63,767 nt of DNA, from positions 1-63,767 of IMG/VR virus record IMGVR_UViG_3300005713_000005; one strand, given 5' to 3'. The DNA is from a virus (taxonomy: Duplodnaviria; Caudoviricetes). The position numbers were made by a program, and so were the translations under genes. Shown piece by piece: positions 1 through 63,767 of this stretch (positions are counted from its first letter, which is position 1; each line of letters begins with the position of its first letter). The notes below the pieces were generated by a model. It did not search any database. It saw nothing but the letters and a program-made list of their open reading frames with translations, and was not told the DNA's origin.

Positions 1-21
1 GGTGCCAATGGCGCGCGGTAA
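1..21 (+). other. cosN left end: 13-nt terminal repeat GGTGCCAATGGCG plus right flank CGCGGTAA
   Basis: 1-13 is identical to 63755-63767. Flanks TTACCGGG / CGCGGTAA are near-symmetric. Lies directly upstream of the small terminase gene. Confidence 0.8.
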
Positions 22-76
22 TGCGTAATTTTTGGGTATTCTAGGGCCTCAGCAGTTTGTCAAACAAAATTGAACG

Positions 77-601
77 ATGAGTGACGACACGCCGGAAACG
101 GCGGAAGTGCATCCAATCGCGCAGGGAATTCACCTGTCGATTTCATCGATCGCGGCCGAGTTCGGGATGACTCGCGAGACGGTGTCCCGCCGCATTGCGG
201 ATTCGATGCTGACGCCGTCGGGGGAGACCCGCGGCTACCCGGTGTATCGCCTGAAGCAGGCTCTGCAGGTCCTGCTAGTGCTCGGTCCGGACGGCAAGCC
301 GGATCCGGATCGCATGGAGCCGGTGCGCCGGCGCATGCACTACCAGGCCGAGAACGAAAAGCTTGATCTACTACGTCGGCAGGGCGAGGTGATTCCCAAG
401 CTTGAGGTCGAAGCGGAGGTCGCACGGATTCTGAAGGCGCTGGTGCAGGGGCTGGATACGCTGACCGATCGCATTGAGCGCGACTGCGGGCTGTCATCGG
501 GGCAGCTTGAAGCGATCGACAAGGCTGTTTCTGAGATCCGCGATGAGATGCACAGCGCGCTGACGGCGCCGGAGGTCGGCTCTGTACGCACAAGCGCATG
601 A
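77..601 (+). CDS. terminase small subunit (Nu1/DUF1441-like)
   Basis: N-terminal HTH (SISSIAAEFGMTRETVSRRI), C-terminal coiled coil, first gene after cos. Confidence 0.8.
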   Translation: MSDDTPETAEVHPIAQGIHLSISSIAAEFGMTRETVSRRIADSMLTPSGETRGYPVYRLKQALQVLLVLGPDGKPDPDRMEPVRRRMHYQAENEKLDLLRRQGEVIPKLEVEAEVARILKALVQGLDTLTDRIERDCGLSSGQLEAIDKAVSEIRDEMHSALTAPEVGSVRTSA

Positions 602-2705
602 GGTCACGCGGCAGACCGCGGCGCTGCTGCTTCAGTCGACGTTGACGCCTGCCGAGGCTGCGTCTGAGTACCTGAAGGACCACAGTCCGCCCTGGGATGC
701 GTCGGTCGCGCCAATGATGATTGAGCCGCTGAACAATCTGGCATCGCGGCGCTACACCGAGATTGTGTTCATTGGGCCAGCGCGATCGTCGAAGACGATG
801 ACGTTCATCATCGGCGGCATTTCGTATGTCGTGAAGTGCGCGCCGGGTGACTTTCAGATCACCACGATGAGCAAGGAGGCGGCGCGCGACTTCTCGCAGA
901 CCGATCTCGATCGCGCAATCCGGAATGCGGCAGCGCTTCGAGACGCGCTCTCGCCGCGAGCACAGGACGACAACACGTTCGACAAGGTGTTTCGCTCTGG
1001 CATCCGCGGAAAGATCGCGTGGCCAGCGGCGTCTCAACTCGCTGGCAAGACGCTGCGTTATGCGTTCTCCACCGACTACGACCGGCCGGAGAACCGCGAC
1101 AACGTCGATGGCGACGGCCCGCTGTGGGATCAGCAGACGAAGCGCGTGCAGACGTACATGTCACGCGGCAAGAGCGTCGCGGAGAGCTCGCCGAAGGCTG
1201 AGTACATGGATCCGAAGTGGGAGCCGCGAACGCCGCACGAGGCGCCGCCGGCGAAAGGGATCCTTGAGCTCTATAACCGCGGCACGCGTGCTCGCTGGTA
1301 CTGGGCATGCAAAGGCTGTGGCGCTCGGTTCGAAGCGGCGCCGGGACTGTCGCTGTTCCAGTTGCCGGCTATGAAAGAGCTTGAGCGACTGGTGCGCGAG
1401 TCAGATCCGTTGGCGCTGGCCGAGGAATACGCGCGCGTGGCCTGTGTCCGCTGTGGGCAGATCCACACTATGGAGGATCGGCGCGCACTGAACCTTGGCG
1501 GCAAGTGGCTGCATGACGGGGAACGCTTTCTGCCTGATGACTCAATCACCGGCGAGCGGCGGGCAACGAAGATGGTGAGCTATTGGCAGGGCGGTGCGGC
1601 GGCGGCGTTTCAATCCTGGCCCGAGATGTTGATGAAATACTTTCAGGCGCTCGGTGGCTTTCTGGCGAACGGCGAAGAGAACGCGCTTCGATTCACTACC
1701 AACACTGACCAGGCGGCACCGTATCTGCCGCGCGTAGCGCAGAACCGTCGGAGCATGGAGGAGTTGAAGAACCGCGCCGAGGACTGGCCGAAGGGCACAT
1801 GCCCCGAGGGCGTGCGGTTCTTGATTGCTGCCGTCGACGTGCAGACGAATCGGTTCGTGGTGCATGTGTTCGGCTGGGGCGTGAAGCTCGAAGGCTGGTT
1901 GATTGATCGCTTCAAGATCTCATCCAGCAAGCGCGTTGAAGGCGAGCGCACGGCGGCTTTGGATCCAGCGGCGTACCTCGAAGACTGGGAGCTTCTGATC
2001 ACTGAGGTGATGCAGAAGCGCTACGCCGTGGAAGGCGCGACGGTGAAGCTGCCGATCCGATTGACCATGTGCGACTCGGGCGGTAAGGCTGGCGTGACAT
2101 CGAAAGCGTATGCGTTCTTTCGTCGGCTGAAGAAGGAGCGCAAGCATCGACGCTTTCGACTGGTGAAGGGCGCGAAGCCGCTGGATGCTCCGACCGCGCG
2201 GGTCTCATATCCCGATGCGCAGGACCGAAAGGACCGAAAGGAAGGCGGTCGCGGTGACGTGCCGGTGTGGATGCTGAATACGAACGTGCTGAAGGATGCC
2301 GTGATGGGCGACCTCGCACGCATCGAAGTTGGGCCAGGTTACTTCCACATTCCGAAGTGGATCGAGAAGGACTTCTATCTTGAGCTCGCAGCCGAAGAGA
2401 GAACTGACAAAGGTTGGAAGAACGAGAACAAGAATCCGAACGAAGCGCTTGACCTGCATGTGTATGCGCGCGCGGGCTGCAAGATAATGCGGGCCGATCG
2501 GATCAACTGGGCGAATCCGCCGAGTTGGGCGCGCCCAGTTTCTGACCAGGCTCTTGCAGCAGACCCGGAGCCAGTGCTGACGGGCGGCGATGATGACGAT
2601 GAGCCGCCACCGCCATCCGCGCGGCCGGTAGTTCAACAGCAGCGCCAGCCGAAGCACTGGTCGCAAATGCCGCCGAAGCGAAAGGGCTGGGCCAAACGAT
2701 GGTGA
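582..2705 (+). CDS. terminase large subunit, lambda gpA family (probable CTG start at 582)
   Basis: Walker A-like GPARSSKT, ESSP motif, CxxC pairs, nuclease motifs AAVDVQ, DSGG and NEALDL; GGAGG at 571-575. Confidence 0.92.
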   Translation: MYAQAHEVTRQTAALLLQSTLTPAEAASEYLKDHSPPWDASVAPMMIEPLNNLASRRYTEIVFIGPARSSKTMTFIIGGISYVVKCAPGDFQITTMSKEAARDFSQTDLDRAIRNAAALRDALSPRAQDDNTFDKVFRSGIRGKIAWPAASQLAGKTLRYAFSTDYDRPENRDNVDGDGPLWDQQTKRVQTYMSRGKSVAESSPKAEYMDPKWEPRTPHEAPPAKGILELYNRGTRARWYWACKGCGARFEAAPGLSLFQLPAMKELERLVRESDPLALAEEYARVACVRCGQIHTMEDRRALNLGGKWLHDGERFLPDDSITGERRATKMVSYWQGGAAAAFQSWPEMLMKYFQALGGFLANGEENALRFTTNTDQAAPYLPRVAQNRRSMEELKNRAEDWPKGTCPEGVRFLIAAVDVQTNRFVVHVFGWGVKLEGWLIDRFKISSSKRVEGERTAALDPAAYLEDWELLITEVMQKRYAVEGATVKLPIRLTMCDSGGKAGVTSKAYAFFRRLKKERKHRRFRLVKGAKPLDAPTARVSYPDAQDRKDRKEGGRGDVPVWMLNTNVLKDAVMGDLARIEVGPGYFHIPKWIEKDFYLELAAEERTDKGWKNENKNPNEALDLHVYARAGCKIMRADRINWANPPSWARPVSDQALAADPEPVLTGGDDDDEPPPPSARPVVQQQRQPKHWSQMPPKRKGWAKRW

Positions 2706-2718
2706 AGGGGAAACGACC

Positions 2719-2961
2719 GTGAATGAGCGAACAAAGATTGCAAAGCTTCGGGTAGCAGAGCCTCTGCTAATCAGGGCGCTTGGGCTTCCTGAAGATACAA
2801 AGATTCGAGCGATTGAGTTTGGCGACTATGTTGGTGAGCTTCGATTGATAATCGAACAGGGTCATCTTCAAGAGTTGGCTCCTGGTGCTGCGATCCCGGT
2901 CGTCAGTGCAGAGTTCTCTCGTGACCAATACGGCTTGGTCAGGTTCGAGGGCTGGAAATGA
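2719..2961 (+). CDS. hypothetical protein
   Basis: GAAGGGGAAA RBS; overlaps next start. Confidence 0.65.
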   Translation: MNERTKIAKLRVAEPLLIRALGLPEDTKIRAIEFGDYVGELRLIIEQGHLQELAPGAAIPVVSAEFSRDQYGLVRFEGWK

Positions 2962-3494
2962 CAGCGTCGAAGATCCCATCAGAGTTGATTGCCGGTGACA
3001 CATGGGCATGGACGACCGAGTACGGCGATTACCCAGCGCCGACGTGGGCGGCGACTGTCTACCTGCGCAGCGCTGGCAGCAAGACGAGCTTTGCCGCTGT
3101 CGCAAATGGATCCTCGCAGTCGTTCAGCGTGCCAGCGGCAACGACTGCGGACATCGCGCCCGGCCGGTATCAGTGGACGACTCGCGTCAGTGATGGCGTC
3201 AACGTGTTCACGGTCGACAGTGGATGGGTCGAAGTCAAAGCGAATCCGGCAATCGCTGGCAACTACGACCCGAGATCACCTGCGCGCAAGTTGCTGGATG
3301 CTGTACAGGCAACGCTCCAACAAAAGGCGAGCGCCGATCAACTCGCTATGAGCATCGGCGGGCGCTCAATCTCTCGTATCCCATTGCCAGAGCTGCTGGA
3401 TTGGGAGACGCGATTGAAAACTCAGGTTGCGACCGAGGAAGCCGGATCGAAGTCTGGACTTGGCCGCAACATTGGCGTGAGGTTCAAGCGATGA
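2958..3494 (+). CDS. head completion / head-tail joining protein (gpW-like C-terminus)
   Basis: Between terL and portal; MSIGGRSISRIPLPEL motif. Confidence 0.65.
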   Translation: MTASKIPSELIAGDTWAWTTEYGDYPAPTWAATVYLRSAGSKTSFAAVANGSSQSFSVPAATTADIAPGRYQWTTRVSDGVNVFTVDSGWVEVKANPAIAGNYDPRSPARKLLDAVQATLQQKASADQLAMSIGGRSISRIPLPELLDWETRLKTQVATEEAGSKSGLGRNIGVRFKR

Positions 3495-5170
3495 CAGCCT
3501 GGTACGAAACGCCGCTTGGGAAGGCACGCATCACAGAGATCGCTGAGGCGAAGGCTGAGCGCGAGCGAATTGCTGAACAAGCTGCAATCGTTCAGCGCGA
3601 GAACGAAGAGAAGAAACGTGAGCGCGTGACTGCTGGTCGAATTGCGCGCCGCATGTATGCGGCTGCGAAAACCAATCGACTCACCAGCGATTGGCGGGGC
3701 GATGATTCGAGTGCCGATGCCGAACTGGTCTCAAGTCTTCGCCAGCTTCGTGGCCGATCCCGCCAACTGTGTCGCGATTTCTCATATGCCAAGCGTGCGA
3801 AGCGGCTGATCGTCAACAACGTGATCGGGCCGAACGGCATCGGCATGCAGGCGCAGGTCAAGACGAATGGCGGCGATCTGATCACGCGCATCAACGACGA
3901 TATCGAAGACGCATGGGACGAGTGGTGCGCGGCGGACTCCTGCCACATTGGCGGGCGGTTGCACTTCACTGCGTTTGAGCGGCAGTTGATGGCGCAGATC
4001 TTCGAAGCTGGCGAGGTGTTCGTGCGGCTGCATTACCGCGCGGCCGGTCGGTCGAAGATTCCACTGACGCTTGAGCTGATCGAATCGGAGCGATTGGCTG
4101 ACGATTACTTCAGCCCGGTCACTGCACTCGGGGCCGGAAACCATATCCGCATGGGTGTGGAGATGGACCGCTATTACCGGCCGCAGGCGTACTGGTTTCG
4201 ATCGCGCCATCCTGGCGATGTGCGATGGCCGAACCAAGGTCGTGATGAGTATGAGCGCGTGCCTGCGGCAGAGGTGATACACCTCGCGCTCGTTGAGCGT
4301 TGGCCGCAGACACGCGGTGAACCGTGGATGCACGCCGCCGCTCGCCGACTCAATGATATGGACGGCTACAGCGAGGCCGAGATCGTCAAGGCCCGAGCGC
4401 AGGCAAACGTCGGCGGCTTCATTGAAACGCCGGAGGATGTCGAAAGTTTCGGCGAGTTGATGGACGACGGCAGCGCTGAGATGGAAACAGAGGCGGGCGT
4501 GTTCAAGCGCCTGAACCCCGGCGAAGAAGCGAAGATGCCGCCGGCCACTGCGCCGAACAGCGCCTTCGCTGAGTTCATGCGTGCGATGCTGCGCGAGGTT
4601 TCGGCGGGCGCCGGCCCGAGCTATGAGGCGATCTCTCGCGACTACTCGCAGAGCAATTATTCATCGTCGCGCATGGGCATCCTGGATGATCGCGACGAAT
4701 ACCGCTTTATTCAGTGGTTCATGATTCGCGACTTCCGCCAGCGTTTGCATCCAGTCTGGTTGCAGCAGGCAATGTTCGCCCAACGCATCACAACGATCAC
4801 TCTCGAAGCGTATGCGCTGAATCCTCGCAAGTTCGAGGCCGTGAAGTACAAGCCGCGCGGTTGGACGTGGATTGATCCAACGACCGAAGTTGATGCATAC
4901 CTCAAAGCAATTGAGGGTGGACTCACGACGCTAACCGATGTGATCGCTGCGACAGCGGATGGCAGAGATCTCGAAGAGATCTTGACGACACGCGCATATG
5001 AGCTTGAGCAGATGAAAGCAAAGAAGCTCGTGTTCACGACGTCGCCCGAGGTCTATGCGAAGGAAGACAAGCCAGCATCAGAGCCAACCCCGCCGACTGG
5101 TGGCGAAGGTAATCAACAATCAACCAACACGGACCCGGCCGCGCGGGTGCGTCCAATTCGGAGGGTATGA
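3491..5170 (+). CDS. portal protein, lambda family
   Basis: LRGRSRQL, QTRGEPW, DYSQSNYSSSR and WTWIDP motifs; ATG at 3491 overlaps previous stop. Confidence 0.93.
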   Translation: MTAWYETPLGKARITEIAEAKAERERIAEQAAIVQRENEEKKRERVTAGRIARRMYAAAKTNRLTSDWRGDDSSADAELVSSLRQLRGRSRQLCRDFSYAKRAKRLIVNNVIGPNGIGMQAQVKTNGGDLITRINDDIEDAWDEWCAADSCHIGGRLHFTAFERQLMAQIFEAGEVFVRLHYRAAGRSKIPLTLELIESERLADDYFSPVTALGAGNHIRMGVEMDRYYRPQAYWFRSRHPGDVRWPNQGRDEYERVPAAEVIHLALVERWPQTRGEPWMHAAARRLNDMDGYSEAEIVKARAQANVGGFIETPEDVESFGELMDDGSAEMETEAGVFKRLNPGEEAKMPPATAPNSAFAEFMRAMLREVSAGAGPSYEAISRDYSQSNYSSSRMGILDDRDEYRFIQWFMIRDFRQRLHPVWLQQAMFAQRITTITLEAYALNPRKFEAVKYKPRGWTWIDPTTEVDAYLKAIEGGLTTLTDVIAATADGRDLEEILTTRAYELEQMKAKKLVFTTSPEVYAKEDKPASEPTPPTGGEGNQQSTNTDPAARVRPIRRV

Positions 5171-7149
5171 GAATGTCCGACGCAGCGAAGAAGCAGCTGC
5201 CCGATCAACTGCCATTACAGGAACGGCATCTGCAGATCTCGGCGGAAGACTGCCGCATGGTGAAAGGTGATGACGGTCACTATCGCTTCAGCTTCCCGGT
5301 CTCGTCCGAGACTCCGGTGAATCGCTGGTATGGCGATGAGGTTCTGTCCCACGAGGCCTCTGCCATTCGTGTTGACCGCCTCAGTCGCGGCGCTGTGATG
5401 CATCTCTTCAACCACAACACCGACGATCCGCGCGGTGTTGTCGAAGGATACAGAGTTCAGGGCAAGCGCCTCTGGGTCGATGTGAAACTCTTCAAGACCG
5501 CGAAGGCGGAAGAGTTGGCAACGATGATCGACGGCGGTTTCCGCAATGTCTCGTTGCTCTATGCGATCCACGTCACCGAAGAGGACGTGAAGAAGCACCG
5601 ATATACGCATACAGACTGGGAGCCTTACGAGGTTTCCAGTGTCACGATCCCGGCCGACGCAACCGTCGGCATTGGCAGAAGTCAGGAGCGGTCAGGGCAG
5701 TTCGCTTTGCGAAAGGTCGTGATCGCCGATGAGAGTTCGGAGCAAGAGTCGATTCAACAACCAACGGCGCAACCCGCCGAAATCAGGAGTACAGCAGTGG
5801 AGAACAACACCACCGCCGCGGCGGGCGCAAACGCCGAACAGCAGGCAGCACAACAGGCGGCGCAGGTGGCAGCGCGCGCAGCAGGTGGCGGCGCTCCGCC
5901 GACTGGTAGTGCACTGGCGTTGGAGAACGGTCGCCGTCAGGCGATCGTGAATCTCTGTCAGGCCAATGGCATCGCCGACAATATTCGTGACCTCTGGGTG
6001 ACGAGCGGCGCAGATCTGGAAACGGTGTCCAGCGAAATGCTCGCGATCATGCAGAAGCGCGGCGAAGCAACTCCAAAGTCACCAGCGATGCTGGGGCTGT
6101 CTGCAGCTGAGGCGAATCGCTTCAGCATGCGTAAGGCCGTGCAAGCCATCGCCGACAATACATGGACCGCAGCCAGCTTCGAGGCTGAATGCTCGCGCGA
6201 GATCGCGAAGAAGATCGGCCGTACGCCGGAGCCGAACAAGTTCTTCGTGCCATACGAAGTTCAGCAGCGTCAGAACGAAACCCAGATCGAAATGCTCGCG
6301 CGTATGCTGATGAAGCGCGATCTGCTCGTCGCTGGTTCGGCTGGCGTGTTGGTTGAGACCAGCAACTGGAGCTTCGTCGAGATCCTGCGCAACATCACGG
6401 CGCTGTATGCGATGGGCGTCACGCGGTTGACGGGTCTGTCGGGCAACGTGGCGATTCCGAAGCAGAGCACCGCCGCCACGCCGTATTGGCTGGGCACGGA
6501 GCAGACTGCGATCACCGAGAGTCAGCCTGGCTTCGTGCAGATCAACATGTCGCCGAAGAGCATCGGCGGCTATACCGAAGTCAGCCGTCAGTTGCTGATC
6601 CAGTCGAACCCGTCGGCGGAAGGCCTGATCATGGCCGACCTCGCAGCCGTGATCGGCATCGAGATCGATCGCGTTGGCCTGAACGGCTCAGGCACTGCCG
6701 GTCAGCCGCTGGGAATCCTGAACACGAGCGGCATCGGATCGGTGACCGGCACGTCGATGGACTATGCGGACATTGTCGAATTCCAAACCGACACTGCCAC
6801 CGGCAATGCGCTGTTCGATGGCGCTGGCTATCTCACCACGCCGGCCGTTGCGGGTCTGTTCAAGACTCGCGTGAAATTCGCGAACACCGCCTCTCCGATC
6901 TGGGAAGGCAAGCTCACGAACGGCGTGGTCGACGGCTACCGTGCGATGTCCACCAACAACATGCCCGCAGCGTCGATGCTGTTCGGCGACTTCTCGAAGA
7001 CGGTCATTGCCGAGTGGGGCGTGATCGAAATCGAGGTGAACCCGTACGCCAACTTCCAAGCCGGCATTGTCGGTATCCGGGCAATGGCACTGGTCGACGT
7101 CGCGGTCCGCTACGCGCAGGCGTACTCGGCGGCCAACACAATCACCTGA
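5167..7149 (+). CDS. HK97-type prohead protease fused to major capsid protein
   Basis: LFNHN and YEVSSVTIPAD protease motifs, Ala/Gln-rich linker, capsid motifs GSGTAGQPLGILN and LFGDFS. Confidence 0.9.
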   Translation: MRMSDAAKKQLPDQLPLQERHLQISAEDCRMVKGDDGHYRFSFPVSSETPVNRWYGDEVLSHEASAIRVDRLSRGAVMHLFNHNTDDPRGVVEGYRVQGKRLWVDVKLFKTAKAEELATMIDGGFRNVSLLYAIHVTEEDVKKHRYTHTDWEPYEVSSVTIPADATVGIGRSQERSGQFALRKVVIADESSEQESIQQPTAQPAEIRSTAVENNTTAAAGANAEQQAAQQAAQVAARAAGGGAPPTGSALALENGRRQAIVNLCQANGIADNIRDLWVTSGADLETVSSEMLAIMQKRGEATPKSPAMLGLSAAEANRFSMRKAVQAIADNTWTAASFEAECSREIAKKIGRTPEPNKFFVPYEVQQRQNETQIEMLARMLMKRDLLVAGSAGVLVETSNWSFVEILRNITALYAMGVTRLTGLSGNVAIPKQSTAATPYWLGTEQTAITESQPGFVQINMSPKSIGGYTEVSRQLLIQSNPSAEGLIMADLAAVIGIEIDRVGLNGSGTAGQPLGILNTSGIGSVTGTSMDYADIVEFQTDTATGNALFDGAGYLTTPAVAGLFKTRVKFANTASPIWEGKLTNGVVDGYRAMSTNNMPAASMLFGDFSKTVIAEWGVIEIEVNPYANFQAGIVGIRAMALVDVAVRYAQAYSAANTIT

Positions 7150-7229
7150 TTTCACAAACTCACAAACCATCACATCAAAACCTCACGCGCCGGCCACTTT
7201 GAGCTGGCGCATTCTTGGAGCAAACGAAA

Positions 7230-7619
7230 ATGAATCAGCAGCAGCAATCGTTGATGAACACCGCGCCGGTGCGCGTGCGTGCAACGAAAGGTTTTTACGC
7301 AAACGTGAATGGCGCCTTCGGTGTGGTCAATCCTGGCGACGTGGTCGATCTCGATCGCGGCATCGCTTCGACTGTGCTGAACAAGATCGAGGTCGTTGCG
7401 CCGGACACGAAGCTTGTGCGCAACACCAGTTATCTGCCAGAACGCAAGCGCAATCCGAAGCCGGATTCAGCGACTCAGATCGCTACGCTGACGGCTGCCG
7501 TCGAAGCTCTGACGCAAACGGTCGCGATGCTCGTCACAGCGCAGCGAGCGGCGTCGGCCCCGAGCGCGCCGCAGACCGGCAGCGATCAGCCGACGGCCGG
7601 CAGCAGCGGTAAGAAGTAA
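7230..7619 (+). CDS. head-associated hypothetical protein
   Basis: Follows capsid gene; GGAG upstream. Confidence 0.55.
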   Translation: MNQQQQSLMNTAPVRVRATKGFYANVNGAFGVVNPGDVVDLDRGIASTVLNKIEVVAPDTKLVRNTSYLPERKRNPKPDSATQIATLTAAVEALTQTVAMLVTAQRAASAPSAPQTGSDQPTAGSSGKK

Positions 7620-7668
7620 CGCAGCCACCAGGAATCACACACGGATTTTTCATTGAGGAGATTTTCCA

Positions 7669-8046
7669 ATGCTCACTAATAGGATCATGGATGCGGTGCT
7701 GAATATTCTGTCGCCGGTCAGTGCGGCGAATACCGCAGCGGCGACATCGGCGTGGATCGATGTCCGAGGATTTGAGGGCGATGTCGATGTGCTGCTGCAC
7801 ACCGGCGTGGTTGGTGGCGGCAGTGTCACGTGGTCGTTCCAGACTGCAACTGACAATGCCGGCACTGGCGCTCGCACCATCACTCCAAACAATGGAGCGC
7901 CGACGGTCGTGACCACAGCCAACATTCAGAAGGCGACTTTCGAAAGTCGCAACTTCGATGGATGGCTGCGCGTCACGGGAACGATCGTTACGGGCCCCGC
8001 TGTCGTCGGCCTGTCGGCCGTCGGCCGCAAGAAGTACGCGCCATAA
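7669..8046 (+). CDS. putative head decoration / accessory virion protein
   Basis: GAGGAG RBS; Thr/Ala/Val-rich beta protein in head module. Confidence 0.5.
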   Translation: MLTNRIMDAVLNILSPVSAANTAAATSAWIDVRGFEGDVDVLLHTGVVGGGSVTWSFQTATDNAGTGARTITPNNGAPTVVTTANIQKATFESRNFDGWLRVTGTIVTGPAVVGLSAVGRKKYAP

Positions 8047-8050
8047 TCGT

Positions 8051-8335
8051 ATGTTCGAAACCGACGCTGACCGCCTGGGGATTATCCAGTCACTGGGCGG
8101 TCAGCTCGTGTCCGTTGAGGATCGGCAGTTCTGGGCCATCTTCGACAATGGCTTTGTGCAGACCGGCTTCGGCGGCGTTGAGATTGAAAGCGTGTCGCCG
8201 CAGTTGCAGGCACGCACGAGCGATGTTGCATCACTCATCAAAGACGCGCAGATCGTCGTCGGTACAACGACGTATCGACTCAAGCGTAACGAGCCGGATG
8301 GAACTGGCATGAGTCTGCTTTTCCTGAGGGCGTGA
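8051..8335 (+). CDS. head-tail joining protein (gpFII-like)
   Basis: AIFDNGF and EPDGTGMSLLFL motifs; synteny. Confidence 0.7.
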   Translation: MFETDADRLGIIQSLGGQLVSVEDRQFWAIFDNGFVQTGFGGVEIESVSPQLQARTSDVASLIKDAQIVVGTTTYRLKRNEPDGTGMSLLFLRA

Positions 8336-8336
8336 G

Positions 8337-8795
8337 ATGCATCGAGCTGAGCAGATCCTTGAAGAGATCGTTGCGCGCATGCAGGCGTCGCCAACAATCG
8401 GTGTGGCGCCGGAGTGTGTGTTTAAGCACCGCACGCTTTCAATCGGCGAGAAGGATGGCGAGATTCCGGCCAACACGGTGAACGCAGGCGATGACGACCC
8501 CGCGCCCGAATACACCGAGATTAACGGCGAGATCGGCAGTCAGCTGGAAGTGCTCACTACTGCATATCGCACCGCGGACGATGAGGCGCTTTTGAAATCC
8601 CTGCTGTTCGAAGCACGCGCAGAGATTCAGAAAGCGATCAACCCTCCGCAGAAACTCGGGCTCAGCTTCGTGCTGATGGTCGAATACGGCGGCGCTTCCG
8701 CGATGGAGACCGACGCTGTCGGGGAAGTGTTTGCCGGCAAGTACGAATCGCGATGGCTGATCACTTATCACTCTGATGAAACAGATCCGAACTGA
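8337..8795 (+). CDS. tail terminator / completion protein
   Basis: HRAEQI N-terminus, ITYH...DP C-terminus; immediately before tail tube gene. Confidence 0.6.
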   Translation: MHRAEQILEEIVARMQASPTIGVAPECVFKHRTLSIGEKDGEIPANTVNAGDDDPAPEYTEINGEIGSQLEVLTTAYRTADDEALLKSLLFEARAEIQKAINPPQKLGLSFVLMVEYGGASAMETDAVGEVFAGKYESRWLITYHSDETDPN

Positions 8796-8813
8796 CCGCA
8801 AGAGGTAACGGCA

Positions 8814-9449
8814 ATGGCTGGTACGAAGACACAAGGCACCTTCATGCGGGTCTCTACCGCAGTTGGCGCTACGAAAACTATCACGGCGATCACCGCCGCG
8901 AATCCGCCCGTGGTAACGTCAACCGCGCACGCATTGACTGCTGGCACAATCATCCGAATCACTGGTGTTGTCGGCATGACAGAGCTCAATGGGCGCTGTT
9001 TCGTGGTGCGGAATCCGCTGACCAACTCTTTTGAGTTGGGCGGGATCGATGCGACCGGATATACGGCATATGCATCAGGCGGTATCGCCACTCCGCAGAC
9101 CATGACCGAACTTGGAAAGGTTACGGATGCTGAGCACTTTGATGGCCAAGCCGGCGATATCGACGTGACTCACTTACGAAGCACAGCAATGGAGAAGCAG
9201 CAGGGTTTGCCGGATCCTGGCGGCGGCAATTTCAACATGATCTGCGATAACACGGACGTCGGTCAGGCGCGAATGCGCACGCTGAGAGCGCAGCAAGTCG
9301 CCGGTGTTTTTTCGATCACTGCCACTGATGGCACAGTTTCCGCCTTTCCGGCATTCGTGAAGCAGTTCTCAGCGAGCTTCGCAGGGAACAATGTTATCCG
9401 CAGCGCCGCTGCCCTCAGCTATGAGTACGAGCCATCATGGTTCGCTTAA
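8814..9449 (+). CDS. major tail tube protein with FCCH-like insertion
   Basis: TITAITAANPPVVTSTAH, IDVTHLRSTAMEKQQGLPDPG. Confidence 0.8.
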   Translation: MAGTKTQGTFMRVSTAVGATKTITAITAANPPVVTSTAHALTAGTIIRITGVVGMTELNGRCFVVRNPLTNSFELGGIDATGYTAYASGGIATPQTMTELGKVTDAEHFDGQAGDIDVTHLRSTAMEKQQGLPDPGGGNFNMICDNTDVGQARMRTLRAQQVAGVFSITATDGTVSAFPAFVKQFSASFAGNNVIRSAAALSYEYEPSWFA

Positions 9450-9805
9450 CTCGAGAAGCGATTCTCGCAACGCAACTCGCGCGGGAGTTGGTTCATGTTC
9501 CAGAGTGGGGCGGCAGCGTCTACGTACAGGAAATGTCGGGCGAGCTTCGCGATTCCTGGGAGCATGCCGTCATGGCCAATCGGGATAATGCTCGAGCTAT
9601 CACCGTAGTTCGAACCACAGTCGACGAGAACGGTGTCCGCATTTTTAAGGATGAAGACGCAGAAGAGCTCGGCAAAAAATCCGCTGGCGCGTTATCTCGA
9701 ATCGCTGAGGTGTCGAGGCGTCTCAGTAAGCTCGGTGTTCAGGAGGTCGAAGACGTCAAGGGAAACTCCGAGCCCGACCGTTCAGACGACTCTGCTTCTG
9801 CATAG
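9437..9805 (+). CDS. tail assembly chaperone (gpG-like)
   Basis: VPEWGGSVYVQEMSG; between tube and tape measure genes. Confidence 0.8.
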   Translation: MVRLTREAILATQLARELVHVPEWGGSVYVQEMSGELRDSWEHAVMANRDNARAITVVRTTVDENGVRIFKDEDAEELGKKSAGALSRIAEVSRRLSKLGVQEVEDVKGNSEPDRSDDSASA

Positions 9806-9966
9806 CCGAGCGGTTGGGCAAAGACAGTGATGAAGTCCTTTCGTGGCCAGTCTCAAAAATCATCGAGTGGAAAGCACACTTCGAATTGCAAAGCGAATCA
9901 CCGGCAGTGGATGAAGAAGAGTTGGAAGACAAACTGAAGAGCGTTCTGATGCCGAGGAAGAAATGA
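9760..9966 (+). other. -1 programmed frameshift site G GGA AAC and gpGT extension
   Basis: In-phase XXXYYYZ at 9760-9766; the -1 frame is open to TGA at 9964-9966, overlapping the tape measure ATG. Confidence 0.8.
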
Positions 9967-11684
9967 CGGCCAAAGGCACAGCCCGTTACGACATCGTCGC
10001 AGACGATAAGAGCGCCGCAGGGTGGCGCTCTGCGATTGCCACCGCTAATGCCAACGGAAAAAAACTCAAATCCTCGCTCAGCTTCGCCTTTGCTGGGTTC
10101 GTCGGAATTCAAACCTTCACCAGTTCAATTGCCAAGGCTGTTGAGTTCGGAGATGGGATTGGCAAGATGTCAGTCAAGCTTGCTCTCGGCGCGAAGGAGA
10201 CAAGCGAATTGGCTGCTGCTGCGAAACAGTTCGATATCGAGATCGATGCAGTCGGCACTTCATTGAAGAAGATGCAGATTGCAATATCTCAGGCGAACTC
10301 TGGCAACAAAGAAGCGAGAGAAACATTTCGCGCTCTCGGAATAGATTTTAGACAATTGTCAAAACTATCTACAGATAAACAGTTTGAATCTTTGGCCGAA
10401 GCTATCTCAAAACTGAAAGACCCAACCGATCGTACACGTGCTGCTGTTGCGCTTTTCGGTAAGTCTGGCGCAGACCTACTTCCAATGTTTGAGGAAGGCG
10501 CAAGGGGAATACAGAGCGCGCGCCGAGAGGCTCAAGAATTCGGTACAGTGCTGAGTGACATTGATGTAAAAAAATTGCAGGAAGCTGACGATGCGATGAA
10601 GCGACTGAAGGCATCAACTGATGGGCTCGCATTATCCGCAGCTTCGTTTGGTGGCGGATTTCTTGCTGGCGTTGCTGACGCGGCGCGCCGTCTTATTGGC
10701 GGCGCGACGGAGCTGGAAAAACTTGAGAATCAACTTCGAATTCTCAGAGAGACAGAAGGATCAATCCCGATATTTCTTAATTTTGGATTCACAGACGGTC
10801 CTACAGTAATGGGGCCTACAGCGCTGCGAACGCAGATAGCGAATCTCGAAGCAAGAATCAGGCAACTTCGCGAGACGGCCAATGGGGTTGGATCCGCTCC
10901 TTTGGCAGCTGGTGTTGGAGGTAGTGCTGCGCCTGGTTATGCAAAAGCAGACAAGAGAATTCTTGCCTCACGTGAGGATTGGAAATTAACTCAGAAGGAG
11001 ATTGATGAGCAGATTAGGACGAGCATGGAGAATTGGCGCGGACTTGTTGACGCAACTGATGTTGCAGTTCGAGAAGATTTCTTTTCGACATTCGAGAACA
11101 TTGGTGATGTCATCACCGACCTAAACGAACCGGTGCTTCAACTGAGTGAAAGCCTGATTCGAGCCGATGCGATCCAAGACGAATTCAGTCGCTCCATGTT
11201 CAACAACTTCAGCGACCTGTTCTATAGCATCGGTGAAGGCACCGATGACATGGCTGATCAATTTCTGCGCACGATTAAGCGCATGCTCGCGGACCGGGCA
11301 ACGCTCGCTTTATTTGACGCATTCAAAGGCGCTGGGACAACCTCAGGCACGACTGCGAGCGGCGGCGGATTCTGGGCGGGTGTGGGTTCGTTCGTATCGT
11401 CAATCTTCGGCGGCTATAAAGCAGACGGTGGCCCGCTCTCGCAGAACAAATGGTACATCGCTGGTGAACGCGGCCCGGAGCCAATCTGGGGCGGCGGTCC
11501 TGGCGCGTTCGCCATGGGATATGGCCAGGGAACTAGTGTGAGTATCTCGTCGCCGGTCCACATCGACGCACGTGGCGCATCTCCCGATAGTGTCAAAGAA
11601 ATGCGCCGTATGCTCGATGAAAGAGACCAGCGATTGAAGTCTGACATAATCGTCGGCATCAGAACTCGTAAGTACAAGATATGA
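9963..11684 (+). CDS. tail tape measure protein
   Basis: Ala-rich helical protein; AAVALFGKSGADLLP; C-terminal ADGG...YIAGERGPE. Confidence 0.9.
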   Translation: MTAKGTARYDIVADDKSAAGWRSAIATANANGKKLKSSLSFAFAGFVGIQTFTSSIAKAVEFGDGIGKMSVKLALGAKETSELAAAAKQFDIEIDAVGTSLKKMQIAISQANSGNKEARETFRALGIDFRQLSKLSTDKQFESLAEAISKLKDPTDRTRAAVALFGKSGADLLPMFEEGARGIQSARREAQEFGTVLSDIDVKKLQEADDAMKRLKASTDGLALSAASFGGGFLAGVADAARRLIGGATELEKLENQLRILRETEGSIPIFLNFGFTDGPTVMGPTALRTQIANLEARIRQLRETANGVGSAPLAAGVGGSAAPGYAKADKRILASREDWKLTQKEIDEQIRTSMENWRGLVDATDVAVREDFFSTFENIGDVITDLNEPVLQLSESLIRADAIQDEFSRSMFNNFSDLFYSIGEGTDDMADQFLRTIKRMLADRATLALFDAFKGAGTTSGTTASGGGFWAGVGSFVSSIFGGYKADGGPLSQNKWYIAGERGPEPIWGGGPGAFAMGYGQGTSVSISSPVHIDARGASPDSVKEMRRMLDERDQRLKSDIIVGIRTRKYKI

Positions 11685-13276
11685 CCGACATCTGGTTGCC
11701 AGACTGGCTTAAGGTTGCACGAGCTTCAGTTCGATATATCGACTCTTCTGCTGTCTATCGAAATCCATACACCGGTATTGCTCAGGTTGTTTCTCTTGGT
11801 GGCGATCGTCTTGGAGGCTCGTTGAATCTAGCGCCACAAGGCGGCGTCGTATCCCCAACTGAGCGCCGGGCCATGACGAAATTCATGGCATCTCTGCGCG
11901 GTCGTCAGAATCGTTTCTTTGTTACGGACGCGGCATATCGGCGCGGCGGAAATTTTCCAACGAATGAGGTGTTGCCGAATAACACGTTCTTGAGCGGCAC
12001 CAGCGGTTGGTCAATCAATCTTGCCGGTGAGTCGATTCTTTCCGCTTCCGATCGCGAACTGATAGTGACGCGCGCCGCCAACACCAGCGCCTATGTAGTG
12101 CAGCGAACATCCTCTGTCACGGTGACCCAGTTCGCTCCATATGTTGGCCGAGTATTCGTGCGTTCTGGATCTGGGCCATATTCTGGCGATGGACAAGTAT
12201 TTATCGACAGCGTGGCGCAAGGCTCATTGCCAACTGCACCAGGTTTGATTACCGCAGCATTCGTTGCGCAAACCACAGCGCCGACATTCCAATTTGCCGA
12301 CTACATGAACGGCAAGATGGCTGGGAATTACTTCATCGTGCCCTACACGTCTCTCTCGAGATGTGCTCTCGTCGACAATGGCGAAAATAGGCTGCTGCAG
12401 TCGGCTGTATTTGGCAATGCCTCATGGACGAAGACTAACGTCTCTGCAGGCACGAATGATGTGACCGCGCCTGATGGTACTGCCACTGGTGATAGCATCA
12501 CTGAGAACGCGAGCGCCGGAGTGCATGCGGTGTCGCAGGGATCTATAACGGTGCCAAGCGCAGCGGCAGACTTCGCCTTCTGCGTCGCCATCAAAGCCGC
12601 CGGCAGATCATTTGCTTATGTGACGATCAATGAGGCAACCGGCGGAACTGGGCTTTCTCAATATTTCAATCTTTCCGGCTCTGGTACGGTTGGCGCATCT
12701 GGTGCAACGGGTGCGAATTGGGCGAACCGACGTGCATTTGCACGAAGCCTTGGAAACGGCTGGGTGATGTGCTGTCTGGTTGGTCGGAAAACTAACGCCG
12801 CTACAACTCTTAGCGTTGACATTGGCGCAGCGACCGCCGATGGCACTAGCAGCTATACCGGCACATCCGCGCATGCAATCAGTCTTTGGCGCGCAACGCT
12901 CGCACAGTCAGGCGTGCCAGTGCAGTTGGTCAGCACGACGACGACTGCGATCACTTCACCAACTCAGACAGGTAGTGGACTGCGTTTAAAAGGCCTGCCT
13001 GTAAGCGCCACTGACTTGCTGTTGCCAGGCGATCAATTCGAGGTCATCACATCGTTCGGTTCAGAGCTCAAGATTGTGGATGCAGTGCTGAACTCCGACT
13101 CCGCCGGACTAGGTCATTTGCAATTTCACCCACCGCTGCGCGCCACCCCGGCAGTAAATGCGCCGGTGATCATTCATAACCCAATGGGACGTTTCATGTT
13201 CGATGGTCAATTCCCTGAATGGGCGAATGATCCGGGATACATCACCTCGACATCAATAGAGTTTGAGGAGGGTTGA
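11681..13276 (+). CDS. distal tail/hub protein with inserted carbohydrate-binding-like domains
   Basis: Dit-like termini (SLRGRQNRF, LLPGDQF, FHPPLR); two internal beta domains (NRLLQS...WTKTN...APDGTATGD). Confidence 0.6.
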   Translation: MTDIWLPDWLKVARASVRYIDSSAVYRNPYTGIAQVVSLGGDRLGGSLNLAPQGGVVSPTERRAMTKFMASLRGRQNRFFVTDAAYRRGGNFPTNEVLPNNTFLSGTSGWSINLAGESILSASDRELIVTRAANTSAYVVQRTSSVTVTQFAPYVGRVFVRSGSGPYSGDGQVFIDSVAQGSLPTAPGLITAAFVAQTTAPTFQFADYMNGKMAGNYFIVPYTSLSRCALVDNGENRLLQSAVFGNASWTKTNVSAGTNDVTAPDGTATGDSITENASAGVHAVSQGSITVPSAAADFAFCVAIKAAGRSFAYVTINEATGGTGLSQYFNLSGSGTVGASGATGANWANRRAFARSLGNGWVMCCLVGRKTNAATTLSVDIGAATADGTSSYTGTSAHAISLWRATLAQSGVPVQLVSTTTTAITSPTQTGSGLRLKGLPVSATDLLLPGDQFEVITSFGSELKIVDAVLNSDSAGLGHLQFHPPLRATPAVNAPVIIHNPMGRFMFDGQFPEWANDPGYITSTSIEFEEG

Positions 13277-13494
13277 TGTATTCACTTGCGATCTACATCA
13301 ATAGCGGCATCACTGATTGGGGAAGGGCACTTGACGAAAGAGATATCGTCATCGCAAAGCACGAATTCAGGTGGTTATGGCTGGCGCGTATCTGCGCAAG
13401 AAACATCATTCAGAATCTGAATTCTGGTCGATGCGGATACTCAATCTCTATCAACGATGCGATCGTTGAGATGCATTCTCAAAGAGAGCAATAG
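13273..13494 (+). CDS. hypothetical protein inserted in tail module
   Basis: GAGGAGG RBS; abuts both neighbours. Confidence 0.5.
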   Translation: MMYSLAIYINSGITDWGRALDERDIVIAKHEFRWLWLARICARNIIQNLNSGRCGYSISINDAIVEMHSQREQ

Positions 13495-14103
13495 ATGTCC
13501 TGGTTCGTATCTTCTGCAAATGAATCTGAGTCCGCTAAAGAATATGCACAGATGTTCATTGCTGCTGATCTAGACTTCACTTCAGGAGTGCAGCGATATT
13601 GGAGCGGATTTGGTCAGATAACTTTCGGTGGCAATACCTACTATGGAACCGGCGATCTGGGAAAGATTTCCTCCAACCCGGAAGCGACGACTCTTGTTGC
13701 TCAGACGAAGACTTTTCAGTTGAGCGGAATAGATCTTTCGCTTGTCGATGAGAGCGATCTTGATACGTGCTTCAATCGAAGCGTTACCGAATACATAGGA
13801 TTTCTGAAATCTGATGGCACACTTCTAGACACTCCAGAAAAGAATTGGGAGGGTCTGCAGGATAAGCCTCGACGCGTTGATGGCTTGGAGCCAGTTATTG
13901 AAATAAATGCTGAGCATCGACTCTCAATCATTGATCAGGCCGATGGGTGGCGCTACACGCACGAGCATCATCAGCAATTTTTTCCAGGTGACAATGGTTT
14001 CCGAGAAGTGCCATCAGTGGAGACTGCCCAAATATACTGGGGCGGATCTATCGTTGGTGTTGGCCTTAATGGCGGCCGTCGAAGAACGGAGCGAAGGAAG
14101 TGA
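13495..14103 (+). CDS. minor tail protein
   Basis: YWSGFGQITFGGNTYYGTG and RYTHEHHQQFFPGDNGF motifs. Confidence 0.7.
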   Translation: MSWFVSSANESESAKEYAQMFIAADLDFTSGVQRYWSGFGQITFGGNTYYGTGDLGKISSNPEATTLVAQTKTFQLSGIDLSLVDESDLDTCFNRSVTEYIGFLKSDGTLLDTPEKNWEGLQDKPRRVDGLEPVIEINAEHRLSIIDQADGWRYTHEHHQQFFPGDNGFREVPSVETAQIYWGGSIVGVGLNGGRRRTERRK

Positions 14104-14474
14104 CATTGACTGATGTATATAACGAATTTTATGGCAAGCCGATGCTCTATGGCCTCACTGATTGTATGCAGCTTTGCGCACGAGCTTGGTTTGCTCAGAC
14201 GGGTACAAACTTTGCCGCCCAGTTTCCAAACTATCGCACTGAAGAAGAAGCGCGGAAGATGATTGATGGCGCCGGTGGAATGGCCGCATTTATCGAGTCA
14301 CTTCTAGGTGCGTCAAAACCTGGCAATCAGGCGAAGCGTGGCGATGTGGTGCTGCTCAATATCGGTGACATTTCCTCTGGGGTATGTCTTGGGGACACAG
14401 CGATAACAATGTCGCCTCGTGGGATTATGAGCATTACACGGCACAGATTCCTGGCTTGTTGGAGCCCCGCATAA
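14100..14474 (+). CDS. NlpC/P60-like tail assembly protein (DUF6950-like)
   Basis: YGLTDC and AKRGDVVL motifs; position before tail tip gene. Confidence 0.7.
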   Translation: MTLTDVYNEFYGKPMLYGLTDCMQLCARAWFAQTGTNFAAQFPNYRTEEEARKMIDGAGGMAAFIESLLGASKPGNQAKRGDVVLLNIGDISSGVCLGDTAITMSPRGIMSITRHRFLACWSPA

Positions 14475-16906
14475 TGGGCGTAGGAGTTGCCACGGCTGCA
14501 GCTGCAGTATTTTCAGCTAGCGCAACCGCAGCCATAATTATTCGAACTATCCTCGTCAATCTTCTCATCGGCGCTATCACCAAAGCAACGACAAAGGATC
14601 CGGATAACTTCAAGCCACCAATAAATGTAACTGTAAGAAACACGATTGAGAATCGACGAATAGTATTCGGTAAGCGGCGAGTCGGCGGTGCGGTTCTGTT
14701 CTATCGTTCAAGTGGTGCGCAACGTGAGTTTCTTCATTATGTGATTGCGCTTGCTGGCCATCAATGTAACTCAATTGGCGGAGTGTGGTTGGATAAGCTT
14801 CCAATCAATGATTCGGATATTGATCCAGGCACGGGTGCTGTTATAGGTGGACAATTTGCCGGTCGTGTATGGATCTATAAGCATCTTGGGACAAGCGCAC
14901 AGACAGTTGACACTGTATTGCAGTCTGCTCGAGCCGAATGGGATTCGACACATCGTTTGCAGGGTATCTGCTATATCCATATAAAGATGCAGCGCGATGA
15001 TGCGGTCTTCGTTACTGGCGCTCCAACGGATGTATCTGCAATCGTAGAGGGGGCGCTACTCTATGATCCACGCCTTGATAGCACTAATGGAGGAAGCGGC
15101 AGTCATCGTCGCAGTGATCCTTCGACATGGAGTTATTCCAAAAATCCCGCCCTTGTGCTTCGCTGGTTTATTTCTGGTGGCAGTGTTATTAACGATACAT
15201 CTGTTCGCATGATCAGATATGGGCTTCGCGAGGAAGATGCGCGAATTGATGATGCTTATGTGATAGATGCTGCAAACAAATGTGAGAGCCAAATAACTGG
15301 AATATATGCAACGCCTGATGGCGCACAACAGAGGTATACTTGCGATTTAGAGGTCTCCACAGGAGAGACGCGACGAGAAATAATTGAGGCAATACTTGCA
15401 TGCATGGCAGGTAAAGCCCCGAATATTCACGGCGTATGGAGAATATATTCTGGTGGTTACGATATTCCAGCACACGCAATAAGCGAGGCTGATCTTTTCG
15501 GAGATACTCCGATCGAAATAGAAGACGGGTCATCACGTCCAGACCGATACAACGCAGTGGCTGCTGTATTTCCTGATGCCACAGCTTCATATGAGGAGCA
15601 AACCACACCATTTAGAACGAACACGACTTATGAAAGCCAGGATGGGAGTGAGCGCATTCCGCGCGAGATTGATCTACGCGGCGTGACCGATCGCTATAGA
15701 GCTCAAAGGCTATGTCAAATTGAGATGCATCGATCGCGCATGATGCGAGTAGTGAAGCTTCGCGGATCCCTGGGACTCATGAAGATTGCAGCCCATGAAA
15801 CTTTCACATTGAGTCATACGAGACTTGGCTGGACTAGCCGTTTGTTTCGCTGTTTACAGCGGGAATTTGAATTCCAGGAAGACCAAGGAATAGTATCAAT
15901 CACAGCACAGCAAGAATCTTCAACTGTTTATGAAGATATGCTTACGGCTGATTACATCACGCCGAATGAAGTGATACCTATCACTCAGATAGATGCCCCA
16001 GACCCACCGACGAATTTCTCAACCATCGGCCAAGAGAATGCGATTCTAGTTCGATGGTCTCGATCAGCGACGCCGGGCGTTACATACGTGCTGGAGCAAG
16101 CAAGTAACTCCGCAATGACTGGTGCGGTCGTGGTCTATGACGGCGCCGATAGCCAAGCCCTGATCGATCAGACTGGGACGTCTGTATTCTATTTCAGAAT
16201 CAGAGCATACAAGGCCGGTCAATATTCAATCTATGTGCCGATTACAGGTGGGATATCGGGTGCTGCGCTAGGCGTCTCAACTACATTCGCGGCAACTGTC
16301 GACAACGGATCACAATCGAGCTCAAGCACTTCAGCCAGTCAGACTACTGGAACGTCCACAGCCTCCCCTATCGGTGGTACTGGTCCATTTTCTTATGCTT
16401 GGACATGGGCAAGTGGCGGTTCTGGAATTAGCTTCGGCAGCGCATCTTCTGCAGGTACAAACTTCACCGCAACTTCTTTGGGAAATCCTGAGACTCGATC
16501 CGGCATCGCTAGATGCACGATCACGGATGCCACTGCGGCAACGGCTATCGTAGATGTTTCTGTGACTATTGAGCGAACTGGTTCATTTGCCGCCGATGCG
16601 ACTCCCTCTGTTAGATTTAAGACTGCGAATTTAGGTACGATAACCAGCAATCCATTTACTTGCTCGGCGGCTGGCGGAACTCCGCCATACACATATGCAT
16701 GGTCGATCGTTTCTCACAACGATCCAAACAGCACGCCAGTTATCAATACACCAACGTCGTCGTCGACAACGGTGACAACCAACGATCCACCAGCCGCGAA
16801 GCGAACGATCTCAGTAATCATTCAATGTGTTGTCACTGATGCCACGCTAGCCGCAGTCACGTCTAACACGGTCAATGCTCAGAACAGTCACGACAACGGA
16901 GCCTGA
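14474..16906 (+). CDS. central tail tip / host specificity protein with FN3 and Ig-like C-terminal domains
   Basis: RRIVFGKRRVGG, YDPR, WSYSKNPAL, YNAV motifs; PDPPTNF FN3 start; two GGTxPxxYAW repeats. Confidence 0.8.
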   Translation: MGVGVATAAAAVFSASATAAIIIRTILVNLLIGAITKATTKDPDNFKPPINVTVRNTIENRRIVFGKRRVGGAVLFYRSSGAQREFLHYVIALAGHQCNSIGGVWLDKLPINDSDIDPGTGAVIGGQFAGRVWIYKHLGTSAQTVDTVLQSARAEWDSTHRLQGICYIHIKMQRDDAVFVTGAPTDVSAIVEGALLYDPRLDSTNGGSGSHRRSDPSTWSYSKNPALVLRWFISGGSVINDTSVRMIRYGLREEDARIDDAYVIDAANKCESQITGIYATPDGAQQRYTCDLEVSTGETRREIIEAILACMAGKAPNIHGVWRIYSGGYDIPAHAISEADLFGDTPIEIEDGSSRPDRYNAVAAVFPDATASYEEQTTPFRTNTTYESQDGSERIPREIDLRGVTDRYRAQRLCQIEMHRSRMMRVVKLRGSLGLMKIAAHETFTLSHTRLGWTSRLFRCLQREFEFQEDQGIVSITAQQESSTVYEDMLTADYITPNEVIPITQIDAPDPPTNFSTIGQENAILVRWSRSATPGVTYVLEQASNSAMTGAVVVYDGADSQALIDQTGTSVFYFRIRAYKAGQYSIYVPITGGISGAALGVSTTFAATVDNGSQSSSSTSASQTTGTSTASPIGGTGPFSYAWTWASGGSGISFGSASSAGTNFTATSLGNPETRSGIARCTITDATAATAIVDVSVTIERTGSFAADATPSVRFKTANLGTITSNPFTCSAAGGTPPYTYAWSIVSHNDPNSTPVINTPTSSSTTVTTNDPPAAKRTISVIIQCVVTDATLAAVTSNTVNAQNSHDNGA

Positions 16907-16909
16907 TGC

Positions 16910-17227
16910 ATGAGTGATACACGACCACCTGCATCAGATATCGCGACAGTTGCCAAGCTTGCCGCAGAGCGTGCTGCCGCGAGCGCCGCCGCATCCGCGA
17001 TCGGCGCTCAGATTCGCCAGGAGGGTGAGAGTGCGAAAGCGGAGTTGCAGAAGGTGATCACGCAAGTTGCGCTGCTCGCTGTCTCGGCGCTATTGGGTGC
17101 TGTCCTCTGGCAAGTTCAAAGAATGATCGACAAGCAAGACGCTGCGGTGAAAGAGCAGGCAACCACCAATGAACGACTGACGAAGGTCGAGACCAAAGTC
17201 GACATGCTGCTCAAGGCGGACAAATGA
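16910..17227 (+). CDS. single-TM coiled-coil membrane protein (lysis-type)
   Basis: TM segment then ERLTKVETKVD. Confidence 0.55.
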   Translation: MSDTRPPASDIATVAKLAAERAAASAAASAIGAQIRQEGESAKAELQKVITQVALLAVSALLGAVLWQVQRMIDKQDAAVKEQATTNERLTKVETKVDMLLKADK

Positions 17228-17676
17228 CCGATTCCTGGCCCGATTACCCGGTCGCGCGCAATGCCGACTTCGGCGCGCAGGTTGTGCAGATTGAGACGAT
17301 GGGGAAAGGCACTTCGGCCGTTCTCATTGCTGCTGTGATAGTCGCTGTCGTGTTGTCGGCGATGTCCTATGTTCGGTCGCAGACTTCTTTCGAAGTCGCG
17401 AATGCAAAATCTGATGCAGCGAACTCGCGCTCGGAGTCAGCCGTAGCCATTGCTAAGGCTGAGGCTGCTGTTGCTCTGGCGAAAGCCGAGACCGCGGCCG
17501 TTCGCGCGGAGATGGCTGGCAAGCAGGCACAGATCGCCGAACGCGAAGCCCGCATGATCGAGTACTACATCCATGAAATCGACGGTAAGCTGATCTCGGC
17601 GAACATCATCAAGCCGAGTCAGAACTTCGAGAACGTCAAGAAGCAGCGTGAGGCTGCGAGTAAACCAAAGGAGTGA
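17224..17676 (+). CDS. single-TM coiled-coil protein (possible i-spanin)
   Basis: TM followed by an Ala-rich coil. Confidence 0.45.
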   Translation: MTDSWPDYPVARNADFGAQVVQIETMGKGTSAVLIAAVIVAVVLSAMSYVRSQTSFEVANAKSDAANSRSESAVAIAKAEAAVALAKAETAAVRAEMAGKQAQIAEREARMIEYYIHEIDGKLISANIIKPSQNFENVKKQREAASKPKE

Positions 17677-17864
17677 TAGCTATGTCAGGTGGTGGTGGCG
17701 GTCCGGTGATCATTCAGAATCTGATCGACAATCCAGGCACGACAGCCGAGGAGAAAGAGTTGCTCGAAGAGTTGAAGCAGAAACGCCTCAAAGGAATCGC
17801 ATTGACTCGGTCCGAGCGGATTGCGGTGAAGTGCATCGTTGAGCGCTTGCTGCTGGAAAGCTGA
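17673..17864 (+). CDS. small hypothetical protein
   Basis: AAGGAG RBS; overlaps both neighbours. Confidence 0.5.
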   Translation: MIAMSGGGGGPVIIQNLIDNPGTTAEEKELLEELKQKRLKGIALTRSERIAVKCIVERLLLES

Positions 17865-18154
17865 TGTCTCTGGAGCACGCCATCGCACTGATCGGCGTGC
17901 TCTTGTCCCTCGTGGGCGGCCTGCTGCTCTACATCTGGAACCAGCGCGAGAAGGAATCCGAGAAGTGGCGCGAGAATGTCGACGCGCAACTCAAAGAAAT
18001 TGCCGATTACCAAGTGCGCTGGCGTCACAACGAGTACGGCCCGCGCATCAGAGAGATCGACAACGCAATCGCTAAGCTCGAAGAACAATCCAGCGCGATT
18101 GGCAAACGCATGGACCGCACCGAATCGAAGTTATTCAACGGCCACCGGCCATGA
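17864..18154 (+). CDS. N-terminal TM coiled-coil protein (holin-like)
   Basis: Hydrophobic N-terminus; coiled coil. Confidence 0.5.
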   Translation: MSLEHAIALIGVLLSLVGGLLLYIWNQREKESEKWRENVDAQLKEIADYQVRWRHNEYGPRIREIDNAIAKLEEQSSAIGKRMDRTESKLFNGHRP

Positions 18155-18165
18155 CGAGGTGATGT

Positions 18166-18891
18166 ATGAACAGTTTCTTTTCCGAGCACGGTACGAAAAT
18201 CTACGGCGCGCTCACTACGCTCTTCGGAACCGTCGGCGGTCTTGTGACTACCGGTGCATTCAAGGACCTGCTCAGTCCGATCGCGATCGGCTGGCTCGGC
18301 ATCATCTGCACGGTGTCGACAGCAGTGATTGGCGCGATGACCTTGTCTCGAGGCTTCACGAACAGCGCGCAGATCAAAGTCGCGCAAACCGTTCAGGCTG
18401 CGCTTGAAGCCACACCGCCGAAGCAGGGCGGGTTCGCCCGGCCTGGCTTCATTGCGATGTTGCTGGTCGCGGTGCTGCTTGCAGTAGCGCTAACCAGCTG
18501 CTCCAACAATTCGCCGATGGAGGAGGCCGGCTATCAGGTCGCAACCAGGCAGTTGACCTCGCGCTACATCTGGGACGCCAAGACGCCTGAGAAGCGCGAG
18601 GCGCGGGCTAAGCGCGTGCGGGCAATTGCAACGGACATTCGGGCACTGGCGGCTGGCGGCGAGGCCGTTACGCTGGCCGGGTTGCGGCTGGCGACCCTGA
18701 ACGAACTGAAGAAGCACGACCTGACGCCGCCCGATCGCGACCTCGCGCTGGGGCTGATCGACGCGCTCGATGCCTACCTGAAGACCAAGGTTCGAGACGG
18801 CGTGCTGGATGCCGACGAGCGCCTGACGGTGGAGAAGGTCATGGGCTGGGTGCTGGCCGGCGCGACGCTTGAGCCGACGCCGGTGGAGTGA
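18166..18891 (+). CDS. multi-TM holin-like domain fused to an internal lipoprotein-like domain
   Basis: Two TM segments, then KQGGF, a hydrophobic stretch and lipobox ALTSC. Confidence 0.5.
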   Translation: MNSFFSEHGTKIYGALTTLFGTVGGLVTTGAFKDLLSPIAIGWLGIICTVSTAVIGAMTLSRGFTNSAQIKVAQTVQAALEATPPKQGGFARPGFIAMLLVAVLLAVALTSCSNNSPMEEAGYQVATRQLTSRYIWDAKTPEKREARAKRVRAIATDIRALAAGGEAVTLAGLRLATLNELKKHDLTPPDRDLALGLIDALDAYLKTKVRDGVLDADERLTVEKVMGWVLAGATLEPTPVE

Positions 18892-18894
18892 GGC

Positions 18895-18962
18895 GGGGGC
18901 GCTCTAACCACCTGGCTACGCGACCAATGATCACGACTGGACTTGAACCAGCGACCTCCCCC
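18895..18962 (-). ncRNA. circularly permuted tRNA-like element (3' half precedes 5' half, open at the anticodon loop)
   Basis: Minus strand reads GGGGG AGGTC GCTGG TTCAAGT CCAGT CGTGATC ATT GGTCGCG TA GCC AGGTGGTTA GAGC G CCCCC. Confidence 0.75.
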
Positions 18963-19180
18963 ATAGATCGCAGCTTACACGAATAGGAACGCCCCGGACC
19001 CGTAACCCGGTGCGGCGCCACGGATGGCGTTATCACATCTCGCGCCATTCGGCCGATGGTATAGAAATCGGCGGGCGCCCATGCACACGGACCGGCTTTG
19101 AGATCTGCTCACGGATGGGCACTCCATGTCGGGGGTGGGTCGGATTGCCGTCCGGTTCATTTCGAGAAGTCGGTCCGTCC

Positions 19181-20134
19181 TCATTCCTCCACGCCATAGA
19201 CGCCCACGTCTACGCTTCCCGTCAGCAGTGCGGTTCCTTTTTGAACTCGCACCACTTCGTTGATTCCGAACAGCATGCCCTTGGGTCCGAATGACAGCGT
19301 CGGCGGCTGCGTCAGCCCGCCGTTCGTGAGAGTGGTCCCGATCGTCAGATAGTGCCGAGCGTATGTGATCGTGCCGAGCACGCTTCCGAGTAGGTCGATC
19401 GCAACGTTCGCGAGCGCCAACAGCGTTCCACCGCCGGAGACGCGCATTCCATATAGCCGTACTCGCTTGCCGCTTGCTGGCGTCCATATATCCGTCGCGC
19501 TTGTATTCGCCGCGTTGAGGTTCTGCGACTTGAAAACGTTCTCTGGCGTGCTGTTACCAGAGATGGTCGCGTTCACATTGACGGTGCCGGCGATCGAGAC
19601 CGGCTGCGTCGCGGGCCAATTGCCGACGTTGACGGTGCCCGACACCGTCTGATTCGAAGGAAAGTTTCCAACGCTCACCGTGCCGGAGACGGGTTGAGTC
19701 GCAGGGAAATTCGTAATCGATACTTGCTGCGGCGATGCCCAGGAGACGACTTGCGTCGCCGGGAAGTTCGATACCTGAAACGACGTCGGGAAGTTTCCAA
19801 CGTTGAACGAGCTCGGAAAGTTGTCCACGAGCACGTGCGGGATGTTCGTGACGACGACGTTCTGCGAGCTTGGGAAATTACCGACGTTGACGGTGCCGTT
19901 GACCGGCATCACCGCTGGGAAGTTGGTGACTTCCGTCAGTGCTGGGCCGTCTCGGTTCATCGAGTCCGGCCAGTCAATGTGAAAGAGTGCATCGGGCTCA
20001 ACGCCGCGAATGTATGTCCACTGCGACCCCCATGTAATGAACGGCCAGCCACCGCCAGGCACGCGGGTGCCTTCTGGAAGTGTGAAAGGGAGATTCGGCC
20101 AGTCGGCGTACGGCTGGACCTGTTCTTGCGTCAT
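19181..20134 (-). CDS. NFP-repeat fibre-like protein
   Basis: Repeated V(G/S/T)NFPxxQxV units then a beta-rich C-terminal domain. Confidence 0.7.
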   Translation of the reverse strand: MTQEQVQPYADWPNLPFTLPEGTRVPGGGWPFITWGSQWTYIRGVEPDALFHIDWPDSMNRDGPALTEVTNFPAVMPVNGTVNVGNFPSSQNVVVTNIPHVLVDNFPSSFNVGNFPTSFQVSNFPATQVVSWASPQQVSITNFPATQPVSGTVSVGNFPSNQTVSGTVNVGNWPATQPVSIAGTVNVNATISGNSTPENVFKSQNLNAANTSATDIWTPASGKRVRLYGMRVSGGGTLLALANVAIDLLGSVLGTITYARHYLTIGTTLTNGGLTQPPTLSFGPKGMLFGINEVVRVQKGTALLTGSVDVGVYGVEE

Positions 20135-20191
20135 CGCTGCACCCTCTTGCGGACAGAGGGGGTGGGGTGCAGCGAGTTTACGCTTTGGGGA

Positions 20192-20370
20192 TTACTTCGT
20201 CGCGTTCTCGACCGACGCGGATAATTCTTTCTCGCGGCGCCATCGCTCTAGATAGGCGGCATTGGCGATGAGGTTCGAAACTTTGCGAAATTCTTCCAAC
20301 TGGTCATCAGTAGCTGAGGCAAGGTCGTCCCTTGACGGAATCAGTAGCATGATTTCCGTGATGCGATCAT
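20192..20370 (-). CDS. hypothetical protein
   Basis: Short ORF overlapping the upstream stop; start uncertain. Confidence 0.35.
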
Positions 20371-20633
20371 GGATGCTCATTGGCGTGCTCATCGCTTCCC
20401 GGATTCGCGGCGAGTTCGGCGAGAAGCTCATCGGCATATTGCCGGGCCAAGCCGATCTGATTCTCCATGTCGGTGCACATCTGATGCGGGCACGCCAGCA
20501 ATCCCTGGAGCGCCATTGCCGCGAAGTACTCGCGCTTGGTCAGCCCCAGAGATGCGATAGTGACCGGATCGTCAAGTACATCCCGGGATTCAATTAGCGC
20601 TCCAGGAAACGCCGGCTCGTCTGCGTTGCTCAT
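20367..20633 (-). CDS. conserved phage hypothetical protein
   Basis: PAFP...GLTKREYFAAMALQGLLA motif common in phage early regions. Confidence 0.7.
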   Translation of the reverse strand: MSNADEPAFPGALIESRDVLDDPVTIASLGLTKREYFAAMALQGLLACPHQMCTDMENQIGLARQYADELLAELAANPGSDEHANEHP

Positions 20634-20799
20634 ATATCTCCCCTTGCGGTTTCAGTTCGCCAGTACCAGTCGCCGTCGATATAGATTGCTTCGGCGTGTG
20701 GCATGTCATAGGGCCTCTCGTACTCACGCTCAACATGCCACCAAGTTCGGAGCGGCCCGGCCGGCGCTGGCGGCTGTGGGTCCATTCGACGGTAGTGCA

Positions 20800-21042
20800 T
20801 CACCCCTCCCTCGCCGCTGCGATGGCGGCGTCGATCGCTTTGAGAGTTGCCTCGAGCGGGTTGTACATCTTGATAAACATCTTCCACCGCCCCGCGTCCT
20901 GCTCCAGCGATTCGAAACGACTGAGGATCTCGATTATCTCCTCGACCGTCGGCACAAACACGCCCACGAGCGCGACCTTGCCTGCTTTGCGGCGTTTCAA
21001 CTCGGCAATCAACTCTTGAGCCTGCTTCGCCTCCTCGCTCAC
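20800..21042 (-). CDS. hypothetical protein
   Basis: GTG start with GGAG; DAGRW...AIDAAI motif. Confidence 0.5.
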   Translation of the reverse strand: MSEEAKQAQELIAELKRRKAGKVALVGVFVPTVEEIIEILSRFESLEQDAGRWKMFIKMYNPLEATLKAIDAAIAAAREG

Positions 21043-21154
21043 GGCGCTCTCCTGCAGCTGCATCGCTGCCATCCACATGGGCCGCCGGACTTCACCGACG
21101 AGCGCCACACCCAACCGCTGTCGCGGCACATCCAGCAGACCTGGCGACGCAGGC

Positions 21155-22180
21155 TCACGGCGTGGCCTCGCGCAGTGCTGCTCTGATCTCCATCCAAAGT
21201 TTGCCGAGCATGTTCTGCCCGTCGCGATTCGGACCCCATCCCCAAATGTCATCGCGCCAACTGTTCTCGATCAGTTCACGGTCGCCAGTCTGCAGCAGCT
21301 TGCGGCGAACGTATTCATGCTGCTCCACCTTCGCGCGCAAGATCTGGCGCATCACATCGAATTTGATGGCATCCCAGTCTGGCCGGCGCTGATCTCTGTT
21401 TCGCTCAGCGATCTTGAAAGCCTCGTGTGCCGAGGATGCCGCTCGAACCTTGGCTTGCAGATCGGAGATGCCAAGCGGTTCACCACCGACCAGCATCGGA
21501 AATTTCTCGTAATGATAGGCATGCTCTGATGTGTCGAAATCAAGTCCACGCCAGTGGACGCCAAACGATGAGAAGTTCGACAGGTAGTAGTGGTCCTGCT
21601 CGTAGAAGAACACCTGCGATTCGGTATCGAGCTTGAGCGGACCAGTCTCCGCCCTCCCCAGCCGCTCGCGGAGCTGAGTGTTCTCAGCGATCTGCGCCTG
21701 AATGCCAGCGAACGCCTGACGCTCAATCTCGCGAGCCTCATCGTTGCGCTTTGCTGCGAGATCTTTCCACTCCTGCAACTGCTCGCGGAGCTGGTCGCGC
21801 TCTTTGATCACTCGCTCAAATTTGCATTTCGCGACAGTGCCGTCGTGCTCATACACCTGCATGAGTTCCTGCGCCTGCCCTTCGACCTGCTCCCTCAGCT
21901 GCGCGATCTCTTGCTGTTGTTCCTCTTTGTCGGCAATCAGTTCGCCGATGTTCTGCTTGAGTTGCTGGTCGCTCTCCCTCAGCCCCGCGACGAGGCGGTC
22001 GACGGAGTGCAGCCTTCTAACCTCTGCTGCAAGTCGTTTCATTGCAGTCGCGTTTGCAGAGTCGCTGTATTTCAGCGTGTCAGCCCACTGAAGTGATACC
22101 GCGACAGCCGCTGCATCCACCTCCGTCAGCCCCTCCGCCGCGGCGGGTTGTAGTTCCTCCGGCTTGTCTTGTTCGTTCAT
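21155..22180 (-). CDS. NADAR (YbiA-like) protein with N-terminal coiled coil
   Basis: YLSNFS, TSEHAY, RPDWDAIKFDVM, LLQTGDRELIENS...WG...GQNMLGKLWMEIR. Confidence 0.9.
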   Translation of the reverse strand: MNEQDKPEELQPAAAEGLTEVDAAAVAVSLQWADTLKYSDSANATAMKRLAAEVRRLHSVDRLVAGLRESDQQLKQNIGELIADKEEQQQEIAQLREQVEGQAQELMQVYEHDGTVAKCKFERVIKERDQLREQLQEWKDLAAKRNDEAREIERQAFAGIQAQIAENTQLRERLGRAETGPLKLDTESQVFFYEQDHYYLSNFSSFGVHWRGLDFDTSEHAYHYEKFPMLVGGEPLGISDLQAKVRAASSAHEAFKIAERNRDQRRPDWDAIKFDVMRQILRAKVEQHEYVRRKLLQTGDRELIENSWRDDIWGWGPNRDGQNMLGKLWMEIRAALREATP

Positions 22181-22482
22181 GCGAGCAGGATCCTTCGAGA
22201 GTTGATCGCGCAAATGTCATCGCGTCCTTCGACACGGCTGTACCAGCACAGGTACCAGTCAGCAGCATCCAATCTTCTGACGACCCGTCGAGCCCACATC
22301 TTGCCGGGATAGACGCCACTCGGGATAGATGCGCTGTACTCTGAAAGCCTATCCAGAGTTGCGCCTTCCATAACCGCGTGCGTTTCGTCAATCAAAATCT
22401 CTTCGCGCGCTGGTTGCGGCCAGACAGTAAGAGGGCTTTCATAAGGCGACTCTAGCTTTGGCGGATGTTGCTCGATGTTCAT
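22177..22482 (-). CDS. hypothetical protein
   Basis: EYSASIPSGVYPGKMW motif; overlaps neighbours. Confidence 0.6.
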   Translation of the reverse strand: MNIEQHPPKLESPYESPLTVWPQPAREEILIDETHAVMEGATLDRLSEYSASIPSGVYPGKMWARRVVRRLDAADWYLCWYSRVEGRDDICAINSRRILLA

Positions 22483-22682
22483 TCGGAACCTTCCTCGGAC
22501 GCGCAGTGGACAAGATGTCGCATGGCCAGCATCACGACTTTCGGAATATCGTGGGTGCCTGCGCAATAATTCCTGATCATGCGCGGGGTCATCTCAAGAA
22601 CAGCGCCGGCTTCCGAATATGAGAAGCCGCCATCCTCCATCAGCCGCTTAAACTCGGCTGCGTCTTTCTGACGCTTCGTCAT
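22479..22682 (-). CDS. small XRE-like HTH protein
   Basis: SYSEAGAVLEMTPRMIRNYCAG...IP. Confidence 0.7.
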   Translation of the reverse strand: MTKRQKDAAEFKRLMEDGGFSYSEAGAVLEMTPRMIRNYCAGTHDIPKVVMLAMRHLVHCASEEGSE

Positions 22683-22993
22683 AGCCGGTTGCCTAAGTTT
22701 CGTTCGCTCTCAGCGAGACCGTTGAGCTCGTCGTCCTGAATGAAATACGACTGAACTCGCCTGGCGCTCACATATGTGCGCGCGCAGACTCGAGCTTTAT
22801 CGCCAATGGCGCGCATTGACTCTTCGCACCCCGTGCGGCGCTCTGCGTTCGTATAAACGCCGAGGCAGTACTCGTGCTCGGCGACGAGCCTCACGCATTC
22901 CAACTCTGTGGGCTCAGTTGGTATCGACAGCGCAGTGATGCCGAATGCGATCACGATCCCAGCCGCTATCAGAAAAATCTTCGCAGGATGCAT
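22679..22993 (-). CDS. exported/membrane hypothetical protein
   Basis: Hydrophobic N-terminus, 4 Cys; CGAAGGGGAA RBS. Confidence 0.6.
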   Translation of the reverse strand: MHPAKIFLIAAGIVIAFGITALSIPTEPTELECVRLVAEHEYCLGVYTNAERRTGCEESMRAIGDKARVCARTYVSARRVQSYFIQDDELNGLAESERNLGNRL

Positions 22994-23151
22994 TCAAATT
23001 CCCCTTCGCTTCGGAAACCAGACGAATATCCACAGGCCGTTGGCGTTCCAGCCGAACGAGCGAACGTCCTCACCGCGCCGTCGAAGCTTGCGAGCCCGGC
23101 GACTGTAGACGTAGTGCGTGCGCGTGATGGCGCTCTGCTGGTTGCGAGGCT

Positions 23152-23520
23152 TCATAGATAGACGTCAGCGTCGTCGAGATACCGCTTCAGAGCAGCGTCT
23201 CGCTCGCATAGGTCCAACGTCGCGAGGTGCGCGCGGATCTGTGTACCAGCCTCACCGAAGGCATTGCGCATGATCGTCGGCGAGAAGATCAGGGTATCGG
23301 CCGCCGGGATCTCCTGCGGCGGCTGGCCCTCTCCAGGCGTGAATACGAGGTGATGACTGAAGACGACAGTGCCATTCTTACATCCAAGTCCTCGCCGCAT
23401 CAGCCGCTCGTACGTCTCGCGGTTCTCCCAGTTGCGGCGCTTCTCGTCCATGATGAAATCGTAAGGAGCCTTTGCAGGCTTTTCTTTCTTCTGTCCAAAC
23501 TTCGGATACAGCATCACCAT
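23152..23520 (-). CDS. hypothetical protein
   Basis: CGAAGGGGAA motif next to the ATG. Confidence 0.6.
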   Translation of the reverse strand: MVMLYPKFGQKKEKPAKAPYDFIMDEKRRNWENRETYERLMRRGLGCKNGTVVFSHHLVFTPGEGQPPQEIPAADTLIFSPTIMRNAFGEAGTQIRAHLATLDLCERDAALKRYLDDADVYL

Positions 23521-23746
23521 TTCCCCTTCGTTTCCCACCTATCGAGAGGAGTCGCGCCGGAACCTACAGGTCACCCGGCGCGCTCCATACCACTTTGCAA
23601 ATAGATCTCATAGTTCACAGGGTCTCTTTACCCTGCCGGAACACATGCGGTCCGGGCGCTATGTACTAATGGCTGCAAACCTCCTCTGCTGTGTTTATCG
23701 GGGTCTAACGTTCTAACTTAGTGCCTTGTCCAGGGGCGGGCGCGCG

Positions 23747-23914
23747 TTACTTCACACCCAGCGCATATTCCATTCGAGAGATCACGCGCTGACGAGTCGT
23801 GCCGGTGAACTCCACATAGCCACGAGCCGCAGTCGCACGCTGAAAGTTCACGCCGTTGATGTACCCAATCCACCGATGCAGTTTCGTCGGGTCTCTCACA
23901 ATCGTGTAGCGCAT
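23747..23914 (-). CDS. small early protein
   Basis: GAGGG RBS downstream of conserved hairpin. Confidence 0.5.
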   Translation of the reverse strand: MRYTIVRDPTKLHRWIGYINGVNFQRATAARGYVEFTGTTRQRVISRMEYALGVK

Positions 23915-23926
23915 GTAGATTTCCCT

Positions 23927-23966
23927 CACTCCAGCTTGCCCCGCCGCAGCGAGGCAAGGTGCAGTG
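23927..23966 (-). repeat. conserved mismatched hairpin, copy A
   Basis: CACTGCAC-stem-CTGGAGTG with G.G and C.C mismatches. Confidence 0.7.
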
Positions 23967-24146
23967 TTATCGGACCTGAGTCGCCCGGATACGATGGACC
24001 TGTGTAGTCAGCAATGCTCCGCGCATTTTCGCGATGGCTTCGCTTGCGCTATCCGCACGGCAAGCGCCCACCAGTCTGGTGACGGGAAAGCCAGTCGGAG
24101 TCTGGCTTGTCACTCTCGCGACCAAATTGAACCGATACATTTTCAT
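23967..24146 (-). CDS. small early protein
   Basis: GGAG RBS; lies between hairpins A and B. Confidence 0.5.
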   Translation of the reverse strand: MKMYRFNLVARVTSQTPTGFPVTRLVGACRADSASEAIAKMRGALLTTQVHRIRATQVR

Positions 24147-24163
24147 CTCCAGTTTGTTGCCAT

Positions 24164-24204
24164 CACTCCAGCCTGCACCCTCATCGAAGGCGCAGGGTGC
24201 AGTG
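24164..24204 (-). repeat. conserved mismatched hairpin, copy B
   Basis: Same 8-nt arms as copy A with a different, still paired upper stem. Confidence 0.7.
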
Positions 24205-24205
24205 G

Positions 24206-24355
24206 TTAGTGACGAAGCGCGCTGTAGTTGTTGTCGCGATCTTCGAGCCAGCTTTTCAGCGCTTCGGCATCTCGGTAACTGAAGTACACCTGAGATGGAA
24301 CGCGGCCTCGATAGACCATATATCCAGCGATGACCTTGACGATTTCGTATTTCAT
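24206..24355 (-). CDS. small early protein
   Basis: GAGGT RBS; lies between hairpins B and C. Confidence 0.5.
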   Translation of the reverse strand: MKYEIVKVIAGYMVYRGRVPSQVYFSYRDAEALKSWLEDRDNNYSALRH

Positions 24356-24383
24356 CTTCGTGACCTCGGTGGTTGGTGGATGC

Positions 24384-24426
24384 CACTCACGGCTGCGCGC
24401 CTCTCGTGAGGCCGCAGCTATCAGCG
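24384..24426 (-). repeat. mismatched hairpin, copy C (diverged)
   Basis: CGCTGATA...CGTGAGTG; G.G at pair 5 and a mismatch at pair 8 as in A and B. Confidence 0.5.
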
Positions 24427-24429
24427 TCA

Positions 24430-24684
24430 TCAGCGAGTGCGGCCCGTGTCGCTGGCGTTCGACTGGCGCCGCAAGTTGGCTTCCCACTGAGCCGCGGTCA
24501 TCGCCTGCGTGCGAGTCTCGCGACGGATGTGTGAGCCCGTCGGCATGTCACGCCGGATGGTTTCGAGCTCGACGTTCTGGATGCCGCTCATCTGTGAGCG
24601 CTCCGGCTGAGTCGCGCAACCACCGAGGGCCGAAGCGGCCACGGCCATCGCCAGGATGGCAGAAAAAGTCTTTATGGATCGCAT
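24430..24684 (-). CDS. small lipoprotein
   Basis: Signal peptide with lipobox ALGGC; AAGGAG RBS. Confidence 0.7.
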   Translation of the reverse strand: MRSIKTFSAILAMAVAASALGGCATQPERSQMSGIQNVELETIRRDMPTGSHIRRETRTQAMTAAQWEANLRRQSNASDTGRTR

Positions 24685-24719
24685 TTGAAAATCTCCTTCT
24701 GGTCAGTTGAATAGATCAA

Positions 24720-25091
24720 TCATGCTGACAGTCGGATCGCTCCGGTGTCAGGAATCAAACCTAGAATCTGCATGCGTCGATATACGCCGCCGTCTGTGCG
24801 TTCAAGAGCGGTGGCGATGGCTCCAGCGTCCTTACTTTCGGCGAACATCTCGCGGATCGCGTTGTCGTCGCCGGTCGTGAACGGCTGGCAGGCACGGGCC
24901 GGAATGCCGAAGACAGCGCGCTTGACCTCGACACTGTCGACGTAGCCGAAGAACCACCAGCCGATCTCTATGCTGTTCGGCATGTCGCCGTGCACTTCGA
25001 CCTTTCCATCGACGGTGATGCGGTATTTGCGAGCGCCGAAACGCTTGGCGAGATACTCGCGGATCTTCTGTTCTTGCTGCTTGGTGACCAT
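24720..25091 (-). CDS. hypothetical protein with C-terminal HTH-like segment
   Basis: AGGAG RBS; AIATALERTDGGVYRRMQILGL. Confidence 0.6.
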   Translation of the reverse strand: MVTKQQEQKIREYLAKRFGARKYRITVDGKVEVHGDMPNSIEIGWWFFGYVDSVEVKRAVFGIPARACQPFTTGDDNAIREMFAESKDAGAIATALERTDGGVYRRMQILGLIPDTGAIRLSA

Positions 25092-25109
25092 CTGCGCCGC
25101 TCCTGAATC

Positions 25110-25286
25110 TCAAACCGTCTTCACAATCTCAAGGCTGGTGCAGGAGTAGCAGCCAATTCCAGATGCAAGGCGGATCTCAACCATGACTTCATCGCCGTTG
25201 CGAGACCATTCGCAGACTCGGACCACTGTTCCGACATACCCGGACATGGAGACCGTCATTCCGAGTTTGATTTGATCCGCTTTCAT
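25110..25286 (-). CDS. small early protein
   Basis: TAAGGAG RBS just after the promoter. Confidence 0.6.
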   Translation of the reverse strand: MKADQIKLGMTVSMSGYVGTVVRVCEWSRNGDEVMVEIRLASGIGCYSCTSLEIVKTV

Positions 25287-25314
25287 CTGTCGCCACTCCT
25301 TAACCAGTGCGGAC

Positions 25315-25343
25315 AGTATGTGGAAATCATTTCCTATTTGCAA
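25315..25343 (-). promoter_or_regulatory. sigma70 promoter TTGCAA-17-CATACT with palindromic operator GGAAAT-N-ATTTCC
   Basis: AT-rich island; 17-nt spacer; dyad at 25322-25334. Confidence 0.7.
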
Positions 25344-25391
25344 CTATTATTTTCGCTGCGGCGCGTCATTGACCGGTCCATAAGGCGCGGC

Positions 25392-25631
25392 TTATCTGGC
25401 CGCGCCGTTGATCCCATATTTGTGACGCCATTCCCACTGCTCACGGCGAGGCCACTCGGGATGCTGGTCGGGAGTGAGATTCGCCCGCTCCCTTGCCAGT
25501 CGGCGCCATGCGAAAACAGCCCAGCCTTCGCCGTTGCCTGACAACTCCTGCTGCTCAATCAATTCGCACAGGTCGCAGCGGTCGTCGAACTGCTTTCCAT
25601 GTGGGCAGCGTCGTGTTTCGGATATGTCCAT
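25392..25631 (-). CDS. hypothetical Cys/His protein
   Basis: CPH...CDLC; coupled to the ATPase stop. Confidence 0.5.
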   Translation of the reverse strand: MDISETRRCPHGKQFDDRCDLCELIEQQELSGNGEGWAVFAWRRLARERANLTPDQHPEWPRREQWEWRHKYGINGAAR

Positions 25632-27298
25632 CAGAATAGATCCTCGCTTGCTCGAACCTCACCACGCGACGGCTCGCTGACGAGTTGCTTCGCCGAGAGT
25701 CGCTGCAAATATGCGTCACGCGAACTGCGCGCGAAGCCTGTCTCATCATCAAGATCTGCCCGCGCAACCGATCGTGGATACGCTCGGACGAGCACGCGCA
25801 GGATGTCCGCCTCACCTTTGGGCAACTCGCGGAACCAGTGCTCTTGTAGAGCCTTGCCAGTCGGCAACGGCTCAACGTCTGGCAGCGCATCGATACCTTT
25901 GCCAGTCGCCGCCACCGTATCGCCTACGATCTCTACCAGATCCTTTTCGCGAAGCCGCTGGATGTATGCGTCGCGGCTGCTGCGCTTATAGCCAGTGAGC
26001 ACCGTCAATTGCTCGCGGCGGAGACCATGCGGGAATTGAATCAGAGCGGTCAGCGTCGCCGCTTCCCCCTTCGGTAAGGACGACGCGCGCCCGTCAATCT
26101 GCCGTGCACGAGGAAGGCTCGGCGCTGTTCCGGTTCGGCGCTCCGATGGAGCTTCCGCCGGGCGGCGTCCTTCCAGAACTCTGCGTCCCGGGTTCTCCGG
26201 GCGCGCGTCGATTCGTGGCAGATCCTTCGTCATGCGTTCGGCAAGCGCTTCGATCTCGGTGAAGGCGCGACACAGGCCAGCCTGCAATCCTAATTCCATC
26301 CCACGCGCACCAGCTTCCTTGAGTTCTTCTTCCGTCGCCCCCGGCTTAGATTTCTCTGCAAGCTGCCGTTCCAGTTCGCGGATGCGCCGCTTGAGTTCGG
26401 CGGGGTCGTTTGCGGCGACCTGCTCTGCATGGACCTTCAGACGATCGCTGATCGAATCGCGATTGATTGATGCGAGCACCGGTCCTTTGCCGTTGGCCTC
26501 GCCGGTCGGAGCCGCGCTTGAGTCGAAGGTCTTGATCCGCGGAAACTTCACGCGATCCAGTAAGCGGATCTCCGGCGCCCACACCCAAGCTTCGCCAGTT
26601 TTCAGCGTGGCGAGTGACTCGATGATCTCGCGACCTTTGCTGGCGTCGGCATTGTCTTTGATCCACTCCTCGACAGCCTTCCGATCCTGTGGTGCGATCA
26701 GGCGCATCGCGACCAGGGTTTCGACCTGAGTCAGCGCGTCTTTGTGGAGCTTCGCCGGCCGCTGTGTGATGAGTATGATGCGCAGGCCTCGCGATCGACC
26801 GCCGCTTACCAGATGATTTCCCGCGGCCAGCATCATGCCCGACGACGGATCCGGCACCTTCCCCTGCGGCATGAACATGTGCGCCTCGTCGATGATCAGG
26901 TGCAGCGGGCCGCGGTTCTTCCGCATGATCGCGTCCGCGAACTCGGTGAAGAACTTCGTGCGCTCACTGATCCGCATCTGCGAGGTGTCGATGATGGCCG
27001 GCGTGTTGGTCGTGCCGACGATCTCGGCGATTGCCTCGCCGTGCGCCGCTGCCAGCGGAAAGTCTGCGTGCTCACCGCCGAAGATGACGAACGGATAGCC
27101 GGCACTCTTGCCGGTGACGCTCGACTTCATTCCCCACCAAGCGCCGGTGGGATCTATGATGCATGGCCTGGCTGCATCGTCGACGGTGTCCAGGATCAAT
27201 TCGACGGCCCCTTTCGCCGCGGTTGTCTTGCCTGATCCGGTCTTACCGAGTATGGCGATGTGCTGCGCGAGGGCGCTGTCAGGTATTGGAAAAGACAT
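25631..27298 (-). CDS. HerA/FtsK-like (DUF87-type) ATPase with tandem C-terminal winged helices
   Basis: HIAILGKTGSGKT, IIDPTG, LIIDEAH, GRSRG, ITQRPA; two LPKGEA...SSRDAY repeats. Confidence 0.85.
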   Translation of the reverse strand: MSFPIPDSALAQHIAILGKTGSGKTTAAKGAVELILDTVDDAARPCIIDPTGAWWGMKSSVTGKSAGYPFVIFGGEHADFPLAAAHGEAIAEIVGTTNTPAIIDTSQMRISERTKFFTEFADAIMRKNRGPLHLIIDEAHMFMPQGKVPDPSSGMMLAAGNHLVSGGRSRGLRIILITQRPAKLHKDALTQVETLVAMRLIAPQDRKAVEEWIKDNADASKGREIIESLATLKTGEAWVWAPEIRLLDRVKFPRIKTFDSSAAPTGEANGKGPVLASINRDSISDRLKVHAEQVAANDPAELKRRIRELERQLAEKSKPGATEEELKEAGARGMELGLQAGLCRAFTEIEALAERMTKDLPRIDARPENPGRRVLEGRRPAEAPSERRTGTAPSLPRARQIDGRASSLPKGEAATLTALIQFPHGLRREQLTVLTGYKRSSRDAYIQRLREKDLVEIVGDTVAATGKGIDALPDVEPLPTGKALQEHWFRELPKGEADILRVLVRAYPRSVARADLDDETGFARSSRDAYLQRLSAKQLVSEPSRGEVRASEDLF

Positions 27299-27329
27299 TC
27301 AATTCCCCTTCGTTGTTGTTCAAAGAAAT

Positions 27330-27420
27330 CCCGCGCGGTGAGATTCGAACTCACGTCTACCGGCACCGGATAACCTCATAGAGATTTGCTGGCCGCACTT
27401 CCGTCTGTGCTACGCGCGAG
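27330..27420 (-). ncRNA. tRNA-like RNA with expanded, anticodon-less arm and no CCA
   Basis: CTCGCGCG/CGCGCGGG acceptor, D arm GCAC-AGACGGAA-GTGC, T arm GTGAG-TTCGAAT-CTCAC. Confidence 0.75.
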
Positions 27421-27432
27421 GGTACCCGCCGA

Positions 27433-27516
27433 CGGCTGACCTGAGCGGCGGTTGGTCCTTGTGTGAATGTGATGACGAAAGGCCAACCAGGATGTGACCG
27501 CGCAGGCCAGCAGCCG
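27433..27516. other. long interrupted hairpin
   Basis: Nested pairs CGGCTG/CAGCCG, CCTG/CAGG, GCGG/CCGC, GGTTGG/CCAACC, CCTT/AAGG. Confidence 0.55.
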
Positions 27517-27526
27517 ACGAATTCGA

Positions 27527-27952
27527 TCAGGCCGCGAGCTTCTCCAGGATCTTCGGAAGCATGCGGCGCTCGGTGGCGGTGAGACCGCTCATCATCTGGC
27601 GATCGGCATCGGCGATCCGACGCAGGACTTCCGCACGCGCATTGACCCCGTGGGCAGTCAATCGCACCAGAAGTCGCGCGTTTATGCCGGAAGTCGTATT
27701 CGGCATTTCTATGGCCGACACCATGCCCTTTCTCGAAAGCTCTTTGATAGTGCGGCTCATCTGCGCCTTGTCCATGCCCGACTTGGCGACGACGAAGCTG
27801 AAGGCCTGGCGCACCGTGGAGAGTGCCTCGAGCGCGCGAATCTCGCCGACGCGAAGCTCATGCCTGCCATAGGTCACGCGATCGGAGTTTCGAACGCCGC
27901 GCTTCTGTACCCGGCTCAGTGCGGCAGTAAGTTTGCTAGATAGACTGGTCAT
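27527..27952 (-). CDS. MarR family regulator
   Basis: GMDKAQMSRTIKELSRKGMV, VRLTAHG, GLTATERRML..ILEKL. Confidence 0.85.
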   Translation of the reverse strand: MTSLSSKLTAALSRVQKRGVRNSDRVTYGRHELRVGEIRALEALSTVRQAFSFVVAKSGMDKAQMSRTIKELSRKGMVSAIEMPNTTSGINARLLVRLTAHGVNARAEVLRRIADADRQMMSGLTATERRMLPKILEKLAA

Positions 27953-28239
27953 ACGGTTTCCCCTTCGTTTGACGTTGGATATTCAATCACACATGAATGC
28001 AACAAGTCACTGCGGTCATCGCCAGGATGATGATCCCAAGGATGCCGAATAGCCGCTCGCATCGGTGGCCGACGCGGTCCAGTTCATCGCCGAATTCGTC
28101 TGCCATAAGGCAACCCCTCACGCTCCATTCGCCATTTCATACAGCCAGTGGCCGAACGAGAAAATCGCGGCGAGAGATCCAAAGATGATGGCGACTGCCT
28201 TGAGCATCCACCATCCAGCCTGGGTGACGGTCATTCGCT

Positions 28240-28578
28240 TCACGGATTCTCCTCGCTCTCTGCTCGACCGTCTGCCAGTCCGCGTGCGTAGCCTTTCTCT
28301 TCCTCGCGCCGGAGCGCGATCGCATGATCTGACTGCATGCTGTGCATTGCCCGCAGAACATCGCTGTCTTCGCGGCGATAGCGTTCCAACTCCTCCTCTG
28401 CGTTGCGAAGTGCATTCAGCAGCGCGAACTCACCGGCGACTTTGATACGGCATGCTGGCTCAGCACCCTGCGTGCTGCCGAAGTGATTGCGCGCATCGGC
28501 ATCGGTCACGAAGACTTCGTCGCAGTGATAGCAGCGCCAGTTCTTCAGAGTCCCCAGGTCGTATGGCCTCGTGTTCAT
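28240..28578 (-). CDS. C2H2-like zinc-finger hypothetical protein
   Basis: WRCYHCDEVF...ARNHFG. Confidence 0.6.
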   Translation of the reverse strand: MNTRPYDLGTLKNWRCYHCDEVFVTDADARNHFGSTQGAEPACRIKVAGEFALLNALRNAEEELERYRREDSDVLRAMHSMQSDHAIALRREEEKGYARGLADGRAESEENP

Positions 28579-29474
28579 GATGCCTCCCCGCCCGCCTCCG
28601 GCTCGCTGGTGGGCTGTTCGTTCTCTCTGCACAGCGCACTGCCTTCCTCAATGTGTTCCTCGCACATATCGGACCTATCGCCGAGCGGTCGCATACAACC
28701 TGTTATTGCACATCGTTCTGACGGTCTCATCTTCTCCCATGTCAGCGGAGGCGCGAACGGTGCGAGCAGTGCGTGATCTTTCTGGTGCGAAATCTGAAGC
28801 GCCGGCAGATCGACGTGAGACAGCGCGAGTTCGAGCAGATTTCGCAGGCCGACGATGGAGCATTCGTAGATGCTGCGCTCGAAGCCCTTCGCCACGCTCC
28901 CCGGCTCGCTGCCAGGGGAGGGGGCGGAGTTGAGCGCTTCCAGGCTGGCGACTTGCCACGCGTTGACCTTGCCTTTCGCCAGCGATGCTTCCTGACGGCG
29001 TCGATCCATGTTGTTGTATATCCAGCTCACGCATTCACGGCCAGTGCGCAACAGTTCCAGCAGATTCACGCGCTCCGCTTCGAGGGCGGCGACGCGGTCA
29101 CGCTGTTGCTGCAACTGGCCTGCGATCTGTTCGCAGCGATCGACCATGTCGTTGCCAGCGTCGCGCTCGGTAACTCTCCATAGAGGCGATTCGCAGTTGG
29201 GGCACTTCTCCTTCGTCGAATCATCAGCACGAACAGCGCCGGTTGCGAGGTTGATCGTATTGCGCATGAGGTTGAACTTGCATTTCGCACAACGCCACAG
29301 GCCGGGAACGTACACCAACCCGCCAAGCCGCTTCACCTCATCGCGTAGCCAGATGATCTCGCGAGCACTGCCTGCCAACGGATCGCCCATGAACATGAGC
29401 AGCCAGCCGTACAGCTTCTCGGCGCGCTTCGTTTGCTCCGCTGTCAACTCGACCTCGCTCAACTTCTCGCTCAC
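28575..29474 (-). CDS. mosaic hypothetical protein with Zn-ribbon and coiled coil
   Basis: YVPGLWRCAKC...CPNC; overlaps both neighbours. Confidence 0.65.
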   Translation of the reverse strand: MSEKLSEVELTAEQTKRAEKLYGWLLMFMGDPLAGSAREIIWLRDEVKRLGGLVYVPGLWRCAKCKFNLMRNTINLATGAVRADDSTKEKCPNCESPLWRVTERDAGNDMVDRCEQIAGQLQQQRDRVAALEAERVNLLELLRTGRECVSWIYNNMDRRRQEASLAKGKVNAWQVASLEALNSAPSPGSEPGSVAKGFERSIYECSIVGLRNLLELALSHVDLPALQISHQKDHALLAPFAPPLTWEKMRPSERCAITGCMRPLGDRSDMCEEHIEEGSALCRENEQPTSEPEAGGEAS

Positions 29475-29999
29475 GGCTGCTCACCTCTCCACACGTTTGC
29501 CCGTACGCCTTTCAACTTGCTGGCCATCAGAACCTCCGCCATCCGATCGCCATACGCACACAGCACGATGCCGAAGGGGGGTGTCGTCACAGCCCCGTTG
29601 CCGTTTGCGCCAGGCCGGTGACCGCGCTCAAAGTAGATTCGGCCTTTGAGAAACAGCAGCGCGTGAGCCGCCTGCATGTAGGCCTGCAGATCATGCGTCT
29701 CGGTGCGTGCTGGCATCAGTGCGATACCGTCGCCATGCCGCACCAACCGCTCGTACCATGGACGCTTGCCGCTGAACGGCGGGTTGAGCCACACGGAACC
29801 CGACCACAGCGCGAGCAGCCCGTTGTCGTCTTTTGTGAGATGCCGCTTCGCCGGCACTGTTGACGGCGGCGATCCTGGGCTGCATGGGGTCCAGATCGAA
29901 TTCCACTCCCATCGCTTCGAACATCCATGAGGGCGTATACCACTCGTCGTTCTCGTTGCTCACGCCAGCGATATCGAACATCGGTGTTGTGCGCATCAT
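29471..29999 (-). pseudogene. phage Dam-type N6-adenine DNA methyltransferase with a 1-nt frameshift
   Basis: DEWYTP...FDLDP in one frame; VWLNPPF...PARTET...FLKGRIYF in another; extra base in the G4 run at 29886-29889. Confidence 0.8.
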
Positions 30000-30184
30000 C
30001 CCTCCAAAATCTCCGCGGACTTGGCCAGCGTCTCGGCGGCGATGGCGTAGCAGCCAGGCTGGCCCGGTCCGTATGGCGAGTCGATGCGCGCAGGGCACTG
30101 CATGCACTTATCGATCGGCAGGTCGTTACTCGTCCGCAGATACGCGCACATCGCATGCACCTGCGCCGGCGTGGGGGCGATCAT
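29996..30184 (-). CDS. small Cys-rich protein
   Basis: ATGA overlaps at both ends. Confidence 0.5.
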   Translation of the reverse strand: MIAPTPAQVHAMCAYLRTSNDLPIDKCMQCPARIDSPYGPGQPGCYAIAAETLAKSAEILEG

Positions 30185-30513
30185 GCGCGCACCGCTGCAT
30201 TCTGCCTGCGCTCTCGGAACGCCTTCTGCACAGCCTCGACGATTCGAAGTGTGTAGTCGCGAAAGTGACCGGCCCTGCTCTGATACTGCCCCATGAGCTT
30301 GTCACGAACGTAGCTTGCACTGCAGTCACAGACGAATTCGCTGACGGTGTCGTCACCCATCGCACCCCAGTAGATTGCCCACGCTTCGCAGTAGCATTCG
30401 ATGACGAGCCGACCGCGGCCATCGCCGAAGTCCTGCGTCATCACCGTGATCGGGTCAAGCTTGGGCGCGCCGAAGATCGTGAACGCTTCGACCTTCACTA
30501 GTTCGTATCTCAT
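30181..30513 (-). CDS. conserved phage hypothetical protein
   Basis: LDPITV...GRLVIECYCEAWAIYWGAMG. Confidence 0.65.
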   Translation of the reverse strand: MRYELVKVEAFTIFGAPKLDPITVMTQDFGDGRGRLVIECYCEAWAIYWGAMGDDTVSEFVCDCSASYVRDKLMGQYQSRAGHFRDYTLRIVEAVQKAFRERRQNAAVRA

Positions 30514-30550
30514 ATCACCCTCATTCGCGTTACTCATCAGCGCGGGCCTC

Positions 30551-30805
30551 TCAGTTAGCTGTCTGTTTGTTGATGTCTTTGAGCGCTTCCATCGCATGAT
30601 GCATGACCACTTCAGCGACTTCGCCGCCGAGATCTGCCTTCATTCCGCCCGCGAGCGATGAAAGGAAACCGAGCCAGATCAGGCACCGCTCGTGCGGCTG
30701 CACGGCCGGATCTTCGTGCGCAACTCTGAAGAATTCATCCGACAAGATGCTCCACATGCGCATGCCGAGTTCTACGCGCGGATTTTCGATTGACGTCTCG
30801 CTCAT
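30551..30805 (-). CDS. hypothetical protein
   Basis: GAGGGGAG RBS. Confidence 0.55.
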   Translation of the reverse strand: MSETSIENPRVELGMRMWSILSDEFFRVAHEDPAVQPHERCLIWLGFLSSLAGGMKADLGGEVAEVVMHHAMEALKDINKQTAN

Positions 30806-30844
30806 ATCTCCCCTCACCCGCCCGAGTTTGAGGCGGCCAATTGT

Positions 30845-31085
30845 TTGTCATAGCTATGGCTTAACAAAGCCGTATCTATGTCAGAAAACCGCAGTACGCG
30901 CTGACTGGTTGATTGGATCTTAGGCATCTGGGCACCTCGCCATAGCACTGGCTTCGACCCTCGCAACGTCCAGCTTGTCCCGTACTGCGGCGGCTTTCGC
31001 CTCGCACTGCTCGCGTACGCTGTGTCCAGTTTCCCGGCGCGGCCGTGCTTGGCCTCTCCCGGTATTACTTCGCGCTGGACTCGCC
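30845..31085 (-). ncRNA. candidate structured RNA downstream of tRNA-Arg
   Basis: GTCCAGC/GCTGGAC, GGC-GAAA-GCC, GGCC/GGCC and a 10-bp CCGCAGTACG/CGTACTGCGG pairing; no convincing ORF. Confidence 0.45.
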
Positions 31086-31088
31086 ATA

Positions 31089-31164
31089 TGGTGCGACCGG
31101 TAGGATTCGAACCCACGTCGTGCGAAGTAGAATTTCGCTGCCTCGTCCACTAGGCTACGGTCGC
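31089..31164 (-). tRNA. tRNA-Arg(UCU), 76 nt, encoded CCA
   Basis: GCGACCG/CGGTCGC acceptor, GCCT/AGGC D stem, GCGAA-ATTCTAC-TTCGC anticodon arm, TTCGAAT loop, ACCA; A20 present. Confidence 0.9.
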
Positions 31165-31171
31165 GCATCCC

Positions 31172-31672
31172 TTATTCTCCGTGCTTCAGCAAAGAAAGCA
31201 CGTAAGCTTTTCCGGCTGCCTTCGCAGCAGACAGCGCCGCTTCTTCTGTTTCACCACTGACGTGTAGGCCCTTCAGCATTGGGCAATATGCATGGAAGCT
31301 ACCGTCCGTGTCTGGCTCAACGATGAACTGAAAAACGCAATCTGGACAGCCGGTCCCTTCTGGGCAGTCAACATATTCATGACGACGAGCGGCGGCCGCA
31401 TTCGGGCATTTCTCCTGGCTGCAATAGGGATGACTGAAGATGCCGTTGCGATAGTCGGGCCACCTCACTTTGCAGCCGGTGCATTCGCTTACTGGAGTCT
31501 TCGCGAAAAGCTCCAGCAGTTCCTGAGCACCCTCAGTAGGACAGCGCACAGTGACCCCATGCGGCAACTCGAATTCGATCTCGATCCGAACAGACGACAC
31601 CTTCGTCATCTGCATCTTTTCGAGCAGGTCGATCGCGTCTAGTTTCGCAACGGCAATCACGACGGCGCTCAC
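31172..31672 (-). CDS. protein with C-terminal HicB-like antitoxin domain
   Basis: FIVEPDTDGSFHAYCPMLKGLHVSGETEEAAL...KHGE. Confidence 0.75.
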   Translation of the reverse strand: MSAVVIAVAKLDAIDLLEKMQMTKVSSVRIEIEFELPHGVTVRCPTEGAQELLELFAKTPVSECTGCKVRWPDYRNGIFSHPYCSQEKCPNAAAARRHEYVDCPEGTGCPDCVFQFIVEPDTDGSFHAYCPMLKGLHVSGETEEAALSAAKAAGKAYVLSLLKHGE

Positions 31673-33084
31673 CCCTCCTCCCCCGCTGTCGGCGCGGCGG
31701 GTAGCGCTGCGACTGCCTTGTCGACGAACGTGTCCAGCCATTCGCGATGCCATGCTTCGGTCTCGCGAGCCTGGTGGTGTGTCCAGAAGTTCAGCGTGAC
31801 GTGGGCGTCAGGCGACTCGAATGAAGGCGTACCAGGCTGACACCCTGCACTTCCCATCGCCGTGATTCGCGCACAGTTTCGAAGCGCATGCCATCGTTTC
31901 GCGGCCGACTCCGCAGCCTCCAGCCTTTCCCGCATCCCGTCGGCTGAGCGAAGGATCGACGCGATCTCTTTCGCTTCCTCGTTCGTCAGGACCACGCCAA
32001 CGACATTCGGCGGTGCCTCCAACTCGGCCTCGTCAAACATCGAGGCAAGCTCCTCCTCCCGCCCCTGCGCGGGCTGCGCTCCACCGGCCTCGCAACTAGG
32101 CTCTGGATCTGGATCGGCTACGATCTTCGCTTTCAGCAGTTCGCGCTCCATTCGTTGCGCGGGCTGCGGGTATGGCGAGGCTACTGGATAGCGAAAGCTT
32201 CCGCATTTACAGAGCGCTCCGCCGCGACCGGTGCCGGCGTCGTCTCTCATGCAGTTGCAATCACTGCACAGCCGGGCAGTAGGCGGCACCTCGATCGTTC
32301 TCTGCTCCGTCGCAGCGGCGGGAGGGGTGGCGGATAGAAGCTTGTAATTCGCTAGCGACAAATCCACGGATGCATCAAGCCGATCTCCTTTGATGCCATT
32401 GACGCCTTCGCGCCGTAACTGATGGTAGCGCTCTGCGTCTCGCGCCTCCCCTTGAGCGGCCTGCGGTGAGGGGGTGGCGTCTGCTCTCATCAGCGTTCGC
32501 GAATACTCCCGCCAAAGCTCATCGACGAATGAAAGCAGGAATGCAACGTCAGCGTCGTGCTTTGCTCGATAGGCCGCCCTGATCTGCTCAAGTCGCAAAA
32601 GCCCATCGGCGAACGGATCGCCGGGCCCTCTCGCGGGCGGAAGGGCGGGCGATGACCTTCCCTGCAGCTCGTCTATGTTCGATCTGAGAGTCTCGATCTC
32701 TGCAAGCAAATCTCGCACGTAGAACTGAGCATTGTTCTTGAACGCAGTGTCATTGCGATTAAAGGCTGCGGAGATATCTGCAACCCTGTCCTTTCGCTCC
32801 CCCTCCGCCGCAACAGCCGGCGGGGCGGTGAGTGCAACTTCGTATGTCGCCGCGAAAATCTCGGGCTTGCAAGGATACAACTCGCCTTTAACGCCGCGGA
32901 TGATCCAGTCGCCAATGCTGGCCGTCATCACTCCTTCGAGAGTTTGGATCTCAAGGTTTCCAGACGGCACCAAGTCGATGTTCTCAGGCACAGCGGAAAC
33001 TTTGAACAATGGCAGTATCGATTCGATCGTACCGTCGAACTTCACAGCCTCAATCACCACCGGCTTCTTTCGATATTCACCCAT
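31669..33084 (-). CDS. large mosaic protein, N-terminal PGDYG-like domain
   Basis: YRKKPVVIEAV...IQTLEG...GDWIIRGVKGELYPCKPEIFAATYE. Confidence 0.75.
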   Translation of the reverse strand: MGEYRKKPVVIEAVKFDGTIESILPLFKVSAVPENIDLVPSGNLEIQTLEGVMTASIGDWIIRGVKGELYPCKPEIFAATYEVALTAPPAVAAEGERKDRVADISAAFNRNDTAFKNNAQFYVRDLLAEIETLRSNIDELQGRSSPALPPARGPGDPFADGLLRLEQIRAAYRAKHDADVAFLLSFVDELWREYSRTLMRADATPSPQAAQGEARDAERYHQLRREGVNGIKGDRLDASVDLSLANYKLLSATPPAAATEQRTIEVPPTARLCSDCNCMRDDAGTGRGGALCKCGSFRYPVASPYPQPAQRMERELLKAKIVADPDPEPSCEAGGAQPAQGREEELASMFDEAELEAPPNVVGVVLTNEEAKEIASILRSADGMRERLEAAESAAKRWHALRNCARITAMGSAGCQPGTPSFESPDAHVTLNFWTHHQARETEAWHREWLDTFVDKAVAALPAAPTAGEEG

Positions 33085-33098
33085 CGCCTTCCCCTCGC

Positions 33099-33275
33099 TC
33101 AGTTTGTCCAAAACCATATAGCGATCATCCACACGAGCGGCCCAGATGCTGAGATCCTAATCGGATCATCCATCGGAATTTTGATGTCGATATGTAAATC
33201 ATCGCCATCACATTGAGCATCGCAGTGCCACGCAATGCCGCAGATCGCCCAAATAAATATCAGCCACTCGATCAT
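33099..33275 (-). CDS. small membrane protein
   Basis: Hydrophobic; ATGA overlap with the sigma gene stop. Confidence 0.45.
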   Translation of the reverse strand: MIEWLIFIWAICGIAWHCDAQCDGDDLHIDIKIPMDDPIRISASGPLVWMIAIWFWTN

Positions 33276-33841
33276 CGCGGCCCCTTCCTCCTGTTCCGAT
33301 GCTGCGTCTTGAGCTCGGCGGTCGGGTCTGCGAACTCTTTCAACTCGATTCGCAGTCGCCAATATGTAGCAACCAAATCTTTCATCACCGTGCGCTTTGA
33401 CAGCCCAGTGCGATCCGAGATTTGTCGCACGGTCAAGTCATCGTGAATATGTAGCCTGAGTACCTCATGTTGACGCTCAGGCAGCGACAGCAATGCTTCG
33501 TGAATTACCGCTTCTTGTCCGCGACGCCAGAACGCGCTGTCGAGCGGCTCATCCGATTCGGCGATGAGCTCATCGAGCCAGTCGCTGCGATGGATTGCCT
33601 TCACCCTGCTCCGATCTCTCCACTCGTTCGCGACGTTCGATGCAATTCGAAAGAGGTATCCGACAGGCTTTTCCACCTTGACCTTATCGCTGTAGCGGAG
33701 CAGTCGAACGAAAACGTCCTGTACGAGATCGTCTGCCTCGGCACTCGGCACTCGGCCACGGTTCATCAACCATGAGCGCAGCGGCTTTCTCCACTGTACG
33801 AACCAGCAAGCCAACCTCTCATCCTGTAGATTCGCTGACAT
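33272..33841 (-). CDS. ECF (sigma24/FecI-like) sigma factor
   Basis: Region 2 EADDLVQDVFVRL and YLFRIASN; region 4 LPERQHEVLRL...LTVRQISDRTGLSKRTV. Confidence 0.9.
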   Translation of the reverse strand: MSANLQDERLACWFVQWRKPLRSWLMNRGRVPSAEADDLVQDVFVRLLRYSDKVKVEKPVGYLFRIASNVANEWRDRSRVKAIHRSDWLDELIAESDEPLDSAFWRRGQEAVIHEALLSLPERQHEVLRLHIHDDLTVRQISDRTGLSKRTVMKDLVATYWRLRIELKEFADPTAELKTQHRNRRKGPR

Positions 33842-33856
33842 GGCGCGGCCCTCGGG

Positions 33857-34489
33857 TTATGCGGTCGGTTCCTTCTTATCGAAAGAGTTCTTGTATGCAG
33901 ATTCGAGCGCTTGGAACGCACCTTCACGCATGGTGAAGCAGCGATTCTGTGCTCGCTGCCATTCGAGCATTGAGCGATATCCTTGATGCGGCTTTTCCCG
34001 CTCATGCCGGTCGACGCCGCTCCACCATTGTTCTTCGGTTGGCATCTCGAACAACATACCTTTGCAGCATGGGCAGCAAGGCAAGTCGCCTCGCTTGCCT
34101 ATTTCATATATCGACCCGAACCAAGTACACATTGCGCCATAGCAAAAGCGCGTGTCTGGCGGATCTCGACCCTCAACGCAGTCCTGAAACTCCTGCGCGA
34201 GTTGGTCCAGATATTCCTTTGGCGCGTCGGGATAGAAGTGCCTCGCCAATTCCAAGCACTTCTCGTCGAAACTGTATTGCTTCCCCATCACTCCCCCTCC
34301 GCGCGGTGGTTGCTTCGATTCGTTCTGCGATTCTTTCGGCGTGATCTCCTGCAGCCAGTCTGCCAACCGGCGAACGGTCGCCACATCAGTCAAGTGCAGC
34401 GCCGGCAGTGACACATAGGCGGTAGTCGAGTAGCACGTGCCGTCCTCTGTGATCAACTCCGACACCTTAAATCCTTGGTCCTCGCTCAT
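33857..34489 (-). CDS. hypothetical protein (possibly two fused units)
   Basis: Long ORF; internal GGAGGGG before MGKQ; CCPCC motif. Confidence 0.55.
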   Translation of the reverse strand: MSEDQGFKVSELITEDGTCYSTTAYVSLPALHLTDVATVRRLADWLQEITPKESQNESKQPPRGGGVMGKQYSFDEKCLELARHFYPDAPKEYLDQLAQEFQDCVEGRDPPDTRFCYGAMCTWFGSIYEIGKRGDLPCCPCCKGMLFEMPTEEQWWSGVDRHEREKPHQGYRSMLEWQRAQNRCFTMREGAFQALESAYKNSFDKKEPTA

Positions 34490-34495
34490 GACGGA

Positions 34496-34852
34496 TTACC
34501 CTCCGAATAGATCGCCCACGGCCTTTCCGGCGCGGTTGGTTTCATATCTCGTTTGCGCGTGATGATCAGCGTCATAGGCCAAATGGCAGCGCTGACACAT
34601 TGCCTTGAGATTGCTGTCGTCGCAGTGCTCAGGTGTGTGATCAAGATGGGCAATGGTGAGCACAACTCGCGACGGCCTGTCTGGCTCGATCAAAGCGCCA
34701 TGCAGGCGAAAGCAGTAGTCAGAGTGCTGCTTACACTCACCCTCGCACTCGCATCGGTATTCCGCGCGCTCCAATATCTTCGCGCGGATCTCCGGCCAGT
34801 TCGCTGGGTAGCGCCAGCGGTTCTCAGGCTTGATCGGCACTGGGCGTCTCAC
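34496..34852 (-). CDS. HNH-like zinc-binding nuclease
   Basis: RCECEGEC, VLTIAHLDH...NLKAMCQRCH. Confidence 0.75.
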   Translation of the reverse strand: MRRPVPIKPENRWRYPANWPEIRAKILERAEYRCECEGECKQHSDYCFRLHGALIEPDRPSRVVLTIAHLDHTPEHCDDSNLKAMCQRCHLAYDADHHAQTRYETNRAGKAVGDLFGG

Positions 34853-35141
34853 TCGGGGCCTGCCACCGATAGCCGACGCCGCGCTCTGTGACGATGACGC
34901 CTTCGGGCAGCTTCTTGCGGAGTCTGCCGATGAGGACTTCGATCGAGTTCGACTCGCGCACTCTGCCGCTGAGTGCCATGTCGATGTCTGCTTTGGATGC
35001 GATCTCGCCTGGCTCTTTGATGAGTGCGTTGAGCACCGCCATTTCAGCGGCAGTGATTTCTGTGCTCGTGCCGTTGAAGATCATCAGCATCCGCCTGGGA
35101 TGCTCGCCGATCTCGATCTTTGGGACTGCGGCTGCGTTCAT
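34824..35141 (-). CDS. stand-alone OmpR/PhoB-type winged-helix domain
   Basis: SNSIEVLIGRLRKKL...IVTERGVGY; no receiver domain. Confidence 0.85.
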   Translation of the reverse strand: MNAAAVPKIEIGEHPRRMLMIFNGTSTEITAAEMAVLNALIKEPGEIASKADIDMALSGRVRESNSIEVLIGRLRKKLPEGVIVTERGVGYRWQAPSETPSADQA

Positions 35142-35572
35142 GTCGTCATTGCTCCTGCGATGAGTTCGTCGGGCACATTGAAGAATCCCTGCTTGCCTTT
35201 GAACAGGATCGGGCGCTCGAAGATTCGATACTCGGCGGCACGTCGCCAACCATAGCGACCGAACTTGAAGTGACCGCACGCGAAGTCATCGTCCGTCGAC
35301 GGCTGCACCGGGTAGATGTTCTCGGCACGCAGGCAGTCGATGATGTGGACTTGGCCAAGCAACGCACCGCGCGGCAGGTCAGTGCGCCAGTTCGTGCCGA
35401 AGCGCGATCGGCAGAGGAAGTCGACGCGGTCACTGACCTCTGTCTCGATCTTCTTCGATGCATGCACGATGACCGGCCCGCGGATGTTCGTGAGCCAGTG
35501 CCGCGTCTCGTGCAGCTTGTGCGGCGATAACCAGAGCGATGCGAACGGCTGATGAAGGCTAATTGCTCTCAT
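35138..35572 (-). CDS. ASCH domain protein
   Basis: RAISLHQPFASL...KLHETRHW...RGPVIVHAS...KGKQGFFNV. Confidence 0.85.
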   Translation of the reverse strand: MRAISLHQPFASLWLSPHKLHETRHWLTNIRGPVIVHASKKIETEVSDRVDFLCRSRFGTNWRTDLPRGALLGQVHIIDCLRAENIYPVQPSTDDDFACGHFKFGRYGWRRAAEYRIFERPILFKGKQGFFNVPDELIAGAMTT

Positions 35573-35574
35573 GG

Positions 35575-36063
35575 TCACTCCGGCTTCGGCAATGTGCGGG
35601 CAAGCTCGTTGACTCGGGCTCGTTCTTCCCAAAATTCGCGCTGTTCGCGTTCACGCTTGGAGTGATCGACGCCTTTGTTCATCTCCTTCTCGTACTCGTT
35701 GGCGTGCCTCTCGGCATAATCGGTCCAATCAAGAACCGCCTCACGATAAGCTCTGTCAGCCAGCCCTACGGCCCATGCTCTTGTATTGATGATTGACTGT
35801 CGCGCATGCTCAAGTTCTTCCTTGGTGCCGGTCGCCGCAGCATCGTAACTGTTCAGAAGAATCAGCTTGCCGTTGAGGTTGCGCAGTGCCGCGGCAGAGA
35901 GCAGGTCGCGATCTACAGTCTTGCCAGAGATCTCCACCACGGGTGCATTCGCTGCGCTTGGCCGTGATTGAGGTCCGTTGTCAGCGACCGGAATCGAATC
36001 GTTGTTGTGCGCTTCGTATCTGCAGCCAGCGAGCGTCAGCAGAATCACGATGAGGTATTTCAT
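35575..36063 (-). CDS. lipoprotein
   Basis: MKYLIVILLTLAGC lipobox. Confidence 0.75.
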   Translation of the reverse strand: MKYLIVILLTLAGCRYEAHNNDSIPVADNGPQSRPSAANAPVVEISGKTVDRDLLSAAALRNLNGKLILLNSYDAAATGTKEELEHARQSIINTRAWAVGLADRAYREAVLDWTDYAERHANEYEKEMNKGVDHSKREREQREFWEERARVNELARTLPKPE

Positions 36064-36464
36064 GACTTCACCTTCGCAGCACGATCGATCCGCTCAATCT
36101 CCGCGAGGATGAGAGCACCGGCCTTCACGAGGTCGCGACGGGCGCCGGCTTGATTCTCGGCGCTTCCAGTCGGCTTCCACCATTTGGCCTGCCATGGCCA
36201 CATGATCGGCGGAATTTTGTGCCAGTCACCATCGCCTTGACTGCTCGGGTCCAGCACATCAGCGGCGTGCAGCGCATATGCCGTTGCGGCTGCAGCTAGC
36301 TCTCCCTCGTCGTGCTCCATGTCGTCGTGGCTGGGCGTCCAACCTTCAGCGCTGATCTGGCGCTGGCGCTCCTCGATAACATCAAGAGCGGCGCTTTTCT
36401 GCCCTCGGAGAAGCGAATATTGTTCTCGAAGAGTCGCAATCAAAATCTCGCCATCGGTCTGCAT
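36060..36464 (-). CDS. conserved phage hypothetical protein
   Basis: DVIEERQRQISAEGWTPSHDD...RRDLVKAGALILAEIERIDR. Confidence 0.75.
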   Translation of the reverse strand: MQTDGEILIATLREQYSLLRGQKSAALDVIEERQRQISAEGWTPSHDDMEHDEGELAAAATAYALHAADVLDPSSQGDGDWHKIPPIMWPWQAKWWKPTGSAENQAGARRDLVKAGALILAEIERIDRAAKVKS

Positions 36465-36466
36465 TA

Positions 36467-36955
36467 CTATTTCCCCTTCGCTTTGTGCCAGGCGCGGATA
36501 GTCGCGCTGGTCGGTTTGTGTTCGGCGAACACCTTGAAGATCGCTTCGATCTGCGACTCCACCATCATGGCGATGTGGCAGTCGTCACGTTTCATGCCCA
36601 TCTGTTCTGCAAGCCATCCGTAGGCGCGATACCTCATCGCACCCTGCAGCTTTTTGTTCGGCCGAGACTCCTCTGGATAGGCCAACTGCTGCGCCATGAA
36701 CGGCTTCCAGAGTTGGTCGAACAGTTCGTGCGCGTCCATGCGATACGCACGCAGCGCCTTGCTCGCCAGGATGCCCAGCGGCTTGCCGTTCGGGTGGACA
36801 CCGCAGATCCGGTCACATTCGCCAAGCGGACATTCCCAGATCGGCCCGTAATCTCGCCCACCGTAAACATGCTCGCTCGTCGTGCGATATCTCGCTAATA
36901 AGCCGTGCTCTTGGCACTTCAGACTTGGATGTTGAACGAAGTTACTGAGCTTCAT
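36467..36955 (-). CDS. zinc-finger protein (DUF3268-like)
   Basis: IWEC...CGVH...PLGILA...AHELFDQLW...AYGWLAEQMG...CHIA. Confidence 0.75.
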   Translation of the reverse strand: MKLSNFVQHPSLKCQEHGLLARYRTTSEHVYGGRDYGPIWECPLGECDRICGVHPNGKPLGILASKALRAYRMDAHELFDQLWKPFMAQQLAYPEESRPNKKLQGAMRYRAYGWLAEQMGMKRDDCHIAMMVESQIEAIFKVFAEHKPTSATIRAWHKAKGK

Positions 36956-37260
36956 TTTCCGAACTCTGTGATCCATGCTTTATCGAATGCGCGCATCGCT
37001 GCATCTGGAGTCTTGCCTACTCCGTTAACGCCGCTGTAACTGACGACCCATTCTTGAGTGGAAGGCCTGACCCGCATCTCTGGGCGAAATAAGACTGAAG
37101 GACGCTGCATCTCTGCGGCTGCGATTGAGAAGTCTTGCTGAAAGCATGCAATGGCATGCGAAGCGTCGAGGTGTACAGCGTTGCGAATGATCTCATTCGG
37201 ATCGCAACTTGGGATCCGACTGCGGACCGCATCGTAGATGGCTTGATATGAATCGCTCAT
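36952..37260 (-). CDS. conserved phage hypothetical protein
   Basis: YQAIYDAVRSRI...RPSVLFRP...AMRAFDKAW. Confidence 0.7.
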   Translation of the reverse strand: MSDSYQAIYDAVRSRIPSCDPNEIIRNAVHLDASHAIACFQQDFSIAAAEMQRPSVLFRPEMRVRPSTQEWVVSYSGVNGVGKTPDAAMRAFDKAWITEFGK

Positions 37261-37541
37261 CGTTGTTTGCCCTTTGTAAGACCGGCCAATTCGGCACGAG
37301 TCCCCGCAATCCTCTCTTCCGCAATCATCACTGCGGCTTGGTGCAACTCTGGATATCTGCTCACAACCACGGCGGCAATTGAATTACGCGCAACGTCGTA
37401 GCTGGTGCCAAAACTGCGGCCTTGCATCCAATGGATTTCCATTGAGTTCGGCACAGTGGCACCAGGAGCGAACTCCATCAGCATGTCGAGGTTTTCAAGC
37501 TCGGCTGCCAGTTGTCGCAGCAGTTGAGATTCCATGCTCAT
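37257..37541 (-). CDS. hypothetical protein
   Basis: ATGA-coupled ORF. Confidence 0.55.
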   Translation of the reverse strand: MSMESQLLRQLAAELENLDMLMEFAPGATVPNSMEIHWMQGRSFGTSYDVARNSIAAVVVSRYPELHQAAVMIAEERIAGTRAELAGLTKGKQR

Positions 37542-39154
37542 TCCTGCTCTCCCTTCACATCGCCGGGGCCGACGAACTTGCGGCGGGGGCGGGTCGCGAG
37601 CTTCGGCGCGTCCGCCTTCACGGCCGGCGTTTCGACTGCTTCAGCGGCCGGGATCCCCTCCGTCCGTGTCGCCTCATTCACAGTTGAATTTTGAGAAGAG
37701 GCCGACTCTGGAGCCGTCAGAACGAATTGGGGCTCCTGCCCTTTGATGTGCCCTTCCTCCAGCACGATCGCGTCGCCGCCGACCGGGCGCACGGTCTCGA
37801 TGATGATCTGGCAATCGAACTCCTTCGCGAGATCGGCCACCATCTTGAGCGCGTTGTCGTCCAGCAATGCCGCATTGCGAATCCAGCACAGGCGGATATT
37901 CGGGCGCTTCGCCACCGACAGGGCAACCGCGATGCGCATGCGAGTGCCATCGCCGACCTGCTTCCAGATCACGCCGTTGAGCTTGATGCCCTCGTCATCG
38001 AAGTCGAGACCTTCGACCGGCAACTTGCACGATGCGATGGCATCGCGGCGCGCCTTCTCAATCTTTTCGAGTTGAGCGGTGAGTTGCTCCACTGTCTGGC
38101 GGAGCGATACTTCGGCCTTCAGGTGCTTCTCACGCTGCTGCTTGTCGGCGAACTGCTTGTTCAGTCGAGTCGCGTTCGAGATCTGATCGCGAATTGCCTG
38201 GATCGCTTCGGCCGGCGTTTCGGGCGGTAACTCACCAGCCTCGGCAATCTTGCGCTCTGTCTCTTCACACTTCGCGGTGAGCGCTGCCGCCTCGGCTTCG
38301 ATGGTTTCGCGCTTGCTGACCAGCTTCGCAGTGCCCTCGGTCTTGATGCGCTCTTGCTCGCGCAGCAGCGCGTCGATCTGTCGCTGAATCCTGTCTGCCG
38401 CTTCGTCAGTCGCCTGCTGCACCAGATCCAGTTCGCTCAGCACGCTGTCAAGTTTCAGCCGTGCAGCCTCTCTGTCCTTCTCAATCTGCTCGCGGGCACG
38501 GGCGCGATTCTCTCTGCGGCCCTGAATATTGAGATTCTTTGCGATTGCATCTTCGACCTGCTTCGACAGTTCGCTGACTTCGATGATTGCGTCGCGTGTG
38601 TCTGGAGGCACGCGAATCGCCTCGGCCGCTGCAAGTTCGCGCTTCTGCTCGCGCTTCACATCGGTACGGCGTGCGAATACACCATCGTGCTCGCGCTTGT
38701 TCGCTGCGAAGTCGAAGCCAGGCGCAAAGGATTCGAGCACGCTCACATGATGCTTCGGATCGGCGAGCAGGAATTCCAGCGGGTCCAGAAGGTGATCACT
38801 GACGATCTTCTTCAGATGAGTCGCAGCCTGCGGATACTTGGCGCCGGTCGGCGTCGTTAGTCGCAACTCGTTCTTCAGCTTGCCGTGCGCGTCGTATTCG
38901 TATGTGCGCGTGGCAATGAGGATGCTGCCGTCGTCATCCTTTAGATGCGACTGAATAGCCGCCTCTTCAGTGCCGTGCCTGATCGGATCATCGGGCGAGA
39001 AGCTCGCGTCCTTCAGTGTCGCGAAGATGGCATTGAGTGTGCTCGTCTTGCCTTGATCATTGCCACCGCTCAACTCTGTAACGCCGTCACCGAATGTGAT
39101 GTCGACGGCTTCCAGACGCTGGAAGTTCTCTGCAATCAGTCGTACAAGTTTCAT
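37538..39154 (-). CDS. SMC/Rad50-like ATPase
   Basis: ENFQRL, GGNDQGKTS Walker A, long coiled coil, degenerate C-terminal ABC motifs. Confidence 0.8.
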   Translation of the reverse strand: MKLVRLIAENFQRLEAVDITFGDGVTELSGGNDQGKTSTLNAIFATLKDASFSPDDPIRHGTEEAAIQSHLKDDDGSILIATRTYEYDAHGKLKNELRLTTPTGAKYPQAATHLKKIVSDHLLDPLEFLLADPKHHVSVLESFAPGFDFAANKREHDGVFARRTDVKREQKRELAAAEAIRVPPDTRDAIIEVSELSKQVEDAIAKNLNIQGRRENRARAREQIEKDREAARLKLDSVLSELDLVQQATDEAADRIQRQIDALLREQERIKTEGTAKLVSKRETIEAEAAALTAKCEETERKIAEAGELPPETPAEAIQAIRDQISNATRLNKQFADKQQREKHLKAEVSLRQTVEQLTAQLEKIEKARRDAIASCKLPVEGLDFDDEGIKLNGVIWKQVGDGTRMRIAVALSVAKRPNIRLCWIRNAALLDDNALKMVADLAKEFDCQIIIETVRPVGGDAIVLEEGHIKGQEPQFVLTAPESASSQNSTVNEATRTEGIPAAEAVETPAVKADAPKLATRPRRKFVGPGDVKGEQE

Positions 39155-39172
39155 TGTCGTTCTACTCCGAAT

Positions 39173-39235
39173 AAAAATGCCTCGCCCGTGGTTCAGGGGG
39201 TTGGGTCCACCAGTCGTCGACTGGCTGGGCGAGGC
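39173..39235 (-). terminator. three-way-junction hairpin followed by a U tract
   Basis: 9-bp GCCTCGCCC/GGGCGAGGC enclosing two sub-stems, then ATTTTT. Confidence 0.45.
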
Positions 39236-39244
39236 GTGAAATCG

Positions 39245-39451
39245 TTACAGCGCTCTCATGTTCGAACTGTCAATCGGGCGGCCATCAAGACCGACGTCAG
39301 TAGTCCAATCTGTTCGCGCAAGAAATACTTCGCCGTTGTCTTGCTCAATCACAGCTTCGACTGTGCCCATATCTTCCGTGCCTTCGATCTGCAACTCCGC
39401 GCTCTGATTGCGAACTCGCTGCAGTTTCTCGATCACTTCAAAGACCCTCAT
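39245..39451 (-). CDS. hypothetical protein
   Basis: Coupled ORF. Confidence 0.5.
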   Translation of the reverse strand: MRVFEVIEKLQRVRNQSAELQIEGTEDMGTVEAVIEQDNGEVFLARTDWTTDVGLDGRPIDSSNMRAL

Positions 39452-39663
39452 AACTTCTCCAGCGCATCGCGCGCGTCTTTCGGAAGGTGCTTGTCGAGGG
39501 CTTCGGCGATCGCGCGGTGAAGCAAGAATTCGCTGAGTCCGCCATAGTCCTGCTCATTCATGCCGCGAAACTGAATCCGGCGAACTTGCTGACTCGGCCG
39601 TTCTGAATACGAGAAGATCTCCTTCTGGATCAGCTTCGCGAGCTTTGTTACGCCGGCACTCAC
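39448..39663 (-). CDS. hypothetical protein
   Basis: GGAGG RBS; coupled ORF. Confidence 0.55.
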   Translation of the reverse strand: MSAGVTKLAKLIQKEIFSYSERPSQQVRRIQFRGMNEQDYGGLSEFLLHRAIAEALDKHLPKDARDALEKL

Positions 39664-40826
39664 ATCGCCTCCAAATGCTCGCGCATCTCGTTCGCCTTGA
39701 CGGAAATCTCGAAGGGCATCTCGCGATCGGCAGCGGCGTACGCGTCGACTGCGGCCTTCATGAAGGCGGCGAGCTCTGGTGCGGTCGTGAACGCCTGGAT
39801 CGATGTCATCATCGCGGCATCGTCGCCAATCGGCGGTGCGGTTGGCTTCTCGTCGGCCGGCTTGTCTGCGGGCTTGTCGATGACGATGCGCTTCTGTGCG
39901 GCGTCGGCTGCCGCCTTGAGCGCTGCCTTCTCCTCACCCTTCAGCGTTGCCCACGTTGCGCGCCGACGATCCTCAAGCGCAGCCAGCGTCGCGACCTTGT
40001 CGCATGCTTCGTACTCGGCGGCGGTTGGCGGCTTCACGGGCTCAGTCGATGCCTGACTGCTGCCAAGCGACCATCGAGCAAGCTTCTCGCCAAGATCTTC
40101 GTCAATGGGCTTGCCTGCCGCACCAGTGAAATAGGCTTTCAGATAACCGGGGAGCTTGATCATCATCTTCTCGCCGATCTCGTTTGAGTTCAGCGTAGGC
40201 ACCCCGCCAGCGCCAGGCAGCAGCAGGACTTTGGCGGTCAGTTCGAAGACCAGTTCTTCACTGGCGATCGGCATCCATCCCATGCTCACAACCTTGCCGC
40301 CGCCGAGCTTGAGCTTGTCGCGGGCCTTGAAGCAGAAGATCAGGTGAACGTCTTGCTGCGTGAACCAATCAATGAACTCTCGGAGCGCACGCTTCGGCCT
40401 TCCCCACGCTGGAACGTTGGCCTTTTCTTCAGAGCACTTCCACGCTTGCATGATTCGATCGACTTCGTTTTGGTGCCATTCCAACTGCCCGCCCTTGCCT
40501 TCATGCAGATGGCTCGTCGAGTCAGTGATTACGGTCTTGCATCCCTTGCTCTGAAGGAATTCGATTCCCGCTCGGTAGTTGGCTGGAGTGAACGGTCCGG
40601 GGAACTTTGCGTGACGAAACTTGTATTTATCGTCGTAGTGCCGGGCGCGCTGATTCTCTGAATCCAGCACTCCAATATCACCACCGGCCACACGCTGTAT
40701 TCCTGTCGCGAGACGCAAAGAAGATTCTGTCTTGCCTGAACCGCTCGGACCAACAACGCCAATCAGAAGCTGCGTGCCGTTACGCGGCCCGATCGACTCT
40801 TCGAATTTGATCGTGCTCTCGTTCAT
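39660..40826 (-). CDS. AAA_24 / Sak4-like recombination ATPase
   Basis: GPSGSGKTESSL, LDSE, ITDSTSH; follows the exonuclease gene. Confidence 0.75.
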   Translation of the reverse strand: MNESTIKFEESIGPRNGTQLLIGVVGPSGSGKTESSLRLATGIQRVAGGDIGVLDSENQRARHYDDKYKFRHAKFPGPFTPANYRAGIEFLQSKGCKTVITDSTSHLHEGKGGQLEWHQNEVDRIMQAWKCSEEKANVPAWGRPKRALREFIDWFTQQDVHLIFCFKARDKLKLGGGKVVSMGWMPIASEELVFELTAKVLLLPGAGGVPTLNSNEIGEKMMIKLPGYLKAYFTGAAGKPIDEDLGEKLARWSLGSSQASTEPVKPPTAAEYEACDKVATLAALEDRRRATWATLKGEEKAALKAAADAAQKRIVIDKPADKPADEKPTAPPIGDDAAMMTSIQAFTTAPELAAFMKAAVDAYAAADREMPFEISVKANEMREHLEAM

Positions 40827-41728
40827 CACCACTCCTGCGCCTTTTCCATCCAAGTTTTCAGTGACCAGCCGTGTCCGCGAATCGGCGTGATCTTGTCTAC
40901 GTATGCCGGCCAACGGTTGCGGCGCAGGCAGTCTTCCCAGAGCACGACAGCTCTGTTCCAGCGAACGCGGCCCAACTCGCGCAATTCGCCGTCAGGCGGG
41001 CCGGGATAGATCGCATACGGCGGTTCGATCTCAAGGTGAAGGAACTCCATCGAGATTCGCCCGGCAAGCTCTGGTCGAAGCCGCTCGACTGCGCTCACAT
41101 ATGCGGCGTGTTGAATGTCCCGCCCCATCTCAGTCATTTGCTTGCCAACGACGTCGGGATGTGCGGAATAGATTGTCTTGACGTCATAGATTTTGCCGCG
41201 ATTGAGTTGGAGGCGATCCATGCGACCGCGGCAGAGCACCGGACCATGAATGCCGTCTTCCTCCCACTCGATCGCGACTTCGCTTTCGCCGCCTTCCTCA
41301 GTCAGGTCAATGCCGAACTCAGACTTCAGAGATTCGTGCAGGTAGCTCGCAGCGTCTTCGAGCGATTCATATTGATGCACGAGCATCGGAAGCTTGCCAG
41401 CAGCCTTCGCTTCATCTCGCAACGCCTGCGCCGCTTTCTTCTTCCAGTTGTCGAAGCCATGGATGATTTCCACGTCGGCGCCCTTGCCGAGCAAAAGAGC
41501 ATGGATCACGTCTCCGTTGTCCATCGCCTTCGATTCTTTCTTCTTTATGAAGCCAGGATTTAGCGCTGGGCCGAGGCGTGGGTGATCCTTCCACGCATGG
41601 CGCGGGCTCTCTTCAAGCATCACCTTTGCGATGGATTGCGACAGTGACGGAACTGCGCACGGGTCGTCGCGATACTCAGCCTCACTCACGTCCAGAATGC
41701 GCGCGCGAGGCTGCAGAAGTTCGCTCAT
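40826..41728 (-). CDS. PD-(D/E)XK exonuclease (RecE/DUF3799-like)
   Basis: LSQS...SPRHA, ESEV, CRGRMD, YDVKT, IQHAAY. Confidence 0.85.
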   Translation of the reverse strand: MSELLQPRARILDVSEAEYRDDPCAVPSLSQSIAKVMLEESPRHAWKDHPRLGPALNPGFIKKKESKAMDNGDVIHALLLGKGADVEIIHGFDNWKKKAAQALRDEAKAAGKLPMLVHQYESLEDAASYLHESLKSEFGIDLTEEGGESEVAIEWEEDGIHGPVLCRGRMDRLQLNRGKIYDVKTIYSAHPDVVGKQMTEMGRDIQHAAYVSAVERLRPELAGRISMEFLHLEIEPPYAIYPGPPDGELRELGRVRWNRAVVLWEDCLRRNRWPAYVDKITPIRGHGWSLKTWMEKAQEW

Positions 41729-41761
41729 CAAATTCCCCTTCGTTCCAAACTCAACTCAAGC

Positions 41762-41930
41762 TGTTACAGAGTGAGGCCGGTCGCTACTCCGGCGCAGGGC
41801 TTTAGGTCTGCCCCTAGACAGCCACGCGCACGAGCCTGGAAGCGCATGGACTCATTTCTTCCCCGGTTTATGATCCCGGCATATTTCCAGCTTTTGCGTG
41901 TCTGCTTTCCACGCCGCTCACTCTGTAACA
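41762..41930 (-). ncRNA. 169-nt cloverleaf RNA with non-canonical D- and T-like loops
   Basis: Perfect 14-bp closing stem TGTTACAGAGTGAG; GCGTG-GAAAGCAGA-CACGC; GCCGG-AGTAGCGA-CCGGC. Confidence 0.7.
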
Positions 41931-41948
41931 ACTCTCTAAAGCGTCGCG

Positions 41949-42152
41949 CTAGCCAGCCGTCGGCGGCATCAACTTGCCAGCCTTTTGGAATACGGCCGTT
42001 CTGAAATCGTCGCACAGCCTGTCCAGTGTGATTGGGTCCAGAGCCGACAGCGGAATGGCCAGCTGGTCTCGACTCATATCTGGATTCTCCACCGGCCTGA
42101 CAAAGTTCGGCACCGAAAATGGCTGCAGTTCTAATTCAATCTTCGCTTTCAT
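41949..42152 (-). CDS. conserved phage hypothetical protein flanked by a 13-bp direct repeat
   Basis: GAGGTGA RBS; LQPFSVPNFV...LDRLCDDFRTAVFQKAGK. Confidence 0.7.
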   Translation of the reverse strand: MKAKIELELQPFSVPNFVRPVENPDMSRDQLAIPLSALDPITLDRLCDDFRTAVFQKAGKLMPPTAG

Positions 42153-42175
42153 CTCTCACCTCTGTTTGTTAAAGC

Positions 42176-42261
42176 GTCGCGCGGCAGGATTCGAACCTGC
42201 GGAGACGACTCCGTCTCGCCGTTGGAATGCCGGTGCCTTAGACCACTCAGCCACGCGCGAC
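42176..42261 (-). ncRNA. class II (Ser/Sec-like body) tRNA-like RNA with truncated anticodon arm and no CCA
   Basis: 8-bp GTCGCGCG/CGCGCGAC, D region GCTGAGTGGTCTAAGGC, V arm GAGACG-GAGT-CGTCTC, T arm GCAGG-TTCGAAT-CCTGC. Confidence 0.75.
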
Positions 42262-42281
42262 ATCGAAACCTTTGCCCAACA

Positions 42282-42341
42282 CCCCGCCGCTCACTGTGCG
42301 GCCCTACGTACGCTTGCCATCACTGCAGGTAAGCGGCGGGG
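42282..42341. repeat. 10-bp inverted repeat upstream of the tRNA-like RNA
   Basis: CCCCGCCGCT ... AGCGGCGGGG. Confidence 0.5.
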
Positions 42342-42347
42342 CGGGAC

Positions 42348-42653
42348 TCACTTCACAACTTTCAAAGCCACCTCGGCCTCGCGGACGACAACTCGCTCAG
42401 CTCTCATCCGCTCCACCTGTTCGCGCTCAACTCGCTCACCGATCTGTTCAAGGATCGCGCCGAGTTTCATATCGACCTCGCACAGCGATCCAAGTATGAA
42501 AGTCTCGTCGCCGCGCTTCAGCTTCCACCGCATTGCCGACTTGCCGTCGTCCATGCGAATCAACTTGTACCCGCACCACTCCGCCCGATTCGCCAACTGC
42601 GGCTCAACAGCCACAGCGAGATTCACCGGCGGGAATGTGAAGCGGGTGGGCAT
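42348..42653 (-). CDS. hypothetical protein
   Basis: ORF in operon. Confidence 0.5.
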   Translation of the reverse strand: MPTRFTFPPVNLAVAVEPQLANRAEWCGYKLIRMDDGKSAMRWKLKRGDETFILGSLCEVDMKLGAILEQIGERVEREQVERMRAERVVVREAEVALKVVK

Positions 42654-42654
42654 C

Positions 42655-42840
42655 TCAGTATGATCCAGCGTTCATGCGCAGCCAGCGGCGTGCCCACGGC
42701 TTGTTTCGATTGGCCTGCGCCATCAGGTATGCCTCACGTTTCGTGTCGTACCTGATCTGATCCAGAGTTTTCTCTGGCAGCAGCAGCTTCGCCCTGACTT
42801 TGATAGGACTGTTCACGCGGGCACCCTGGTGGTAGGCCAT
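42655..42840 (-). CDS. hypothetical protein
   Basis: GAGG RBS. Confidence 0.45.
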   Translation of the reverse strand: MAYHQGARVNSPIKVRAKLLLPEKTLDQIRYDTKREAYLMAQANRNKPWARRWLRMNAGSY

Positions 42841-42845
42841 GATGT

Positions 42846-43523
42846 TTACTTCCTCTGCGAGGCTTCGAACGCGCGGCGCAGTGCTTCCTCAGTCAAGCAC
42901 TTCTTATCGCCGCACTTCTCTGTCTGAGGTTGCGCAAGTATGAAAGCCACCAGCCGATCAAGCTCTGCAGCGGCCGACGTCAGGTCGCGATTCTCGGATG
43001 AGGTGCAATTGGGAAATTGTGGCTTCGCTTTCCGGCCGCGCTCGCGCTTCGCCTTCTTCTCGTAGGCTTCCTGCACGGCGTCCATCTCGAGCACCATGTC
43101 GCACGCCGAGTCCGGCATGCCGATCGCGGTGAACTGCGCGGCGGCGAGCAGCAGGTAGCAGTCGCCATCGGTCCACGACCAGCCGAGAAATCCAGAGCCA
43201 CCAGGCCGCGAGCCACCAGCATTCACGCCGGTGCCGCCGCAGCCGGGAATCGACAGCCCGCCCTGCGCGACGCTCGGCGCATTACGACGCTGCTGAAAAT
43301 TCATGACCTGCAGATTGCCGGCGTTGTTCGCCTCGCTCGATGTGAGCGTGCGCGATGCGTCGAACACCTCGACCGTCGCCAGAGATGACGAGCTCGCGAC
43401 TGCAGCCGCAACCGCTGACGCATTTGCGCCATCGTCCGGCGGCCCTTCGCTTGGCGCACCAGCACAGGCCGAGCTCGCCACCATCACCGCCGCCGCCATC
43501 ACCATCACTCTTCGAAGCCACAT
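42846..43523 (-). CDS. exported Cys-containing hypothetical protein
   Basis: Signal peptide ending SSACA; several Cys. Confidence 0.6.
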   Translation of the reverse strand: MWLRRVMVMAAAVMVASSACAGAPSEGPPDDGANASAVAAAVASSSSLATVEVFDASRTLTSSEANNAGNLQVMNFQQRRNAPSVAQGGLSIPGCGGTGVNAGGSRPGGSGFLGWSWTDGDCYLLLAAAQFTAIGMPDSACDMVLEMDAVQEAYEKKAKRERGRKAKPQFPNCTSSENRDLTSAAAELDRLVAFILAQPQTEKCGDKKCLTEEALRRAFEASQRK

Positions 43524-43524
43524 G

Positions 43525-43743
43525 TCATTCACCCTCTGTTGAAACACGTTTATCAGTCGAACTCTTTTCGGCCTTCGATTTCTTCACGAAGGTCTCGAAC
43601 AACCATTGCAGGATGTCGGCAATCCCCTTCACCATCTGCCTTGCTGCCTTGATCTCAAGACAGATCCAGACGCAAAGCACGATCGGTATGCAGATCACCA
43701 GCACTATCAAACCAACTACGATCCAATCGCCGATATCCATCAC
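43525..43743 (-). CDS. small membrane protein
   Basis: Strong N-terminal TM segment. Confidence 0.55.
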   Translation of the reverse strand: MMDIGDWIVVGLIVLVICIPIVLCVWICLEIKAARQMVKGIADILQWLFETFVKKSKAEKSSTDKRVSTEGE

Positions 43744-43866
43744 AGACCCCTTCGAAAAGTTACCGCCGATCAGCCATGAACCGAAGATATCCAGACGGTC
43801 GCGACCGGCGAAAAGCCTTCGCGGCAGCCATCAGCACTAGCATCACAAGTGCAGACTTGAGCGCCA

Positions 43867-44055
43867 TCATTTCGCACCTCGCTGAACCTGATCTTTCAGA
43901 AACCCATGCTGCGGCTCATATTTCAAAGCCGCACGCCGTCGCTCCAACTCTTCCGCATCACTCCAATGTGGCGTGACCTGCGGCACCTTCACCGTCGTCT
44001 CGTCATCAGGCACACGCACTTTCCAGCGCAGCAGATTGCGGATCCAGTTACTCAC
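43867..44055 (-). CDS. hypothetical protein
   Basis: Coupled ORF. Confidence 0.45.
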   Translation of the reverse strand: MSNWIRNLLRWKVRVPDDETTVKVPQVTPHWSDAEELERRRAALKYEPQHGFLKDQVQRGAK

Positions 44056-44428
44056 GGTAGCCGTGCTCTTCGTTGTACATTTTCCAGAACGCTTTCATCT
44101 CCTTAGCGAAGTCGAAGTCGTGCATAACGACGCTGGACTGTCTCAAAGTCGCCAACAGACAACATGGACAATCGCCGGCCATCTCTCGAAGCTTTGCCTC
44201 CTGCTGATCGCTGAGGATTCCTTCAAACCCGTTCGCATCAACTGCCGTCTTCGCGAAGGCGATCAACTCCGCCAAAGGCTTTGCATCAATGCCGCCGCAC
44301 TCGCACACACGGCATACCCTGTTGGGATTATTCGTGCAGCCACGCTCGTGCTTTGCCATTGCAGGGCGCTGGAATCCGCCCTTGTTGCAGTGGTCGCAGT
44401 ACAGCCGCGTTACCTTGCGCTCTCTCAT
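44048..44428 (-). CDS. zinc-finger hypothetical protein
   Basis: YCDHC...HERGC...CRVC, CPCC. Confidence 0.65.
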   Translation of the reverse strand: MRERKVTRLYCDHCNKGGFQRPAMAKHERGCTNNPNRVCRVCECGGIDAKPLAELIAFAKTAVDANGFEGILSDQQEAKLREMAGDCPCCLLATLRQSSVVMHDFDFAKEMKAFWKMYNEEHGYRE

Positions 44429-44697
44429 TTCGCGATCTCGTCGAGCAGCATCGAGGCCTCTCGCAGCACATGTCGCGCTTCAGTTCGCGGCGATCCGCGA
44501 TGCTTCTTGAACGCTGCCTCCAATCGATCAGACATTGCGACCATCTGGGCCATCTGATAACCGGTGATCATCTTCATTCCAGCGCCAAGGTTTGGCCGAT
44601 GCCGCGCGCAGTAAAGGCTAAGCACAAGCGCTCGCTCGCTGCAGTTGGGCGACATGCACTTATTAGCGCTCGGACCTTGCATGACCTTGATGCCCAT
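44425..44697 (-). CDS. hypothetical protein
   Basis: C..C...CARH motif. Confidence 0.5.
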   Translation of the reverse strand: MGIKVMQGPSANKCMSPNCSERALVLSLYCARHRPNLGAGMKMITGYQMAQMVAMSDRLEAAFKKHRGSPRTEARHVLREASMLLDEIAK

Positions 44698-44960
44698 CAG
44701 TCCCCCAACTCGTCGACTTCGATGATGCGCGTCAGCTCGTTGTACAGGCCGGGCAGCATCGGGAACGGTTTACGAATCACACCGTCTTCATATGTCACTT
44801 CCATGATCGTGACATCTGGATCCAGCCCGAGACCTCGCGCTCTCACCGACGCGTAGGTGACACGATAAGTCACGTCCACCTGCCAGGACCTCTCGCCGAG
44901 CGACACCATCGTCGTTAGCGTCTGCACCGGGCCGATGTCGCGGCTTCTGACGGCGCTCAT
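44697..44960 (-). CDS. hypothetical protein
   Basis: Coupled ORF. Confidence 0.5.
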   Translation of the reverse strand: MSAVRSRDIGPVQTLTTMVSLGERSWQVDVTYRVTYASVRARGLGLDPDVTIMEVTYEDGVIRKPFPMLPGLYNELTRIIEVDELGD

Positions 44961-45262
44961 AACAGCACCTTGTATTCTTGCTGTAAAAGCACCGCTTCAT
45001 TCGAAAGCAACGGAAATCGCGCCCTGCCCACTGCCAGAATCATTTGCCCATCGTGTGCCTTTCTGATGCAGCACTCTCGTATGTCCAACTGAGAGTAGGC
45101 GACAACGCTATTACCAACCATGGCAAGCACGCGTAGTTCGCCTCCCTGCTCGCTCACTTCCAGACTGCGGGGCATCTCTGCCGTACCAGCAAGCCGAAGT
45201 GTCACGCCAACGCTTTCAACCGCGCCCATCGTCATTGCCTCTTCGCTGGTCCGAGTTGGCAA
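44957..45262 (-). CDS. hypothetical protein
   Basis: ORF; start uncertain. Confidence 0.45.
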   Translation of the reverse strand: MPTRTSEEAMTMGAVESVGVTLRLAGTAEMPRSLEVSEQGGELRVLAMVGNSVVAYSQLDIRECCIRKAHDGQMILAVGRARFPLLSNEAVLLQQEYKVLL

Positions 45263-45333
45263 CTGAAGTGCACGCCGTAGATCACCGCGTGACGCTTCGA
45301 CAAGCAGTCAGCCGCGAGATCTCTCTCAGTTGC
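45259..45333. other. long interrupted hairpin in early leader (RNase III-like substrate)
   Basis: Nested pairs GCAACTGA/TCAGTTGC, AGATC/GATCT, CGCG, TGAC/GTCA, GCTT/AAGC. Confidence 0.5.
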
Positions 45334-45401
45334 GTAACAACCAAAGATCACTCCGCCGATGACACCGATTAGAAGCGTCAACCAAAATTTGAAGCGCGAC
45401 T

Positions 45402-45839
45402 TCACGCTGATGGCTCCTGCGTCTCGGCAACCTTTTCGCTCTCAGGCTTCGGCGGCAATAGCGCAATACGGAGAGCGTCACGCAAGATCGGATCCAGCAT
45501 TGGCACACCAAAGCCATCCAGATCGGTCGCGAAATCGGTACCTCCGACGATCATGAATCCCATCGACTCAGTAGCACGGTCCCACCTCGCGACGCCAGCA
45601 CACAGAGCGGCTGCCACAAGCGCGTAATCCTCCGCGAGTTCCAGCTTTGATTGAATGACAAAATTCGCGATGCCAGCATTTCCACGAACGCCAGTCTTTT
45701 CGATGATCCGAGCACGGTAAGTGCTCACCGTCTTCACGCTGAGATTCAGCCGTATAGCAATCTCAGACGGCGTGTGACCTGAGGCGATCAGATTCATCAC
45801 TTCGATCTCACGCGGCGAAAGTTTTGATGGTGCGCTCAT
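45402..45839 (-). CDS. LuxR/GerE-type HTH regulator
   Basis: LSPREIEVMNLIASG...EIAIRLNLSVKTVSTYRARIIEKTG. Confidence 0.88.
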   Translation of the reverse strand: MSAPSKLSPREIEVMNLIASGHTPSEIAIRLNLSVKTVSTYRARIIEKTGVRGNAGIANFVIQSKLELAEDYALVAAALCAGVARWDRATESMGFMIVGGTDFATDLDGFGVPMLDPILRDALRIALLPPKPESEKVAETQEPSA

Positions 45840-46369
45840 CAGTGCCTCGTGTCTGACTCTTCGACGATCGTCACGTTTGTGTCGGCGTTGAACGTCATCT
45901 GCGTCTCGGAGCAGCTTCGGTTCTCGCGATCATCCGCAGCAGCCAAGTGCGGCGAATATTCCCGATTGAGGCTTACATACATCGCACCGCCAAACGTGTC
46001 AGTCCATATCGTGTCGATCGGCTCGAAGTCCGAGCCGTCGAATACAGCGCGGCCGGTGCGGTACTTCGCGACGACACTTTCGACCTGGTCAGCCGTCGGA
46101 CCGTCAGTCCAACGCACATTGATCGCGTCATGCACCTCCGATTCGATCGGCGTCATCCAGAAAGTGATTTCCGGGAATACCTTCGCGAGCTCATACGACA
46201 GATTGATCGTCGCGCAGACCAGCGCATTCATGGCCCCGACCACGACCATTTCCGGGTAGCGAGCCCTGAGCACCAGCCGACCGGACCAGCCAGCAATGCG
46301 GCGGTCGAATGGCTCTTTGTAGGGATTGAATGCACTCACGGCTGACCTTGGAAGCTTTGCAGTCGTCAA
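45839..46369 (-). CDS. LPD29-like domain protein
   Basis: FPEITF...INVRWTDGPTADQVESVVAKY...FDG...FGGAMYVSLNR. Confidence 0.65.
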   Translation of the reverse strand: MTTAKLPRSAVSAFNPYKEPFDRRIAGWSGRLVLRARYPEMVVVGAMNALVCATINLSYELAKVFPEITFWMTPIESEVHDAINVRWTDGPTADQVESVVAKYRTGRAVFDGSDFEPIDTIWTDTFGGAMYVSLNREYSPHLAAADDRENRSCSETQMTFNADTNVTIVEESDTRH

Positions 46370-46388
46370 TCGGCTTACGTTGGTCGAT

Positions 46389-46418
46389 AGCCTAATATCT
46401 GATTTCTGCTGTTGTCAA
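46389..46418 (-). promoter_or_regulatory. leftward early promoter TTGACA-18-TAGGCT
   Basis: Consensus -35 in the divergent AT-rich gap. Confidence 0.6.
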
Positions 46419-46442
46419 TAGTACCCTCACCAAATGTGAGCA

Positions 46443-46471
46443 TTGCCTTGCAACAGAATCGCTTTTATGAT
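46443..46471 (+). promoter_or_regulatory. rightward promoter TTGCCT-17-TATGAT
   Basis: 17-nt spacer; predicted +1 is close to ATG 46479. Confidence 0.6.
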
Positions 46472-46478
46472 GCCGATC

Positions 46479-46718
46479 ATGAACCTATTGCAAACCACTC
46501 TGCGCCTGCTCAAAGAGACGGGCTACAAATTGCCCTATATCTCGAAGGCCACCGGCATCACGATCCCGTGGCTCGCATCGTTCAAACGACAGAACTGCAA
46601 AGAATATGGCGTGAAAAAAGTGCAGGCCCTGCATGACTTCCTGGCTCACGGCATCCGCGCGCAGAAGGACCAGCCCGCGCAAGAAACACCGCAGGAAACA
46701 GCCTCAGCCTCGCAATAG
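46479..46718 (+). CDS. Cro-like HTH protein (probably leaderless)
   Basis: LPYISKATGITIPWL...YGVKKVQALHDFL. Confidence 0.65.
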   Translation: MNLLQTTLRLLKETGYKLPYISKATGITIPWLASFKRQNCKEYGVKKVQALHDFLAHGIRAQKDQPAQETPQETASASQ

Positions 46719-46743
46719 TTGACCACTCAAGAGCGCGCCAACA

Positions 46744-46986
46744 ATGACCACCGACAATGCGCGTGGCTCTCTATCTCCTCGCGAGATCGAAGTGCTACAA
46801 CTACTTTGCGCCGGCCGAACGCATGCTGAGATCGCAATCGCGCTTTCCATCAGCTCGCGCACCGTCGACTCACACCGCACGCACCTTACCGAAAAGTCAG
46901 GCTGCGAAAACGGCATAGCTCTCGGCGCATGGGCTGAGCGACACGGATACCTGCGGGGCGTGCATGTCGGCGTCGGTGATATGTGA
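46744..46986 (+). CDS. stand-alone LuxR/GerE HTH
   Basis: LSPREIEVLQLLCAG...EIAIALSISSRTVDSHRTHL. Confidence 0.88.
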   Translation: MTTDNARGSLSPREIEVLQLLCAGRTHAEIAIALSISSRTVDSHRTHLTEKSGCENGIALGAWAERHGYLRGVHVGVGDM

Positions 46987-47270
46987 TGGCAATGAAAGCG
47001 GGAGTTCCTGGCGCGCTCCGTCGTCTCGTAATGCGAGAGGGCGGTTATCGGTGCTGTGACTGCGGGATCGTTGGTTACGAGAAGCGATTTCCGAAAGGGA
47101 ATGGCTATGGCTTTTACACCTCAATCCCCGAGGTCTATTTGAGCATTGACCACATCATTCCCCGATCCAAGGGCGGTTCCAATGAGCGCGCCAATCTTAG
47201 AATCCTCTGCACGGTCTGCAACACTCGAAAGGGTGTTCGCCTATTGCCCGAGCTTCAAGGTGCCGCATGA
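46983..47270 (+). CDS. HNH endonuclease
   Basis: CCDCG...SIDHIIPRSKGGSN...NLRILCTVCNTRKG. Confidence 0.9.
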   Translation: MMAMKAGVPGALRRLVMREGGYRCCDCGIVGYEKRFPKGNGYGFYTSIPEVYLSIDHIIPRSKGGSNERANLRILCTVCNTRKGVRLLPELQGAA

Positions 47271-48220
47271 GGGCGCGAAGTCTGAAGCCGGGCTTCTTCA
47301 AGAACGAGATTCTCGGCAGAGCCGATCCGTTGATCGGCATCCTTTACCAGGGACTCTGGTGCTCCGCCGATCGAGATGGCCGATTGGAGGACAGGCCGCT
47401 CAGACTGTGCGCCGAGGTGTTCCCATACCGTCGAGCCGTCACCGAGAAGCGCGTTCAGCAATGGTTAGAGTGGCTGTGCGAGCAGCGCTTCATTGAACGA
47501 TATGAGGTCGCTGGTCAGCGCTACATACAGATCTTGGCATTCGGTCGGCATCAGCGCCCTCACGTAAATGAGGTGCCCTCTACAATTCCGGCACTTACAT
47601 CACATTCGGCACAACCTTTGGACGACCAAGGTTCACCTCAGAGGAACACCTTGGAGGGGTCCAAGGTAGCAAGCACTTCGCAAAATGGTAGCAAGCACTT
47701 CGCTCTGACTCCGGACTCCGGACTCCTGACTCCCTCTTCTCTGACTCCTGACTCCATAAAGAACCCGAGCACCGCTGGTGCTCCGTTGGGTGACCTGAAC
47801 GGGAACGGCGAGTTGCATCTCGACATGGAAAGCCCACCGGCACCTGATCCGAAGGCCGAGCGACGAGCCATCGCCGATCGCGTCTTTGAGCACTGGAAGA
47901 CCACTCACGAACATCCTCGTGCGAACGCCGACGACAAGCGCCGCAAGTTGATCTTCCATGCGCTCGACTTGGGCTACACCGAGGCCGATCTCTGCCAGGC
48001 GATCACGGGATACCTCAACTCCCCGCATCACATGGGCGAGAACGATCGCAACACGAAATACGACAGCATGGAGTTGATGCTTCGGGACTCGAAGCACATC
48101 GACCAGGGATTGAGGTTTTACGCCGATCCTCCCCGCACTGACCGAAGCAAGCTGATGCGACGAAACATTGCCGCGACTGGCGGATGGGTGCCACCGGAGA
48201 TGCGAAATGCAGGCAAGTGA
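47267..48220 (+). CDS. replication initiator
   Basis: RARSLKPGFFKNE...GLWCSADRDGRLEDRP; internal iterons; VFEHWK C-terminal domain. Confidence 0.8.
   Translation: MRARSLKPGFFKNEILGRADPLIGILYQGLWCSADRDGRLEDRPLRLCAEVFPYRRAVTEKRVQQWLEWLCEQRFIERYEVAGQRYIQILAFGRHQRPHVNEVPSTIPALTSHSAQPLDDQGSPQRNTLEGSKVASTSQNGSKHFALTPDSGLLTPSSLTPDSIKNPSTAGAPLGDLNGNGELHLDMESPPAPDPKAERRAIADRVFEHWKTTHEHPRANADDKRRKLIFHALDLGYTEADLCQAITGYLNSPHHMGENDRNTKYDSMELMLRDSKHIDQGLRFYADPPRTDRSKLMRRNIAATGGWVPPEMRNAGK
47613..47755. repeat. putative replication origin: palindromes, 2x17-bp iterons and 7-bp repeats
   Basis: ACCTTGGA-GGGG-TCCAAGGT; GGTAGCAAGCACTTCGC at 47665 and 47687; GACTCC(G/T) tandem repeats. Confidence 0.7.
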
Positions 48221-48995
48221 TTTCAAGCGGTTTAACGCCGTTATGACCGGCATGGCCGAGATGTTCAATCGCGAAACATCCGATGCGCTGTTCGACGCGT
48301 ACTGGCTCGCGCTTCGCGATTGGTCGTTGCAGGACTTCGAGCGCGCGGCCGGGCATTTGCTCCAGCACGCGAAGTTCATGCCGCGCCCGGTGGACTTCAC
48401 CGAGCTGCGAAAAGCCGGCGAGCCCACCGCTGGCGAGGCGTGGGAGGTGGTGATGGCTGGTTGCCAGACTTACGGCGCAGCGTCGCGACCTGGTCCCGAG
48501 ACTCGAGTCGGTCGCGCGGTGGCTGCTGTTGGCGGCTGGGATGCGATCCGTCGTGCGGACGTGGAGACTTCGTTGCCGCACATCCAACGACGGTTCCTGG
48601 ATCACTACGAGGAACTCTCTGACGTGGATCCGGTGCGCGAGCAGTTACCGCACATCGCTGCGAAGGGCGAGCTCGCAGCGCTTCGGGATCCGCGGAAAGG
48701 TATGCAGGCGCTGACTGTTGCGGCTTCACCGGTTGCGAATCTGCTTGGAGATGCGCCGAAACATGCCGAGGTGATTCTGTGTCCTGATGAGCGCAAGACG
48801 GTGGCTGTTCAGGACCGGTTGCCTCTGCCCGGCGCATCGGAGCCGCGACCGGCGATCAAACCTGTCGACGACAGTGAAGATCGAAAGCGCGAGAAGGTGC
48901 AGCGGTTGCAGGCGCTGGGCACGCTGGACGACGAGACGATCGCGAAGGCTGCTGGCGTGTCGCTCGAGTTCGTGCGCGCGCAGGTGGCGGCGTGA
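48207..48995 (+). CDS. replication protein (helicase loader/inhibitor-like, DUF6475-like)
   Basis: YWLALRD...KFMPRPVD...AGEAW...AVAAVGGW; follows the initiator. Confidence 0.65.
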   Translation: MQASDFKRFNAVMTGMAEMFNRETSDALFDAYWLALRDWSLQDFERAAGHLLQHAKFMPRPVDFTELRKAGEPTAGEAWEVVMAGCQTYGAASRPGPETRVGRAVAAVGGWDAIRRADVETSLPHIQRRFLDHYEELSDVDPVREQLPHIAAKGELAALRDPRKGMQALTVAASPVANLLGDAPKHAEVILCPDERKTVAVQDRLPLPGASEPRPAIKPVDDSEDRKREKVQRLQALGTLDDETIAKAAGVSLEFVRAQVAA

Positions 48996-49255
48996 ACCGT
49001 CGTGTTTTTCTGCAACTCCTGAGCGCAGCGACGGCCGCGGTGCCGATCTTATCGCTCGATACTCAACTGAATCACGATGTTGTCGTTGAGGAGTTTTGCA
49101 TTGAGCAGATAAATTTCGATTTCTATTCCTCAATCGCAGAGGTAGTTGCGTTTTCTGAGTCGCGTCGACGTATCGAATTCAGAGTCACAGAGTTGCAATC
49201 GGTCGAGAGGCATCTGCGAGTTGGAGTAAAGTTTCGTATGCAGGTCGCCGCATGA
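48992..49255 (+). CDS. hypothetical protein with twin-arginine-like leader
   Basis: NRRVFLQLLSAATAAVP. Confidence 0.5.
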   Translation: MNRRVFLQLLSAATAAVPILSLDTQLNHDVVVEEFCIEQINFDFYSSIAEVVAFSESRRRIEFRVTELQSVERHLRVGVKFRMQVAA

Positions 49256-49379
49256 GCCGCTTCGTTTCCCGCTGGTCTCGTCCGATCCGTCGTCGCGGCA
49301 TGTCGCAGTCGCACTTCCGCAAGTGTCGAAAACTCTGGTTGCGATCTGGCGGTGGGTTTGCGCCGTTGTGGGAGGGTGC

Positions 49380-49706
49380 ATGAGTAACACCGCTGAAAAA
49401 CTTCAACTGCTGATTCGAAACTGCCGCGCGGGCGTGACTCTGAGAGTGAACAACCACCGCAGCATTTGCCAGACTGCCGCGCGGGCTCTCGACGAGCAAA
49501 AAGATTGGCTATGTCCACCTGAGATCGAAGACAGCGTGCGCGCGAAGATGATCGAAACAAACACGATCATAGAGATCCACTTCTATCCGCGCGGCTCCGT
49601 CTCGTTCTACGAGATTTTTCACCACGATCTTGACACACTGCTTGATGAGGCGATCGCATGCCTGCGTGAAGACTTCGCCAGCCATCCTAAGATTGAAATC
49701 GTATGA
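49380..49706 (+). CDS. hypothetical protein
   Basis: GGAGG RBS. Confidence 0.6.
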   Translation: MSNTAEKLQLLIRNCRAGVTLRVNNHRSICQTAARALDEQKDWLCPPEIEDSVRAKMIETNTIIEIHFYPRGSVSFYEIFHHDLDTLLDEAIACLREDFASHPKIEIV

Positions 49707-49912
49707 CCCAGCAATTCGACCTGATGCCGCGCGAGTTGGTCGACGCGATGATCGACGGTGCAGAGGCGAAGTTGCCGAAGGCGCGCGAGGTCGTGCATCC
49801 GCGCATGCCGCTCGCAGATGCAATTCGCGATCGGCTCGGCAACACGTCAGGCACATGCAGCTTCTGCGGTCTATGGCCGTGCTGCTGCACGACCGGCACG
49901 AAGGAGGCCTAG
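49703..49912 (+). CDS. hypothetical protein
   Basis: Coupled ORF; Cys-rich end. Confidence 0.45.
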   Translation: MTQQFDLMPRELVDAMIDGAEAKLPKAREVVHPRMPLADAIRDRLGNTSGTCSFCGLWPCCCTTGTKEA

Positions 49913-49914
49913 CC

Positions 49915-50139
49915 ATGAAGCCCGGCGTCTACTGGTACTTCGGGCCACCGCCAAGCCATATCGGCTGGTGGAAAACCCGCACCGATTGGCAGTTGGTTGA
50001 AATCTATGACGACGGATGCGCATGCGTACCGGATCGTGAAGGCTTTTATGACTCATATTTGCTTTCGTCAAATGACGTCGAACGCATGCAGCGCGAGGGC
50101 AAGTTCGTCGAGATCTCGAAGCCGGAGAAGCCGCAATGA
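49915..50139 (+). CDS. hypothetical protein (PGVYW domain)
   Basis: AAGGAGG RBS; resembles the C-terminus of 50333-50776. Confidence 0.6.
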   Translation: MKPGVYWYFGPPPSHIGWWKTRTDWQLVEIYDDGCACVPDREGFYDSYLLSSNDVERMQREGKFVEISKPEKPQ

Positions 50140-50336
50140 CGGTTGCAACTCACCAGATTGGGAAAGAGATCTGCGACGCTCTTGGCCTTGATGGAAGCCT
50201 CGTGCAGAGCATGATGATCAGCTTCGTCTCTGGCGATGTCGTCAGGATCGAGGCGAACATTCATCCAACACGAGATCAGATCTTGAAGGTTGCCGCCGTG
50301 CTCAAGCGCTACGAGTTGAAAGAGAAAACGCAATGA
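50136..50336 (+). CDS. hypothetical protein
   Basis: Coupled ORF. Confidence 0.55.
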   Translation: MTVATHQIGKEICDALGLDGSLVQSMMISFVSGDVVRIEANIHPTRDQILKVAAVLKRYELKEKTQ

Positions 50337-50776
50337 TCCGAGCAATCTGGAATTGGTTTCGAAGTGATCCAGGGCCAGCGACTCAGTGCGCACCTGCAGA
50401 GCCTTGTCCTCACGGCAGCACATACGGTCCATGCAAGATCTGCCCGCCGTGGAGACTGGTGGCCCCTGATCCGCCGCGTGTCGAAATCAAAGCTGACGCA
50501 AGCCAGTTCACTGAGGCAACTCGCCGAGTCGATGAGCAGCTGAGAGTGCTCGGTACCTTCGACTCCAACAAACTGCACGCGACACCGCAGCCGGGCGTGT
50601 ATTGGTTCAAGCACGATGAAGGCCATTCGCTCTGGCAGGCTGTCGAGATTTTCGAGATGGAGCGTGGTGGCCTTTTGCTCTGCTCTACGGCGGGCGATCG
50701 TGGAGTTTCAGGCGCAGATCTTGAAGCCAGATGGCGCACCGGCCGCTTCGTCCGAATCGAGGAGCCGAAGTCGTGA
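50333..50776 (+). CDS. hypothetical protein (PGVYW domain)
   Basis: Coupled ORF. Confidence 0.55.
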   Translation: MIRAIWNWFRSDPGPATQCAPAEPCPHGSTYGPCKICPPWRLVAPDPPRVEIKADASQFTEATRRVDEQLRVLGTFDSNKLHATPQPGVYWFKHDEGHSLWQAVEIFEMERGGLLLCSTAGDRGVSGADLEARWRTGRFVRIEEPKS

Positions 50777-51048
50777 GCAAGCAGCTTCAGCGCATCGAAT
50801 ATCTTATCGGCCAATTTCGGAAAGTTCCGTACGACCGATTCCGGGGCTGCACCATCTGGCTCAAGAGCGATGAGATCGGCGACGTGATTGGAATGCTCGA
50901 AGACTTGGAGAAGCTGGAGCAACTTCGTCCACTGCTCAACAAGCTGGTCAGCACACAGACTGGCAACCGGGCAACGGTGTCTCTGGAAACAGAGGACGAA
51001 ATGACCCACCTGTTGGAATTCTTGGGCGAGCGTGGCACGTCGAAGTAA
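50773..51048 (+). CDS. hypothetical protein
   Basis: GAGGAG RBS; GTG start. Confidence 0.5.
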   Translation: MSKQLQRIEYLIGQFRKVPYDRFRGCTIWLKSDEIGDVIGMLEDLEKLEQLRPLLNKLVSTQTGNRATVSLETEDEMTHLLEFLGERGTSK

Positions 51049-51076
51049 CAGATTTTTTCACAACGAAGGGGAAACA

Positions 51077-51880
51077 ATGGAACCGTCATTCGCAATCGAA
51101 GAAACCATCTGCAAGATGGGAAAGATCTCCATCAATTTGGAAAAAAATGGTCCAAACGATGAGGTTATAGTTTTCTGTATTCCAATCACCGGCGCGCTGC
51201 TGCCTGCGGCTATGGCTGCTGAAGATCCTGCGAATCTGATCGCAGGCGATCCATACTTCACCCGATCAATACTCAACGACAACAAGGGATTCGTTGAGCC
51301 CATGAAATGGTTGCGTGCACCGATTTCATTTCCAGAGAAATACGAAGGCGCTCGAGTTTCGATCAAATTTCCAAGCGATGAGGTGGTCGACTTCGAAGGA
51401 TCACGCGTTGGAGATATCGAATTGAGCGGAGTTCCTGGCAGTCTGACTCGTGTCGACTTCCAGATCCAAATCAAGCCGGAACTTGATCGCGTTAACTTGC
51501 TGCTCCAGGAGTACCAGGATCACAAGATTCGCATAACGGTGCTCGACGCGAAGATCGCAAGGAAGAAGACCAAGGGTCAGCAGCAACTGCCGCTCACGCA
51601 GTCGACCGAGGAAAAGGAACTCTCGCGATCGACGCCTGAAGAACTCGCAGCGGCCGAACAGCGCAGTGAACTCAGCGACGAACTCGACAGGCAGTTCCGC
51701 GAGGCCGACGCCAATCGCCAGTACGACGAGGCTGCACGCGGGCTGGAGGGAAAATCGCGAGCCGACATGACCGACGAGCAGTGGGAAGAATTCACCGACC
51801 GCGAACACGCTGAGAACATTGACGGCGAATCGGACGGCACCGACGACAGCCAGGACGATGGCGCGGGGGATGAGGAGTGA
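51077..51880 (+). CDS. hypothetical protein with acidic C-terminal tail
   Basis: CGAAGGGGAA RBS; Asp/Glu-rich tail. Confidence 0.65.
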   Translation: MEPSFAIEETICKMGKISINLEKNGPNDEVIVFCIPITGALLPAAMAAEDPANLIAGDPYFTRSILNDNKGFVEPMKWLRAPISFPEKYEGARVSIKFPSDEVVDFEGSRVGDIELSGVPGSLTRVDFQIQIKPELDRVNLLLQEYQDHKIRITVLDAKIARKKTKGQQQLPLTQSTEEKELSRSTPEELAAAEQRSELSDELDRQFREADANRQYDEAARGLEGKSRADMTDEQWEEFTDREHAENIDGESDGTDDSQDDGAGDEE

Positions 51881-52149
51881 GCGAACCATTGATAACTACC
51901 ACTCCAGTGATGGTCACAATCCCGCTTGAAGGATGCGATTCAGAATCGCGTGCAATCAGTGCGGCGATTTATTTGCTCGAAAAAACACAGTTCGACATCG
52001 GCAAGACGCTCACATCTGACCAACGAGCACGGATTGCTGATTACCTGTGCGAACGATTCCATCGGCAAGTCCTGGAAGAGATTCCGTTGAACGACGTCGA
52101 AGGATTGGCAGCGGCTACAGTCGAATGGGGCAAAGGCAGGAAACAGTGA
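51877..52149 (+). CDS. hypothetical protein
   Basis: Coupled ORF. Confidence 0.5.
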   Translation: MSEPLITTTPVMVTIPLEGCDSESRAISAAIYLLEKTQFDIGKTLTSDQRARIADYLCERFHRQVLEEIPLNDVEGLAAATVEWGKGRKQ

Positions 52150-52781
52150 CCCGCCGCAACTCTCCAAGCATTGGACAACTCGGCGGCAGAGCGGCGGCAC
52201 GGGCGCGCACTCTGCTGACCGATGAATTTGGATTGCCTGAACCGACTCGCACGCCGCCGATGCCGAAGGTGACGCCGCCCGCTCAACCGAAGCAGGCGGC
52301 AATGCTGGGCATGGAGACGAGCGCGGCGGTCTCAATGGTCGCCGCACTCCAGCGCGACAAGCAGAAGCGAGCCGAGAAGAACGCGAAGCCTGAGGAGGAC
52401 TTTGCGGCTTACATCCAGCGCTACAAGTTGCCGACTGCCGTTCGCGGCCACAAGTTCGCTGTCGAAGAACTCGGCCGCAAGTGGGCGTTCGATTTTGCCT
52501 TCATGCAGTTCATGACCGCGGTGGAGATCGAAGGCCTCAACGTGCAGCGAGTTCACATCGCAACGATGGGACCAGCCGGCAACGTCATCAAAACGACGCC
52601 GACGCTCATCTGTCGCGGTCGTCATGCAAGCGTCGAAGGCTTCTCGGAAGACTGCATCAAATATGCTGCTGCCGCCCGGCTCGGTTGGACCGTGATCCGC
52701 TTCACAACGAAACAAGTGGCCGATCAAACGGCCATCAACGAAACCATGCGCGTGCTCCACGCGAAAGGCTGGCGGAGATGA
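52146..52781 (+). CDS. Vsr/DUF559-like endonuclease
   Basis: RKWAFDFA...AVEIEG...GRH...DCIKY...GWTVIRFT. Confidence 0.8.
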   Translation: MTRRNSPSIGQLGGRAAARARTLLTDEFGLPEPTRTPPMPKVTPPAQPKQAAMLGMETSAAVSMVAALQRDKQKRAEKNAKPEEDFAAYIQRYKLPTAVRGHKFAVEELGRKWAFDFAFMQFMTAVEIEGLNVQRVHIATMGPAGNVIKTTPTLICRGRHASVEGFSEDCIKYAAAARLGWTVIRFTTKQVADQTAINETMRVLHAKGWRR

Positions 52782-53218
52782 CTACTCCACGAAAAATAAC
52801 AATCCGGCAACGTGAGCCGAAGATCTTCATCACGCACGATGGCCAGACAAAGTCGATTCGTGCATGGGCTGCACAGACTGGACTGAACTGGCACACCATC
52901 ATGGAGCGCTACCGAAAAGGGTGGCAGGGCGAAAAGCTCTTTGGACCGGTCAATTCGCCGAATGGCGGCAAGCGCCACGATGGAGCACACCGAAAGCAGA
53001 TCAAGAACCCGAAGCTCGAGGCAATCAAAGTCGCGCGTAAACAGATTGCCACAGACGCAACTGAGCGAGCGTCCCGTGCTTTGACCGCCGAACTTTCCCG
53101 GCCACTGATCTCGAAGTCACTACTCACGAATGACGAGCGCCAGGAGATCAGAGATCGCGTGAAGTATTCCGGTCAGATCACATGGCGCGAGAATGGCCCG
53201 TCCGGAGTGTTCCGCTGA
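52778..53218 (+). CDS. putative DNA-binding protein
   Basis: ITHDGQTKSIRAWAAQTGLNWHTIMERYRKGW, an HNH-associated HTH-like motif. Confidence 0.6.
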   Translation: MTTPRKITIRQREPKIFITHDGQTKSIRAWAAQTGLNWHTIMERYRKGWQGEKLFGPVNSPNGGKRHDGAHRKQIKNPKLEAIKVARKQIATDATERASRALTAELSRPLISKSLLTNDERQEIRDRVKYSGQITWRENGPSGVFR

Positions 53219-53463
53219 TGTGGCTCGTCAGAATCATCGACGGGAAACCTTCGCCAGCGATCAGAATGGACGACAGTTCGAAGCCGCATGCATGGCGCAC
53301 TCAAAACGGTGCGGCAGCCATTTCTCAATCACCCGAAGGCGCACTCAGCAGCGCAAGGAACGCACTCGACAGGCCAAAGGATATCCCGGTACCCGACGAT
53401 CCAGAGCGCGCGCACAGAATCAGAGAACTCGCCGAATATCTCAAACAGGCGGTGAAGTCATGA
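53218..53463 (+). CDS. hypothetical protein
   Basis: Coupled ORF. Confidence 0.45.
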   Translation: MWLVRIIDGKPSPAIRMDDSSKPHAWRTQNGAAAISQSPEGALSSARNALDRPKDIPVPDDPERAHRIRELAEYLKQAVKS

Positions 53464-54275
53464 ATCCATCTGAGGCGTGGGCGCTACTCACGTTGCGCTC
53501 GAAGAGTTTCGACCGATCATCGGGTGCTCACGGATCACTGACATCTGGAGATGTGGCTGCGTTACTTGGTGGCCTGGATCGTGAGCCTTTCCTGATGGGC
53601 ATGGCGGCCGAGCTTGCCGATATGAGATCTCTTCGAGAGGTCGAGTTGAATCTCTGGGCACGGGCTGGTCATATGGCAAGAAAGGAAAACTGGAAGCTGA
53701 TCGGCGGCGAGATGACTGTGCGGCGCCTATCCGCCGTTGCTCTGTATGAGGCCATCGACGATCTCATGTGTTACGAATGCAACGGTACGAAGCAGATGGT
53801 TTTCGCTATCGCTGAGCATCCCGGATTGGCAATGGCACGCTCGTATCGAGCGATCAATCCGCAGTCCTGTGCTGTCGAATGCATTGCATGCGAGGGCGAA
53901 GGCCGGATAGTGCTCACAGGTCGACGCAAAGCTGCGCTCGCCAGTCTGAACAAAGACACCTGGACGCGCTTCTGGTCGGGGCGATATGAGCGTATCTTCG
54001 AAATCGCGCATGGCTGGCGCGAGACGGCGGGCAGGTATCTTGCGAATCGGCTCAAGGATGAGCAGGTAGACACCGAAGGCCTGTCGGCTCAAATCCGAGC
54101 GTATGAGCAGCGTGAAGAAAACATCAATAAAATCAGCGACTCTTGCGCATTGCCGAAATTGCATGGTAAAAACTCGCCCCGAGAGGTCACGTCTGAAGGA
54201 AATTCAGGCGTCACCGAGGTCGATTTCCGGGCCATGAAGCGCACGAAACTGCGGCTCCCGGAAGCGGCCGAGTAA
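53460..54275 (+). CDS. late antiterminator Q-like protein
   Basis: LTSGDVAALLG, CYECNG and CIACEGEG Zn fingers, W...YE; last early gene. Confidence 0.7.
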   Translation: MNPSEAWALLTLRSKSFDRSSGAHGSLTSGDVAALLGGLDREPFLMGMAAELADMRSLREVELNLWARAGHMARKENWKLIGGEMTVRRLSAVALYEAIDDLMCYECNGTKQMVFAIAEHPGLAMARSYRAINPQSCAVECIACEGEGRIVLTGRRKAALASLNKDTWTRFWSGRYERIFEIAHGWRETAGRYLANRLKDEQVDTEGLSAQIRAYEQREENINKISDSCALPKLHGKNSPREVTSEGNSGVTEVDFRAMKRTKLRLPEAAE

Positions 54276-54279
54276 TTGG

Positions 54280-54685
54280 ATACCCCACGAAAGGGCGGGG
54301 AGTGTTGATAGGTCCGGTGTGCTGGGGGCAGTGGCGACAGTGAGCCCTCCGAGATCAGGCCGCTACGACGTAAACCATCCGGAGAGCCGGTAAATCGTCG
54401 AGCCGAAGCATTAGTGTCGTCGACCTTGAAACTGAGCGACAAACCGCCCGCATAGAGAGCCCGCAAGGGCAATGCCCGCCCCGGGGAGGTGCTCCTCCTC
54501 GGGGATGGGCTGGAATGTTTTCCGGCTGCGAATGCCTGCTGTGACTACATCGGTTTTGTGTGTCACGGCGAATTCTTGTCTCAGCCATTCCGTTTGCGAG
54601 CTTGGCCGTACACCGAATCCCCTTCGGCGGCTGACCCGCATCGCCGGTCGCCTCTCTCGTCTCGCTCCGAGAGGGGCGCCGGCAC
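54280..54685 (+). ncRNA. candidate highly structured late leader RNA
   Basis: Many consecutive hairpins, e.g. GCCC-GCAA-GGGC, GCTGTGAC/GTCACGGC, GCCGGTCGCCTCTCTCG/CGAGAGGGGCGCCGGC. Confidence 0.45.
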
Positions 54686-54701
54686 CTACCTTGGAGGTTT
54701 C

Positions 54702-56003
54702 ATGCGATTGACCCGATCCGCTGTAATGGCGGTCGCGATGCTGTGCGCGTCGGTTTCGTACGCTGCTGTCCAGTCTGTGACCGAGCCCGACACCGTCGTC
54801 TTGCTGCGAGTCGCTGGCAAGCTGCGGACCGAGCCGGCGTTCGATAGCAAGGCTGATTGTGAGCGCGCGATCCCGGACATCATGGAGGCGGATGGCGCCG
54901 CAAAGACCTCAGGCCGCTGGAAGTACAACTGCGAGGAGATCACAAGCTGGTTCGCAACCTTCGCGGCGAATCCGACGGTGCCAGCGTGCGCACCGCCGCG
55001 CGCGCCGATCGCCGAGGTGATGACGTGCCCGGCCGGTACCGTCGGCGGCTACACACGCACCAAATCATGGACCGCGGCGCCGGCCCCTCAATGCGAAATC
55101 GAAGGCGAGTGGATTCCAAGCTCGCCGCCGGCCGAGTACTGCCTACCCGATCAAGATGGCGACGGTGTTGCGGACGCGGCCGATCAGTGCCCGACCGTCC
55201 ATGCGTCAACGCCCAACGGTTGCCCGCCACCGCCGCCCCCTTTGGCTGCGCCGATCGTCACGGCGACTGGCATCAGCACCAGCCAGATCCGCATCGAGTG
55301 GACCGCCGTGCCAAACGCCGCTGCCTATTCGCTCGAGCGCTGCATTGGAGCGACGTGCACGAGCTTCAGCGGCCTGTCGAGCTACGCATGCACCACTGTG
55401 CGGACCGCAACTCACACCTCGCTGCAGTCCGCTGGCCTATCGGTGAGCTATCGCGTGCGAGCGGCGCGTGACGTCGCATGCACGGACTTTGGCCCGTACT
55501 CGAGTATCGTCGTTGGACGCACGCTCGCCGCCGCACCGGTGAACTGCGCCGTCAGCGCGTGGTCAGCGTGGAGCGAGCCGGCCTGGCCAGCAACCTGTCC
55601 GCCTGGCGTGACGCAGACCCGAACCGAGACCCGCACCCGAACAGTAACGACTCAGCCGGCGAACGGAGGCACCGCATGCCCAGCACTGACCGAATCTCGC
55701 ACGGCAACGCGCACATGTCCGAGCGGAGGCACTGGCGGCGGTGGTGCTGGAACGGCGCGACTCTCATGGCAAGCACCCACGCGCAGAGTGGACGGGAGCA
55801 CGTTCGATAATCTGCAAGGCTATGTGATGAGCTACGGCCGGTTGCCGACCGAACTCGTCTACAGCACGCCCATCGCGCCGTCCGCGAGTGCGCACGAGTA
55901 CACCAATCTAGCCGCTGGCACTTGGTACTTCGCGATCTGCGCGCGATCCCAATCTGGGATCTTCAGCGATTATTCGTCTGTCGTTCAGAAGGTCGTGCAA
56001 TGA
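54702..56003 (+). CDS. secreted Cys-rich protein: TSP3-like repeat, FN3, TSP1/spondin-like repeat, FN3
   Basis: Signal peptide ending VSYA; DQDGDGVADAADQCP; VNCAVSAWSAWS...TRTRTVTTQPANGGTACP; LSWQAPT. Confidence 0.8.
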   Translation: MRLTRSAVMAVAMLCASVSYAAVQSVTEPDTVVLLRVAGKLRTEPAFDSKADCERAIPDIMEADGAAKTSGRWKYNCEEITSWFATFAANPTVPACAPPRAPIAEVMTCPAGTVGGYTRTKSWTAAPAPQCEIEGEWIPSSPPAEYCLPDQDGDGVADAADQCPTVHASTPNGCPPPPPPLAAPIVTATGISTSQIRIEWTAVPNAAAYSLERCIGATCTSFSGLSSYACTTVRTATHTSLQSAGLSVSYRVRAARDVACTDFGPYSSIVVGRTLAAAPVNCAVSAWSAWSEPAWPATCPPGVTQTRTETRTRTVTTQPANGGTACPALTESRTATRTCPSGGTGGGGAGTARLSWQAPTRRVDGSTFDNLQGYVMSYGRLPTELVYSTPIAPSASAHEYTNLAAGTWYFAICARSQSGIFSDYSSVVQKVVQ

Positions 56004-57160
56004 AGATCCACGTGAAACGTTGGCTGCTTGGGCTGTGCTCAGCTCTCATTGCGATCGCCTGCGCCGATGCGGGCGTCATCGTGCAGAGTGGCTCTGGCCA
56101 ATGTTTCAACTGCACGACCGGCGGAAGCAGCGGTTCGTGGGCTGACGTATTCGTTACCAACGTAACTGGTGTTGCGCCAGAGCTCGCCACGGATGGACGC
56201 AAGGTTGGCGTACGAGCAACGAATCTCTCCAACCTTGGTCAGGCGCTCACATCTGGCAACGGCGCATCGTTGAGCATAGTGACCAACGGTTCGTTCGATG
56301 GCGCTGAAAACGCTGTGAGACTCAACCCACCGACAACTCTCGTGAGTGGTGAAGGCCAATACGCTGGAATCTTCAATGGTCTTGATCTTTGGGGTAACGG
56401 ATCGAAAGACATCGCGCAAATGAATTTTCGCTGGCTGCAGTACTACGGCTCGACGTATTACAACCAGTCAGGCGCTGCGAAACTCTCGGGATACAAGCTA
56501 GGCCCAACTCTCACACCTGGTGGTGGTTCGCCTGCACGCACTGGTGTCTGGGAAAATTGGGACACAGCTTGGACTGACTGGAAATACATCAGCATCACTT
56601 CGAACACGGTGCAGGTGTATGCGTTCCCAGCACTTGGGGCACCACCGCTAGATGCTCTCACGCAAGGTGAAGGCATCGACTCCAGCCCTGACACATCGAA
56701 GCTGTATCAGATGCGCGGGAGTGCAAACCATGCAGCGAATCCACCGATCATCGGCGGCGAATGGGTCTGCTACGAATTCATCGTCGACGCCCGCCAAGAT
56801 CGCGGCAACGCAAACGGCCGAATTCAACTGCTGATCACAACGCGAGACGGCGTTCTCAACGCAAAGCAGCTGATCACGGACGTCAACCGCGATCATGGCG
56901 AGCACCCCGGTGGTGCTAACCCATGGGACTACGCGAATAGATATATCGCGACTCTCGAATATCTCGGTGGCTATTGGGGTGGCAAGGTTGGCACCGGCGA
57001 TGCGAACGCTTACACCATGTACTCGCACATGACTTTCGCCGCCAACATGACGATCAACCAGCGCATCGGCTGCCCCACGGGATTCACGAGCTTCTTCTTC
57101 GGGCCGCGATTCTTCATGCCCGCCAACGACGCCATATTCGATGAGAGGATCGCCGCGTGA
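56000..57160 (+). CDS. secreted beta-sandwich (lectin/polysaccharide lyase-like) protein
   Basis: Signal peptide ending ACADA; GEWVCYEF...NGRIQL. Confidence 0.55.
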   Translation: MKIHVKRWLLGLCSALIAIACADAGVIVQSGSGQCFNCTTGGSSGSWADVFVTNVTGVAPELATDGRKVGVRATNLSNLGQALTSGNGASLSIVTNGSFDGAENAVRLNPPTTLVSGEGQYAGIFNGLDLWGNGSKDIAQMNFRWLQYYGSTYYNQSGAAKLSGYKLGPTLTPGGGSPARTGVWENWDTAWTDWKYISITSNTVQVYAFPALGAPPLDALTQGEGIDSSPDTSKLYQMRGSANHAANPPIIGGEWVCYEFIVDARQDRGNANGRIQLLITTRDGVLNAKQLITDVNRDHGEHPGGANPWDYANRYIATLEYLGGYWGGKVGTGDANAYTMYSHMTFAANMTINQRIGCPTGFTSFFFGPRFFMPANDAIFDERIAA

Positions 57161-57852
57161 AGGTAATGAGATTTCTGATTCCGCTGCTGTTGCTGTGGGG
57201 CGTCGCCGCGCATGCAGTTCCAGCCAATGACGCAGCAGGCACTGCTGGTGCTGGTTGCTCTGCTGATGCGACGCCAAGCGTCAACGTCAACGTCAGCGCT
57301 GGCAGCGATCGCTATGGCATCGGCTATATCTACTGGGAAGGTGCGGTCACAGTTTCTGGTGCGAGCTTCGGCGGCCAAACGCCCACGCTGCATAAGTCGC
57401 ACACCGCAACGAATTTCTACATGTACCGGCTGGACGATCCGGCGACAGGCGCACAAACGTTTGCAGTCACCATCTCAGGCGCGCCGAGCCGCTGCTACAT
57501 CGGCTGGCTCACATACAGCGGCGCAGGCTCTCTCACTGCTGCTGTTGAGAACAACGTCTCGGCAACGACCACACTGCCTCTCAACATCACATCGACATCA
57601 GCTGACCTGGCTGTCGATGCTGCTGTATGGGGCGGAACGACGATCGTTGGCGACGTATCGCAAACGGTGCGCATCGACGCCGATAACTTTGAGGCGACTG
57701 CGCGATCGTTCGGCGCGTCCGAGAAAAACGGCAGCGGCACGGTCGCCATGACTTGGACAACTGGTACCAACGCTACAGGTTTCATCCTCGGCGCAAGCCT
57801 GCAGGCACCAGTCACACAAACCGGAATTATCTCGAAGAGGCGGAGACACTGA
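57157..57852 (+). CDS. secreted beta-rich virion-accessory-like protein
   Basis: Signal peptide ending AAHA; Thr/Ser/Ala-rich; basic C-terminus SKRRRH. Confidence 0.6.
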   Translation: MKVMRFLIPLLLLWGVAAHAVPANDAAGTAGAGCSADATPSVNVNVSAGSDRYGIGYIYWEGAVTVSGASFGGQTPTLHKSHTATNFYMYRLDDPATGAQTFAVTISGAPSRCYIGWLTYSGAGSLTAAVENNVSATTTLPLNITSTSADLAVDAAVWGGTTIVGDVSQTVRIDADNFEATARSFGASEKNGSGTVAMTWTTGTNATGFILGASLQAPVTQTGIISKRRRH

Positions 57853-57853
57853 G

Positions 57854-60397
57854 ATGCGGAAAAATCTCTTCGCAGCATGGCTGCTGCTTGGGCTTCTGGC
57901 AGTCGATGCGAGTGCCACCAGCCTCTTCGACATCGTCACAAAAGGCAGCGTCGACCGTAGCGTCACCGTCGACATCATCGATAGCACCGACGGCACACCT
58001 GAAAACGGCGTCGTCTTCAACACCAGCGGCATCGATCTTTGGTATCGACGCGAGGGAGCCGCGCGTACAGCCATCACAGAGGTCACGCTCGCTGCGCTGA
58101 CGACTGCACACACAGATGGCGGATTTCTCTATGTAAGCGATGGCACATATCGTCTCGACCTGCCAGACGCCGCATTCGCCACCGGCGCCAACTACGTCGA
58201 CTTCGGCGGCACGGTCACCGGCATGATCGTCATCGGTGGCCGCGTGCGCCTCGTCGACTATTCGCTCGAGGACAGCGTGCGCCTGGGCCTCACCGGCTTG
58301 GCCAATGCCACGCCAGGCGCAGCGGGTGGACTGCTCATCGCTGGCACCAACGCCGACTTCGATGTCACGGCCAACTCCGCATTCGCCGGCGGCATCACGG
58401 TCACGCAGTCGAGCAGCAATACGGCCGGCGTGGCGATCACCGGCAACGGCACCGGCAACGGCATCACGGTCACGTCCGGATCAGGCGCGACGGGCACCGC
58501 GCTTGCTCTCGTAGCCGCGAGCACCAACGGCACCGCGCTCACAGCGACTGGAACCGGCACCGGCAACGGCGCGACCTTCACATCTGGCAGCGGTGCAACC
58601 GGCAACGGCGTTGCAATGACGGCTGCCAGCACCAACGGCAACGGCCTCGCCACGCAGGGCACTGGCACCGGCTCGGGCAGCATCCACACCGGCGGTGCAA
58701 CCGGCGACGGCCTGGAAGGCATCGGCGGCAGCACGTCCGGTGCCGGCGAAAGAATGGCTGGAACCGCCGGCAACAGCCCCGGCTCATCGTTGGTTGGTCA
58801 GGGATCCGCCGCGGGCCTGCTCTCGACGGGCGGAGCGACGGGTGCGGGTGCTTCCCTTGTCGGCGGTTCCACCAGCGGCGTCGGCCTGCTTGCATCGGGC
58901 ACGGCCGGCAACAGTGCTGGCGCAAGCTTCGTCGGCCAGGGCAGCGCGGCCGGCACGCTTTCCACCGGTGGCGCGACCGGCAGCGGCGTGCGCTACGTAG
59001 GCGGCTCAACCTCTGGTCTCGGCATCGCGACGAGCTACACCGCAGCCAATGGCGGCGCTTCCGAGCTCGGTTTCGACGTAAGCGGGACGCTCAGCGGCAC
59101 ACATTCGAGTACGACGGCCGATCTCGGCACCAACGCGCCGACGACCGTCAGCGACGTTGTGGGTCACACGCTGCGATTCCCGTCGCTCAACCTCTCGCGC
59201 TACGTGACTGCTTACGACACGGCCACCGGCATCGCGACCTTCAGTGCGATCGATCCAGACATCACGCTGACCAACGGCGCGAACTACATCCTCTTCGGCA
59301 CTGCGCCAGCGAGCGGCGGCAGTGGGCCGGATGCGGCAACGATCGCCGATGCTGTTTGGGATGAGGCAACTAGTGGGCATGTCACCGCAGGCACCACTGG
59401 CGAACGCCTCACTCGAATCCCGAACGCAGCGGCCGGTGGCAACGGCGGTCTGCCAACCGTCAACGCGAGCAACTATGTCGCCGGAATCCAGGTGCTCGAC
59501 GAAGATCTGACGACACTTGACCTCAATGCAACGCCGACAGGCGCCGCCTCATCCGTCACAGGCTCGGTCGGGTCTGTCACTGGCAACGTCGGCGGCAACG
59601 TGGTCGGCTCCACCGGTAGCGTCACGGGCGCGGTCGGATCGGTCACCGGCGCCGTGGGCAGTGTCACTGGCAATGTCGGCGGCAACGTCACAGGCACAGT
59701 CGGTGGTGTTGCTACCGGCGGCATCGTCGCTGGCTCGTTCGCAAGCAACTCGATCACTGCGGCCGCAGCCGCAGCCGATCTGACGACCGAATTGCAGTCG
59801 GGTCTGGCAACGAGCGCCGCTCTCGCAACGGTCGACACCATCGTCGACAAGCTCGACACCACCGTAGAGCTCGACGGCAGCGTCTACCGCTTCACCACCA
59901 ATGCGCTCGAAAACGCGCCGGCGGGTGGCGGCGGCGGTAGCAGCGATTGGACTGCAGGTGAGAAGGAGCAGATTCGCTATCGCCTCGGCATTGACGGCGT
60001 GACCACGGCGCCGAGCACGACGCCAACGCTTGCCACTGCTGCAGCACTCACCTCGCTGACGAATACGGTCGGCGTCGCTGGCGCTGGCCTGACCGCGGTC
60101 CCATACAACGCATCCTGGAGCGCAAGCATCCGCACGGCGCTCGGGCTCGCAACTGCGAACCTCGATACGCAACTTACTGGCATTCCTCTCTCCGTGTGGA
60201 GCTACGTCGTCGAAGATCAGGGCAATGTGCAGGCTCGTTGCATGATGGCTCTCATCGGCGCATATGCCGCGGGCGATCTCGGCACATCCGGCGGCACATC
60301 TACGTGGCGTGATGCAAACGGCGCAGAGGTGAGAATCACGACGACGATCAGCGCTAACGGCGTTCGAAACAACACCATCACCTGCCCGAGCTACTGA
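57854..60397 (+). CDS. secreted Gly-rich fibre/beta-solenoid protein
   Basis: Signal peptide ending DASA; GNGTG/GSGATG repeats; IADAVWDE; SVTGAVG repeats. Confidence 0.7.
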   Translation: MRKNLFAAWLLLGLLAVDASATSLFDIVTKGSVDRSVTVDIIDSTDGTPENGVVFNTSGIDLWYRREGAARTAITEVTLAALTTAHTDGGFLYVSDGTYRLDLPDAAFATGANYVDFGGTVTGMIVIGGRVRLVDYSLEDSVRLGLTGLANATPGAAGGLLIAGTNADFDVTANSAFAGGITVTQSSSNTAGVAITGNGTGNGITVTSGSGATGTALALVAASTNGTALTATGTGTGNGATFTSGSGATGNGVAMTAASTNGNGLATQGTGTGSGSIHTGGATGDGLEGIGGSTSGAGERMAGTAGNSPGSSLVGQGSAAGLLSTGGATGAGASLVGGSTSGVGLLASGTAGNSAGASFVGQGSAAGTLSTGGATGSGVRYVGGSTSGLGIATSYTAANGGASELGFDVSGTLSGTHSSTTADLGTNAPTTVSDVVGHTLRFPSLNLSRYVTAYDTATGIATFSAIDPDITLTNGANYILFGTAPASGGSGPDAATIADAVWDEATSGHVTAGTTGERLTRIPNAAAGGNGGLPTVNASNYVAGIQVLDEDLTTLDLNATPTGAASSVTGSVGSVTGNVGGNVVGSTGSVTGAVGSVTGAVGSVTGNVGGNVTGTVGGVATGGIVAGSFASNSITAAAAAADLTTELQSGLATSAALATVDTIVDKLDTTVELDGSVYRFTTNALENAPAGGGGGSSDWTAGEKEQIRYRLGIDGVTTAPSTTPTLATAAALTSLTNTVGVAGAGLTAVPYNASWSASIRTALGLATANLDTQLTGIPLSVWSYVVEDQGNVQARCMMALIGAYAAGDLGTSGGTSTWRDANGAEVRITTTISANGVRNNTITCPSY

Positions 60398-60408
60398 GGT
60401 AACACCTC

Positions 60409-62691
60409 ATGAGCTATCAACCAGACGGCTACCAACCAGAGGGATATCAGCCCGACGGGTACGACCCAGAGTTAAGCGACATCGTCGTAACCGGCGATGT
60501 CCGCCAACGCTTCCAGGTCAAGAAGCCATACTTCAACGAAGACGCCGTTGATTTCACGGCTTTCGCGCCCGCAACGAAGCACCCCAGCGAGACAATCCTG
60601 GTCGAGTTGGATCTCTTTGAGTGGTGCGCGAACTTCATCAAAGCAGGTGAGCAGGCGGATGAGGGTGAAGACTTCCGCCCGCCACAGCCCAACGGCTACG
60701 CATATCGCGTGACGACTGCGGGACAGTTCGGCCTGCGCATTCCAAATTTCTTTCCGAGAACTCTCGGACTCACTGTGCAATGCGGATCAGTAACGCTAAT
60801 AACTGTGGAGGCCGGCGCTAATGGACTCTCAGCAATCACAGCGCCATCCGTTTATAGCAACGGCATCACGATCACCGGCGTTGCAGTTCGAGAGAACTGC
60901 AAGATCGTCGCTGCTTACACTGGAGGCGCGGAGGATAGAGATTATGAAGCGGTCTTTGCTTTCACGCTCAATGGCGTCACTCGGATCGCTCGACAGAAGG
61001 TGCTTGTGCGTGGCCCAGCGATTGAAGGACTCACGCCGGCACCACCAGACGGAGGAGCAGTGTTACTAGATGAACTCCAGGACGTCGTCATTTCAAGCCC
61101 ATCAGCAGGCCAATTTCTATCGTTCAATGGAACGAACTGGGTAAACACCACAGCGGCTCTCGTTGATGGAATCCTGACCTATTACATCAAGAACGGCGCA
61201 AGCATCAGCGGTCTCACGATCGTCACAGGATCGGTTGACGACGCTCAGGCAGATATCAACCGGCAGGCGATCCAAGCTTTCATTGACCTCGCTGATGCGA
61301 CTGAGGCTCAACTCTTCGTATCAAGTGAAATATTCGAAATCTTCGGCGGTCCGGTCATCTTCCGAGCGACTGCATTTGGCATCAAATGGCGCGGCCAGCT
61401 TTCGACGACTCTCCGACAGCGCTCGAACAATGTCGCGGTGCTTCAGCTTGGCGATACAGGTGCCGGCGGTCAGGTTATCGGACTCGATTTCGATGGCGCC
61501 ACGCTGCATTATCTCAATGACCAAGCCGGGAACACCGGCGCGAATATGCTGGTCATTGGCAACCAATGGCTAGGCAAATATCGAAACATTCGCTGCGGTA
61601 ACACGATCACGCTCGCGCGACCCTACCGCAACATCTACTACCAGGGCGGATCGTCTGTGTTCTCGTGCCATGGCGAGGACATCTATGGATGGCAGCCGTA
61701 TCAATCATTCTTAGACATTGAGAATTTCGGAACCGGCAATGTCTTGACGAATTGCTACTTCTCTGGCGTGGGATTCAGCGGCGTTGCCCAAGTCGTCGCA
61801 CGTCCCGTTGAGATCCGCGTCGGAACAGGTTCCCAGTTGCATGACAGTGCAATCAGCCAGCTGAATATCGAAACCCTGATCACTAATCGCATGTTCTATA
61901 CGGCGAATTGGCGATCGTTCAAGATCGATTCATTCCATGTGGAGCATGTGACGCTATCAGGTGCGGGCGCTAGCTTCTTTTACAACGAGATCAGTACACC
62001 AGTCATTGACGGACTGATGTTCCTTGATTGCCGCATCAACACGGCAGAGGTCACAGACAGCATCCCGGCGATCTTCAAGTTCTTCAACGACGGCATAACG
62101 ACTGTTACCGGATTCACTTGGGTGAATAACGTCAGCTCTAATATCAATATGCCGTATTTCATCAGCTATCAAGCCGATAGCGATGGCATCAACTCATCAA
62201 GCGCGAGATTGATTCTGAACTCTCCTCAGTTCGTTGACGGCGTCGGCACTGTCGTGCGCGACAATATGCGCATCAGTCGCACAGTTGGCGGAACAGATAT
62301 GGATGGCGCCGTTTGGGGCAATCTTTCCATGCGAGCGGCAACGAGCATCAGGGTCGGCGGCGACAGAACATTCGTGCAGGAGCCAAAGCTTCGAATCGAT
62401 TCTTCGCTCACGCTTTATGGCATTCAGTCAGTGGACGCTGAGGCAGTGGTGCTTGTACATGCGGCCAACATTACCATCAACATGTCGGATCGACTCGCAC
62501 CGCCGATCTCGCGCTGGCAAAACGCTCGAATCAAGGATGAGGAAATCATGAGTTTCGTCGTGCTCGGCACCTCAACCGGCACCACGCGCGTAGAGAATCA
62601 TGACGGCACCGAGATATTCACTCATCCCACTGCCACTGCCACGACGCGATATAACCTTCGCAAAAGCGGCGGCAATTGGGCATTGGCTTGA
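60409..62691 (+). CDS. tailspike/fibre protein with pectin lyase-like beta helix (putative depolymerase)
   Basis: YQPxG repeats, KHPSE adaptor-like motif, LDELQDVVISSPSAGQFLSFNGTNWVN, AIQAFID, Asn-rich beta helix. Confidence 0.65.
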   Translation: MSYQPDGYQPEGYQPDGYDPELSDIVVTGDVRQRFQVKKPYFNEDAVDFTAFAPATKHPSETILVELDLFEWCANFIKAGEQADEGEDFRPPQPNGYAYRVTTAGQFGLRIPNFFPRTLGLTVQCGSVTLITVEAGANGLSAITAPSVYSNGITITGVAVRENCKIVAAYTGGAEDRDYEAVFAFTLNGVTRIARQKVLVRGPAIEGLTPAPPDGGAVLLDELQDVVISSPSAGQFLSFNGTNWVNTTAALVDGILTYYIKNGASISGLTIVTGSVDDAQADINRQAIQAFIDLADATEAQLFVSSEIFEIFGGPVIFRATAFGIKWRGQLSTTLRQRSNNVAVLQLGDTGAGGQVIGLDFDGATLHYLNDQAGNTGANMLVIGNQWLGKYRNIRCGNTITLARPYRNIYYQGGSSVFSCHGEDIYGWQPYQSFLDIENFGTGNVLTNCYFSGVGFSGVAQVVARPVEIRVGTGSQLHDSAISQLNIETLITNRMFYTANWRSFKIDSFHVEHVTLSGAGASFFYNEISTPVIDGLMFLDCRINTAEVTDSIPAIFKFFNDGITTVTGFTWVNNVSSNINMPYFISYQADSDGINSSSARLILNSPQFVDGVGTVVRDNMRISRTVGGTDMDGAVWGNLSMRAATSIRVGGDRTFVQEPKLRIDSSLTLYGIQSVDAEAVVLVHAANITINMSDRLAPPISRWQNARIKDEEIMSFVVLGTSTGTTRVENHDGTEIFTHPTATATTRYNLRKSGGNWALA

Positions 62692-62710
62692 TCAACGAAG
62701 GGGAAAGCAG

Positions 62711-63028
62711 ATGATCATTGATGGAACTTGGCTGTCACCTGTCCAACAGAGAGAAGCGGTCGAATCTGGAAATACCGTTTTCTTTCCGTATGGATCTGAC
62801 ATCCATGGCTTGGCCATTCGCGCGGCCGACACTATGGAGATGTCGAAGCGACGTTACACGATCTCTCTTGAGTTGCAGCCAGATGATACCGGCGAAATCG
62901 GTCGCCTCATGCGTAAGGCGAGCATCATTCCGGGCGAGCTCGCTGAAACCCCGAATCTACCTGTGCTCCCGAAGCCACGCGATCCGAACATCGATTGGCG
63001 TGACGATCCGCGTGTGATAAAGCCCTGA
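62711..63028 (+). CDS. hypothetical protein
   Basis: CGAAGGGGAA RBS. Confidence 0.55.
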   Translation: MIIDGTWLSPVQQREAVESGNTVFFPYGSDIHGLAIRAADTMEMSKRRYTISLELQPDDTGEIGRLMRKASIIPGELAETPNLPVLPKPRDPNIDWRDDPRVIKP

Positions 63029-63035
63029 GCGTCGA

Positions 63036-63638
63036 ATGAAATACGGTGTACGTCTTGATCTCAGAGAGGTTAAGAAATACGCCAACGATGTTCAGAAGAA
63101 ATATGTTCCTGCAGCGGCAGGTATCGCACTCAAGCGAGTGGGCACAACCACACGCAATGCTGCTGCCACCAAGATCAGGGAGCGGTTGGCTATCCGATCC
63201 ACGATCGCCAAACAGGCGCTGAAGGTGAAGCGGATTGGTAATGGCATGACCATTTCCATCCTGGCTACTGGCAAGCCGATCCCATTGCGGGATTACGGTG
63301 CGAGCATGACCAAGCAGGGCGTGAAGTATCGTGTCGCGCGTGGCGGTAAAAGAAAACTATACGAACGCCAAGGAAGGCGAGGATTCATTGTGCAAAGCAG
63401 GGGTGGGCATGTGTTCGTCCGCATCGAGGACAATCCGCCCGGCCCACTCGAGGCTCGAATCCAGAAGGTGTTCGGGCCTTCTGTGCCCCAGTACTTCGTC
63501 ACTTCGATCGTGACCGAGGTCATGGAGCAGACCGCACGCGATCGTTGGCCCAAAGAGTTTGCAGCGGCTTTCAGAGGCGTTTTGATTCGACGGACAGGTG
63601 TCGACATCGGCTCGTCCCTGGGCGGTCTCGGCACGTGA
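63036..63638 (+). CDS. gpZ-like minor tail/neck protein
   Basis: Basic protein; KPIPLRDYGA, GFI...GHVFVR, IQKVFGPSVPQ. Confidence 0.7.
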   Translation: MKYGVRLDLREVKKYANDVQKKYVPAAAGIALKRVGTTTRNAAATKIRERLAIRSTIAKQALKVKRIGNGMTISILATGKPIPLRDYGASMTKQGVKYRVARGGKRKLYERQGRRGFIVQSRGGHVFVRIEDNPPGPLEARIQKVFGPSVPQYFVTSIVTEVMEQTARDRWPKEFAAAFRGVLIRRTGVDIGSSLGGLGT

Positions 63639-63705
63639 CGCATGGCCCAATCGCACAGCAGCACAATGGGCATGACGCAGGGCAACATGCACCCAGTTGC
63701 GGCGA

Positions 63706-63722
63706 CGCATCAAAATGGTGCA
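63706..63722. promoter_or_regulatory. NtrC-box-like palindrome next to cosQ
   Basis: CGCATCA-AAA-TGGTGCA versus consensus TGCACCA-N3-TGGTGCA. Confidence 0.35.
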
Positions 63723-63726
63723 TCGC

Positions 63727-63767
63727 GGGTCCTTCGTGGGAAACCCTTACCGGGGGTGCCAATGGCG
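63727..63767 (+). other. cosQ-like GGGTCCT and cosN right end
   Basis: GGGTCCT at 63727-63733, 21 nt before the 13-nt terminal repeat. Confidence 0.8.

What the first reader, a model, noticed from the sequence alone, without database searches (positions are those of the whole stretch)
18895..42261. System-level: a set of anticodon-defective tRNA mimics along the early strand
Seen: besides one intact tRNA-Arg there are four same-strand cloverleafs (18895, 27330, 41762, 42176). All keep acceptor, D-like and T-like arms, each has a differently disrupted anticodon arm (opened, expanded, large insert, shortened), and none encodes CCA. Two share the 5' sequence TCGCGCGT(A/G)GC and a possible 8-bp acceptor stem. 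Two end about 20 nt before a CGAAGGGGAA-led gene. Inference: selection keeps the elbow rather than decoding. Possible roles are RNase P/Z punctuation of the polycistronic transcript, or decoys for anticodon nucleases, synthetases or RelA.
Basis: partly seen in the sequence, partly recalled or inferred. Interest (0 to 1): 0.8.

Follow-up and report, generated by a model that had tools for sequence, protein, structure and literature searches.

The report
Three kinds of tRNA-shaped phage RNAs
The four "broken tRNAs" in this soil phage are real but belong to three different classes, and one of them is a strongly conserved, apparently unnamed tRNA-shaped RNA found in hundreds of phages and prophages.

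Summary
All four elements exist on the minus (early) strand at the stated places, and none encodes CCA. They are not one set.

1. 42176-42260 and 27330-27419 are paralogous tRNA-derived elements. Both pass Rfam's tRNA cut-off (39.5 and 39.2 bits against 29). Acceptor, D and T arms are intact, but there is no usable anticodon stem-loop. One relative, on a soil metagenome contig, has the same ends and a different middle.

2. The "41762 cloverleaf" is the 3' part of a 165-nt RNA (41764-41928), here called RNA-X. It has tRNA topology: a 7-bp closing stem, a 2-nt linker, a 5-bp hairpin with loop GAAAGCAGA, a variable domain, then a 5-bp hairpin with loop AGUAGCGN abutting the closing stem. Its core 20-mer occurs in at least 120 IMG/VR contigs, in 99 stretches of 185,579 species genomes, and in cultured Pseudomonas and Ochrobactrum phages. 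All three helices show compensatory changes. In tRNA arrays it occupies a tRNA slot. Rfam 15 does not match it.

3. 18895-18968 is a circularly permuted tRNA-like module of the YrlA type, with no Ro-binding stem and no Rsr gene in the record.

Function is inferred, not shown: excision by tRNA-processing enzymes, giving stable non-decoding RNAs. No RNA data were available.

The parts
42176..42260 (-). tRNA-derived element A. It has a 7-bp acceptor UCGCGCG/CGCGCGA (an eighth pair G-1:C73 is possible), a type-II-like D arm with GG, and a 6-bp variable-arm hairpin. The T arm is GCAGG-UUCGAAU-CCUGC. In the anticodon-arm position, CCGGC-AUUCCAA-CGGCG forms only 1 of 5 pairs. No CCA.
   Evidence: RF00005 39.5 bits against cut-off 29. 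ARAGORN: tRNA-??? with anticodon 'cc'. Sequence. Folds.
27330..27419 (-). tRNA-derived element B, a paralogue of A. It has the same acceptor, UCGCGCG/CGCGCGG (an eighth pair C-1:G73 is possible). The D arm is GCAC-AGACGGAA-GUGC and the T arm is GUGAG-UUCGAAU-CUCAC. The anticodon arm is replaced by a long irregular hairpin capped by UAU. No CCA.
   Evidence: RF00005 39.2 bits, over the cut-off. Sequence. Folds. Alignment with A and L005.
41764..41928 (-). RNA-X, a tRNA-topology RNA of a widespread phage family.
- P1: 41917-41928 pairs with 41764-41775 (12 bp here; 7 bp in the family).
- Linker: CG.
- P2: 41910-41914 pairs with 41896-41900; loop GAAAGCAGA.
- Variable domain: 41794-41895.
- P3: 41789-41793 pairs with 41776-41780; loop AGUAGCGA. 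P3 abuts P1'.
   Evidence: Core 20-mer found in at least 120 IMG/VR contigs and in 99 genome stretches. Covariation. Covariance model R1 scores 73.5 bits (this sequence was in the training set). Fold z = -3.16. No Rfam match.
18895..18968 (-). Circularly permuted tRNA-like module. In order: GGGGG, AGGUC, T arm GCUGG-UUCAAGU-CCAGU, acceptor hairpin CGUGAUC-AUU-GGUCGCG (7 bp, 2 of them G.U), UA, an imperfect D-like arm, G, CCCCC. It lies between the convergent last genes of the + and - blocks (18166-18891 + and 19181-20134 -).
   Evidence: YrlA model positions 23-85, 23 bits against cut-off 69. Sequence. Chance estimate. Gene layout.
31089..31164 (-). Intact tRNA-Arg(UCU) with encoded CCA. It is the only decoding tRNA in the record.
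   Evidence: ARAGORN. RF00005 59.1 bits.
42274..42347 (-). Long hairpin H, upstream of element A. L005 has a matching hairpin between its RNA-X and its tRNA-like element, and the stem sequence differs on both strands.
   Evidence: Fold. Sequences. Compensatory changes were read by eye, not counted.
41937..42182 (-). A 13-nt direct repeat GCGCGACGCUUUA (42170-42182 and 41937-41949) brackets a 67-codon ORF (41949-42152). Without this segment, element A would sit about 9 nt before P1 of RNA-X, as tRNAs do in arrays elsewhere.
   Evidence: Sequence. ORF list. Array spacing elsewhere. The insertion reading is inference.

Best explanation
The early (minus-strand) transcription unit of this soil phage carries three kinds of non-decoding, tRNA-shaped RNA modules besides one real tRNA-Arg.

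(a) Two paralogous tRNA-derived elements (42176-42260 and 27330-27419) keep the acceptor/T-arm stack and the D/T elbow. They have lost the anticodon stem-loop.

(b) One element (41764-41928) belongs to RNA-X, a large, strongly conserved and apparently undescribed family. It has the helix order and helix lengths of a tRNA but its own invariant loops, and a free-to-vary 'anticodon' domain.

(c) One element (18895-18968) is a circularly permuted tRNA-like module of the YrlA type, at the 3' end of the unit.

Shown: their existence, their structures, the covariation in RNA-X, the spread of RNA-X, and the placement of RNA-X in tRNA slots.

Inferred: all are co-transcribed with the early genes. The host's tRNA-maturation enzymes cut them out (RNase P at the 5' edge of the acceptor-like stem, 3' trimming behind it). 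This both punctuates the polycistronic mRNA and releases stable tRNA-shaped RNAs. Those RNAs act through binding to a conserved host component rather than through decoding.
For: Identity of (a):
- RF00005 scores of 39.5 and 39.2 bits, above the cut-off of 29.
- Perfect acceptor and T stems, and G18G19 plus a UUCGAAU T loop, in both elements and in relative L005.
- The three middles cannot be aligned, while the ends match.

Identity of (b):
- 109 of 123 instances had the 3' motif, and 106 of 123 had P1 paired at 6/7 or better.
- On 53 sequences, 99.4% of cells pair, against 78.9% in shuffles and 32-43% when partners are slid. P1 has 6 of 7 pairs and P3 has 3 of 5 pairs with changes on both sides.
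- When instances were collected by the 3' motif instead, 115 of 141 had a 5' motif and 113 of those 115 had P1 at 6/7 or better. P2 then shows compensatory variants: GCGCU/AGCGC, GCGGG/CCCGC, GCACG/CGUGC and GCAUG/CAUGC.
- Model R1 gave matches of 50 bits or more in 67 of 80 genome loci that were not used to build it.

Processing context:
- Of 222 instances, 29 have a tRNA within 1 kb. Those tRNAs are 44 on the same strand against 4 opposite. In 5 cases a tRNA ends 3-5 nt before P1.
- P1 (7 bp) abuts P3 (5 bp), giving a 12-bp stack as in a tRNA, and a 2-nt linker precedes P2.
- No sigma-70-like promoter or intrinsic terminator was found on the minus strand beside any element.

No dedicated partner:
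- No protein family recurs within 5 kb of RNA-X (at most 10 of 107 loci).
- None of 59 ORFs scanned in the window is a tRNA-processing or RNA-repair enzyme.

Identity of (c):
- The YrlA model matches positions 23-85.
- Chen et al. 2014 (PMC4201824, passages read) report that a YrlA with a 7-bp acceptor stem is cut by RNase P and receives CCA.
Against: - There is no expression or RNA-end data at all, so every processing step is inference.
- Family (a) has only three members. L005's copy does not reach RF00005 at E up to 1, and ARAGORN does not call it.
- The leader GTTTC(G/T)ATG and the trailer CGCTT are also shared by element A and L005. The identical ends may therefore reflect recent common descent or recombination rather than selection.
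- Two phages with homologues of the ATPase gene (54-60% identity) have no tRNA-like element upstream of it.
- The RNA-X loops are unlike D and T loops, so recognition by RNase P is an assumption.
- In most RNA-X loci no tRNA lies nearby (193 of 222).
- In cultured phages RNA-X lies after an integrase gene and before what looks by eye like a terminator (Persinger), or beside repressor genes at the head of an operon (PotUPM1, Orimi01). A cis role fits those positions equally well.
- 14 of 123 instances collected by the 5' motif, and 18 of 141 collected by the 3' motif, lacked the partner motif in my scans.
- The P1 statistics come from instances I had already filtered for P1 pairing.
- Element (c) has no detectable relative and an imperfect D stem.
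Confidence: 0.5

Rival explanations
1. Elements A and B (and perhaps the permuted module) are decaying tRNA pseudogenes with no function. Their intact arms reflect recent origin and the fact that only copies with intact arms are detectable.
For: No CCA, no anticodon stem, and only three family members. The pattern found no further member in IMG/VR or in genome contigs. The nearest phages with the same neighbouring gene lack the element. Non-tRNA flanks are conserved along with the ends. Fold energies are ordinary.
Against: Two paralogues are kept in a 64-kb phage genome. All three copies have flawless acceptor and T stems and keep the elbow nucleotides. The middle is replaced rather than point-mutated, and in element B it forms a new long hairpin. 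Odd long tRNA-like elements also lie near RNA-X in other loci (L012, L057, L066, L098).
Confidence: 0.2
2. RNA-X is a cis-acting RNA. For example, it could bind the transcribing RNA polymerase to suppress termination, in the manner of HK022 put RNA (recalled from memory), or act as a leader or stability element. On this view it is not a released tRNA-like RNA.
For: It lies on the same strand as its neighbours. It is conserved across hosts of many phyla with no linked protein, which points to a universal partner such as RNA polymerase. In PotUPM1 and Orimi01 it is the first element after the divergent repressor region. In the window it sits inside a long operon, just before a gene.
Against: In tRNA arrays it takes a tRNA slot with tRNA-like spacing. 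In Persinger it follows the integrase gene and is itself followed by what looks by eye like a terminator. Helix order and helix lengths copy a tRNA. My crude calls of neighbouring gene strand gave no clear positional rule.
Confidence: 0.15
3. The elements are decoys or sponges for host tRNA-targeting defence enzymes or other tRNA-binding proteins. It is compatible with the best explanation as the step that follows release.
For: The elbow and acceptor are kept without decoding capacity. Several classes sit in one early region. The variable 'anticodon' domains look like diversifying modules: L046 carries two RNA-X copies with different middles, and the window carries two tRNA-like paralogues with different middles.
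Against: Anticodon nucleases recognise anticodon loops, which are absent here. The RNA-X loops are not tRNA-like. No defence or counter-defence gene is consistently linked. No test was possible.
Confidence: 0.15
4. The elements act at the DNA level, as recombination or attachment sites.
For: RNA-X lies directly after the integrase gene in phage Persinger. A 13-nt direct repeat made of the 3' end of element A brackets a small ORF. The permuted module sits at the junction of convergent gene blocks. A tmRNA 3' fragment lies in L001.
Against: No tyrosine integrase was found in the window. There is strong strand bias relative to tRNAs (44 against 4). Stems tolerate G.U pairs and covary, while the loops stay invariant.
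Confidence: 0.05

Closest known systems
YrlA, the bacterial Y-RNA-like RNA (Rfam RF02553; Chen et al. 2014, PMC4201824, passages read)
   Same: The 18895-18968 element has the same permuted order: T arm, closed acceptor-like hairpin, D arm, all enclosed by a stem. [quoted passage not shown]
   Different: It scores 23 bits against a cut-off of 69. There is no outer Ro-binding stem and no GNCGAAN0-1G motif (flanks read by eye). No TROVE/Rsr gene is in the record. A better phage example, L090 at 42.9 bits over the full model, also has no TROVE gene in its record.
Phage T4 species 1 and species 2 RNAs (rnaC, rnaD)
   Same: The T4 record annotates both as small stable RNAs lying directly after tRNA-Arg in the tRNA cluster. 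That is the same kind of slot RNA-X takes in arrays. rnaC ends in a canonical T arm with an acceptor-like pairing. It also contains GAGUAGCG twice, the only two copies in the 8-kb locus. That 8-mer is the conserved P3-loop motif of RNA-X.
   Different: Model R1 gives no significant match in the T4 locus. In the predicted fold of rnaC the 8-mer lies largely in stems. There is no counterpart of the GAAAGCAGA hairpin. That the function of rnaC is unknown is recalled from memory; no paper on it turned up in the library.
Irregular tRNAs and allo-tRNAs of soil bacteria and phages (Mukai et al. 2017, PMC5389517, abstract and passages read)
   Same: Soil origin, long variable arms, and possible extra acceptor pairs. 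That paper raises the idea that some act as regulatory non-coding RNAs. One locus fetched here (L112 9815-9911) looks like an 8/4 tRNA(UAU) with CCA.
   Different: Elements A and B have a 7/5 (or 8/5) branch, not 8/4 or 9/3. They also lack a formed anticodon stem-loop, which allo-tRNAs have.
Ordinary phage tRNA genes
   Same: Same strand, and same sequence features in acceptor, D loop and T loop. Both elements pass the RF00005 cut-off.
   Different: No anticodon stem-loop and no encoded CCA, whereas the phage's own tRNA-Arg has both.
Candidate structured RNAs predicted from IMG/VR (PMC10690425, passages read)
   Same: That survey reports 8,495 unnamed candidates from IMG/VR intergenic regions, including tRNA-like ones. 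Parts of RNA-X may be among them.

Membership tests
tRNA (RF00005; decoding tRNA) | Covariance-model score at or above the gathering score of 29 bits | tested here: met
   42176-42260 scores 39.5 bits. 27330-27419 scores 39.2 bits. The feature is not met by 41764-41928 or 18895-18968, nor by the L005 relative.
tRNA (RF00005; decoding tRNA) | 5-bp anticodon stem with a 7-nt loop carrying U33 and an anticodon | tested here: not met
   Element A: CCGGC/CGGCG forms 1 of 5 pairs. Element B: 2 of 5 pairs, and the loop has no U33. ARAGORN reports a 2-base 'anticodon' for A and nothing for B.
tRNA (RF00005; decoding tRNA) | 7-bp acceptor, 5-bp T stem with a UUCRANY loop, and a D loop with GG | tested here: met
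   Read from the sequences and the folds.
tRNA (RF00005; decoding tRNA) | 3' CCA (encoded or added) and aminoacylation | not testable with these tools
   CCA is not encoded. Addition and charging need experiments.
YrlA (RF02553) | tRNA-like domain in the order T arm, closed acceptor stem, D arm | tested here: met
   Model positions 23-85 align to 18897-18960, 23 bits.
YrlA (RF02553) | Gathering score of 69 bits over the whole model, including the Ro-binding stem | tested here: not met
   23 bits, covering the middle of the model only. The flanks show no complementary outer stem and no GNCGAA motif (read by eye).
YrlA (RF02553) | Encoded near a Ro60/Rsr (TROVE) gene | tested here: not met
   PF05731 gave no match in the record at E up to 1. 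The record is estimated to be 88% complete.
allo-tRNA (8/4 or 9/3) | 12-bp acceptor/T branch split 8/4 or 9/3 | tested here: not met
   The T stems are 5 bp and the acceptor is 7 bp. An eighth pair would give 8/5.
RNA-X (provisional family defined here) | P1 (7 bp), CG linker, P2 with loop GAAAGCAGA, variable domain, P3 with loop AGUAGCGN abutting P1' | tested here: met
   The window copy has the exact 20-mer and one difference in the 3' motif. R1 scores it 73.5 bits, but it was in the training alignment.
T4 species 1 RNA (rnaC) | Homology in sequence and structure | tested here: inconclusive
   R1 gives no match better than E = 2.8 in the T4 locus. The two share the 8-mer GAGUAGCG and a slot in a tRNA cluster.

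The most novel reading that the evidence does not exclude
RNA-X is a pan-phage, tRNA-shaped RNA. Its two invariant loops dock onto a universally conserved host machine, such as RNase P, the ribosome or RNA polymerase. Its free-to-vary 'anticodon' domain is a swappable specificity module. The tRNA-derived elements A and B and the permuted module are further members of the same tool-kit of tRNA-scaffolded phage RNAs. T4's long-unexplained species 1 RNA would be a distant relative.
Probability: 0.2. Interest if true: 0.9.

Novelty: new variant of a known kind. Interest (0 to 1): 0.72.

Why it matters
Phages are known to carry tRNAs and a few tRNA-like RNAs, but why is mostly unknown. This window shows three different non-decoding tRNA-shaped modules in one early region.

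It also led to an RNA family (RNA-X) with near-invariant loops. The family occurs in phages and prophages of Proteobacteria, Planctomycetes, Acidobacteria, Saccharibacteria, Cyanobacteria and other groups. It is absent from Rfam 15 and unannotated in the cultured phages that carry it.

Conservation that strong, with no linked protein, points to a universal host target. Because cultured Pseudomonas and Ochrobactrum phages have it, the question can be tested directly.

Tried and rejected
- Close relatives of the phage. There was no DNA match in the cultured-phage collection. The RecE-like exonuclease matches 472 records, the best listed at 34% identity and all below 60%. A scan of viral contigs with that protein found nothing.
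- The tRNA-like pattern TCGCGCGTRGC...GTTCGAATC in IMG/VR gave 2 stretches. Both are chance matches next to a tRNA-Met.
- A pattern for the permuted module found nothing in IMG/VR.
- Sequencing runs: no RNA holder is listed. Only two soil DNA runs hold the stretch, and they may be its source.
- Antisense targets. The variable parts of all four elements have no complementarity within the phage genome beyond shuffled controls (a first script timed out).
- A protein partner for RNA-X. No family is shared within 5 kb. The nearest ORFs in genome loci are a mix of phage, CRISPR and housekeeping genes.
- Positional rule for RNA-X. The strand of neighbouring genes, from a crude longest-ORF call, gave no clear result.
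- A uniform 'anticodon arm' in RNA-X. Only 46 of 105 variable domains fold as one closing helix, so I do not claim one.
- Literature. No paper holds the RNA-X 17- to 20-mers. Word searches for tRNA mimics or decoys, phage tRNA-like non-coding RNAs and phage RNA-motif surveys found nothing that describes RNA-X. Nothing usable turned up on T4 species 1 RNA.

Full report
**Setting.** The window is a complete IMG/VR virus record of 63,767 bases. It is linear and estimated to be 88% complete. Only soil DNA runs hold it. Plus-strand structural genes run to 18891. A minus-strand block runs from about 47 kb down to 19181. Plus-strand genes resume at 47267 with a replication initiator. The minus block encodes the following:
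- a RecE-like exonuclease;
- an AAA_24 ATPase and an AAA_15 ATPase;
- a HerA/FtsK-like ATPase;
- an ECF-type sigma factor and a LuxR-type regulator;
- a NADAR-domain protein;
- a Dam methylase and an HNH endonuclease.

None of the 59 ORFs scanned is a tRNA-processing or RNA-repair enzyme. No TROVE/Rsr gene and no tyrosine integrase was found. The cultured-phage collection holds no DNA relative.

**The observation.** ARAGORN finds tRNA-Arg(TCT) at 31089-31164 and a 'tRNA-???' at 42174-42261. Rfam's tRNA model scores:
- 59.1 bits at 31092-31164;
- 39.5 bits at 42176-42260;
- 39.2 bits at 27330-27419 in a single-genome search.

The cut-off is 29 bits. A permissive Rfam scan of 18000-43500 adds only a weak YrlA match at 18897-18960 (23 bits, model positions 23-85). 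It finds nothing at 41762-41935. All elements lie on the minus strand. Only tRNA-Arg is followed by CCA.

**Elements A (42176-42260) and B (27330-27419).** The features they share:
- Both start UCGCGCG-U(G/A)-GC.
- Both have a flawless 7-bp acceptor stem, with an optional eighth pair.
- Both have a D loop with GG and a 5-bp T stem with loop UUCGAAU.

Where they differ:
- In A, the 17 nt in the anticodon-arm position (CCGGC-AUUCCAA-CGGCG) form 1 of 5 pairs. A 6-bp variable-arm hairpin follows.
- In B, the anticodon arm is replaced by a long irregular hairpin capped by UAU.

A strict pattern for both ends found one relative among the metagenome contigs (L005 887-980). It found none in genome contigs. 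A looser pattern in IMG/VR gave only two chance hits.

L005 shares with A the T arm, the acceptor 3' strand, the discriminator and the trailer CGCTT, plus the leader GTTTC(G/T)ATG. It shares GGCCAGCAA...UGAGGUU with B. Its middle is different again, 47 nt with a 6-bp hairpin. It is not called by ARAGORN, and RF00005 does not match it at E up to 1.

So the family keeps its ends and replaces its middle. But there are only three sequences, detection required intact ends, and non-tRNA flanks are conserved too. Two phages with homologues of the downstream ATPase (54-60% identity) lack any such element. The CGAAGGGGAA context downstream is this phage's common ribosome-binding site, with 9 exact copies in the window.

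**The '41762' element is RNA-X.** L005 also carries, upstream of its tRNA-like element, a stretch matching window 41770-41930 at both ends. The 20-mer GGCGTGGAAAGCAGACACGC from its 5' part occurs in:
- 99 stretches of the 185,579-species genome set, spread over many phyla;
- cultured phages: Persinger, PotUPM1, Orimi01 and Orisa01-03 (Pseudomonas), and POI1126 (Ochrobactrum). There it is unannotated or overlapped by a 'hypothetical protein'.

The architecture, in order:
- P1, 7 bp (12 bp in the window);
- the linker CG;
- P2, GCGUG[GAAAGCAGA]CACGC;
- a variable domain, giving whole lengths of 97-323 nt;
- an A, then P3, GCCGG[AGUAGCGN]CCGGC;
- P1' follows with no spacer.

The helix order, the 2-nt linker and the 7+5-bp stack therefore copy a tRNA.

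Evidence for this structure:
- 109 of 123 instances had the 3' motif and 106 of 123 had P1 at 6/7 or better.
- On 53 sequences, 99.4% of cells pair. Shuffles give 78.9% and slid partners give 32-43%. P1 has 6 of 7 pairs, and P3 has 3 of 5, with changes on both sides. These instances had been filtered for P1 pairing, and P2 could not vary because it lay inside the search word.
- To remove that bias I collected instances by the 3' motif instead. Of 141, 8 were at contig edges. 115 had a 5' motif with up to 6 substitutions (78 exact), and 113 of those 115 had P1 at 6/7 or better. P2 then shows the compensatory variants GCGCU/AGCGC (5 times), GCGGG/CCCGC (4 times), GCACG/CGUGC, GCAUG/CAUGC and ACGGG/CCCGU. 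The loop stays almost invariant.
- Covariance model R1 gave matches of 50 bits or more across the whole model in 67 of 80 genome loci not used to build it.
- Two of the weaker genome hits are not genes. They are CRISPR spacers that carry the 20-mer (L167 and L176). So hosts do meet this sequence on invading DNA.

Rfam 15 matches neither the window copy nor L114. No paper in the library holds the 17- to 20-mers. A 2023 survey lists 8,495 unnamed IMG/VR candidates, and I could not see its supplementary alignments (PMC10690425). 'Undescribed' therefore means only 'not found by these searches'.

**Context of RNA-X.**
- No protein family recurs within 5 kb (at most 10 of 107 loci).
- Of 222 instances, 29 have a tRNA within 1 kb. 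Those tRNAs are 44 on the same strand against 4 opposite. In five cases a tRNA ends 3-5 nt before P1.
- 5 of 105 unique copies carry a canonical T arm inside the variable domain.
- L046 has two copies with different middles.
- In Persinger, RNA-X follows the integrase gene and is followed by what looks by eye like a terminator hairpin with a U-run.
- In PotUPM1 and Orimi01 it lies beside the repressor genes, at the head of an operon.
- In the window it lies between a 67-codon ORF and the RecE-like gene. That ORF is bracketed by a 13-nt direct repeat made of the 3' end of element A. Without the ORF, element A would sit about 9 nt before P1, which is the array arrangement.

**The 18895 element.** Its order is GGGGG, AGGUC, T arm, a 7-bp hairpin closed by AUU, UA, an imperfect D-like arm, G, CCCCC. 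This is the YrlA-type permutation.

Such modules (T arm plus closed 7-bp stem) occur 5 times in 1.79 Mb of fetched sequence, against 1 in five shuffles. One of them, L090 4225-4330, matches the whole YrlA model at 42.9 bits. Neither that record nor three others searched has a TROVE gene.

The window's copy lacks the outer Ro-binding stem and any relative. It lies between the convergent ends of the two gene blocks, and no terminator-like site is nearby. In M. smegmatis, a YrlA with a 7-bp acceptor stem is cut by RNase P and receives CCA (PMC4201824, passages read).

**How it most likely works.** Shown: three classes of non-decoding tRNA-shaped modules on one strand, with structural conservation strongest for RNA-X. 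Inferred: they are co-transcribed with the early genes. No minus-strand promoter or terminator pattern lies beside them. tRNA-maturation enzymes then excise them, which both cuts the polycistronic mRNA and releases stable RNAs. What those RNAs bind is unknown. The lack of a linked protein and the cross-phylum invariance of the RNA-X loops argue for a universal host component. The rivals are pseudogenes (for A and B), a cis-acting role for RNA-X, decoys, and DNA-level sites. Each is weighed in its own section of this report.

**Comparison with known systems.**
- A and B pass the tRNA model but fail the anticodon-arm test. They are tRNA-derived, not tRNAs.
- The permuted module works like the tRNA-like domain of YrlA. 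It fails three of YrlA's defining features.
- RNA-X resembles T4's species 1 and species 2 RNAs in its slot after a tRNA. It shares GAGUAGCG with rnaC, which holds the only two copies in its 8-kb locus. But R1 finds no match there, and the predicted fold of rnaC puts that 8-mer mostly in stems. This is a lead, not a membership.
- allo-tRNAs (PMC5389517) share the habitat and the irregularity, but not the 8/4 or 9/3 branch.

**Verdict.** The finding is real and more interesting than a set of pseudogenes. The strongest result is RNA-X. The weakest point is the complete absence of RNA data.

Noticed in passing
L167 (spacer around 4475-4505) and L176 (1-33): The RNA-X 20-mer occurs inside CRISPR spacers. 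Clear repeat arrays flank it in two bacterial genome assemblies, and Cas1 genes are among the nearest ORFs of the genome loci.
   Followed up: partly
window 21155-22213 (-): A 352-aa protein with a C-terminal NADAR domain (E = 6e-30) and an unassigned N-terminal 200 residues. This is a possible counter to ADP-ribosylating defence.
   Followed up: no
window 42170-42182 and 41937-41949 (-): A 13-nt direct repeat GCGCGACGCTTTA brackets a 67-codon ORF (41949-42152). The first copy is the 3' end and trailer of tRNA-like element A. It looks like an insertion between element A and RNA-X.
   Followed up: partly
window 42274-42347 (-); L005 about 726-800: A long GC-rich hairpin beginning GAGUCCCGCCCC lies upstream of the tRNA-like element in both sequences. 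The stem sequence differs on both strands. No U-run follows it.
   Followed up: partly
L227 (phage T4) 2909-3047 (-): T4 species 1 RNA (rnaC) contains GAGTAGCG twice, the only two copies in the 8-kb locus. It ends in a canonical T arm with an 8-bp acceptor-like pairing. The 8-mer equals the conserved P3-loop motif of RNA-X.
   Followed up: partly
L090 4225-4330 (+): A phage contig with direct terminal repeats carries a full-length YrlA-like RNA (42.9 bits, E = 1.5e-6), but its record has no TROVE/Rsr gene.
   Followed up: partly
L112 9815-9911; L057 4967-5083; L066 3183-3335; L012 2121-2245; L098 1144-1217 (coordinates with RNA-X on the + strand): Other contigs that carry RNA-X hold odd long tRNA-like elements. 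One looks like an 8/4 tRNA(UAU) with a long variable arm and CCA. Others have inserts that bring them to 117-153 nt.
   Followed up: no
L001 8679-8744 (-): A 3' fragment of tmRNA (T arm, acceptor strand and CCA) lies in a viral contig. It is probably an attachment-site remnant.
   Followed up: no
window, 9 exact sites (for example 27303-27312 and 41733-41742): CGAAGGGGAA is an over-represented extended ribosome-binding context: 16 matches with up to 1 mismatch, against 3.9 expected.
   Followed up: yes
RNA-X P3 loop, across 105 unique copies: Loop positions 1 and 8 co-vary in part: A..C 48, A..A 22, G..U 8 and A..U 5. A.C and G.U are isosteric wobble pairs, which hints at a closing pair around a GUAGCG hexaloop.
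   Followed up: no
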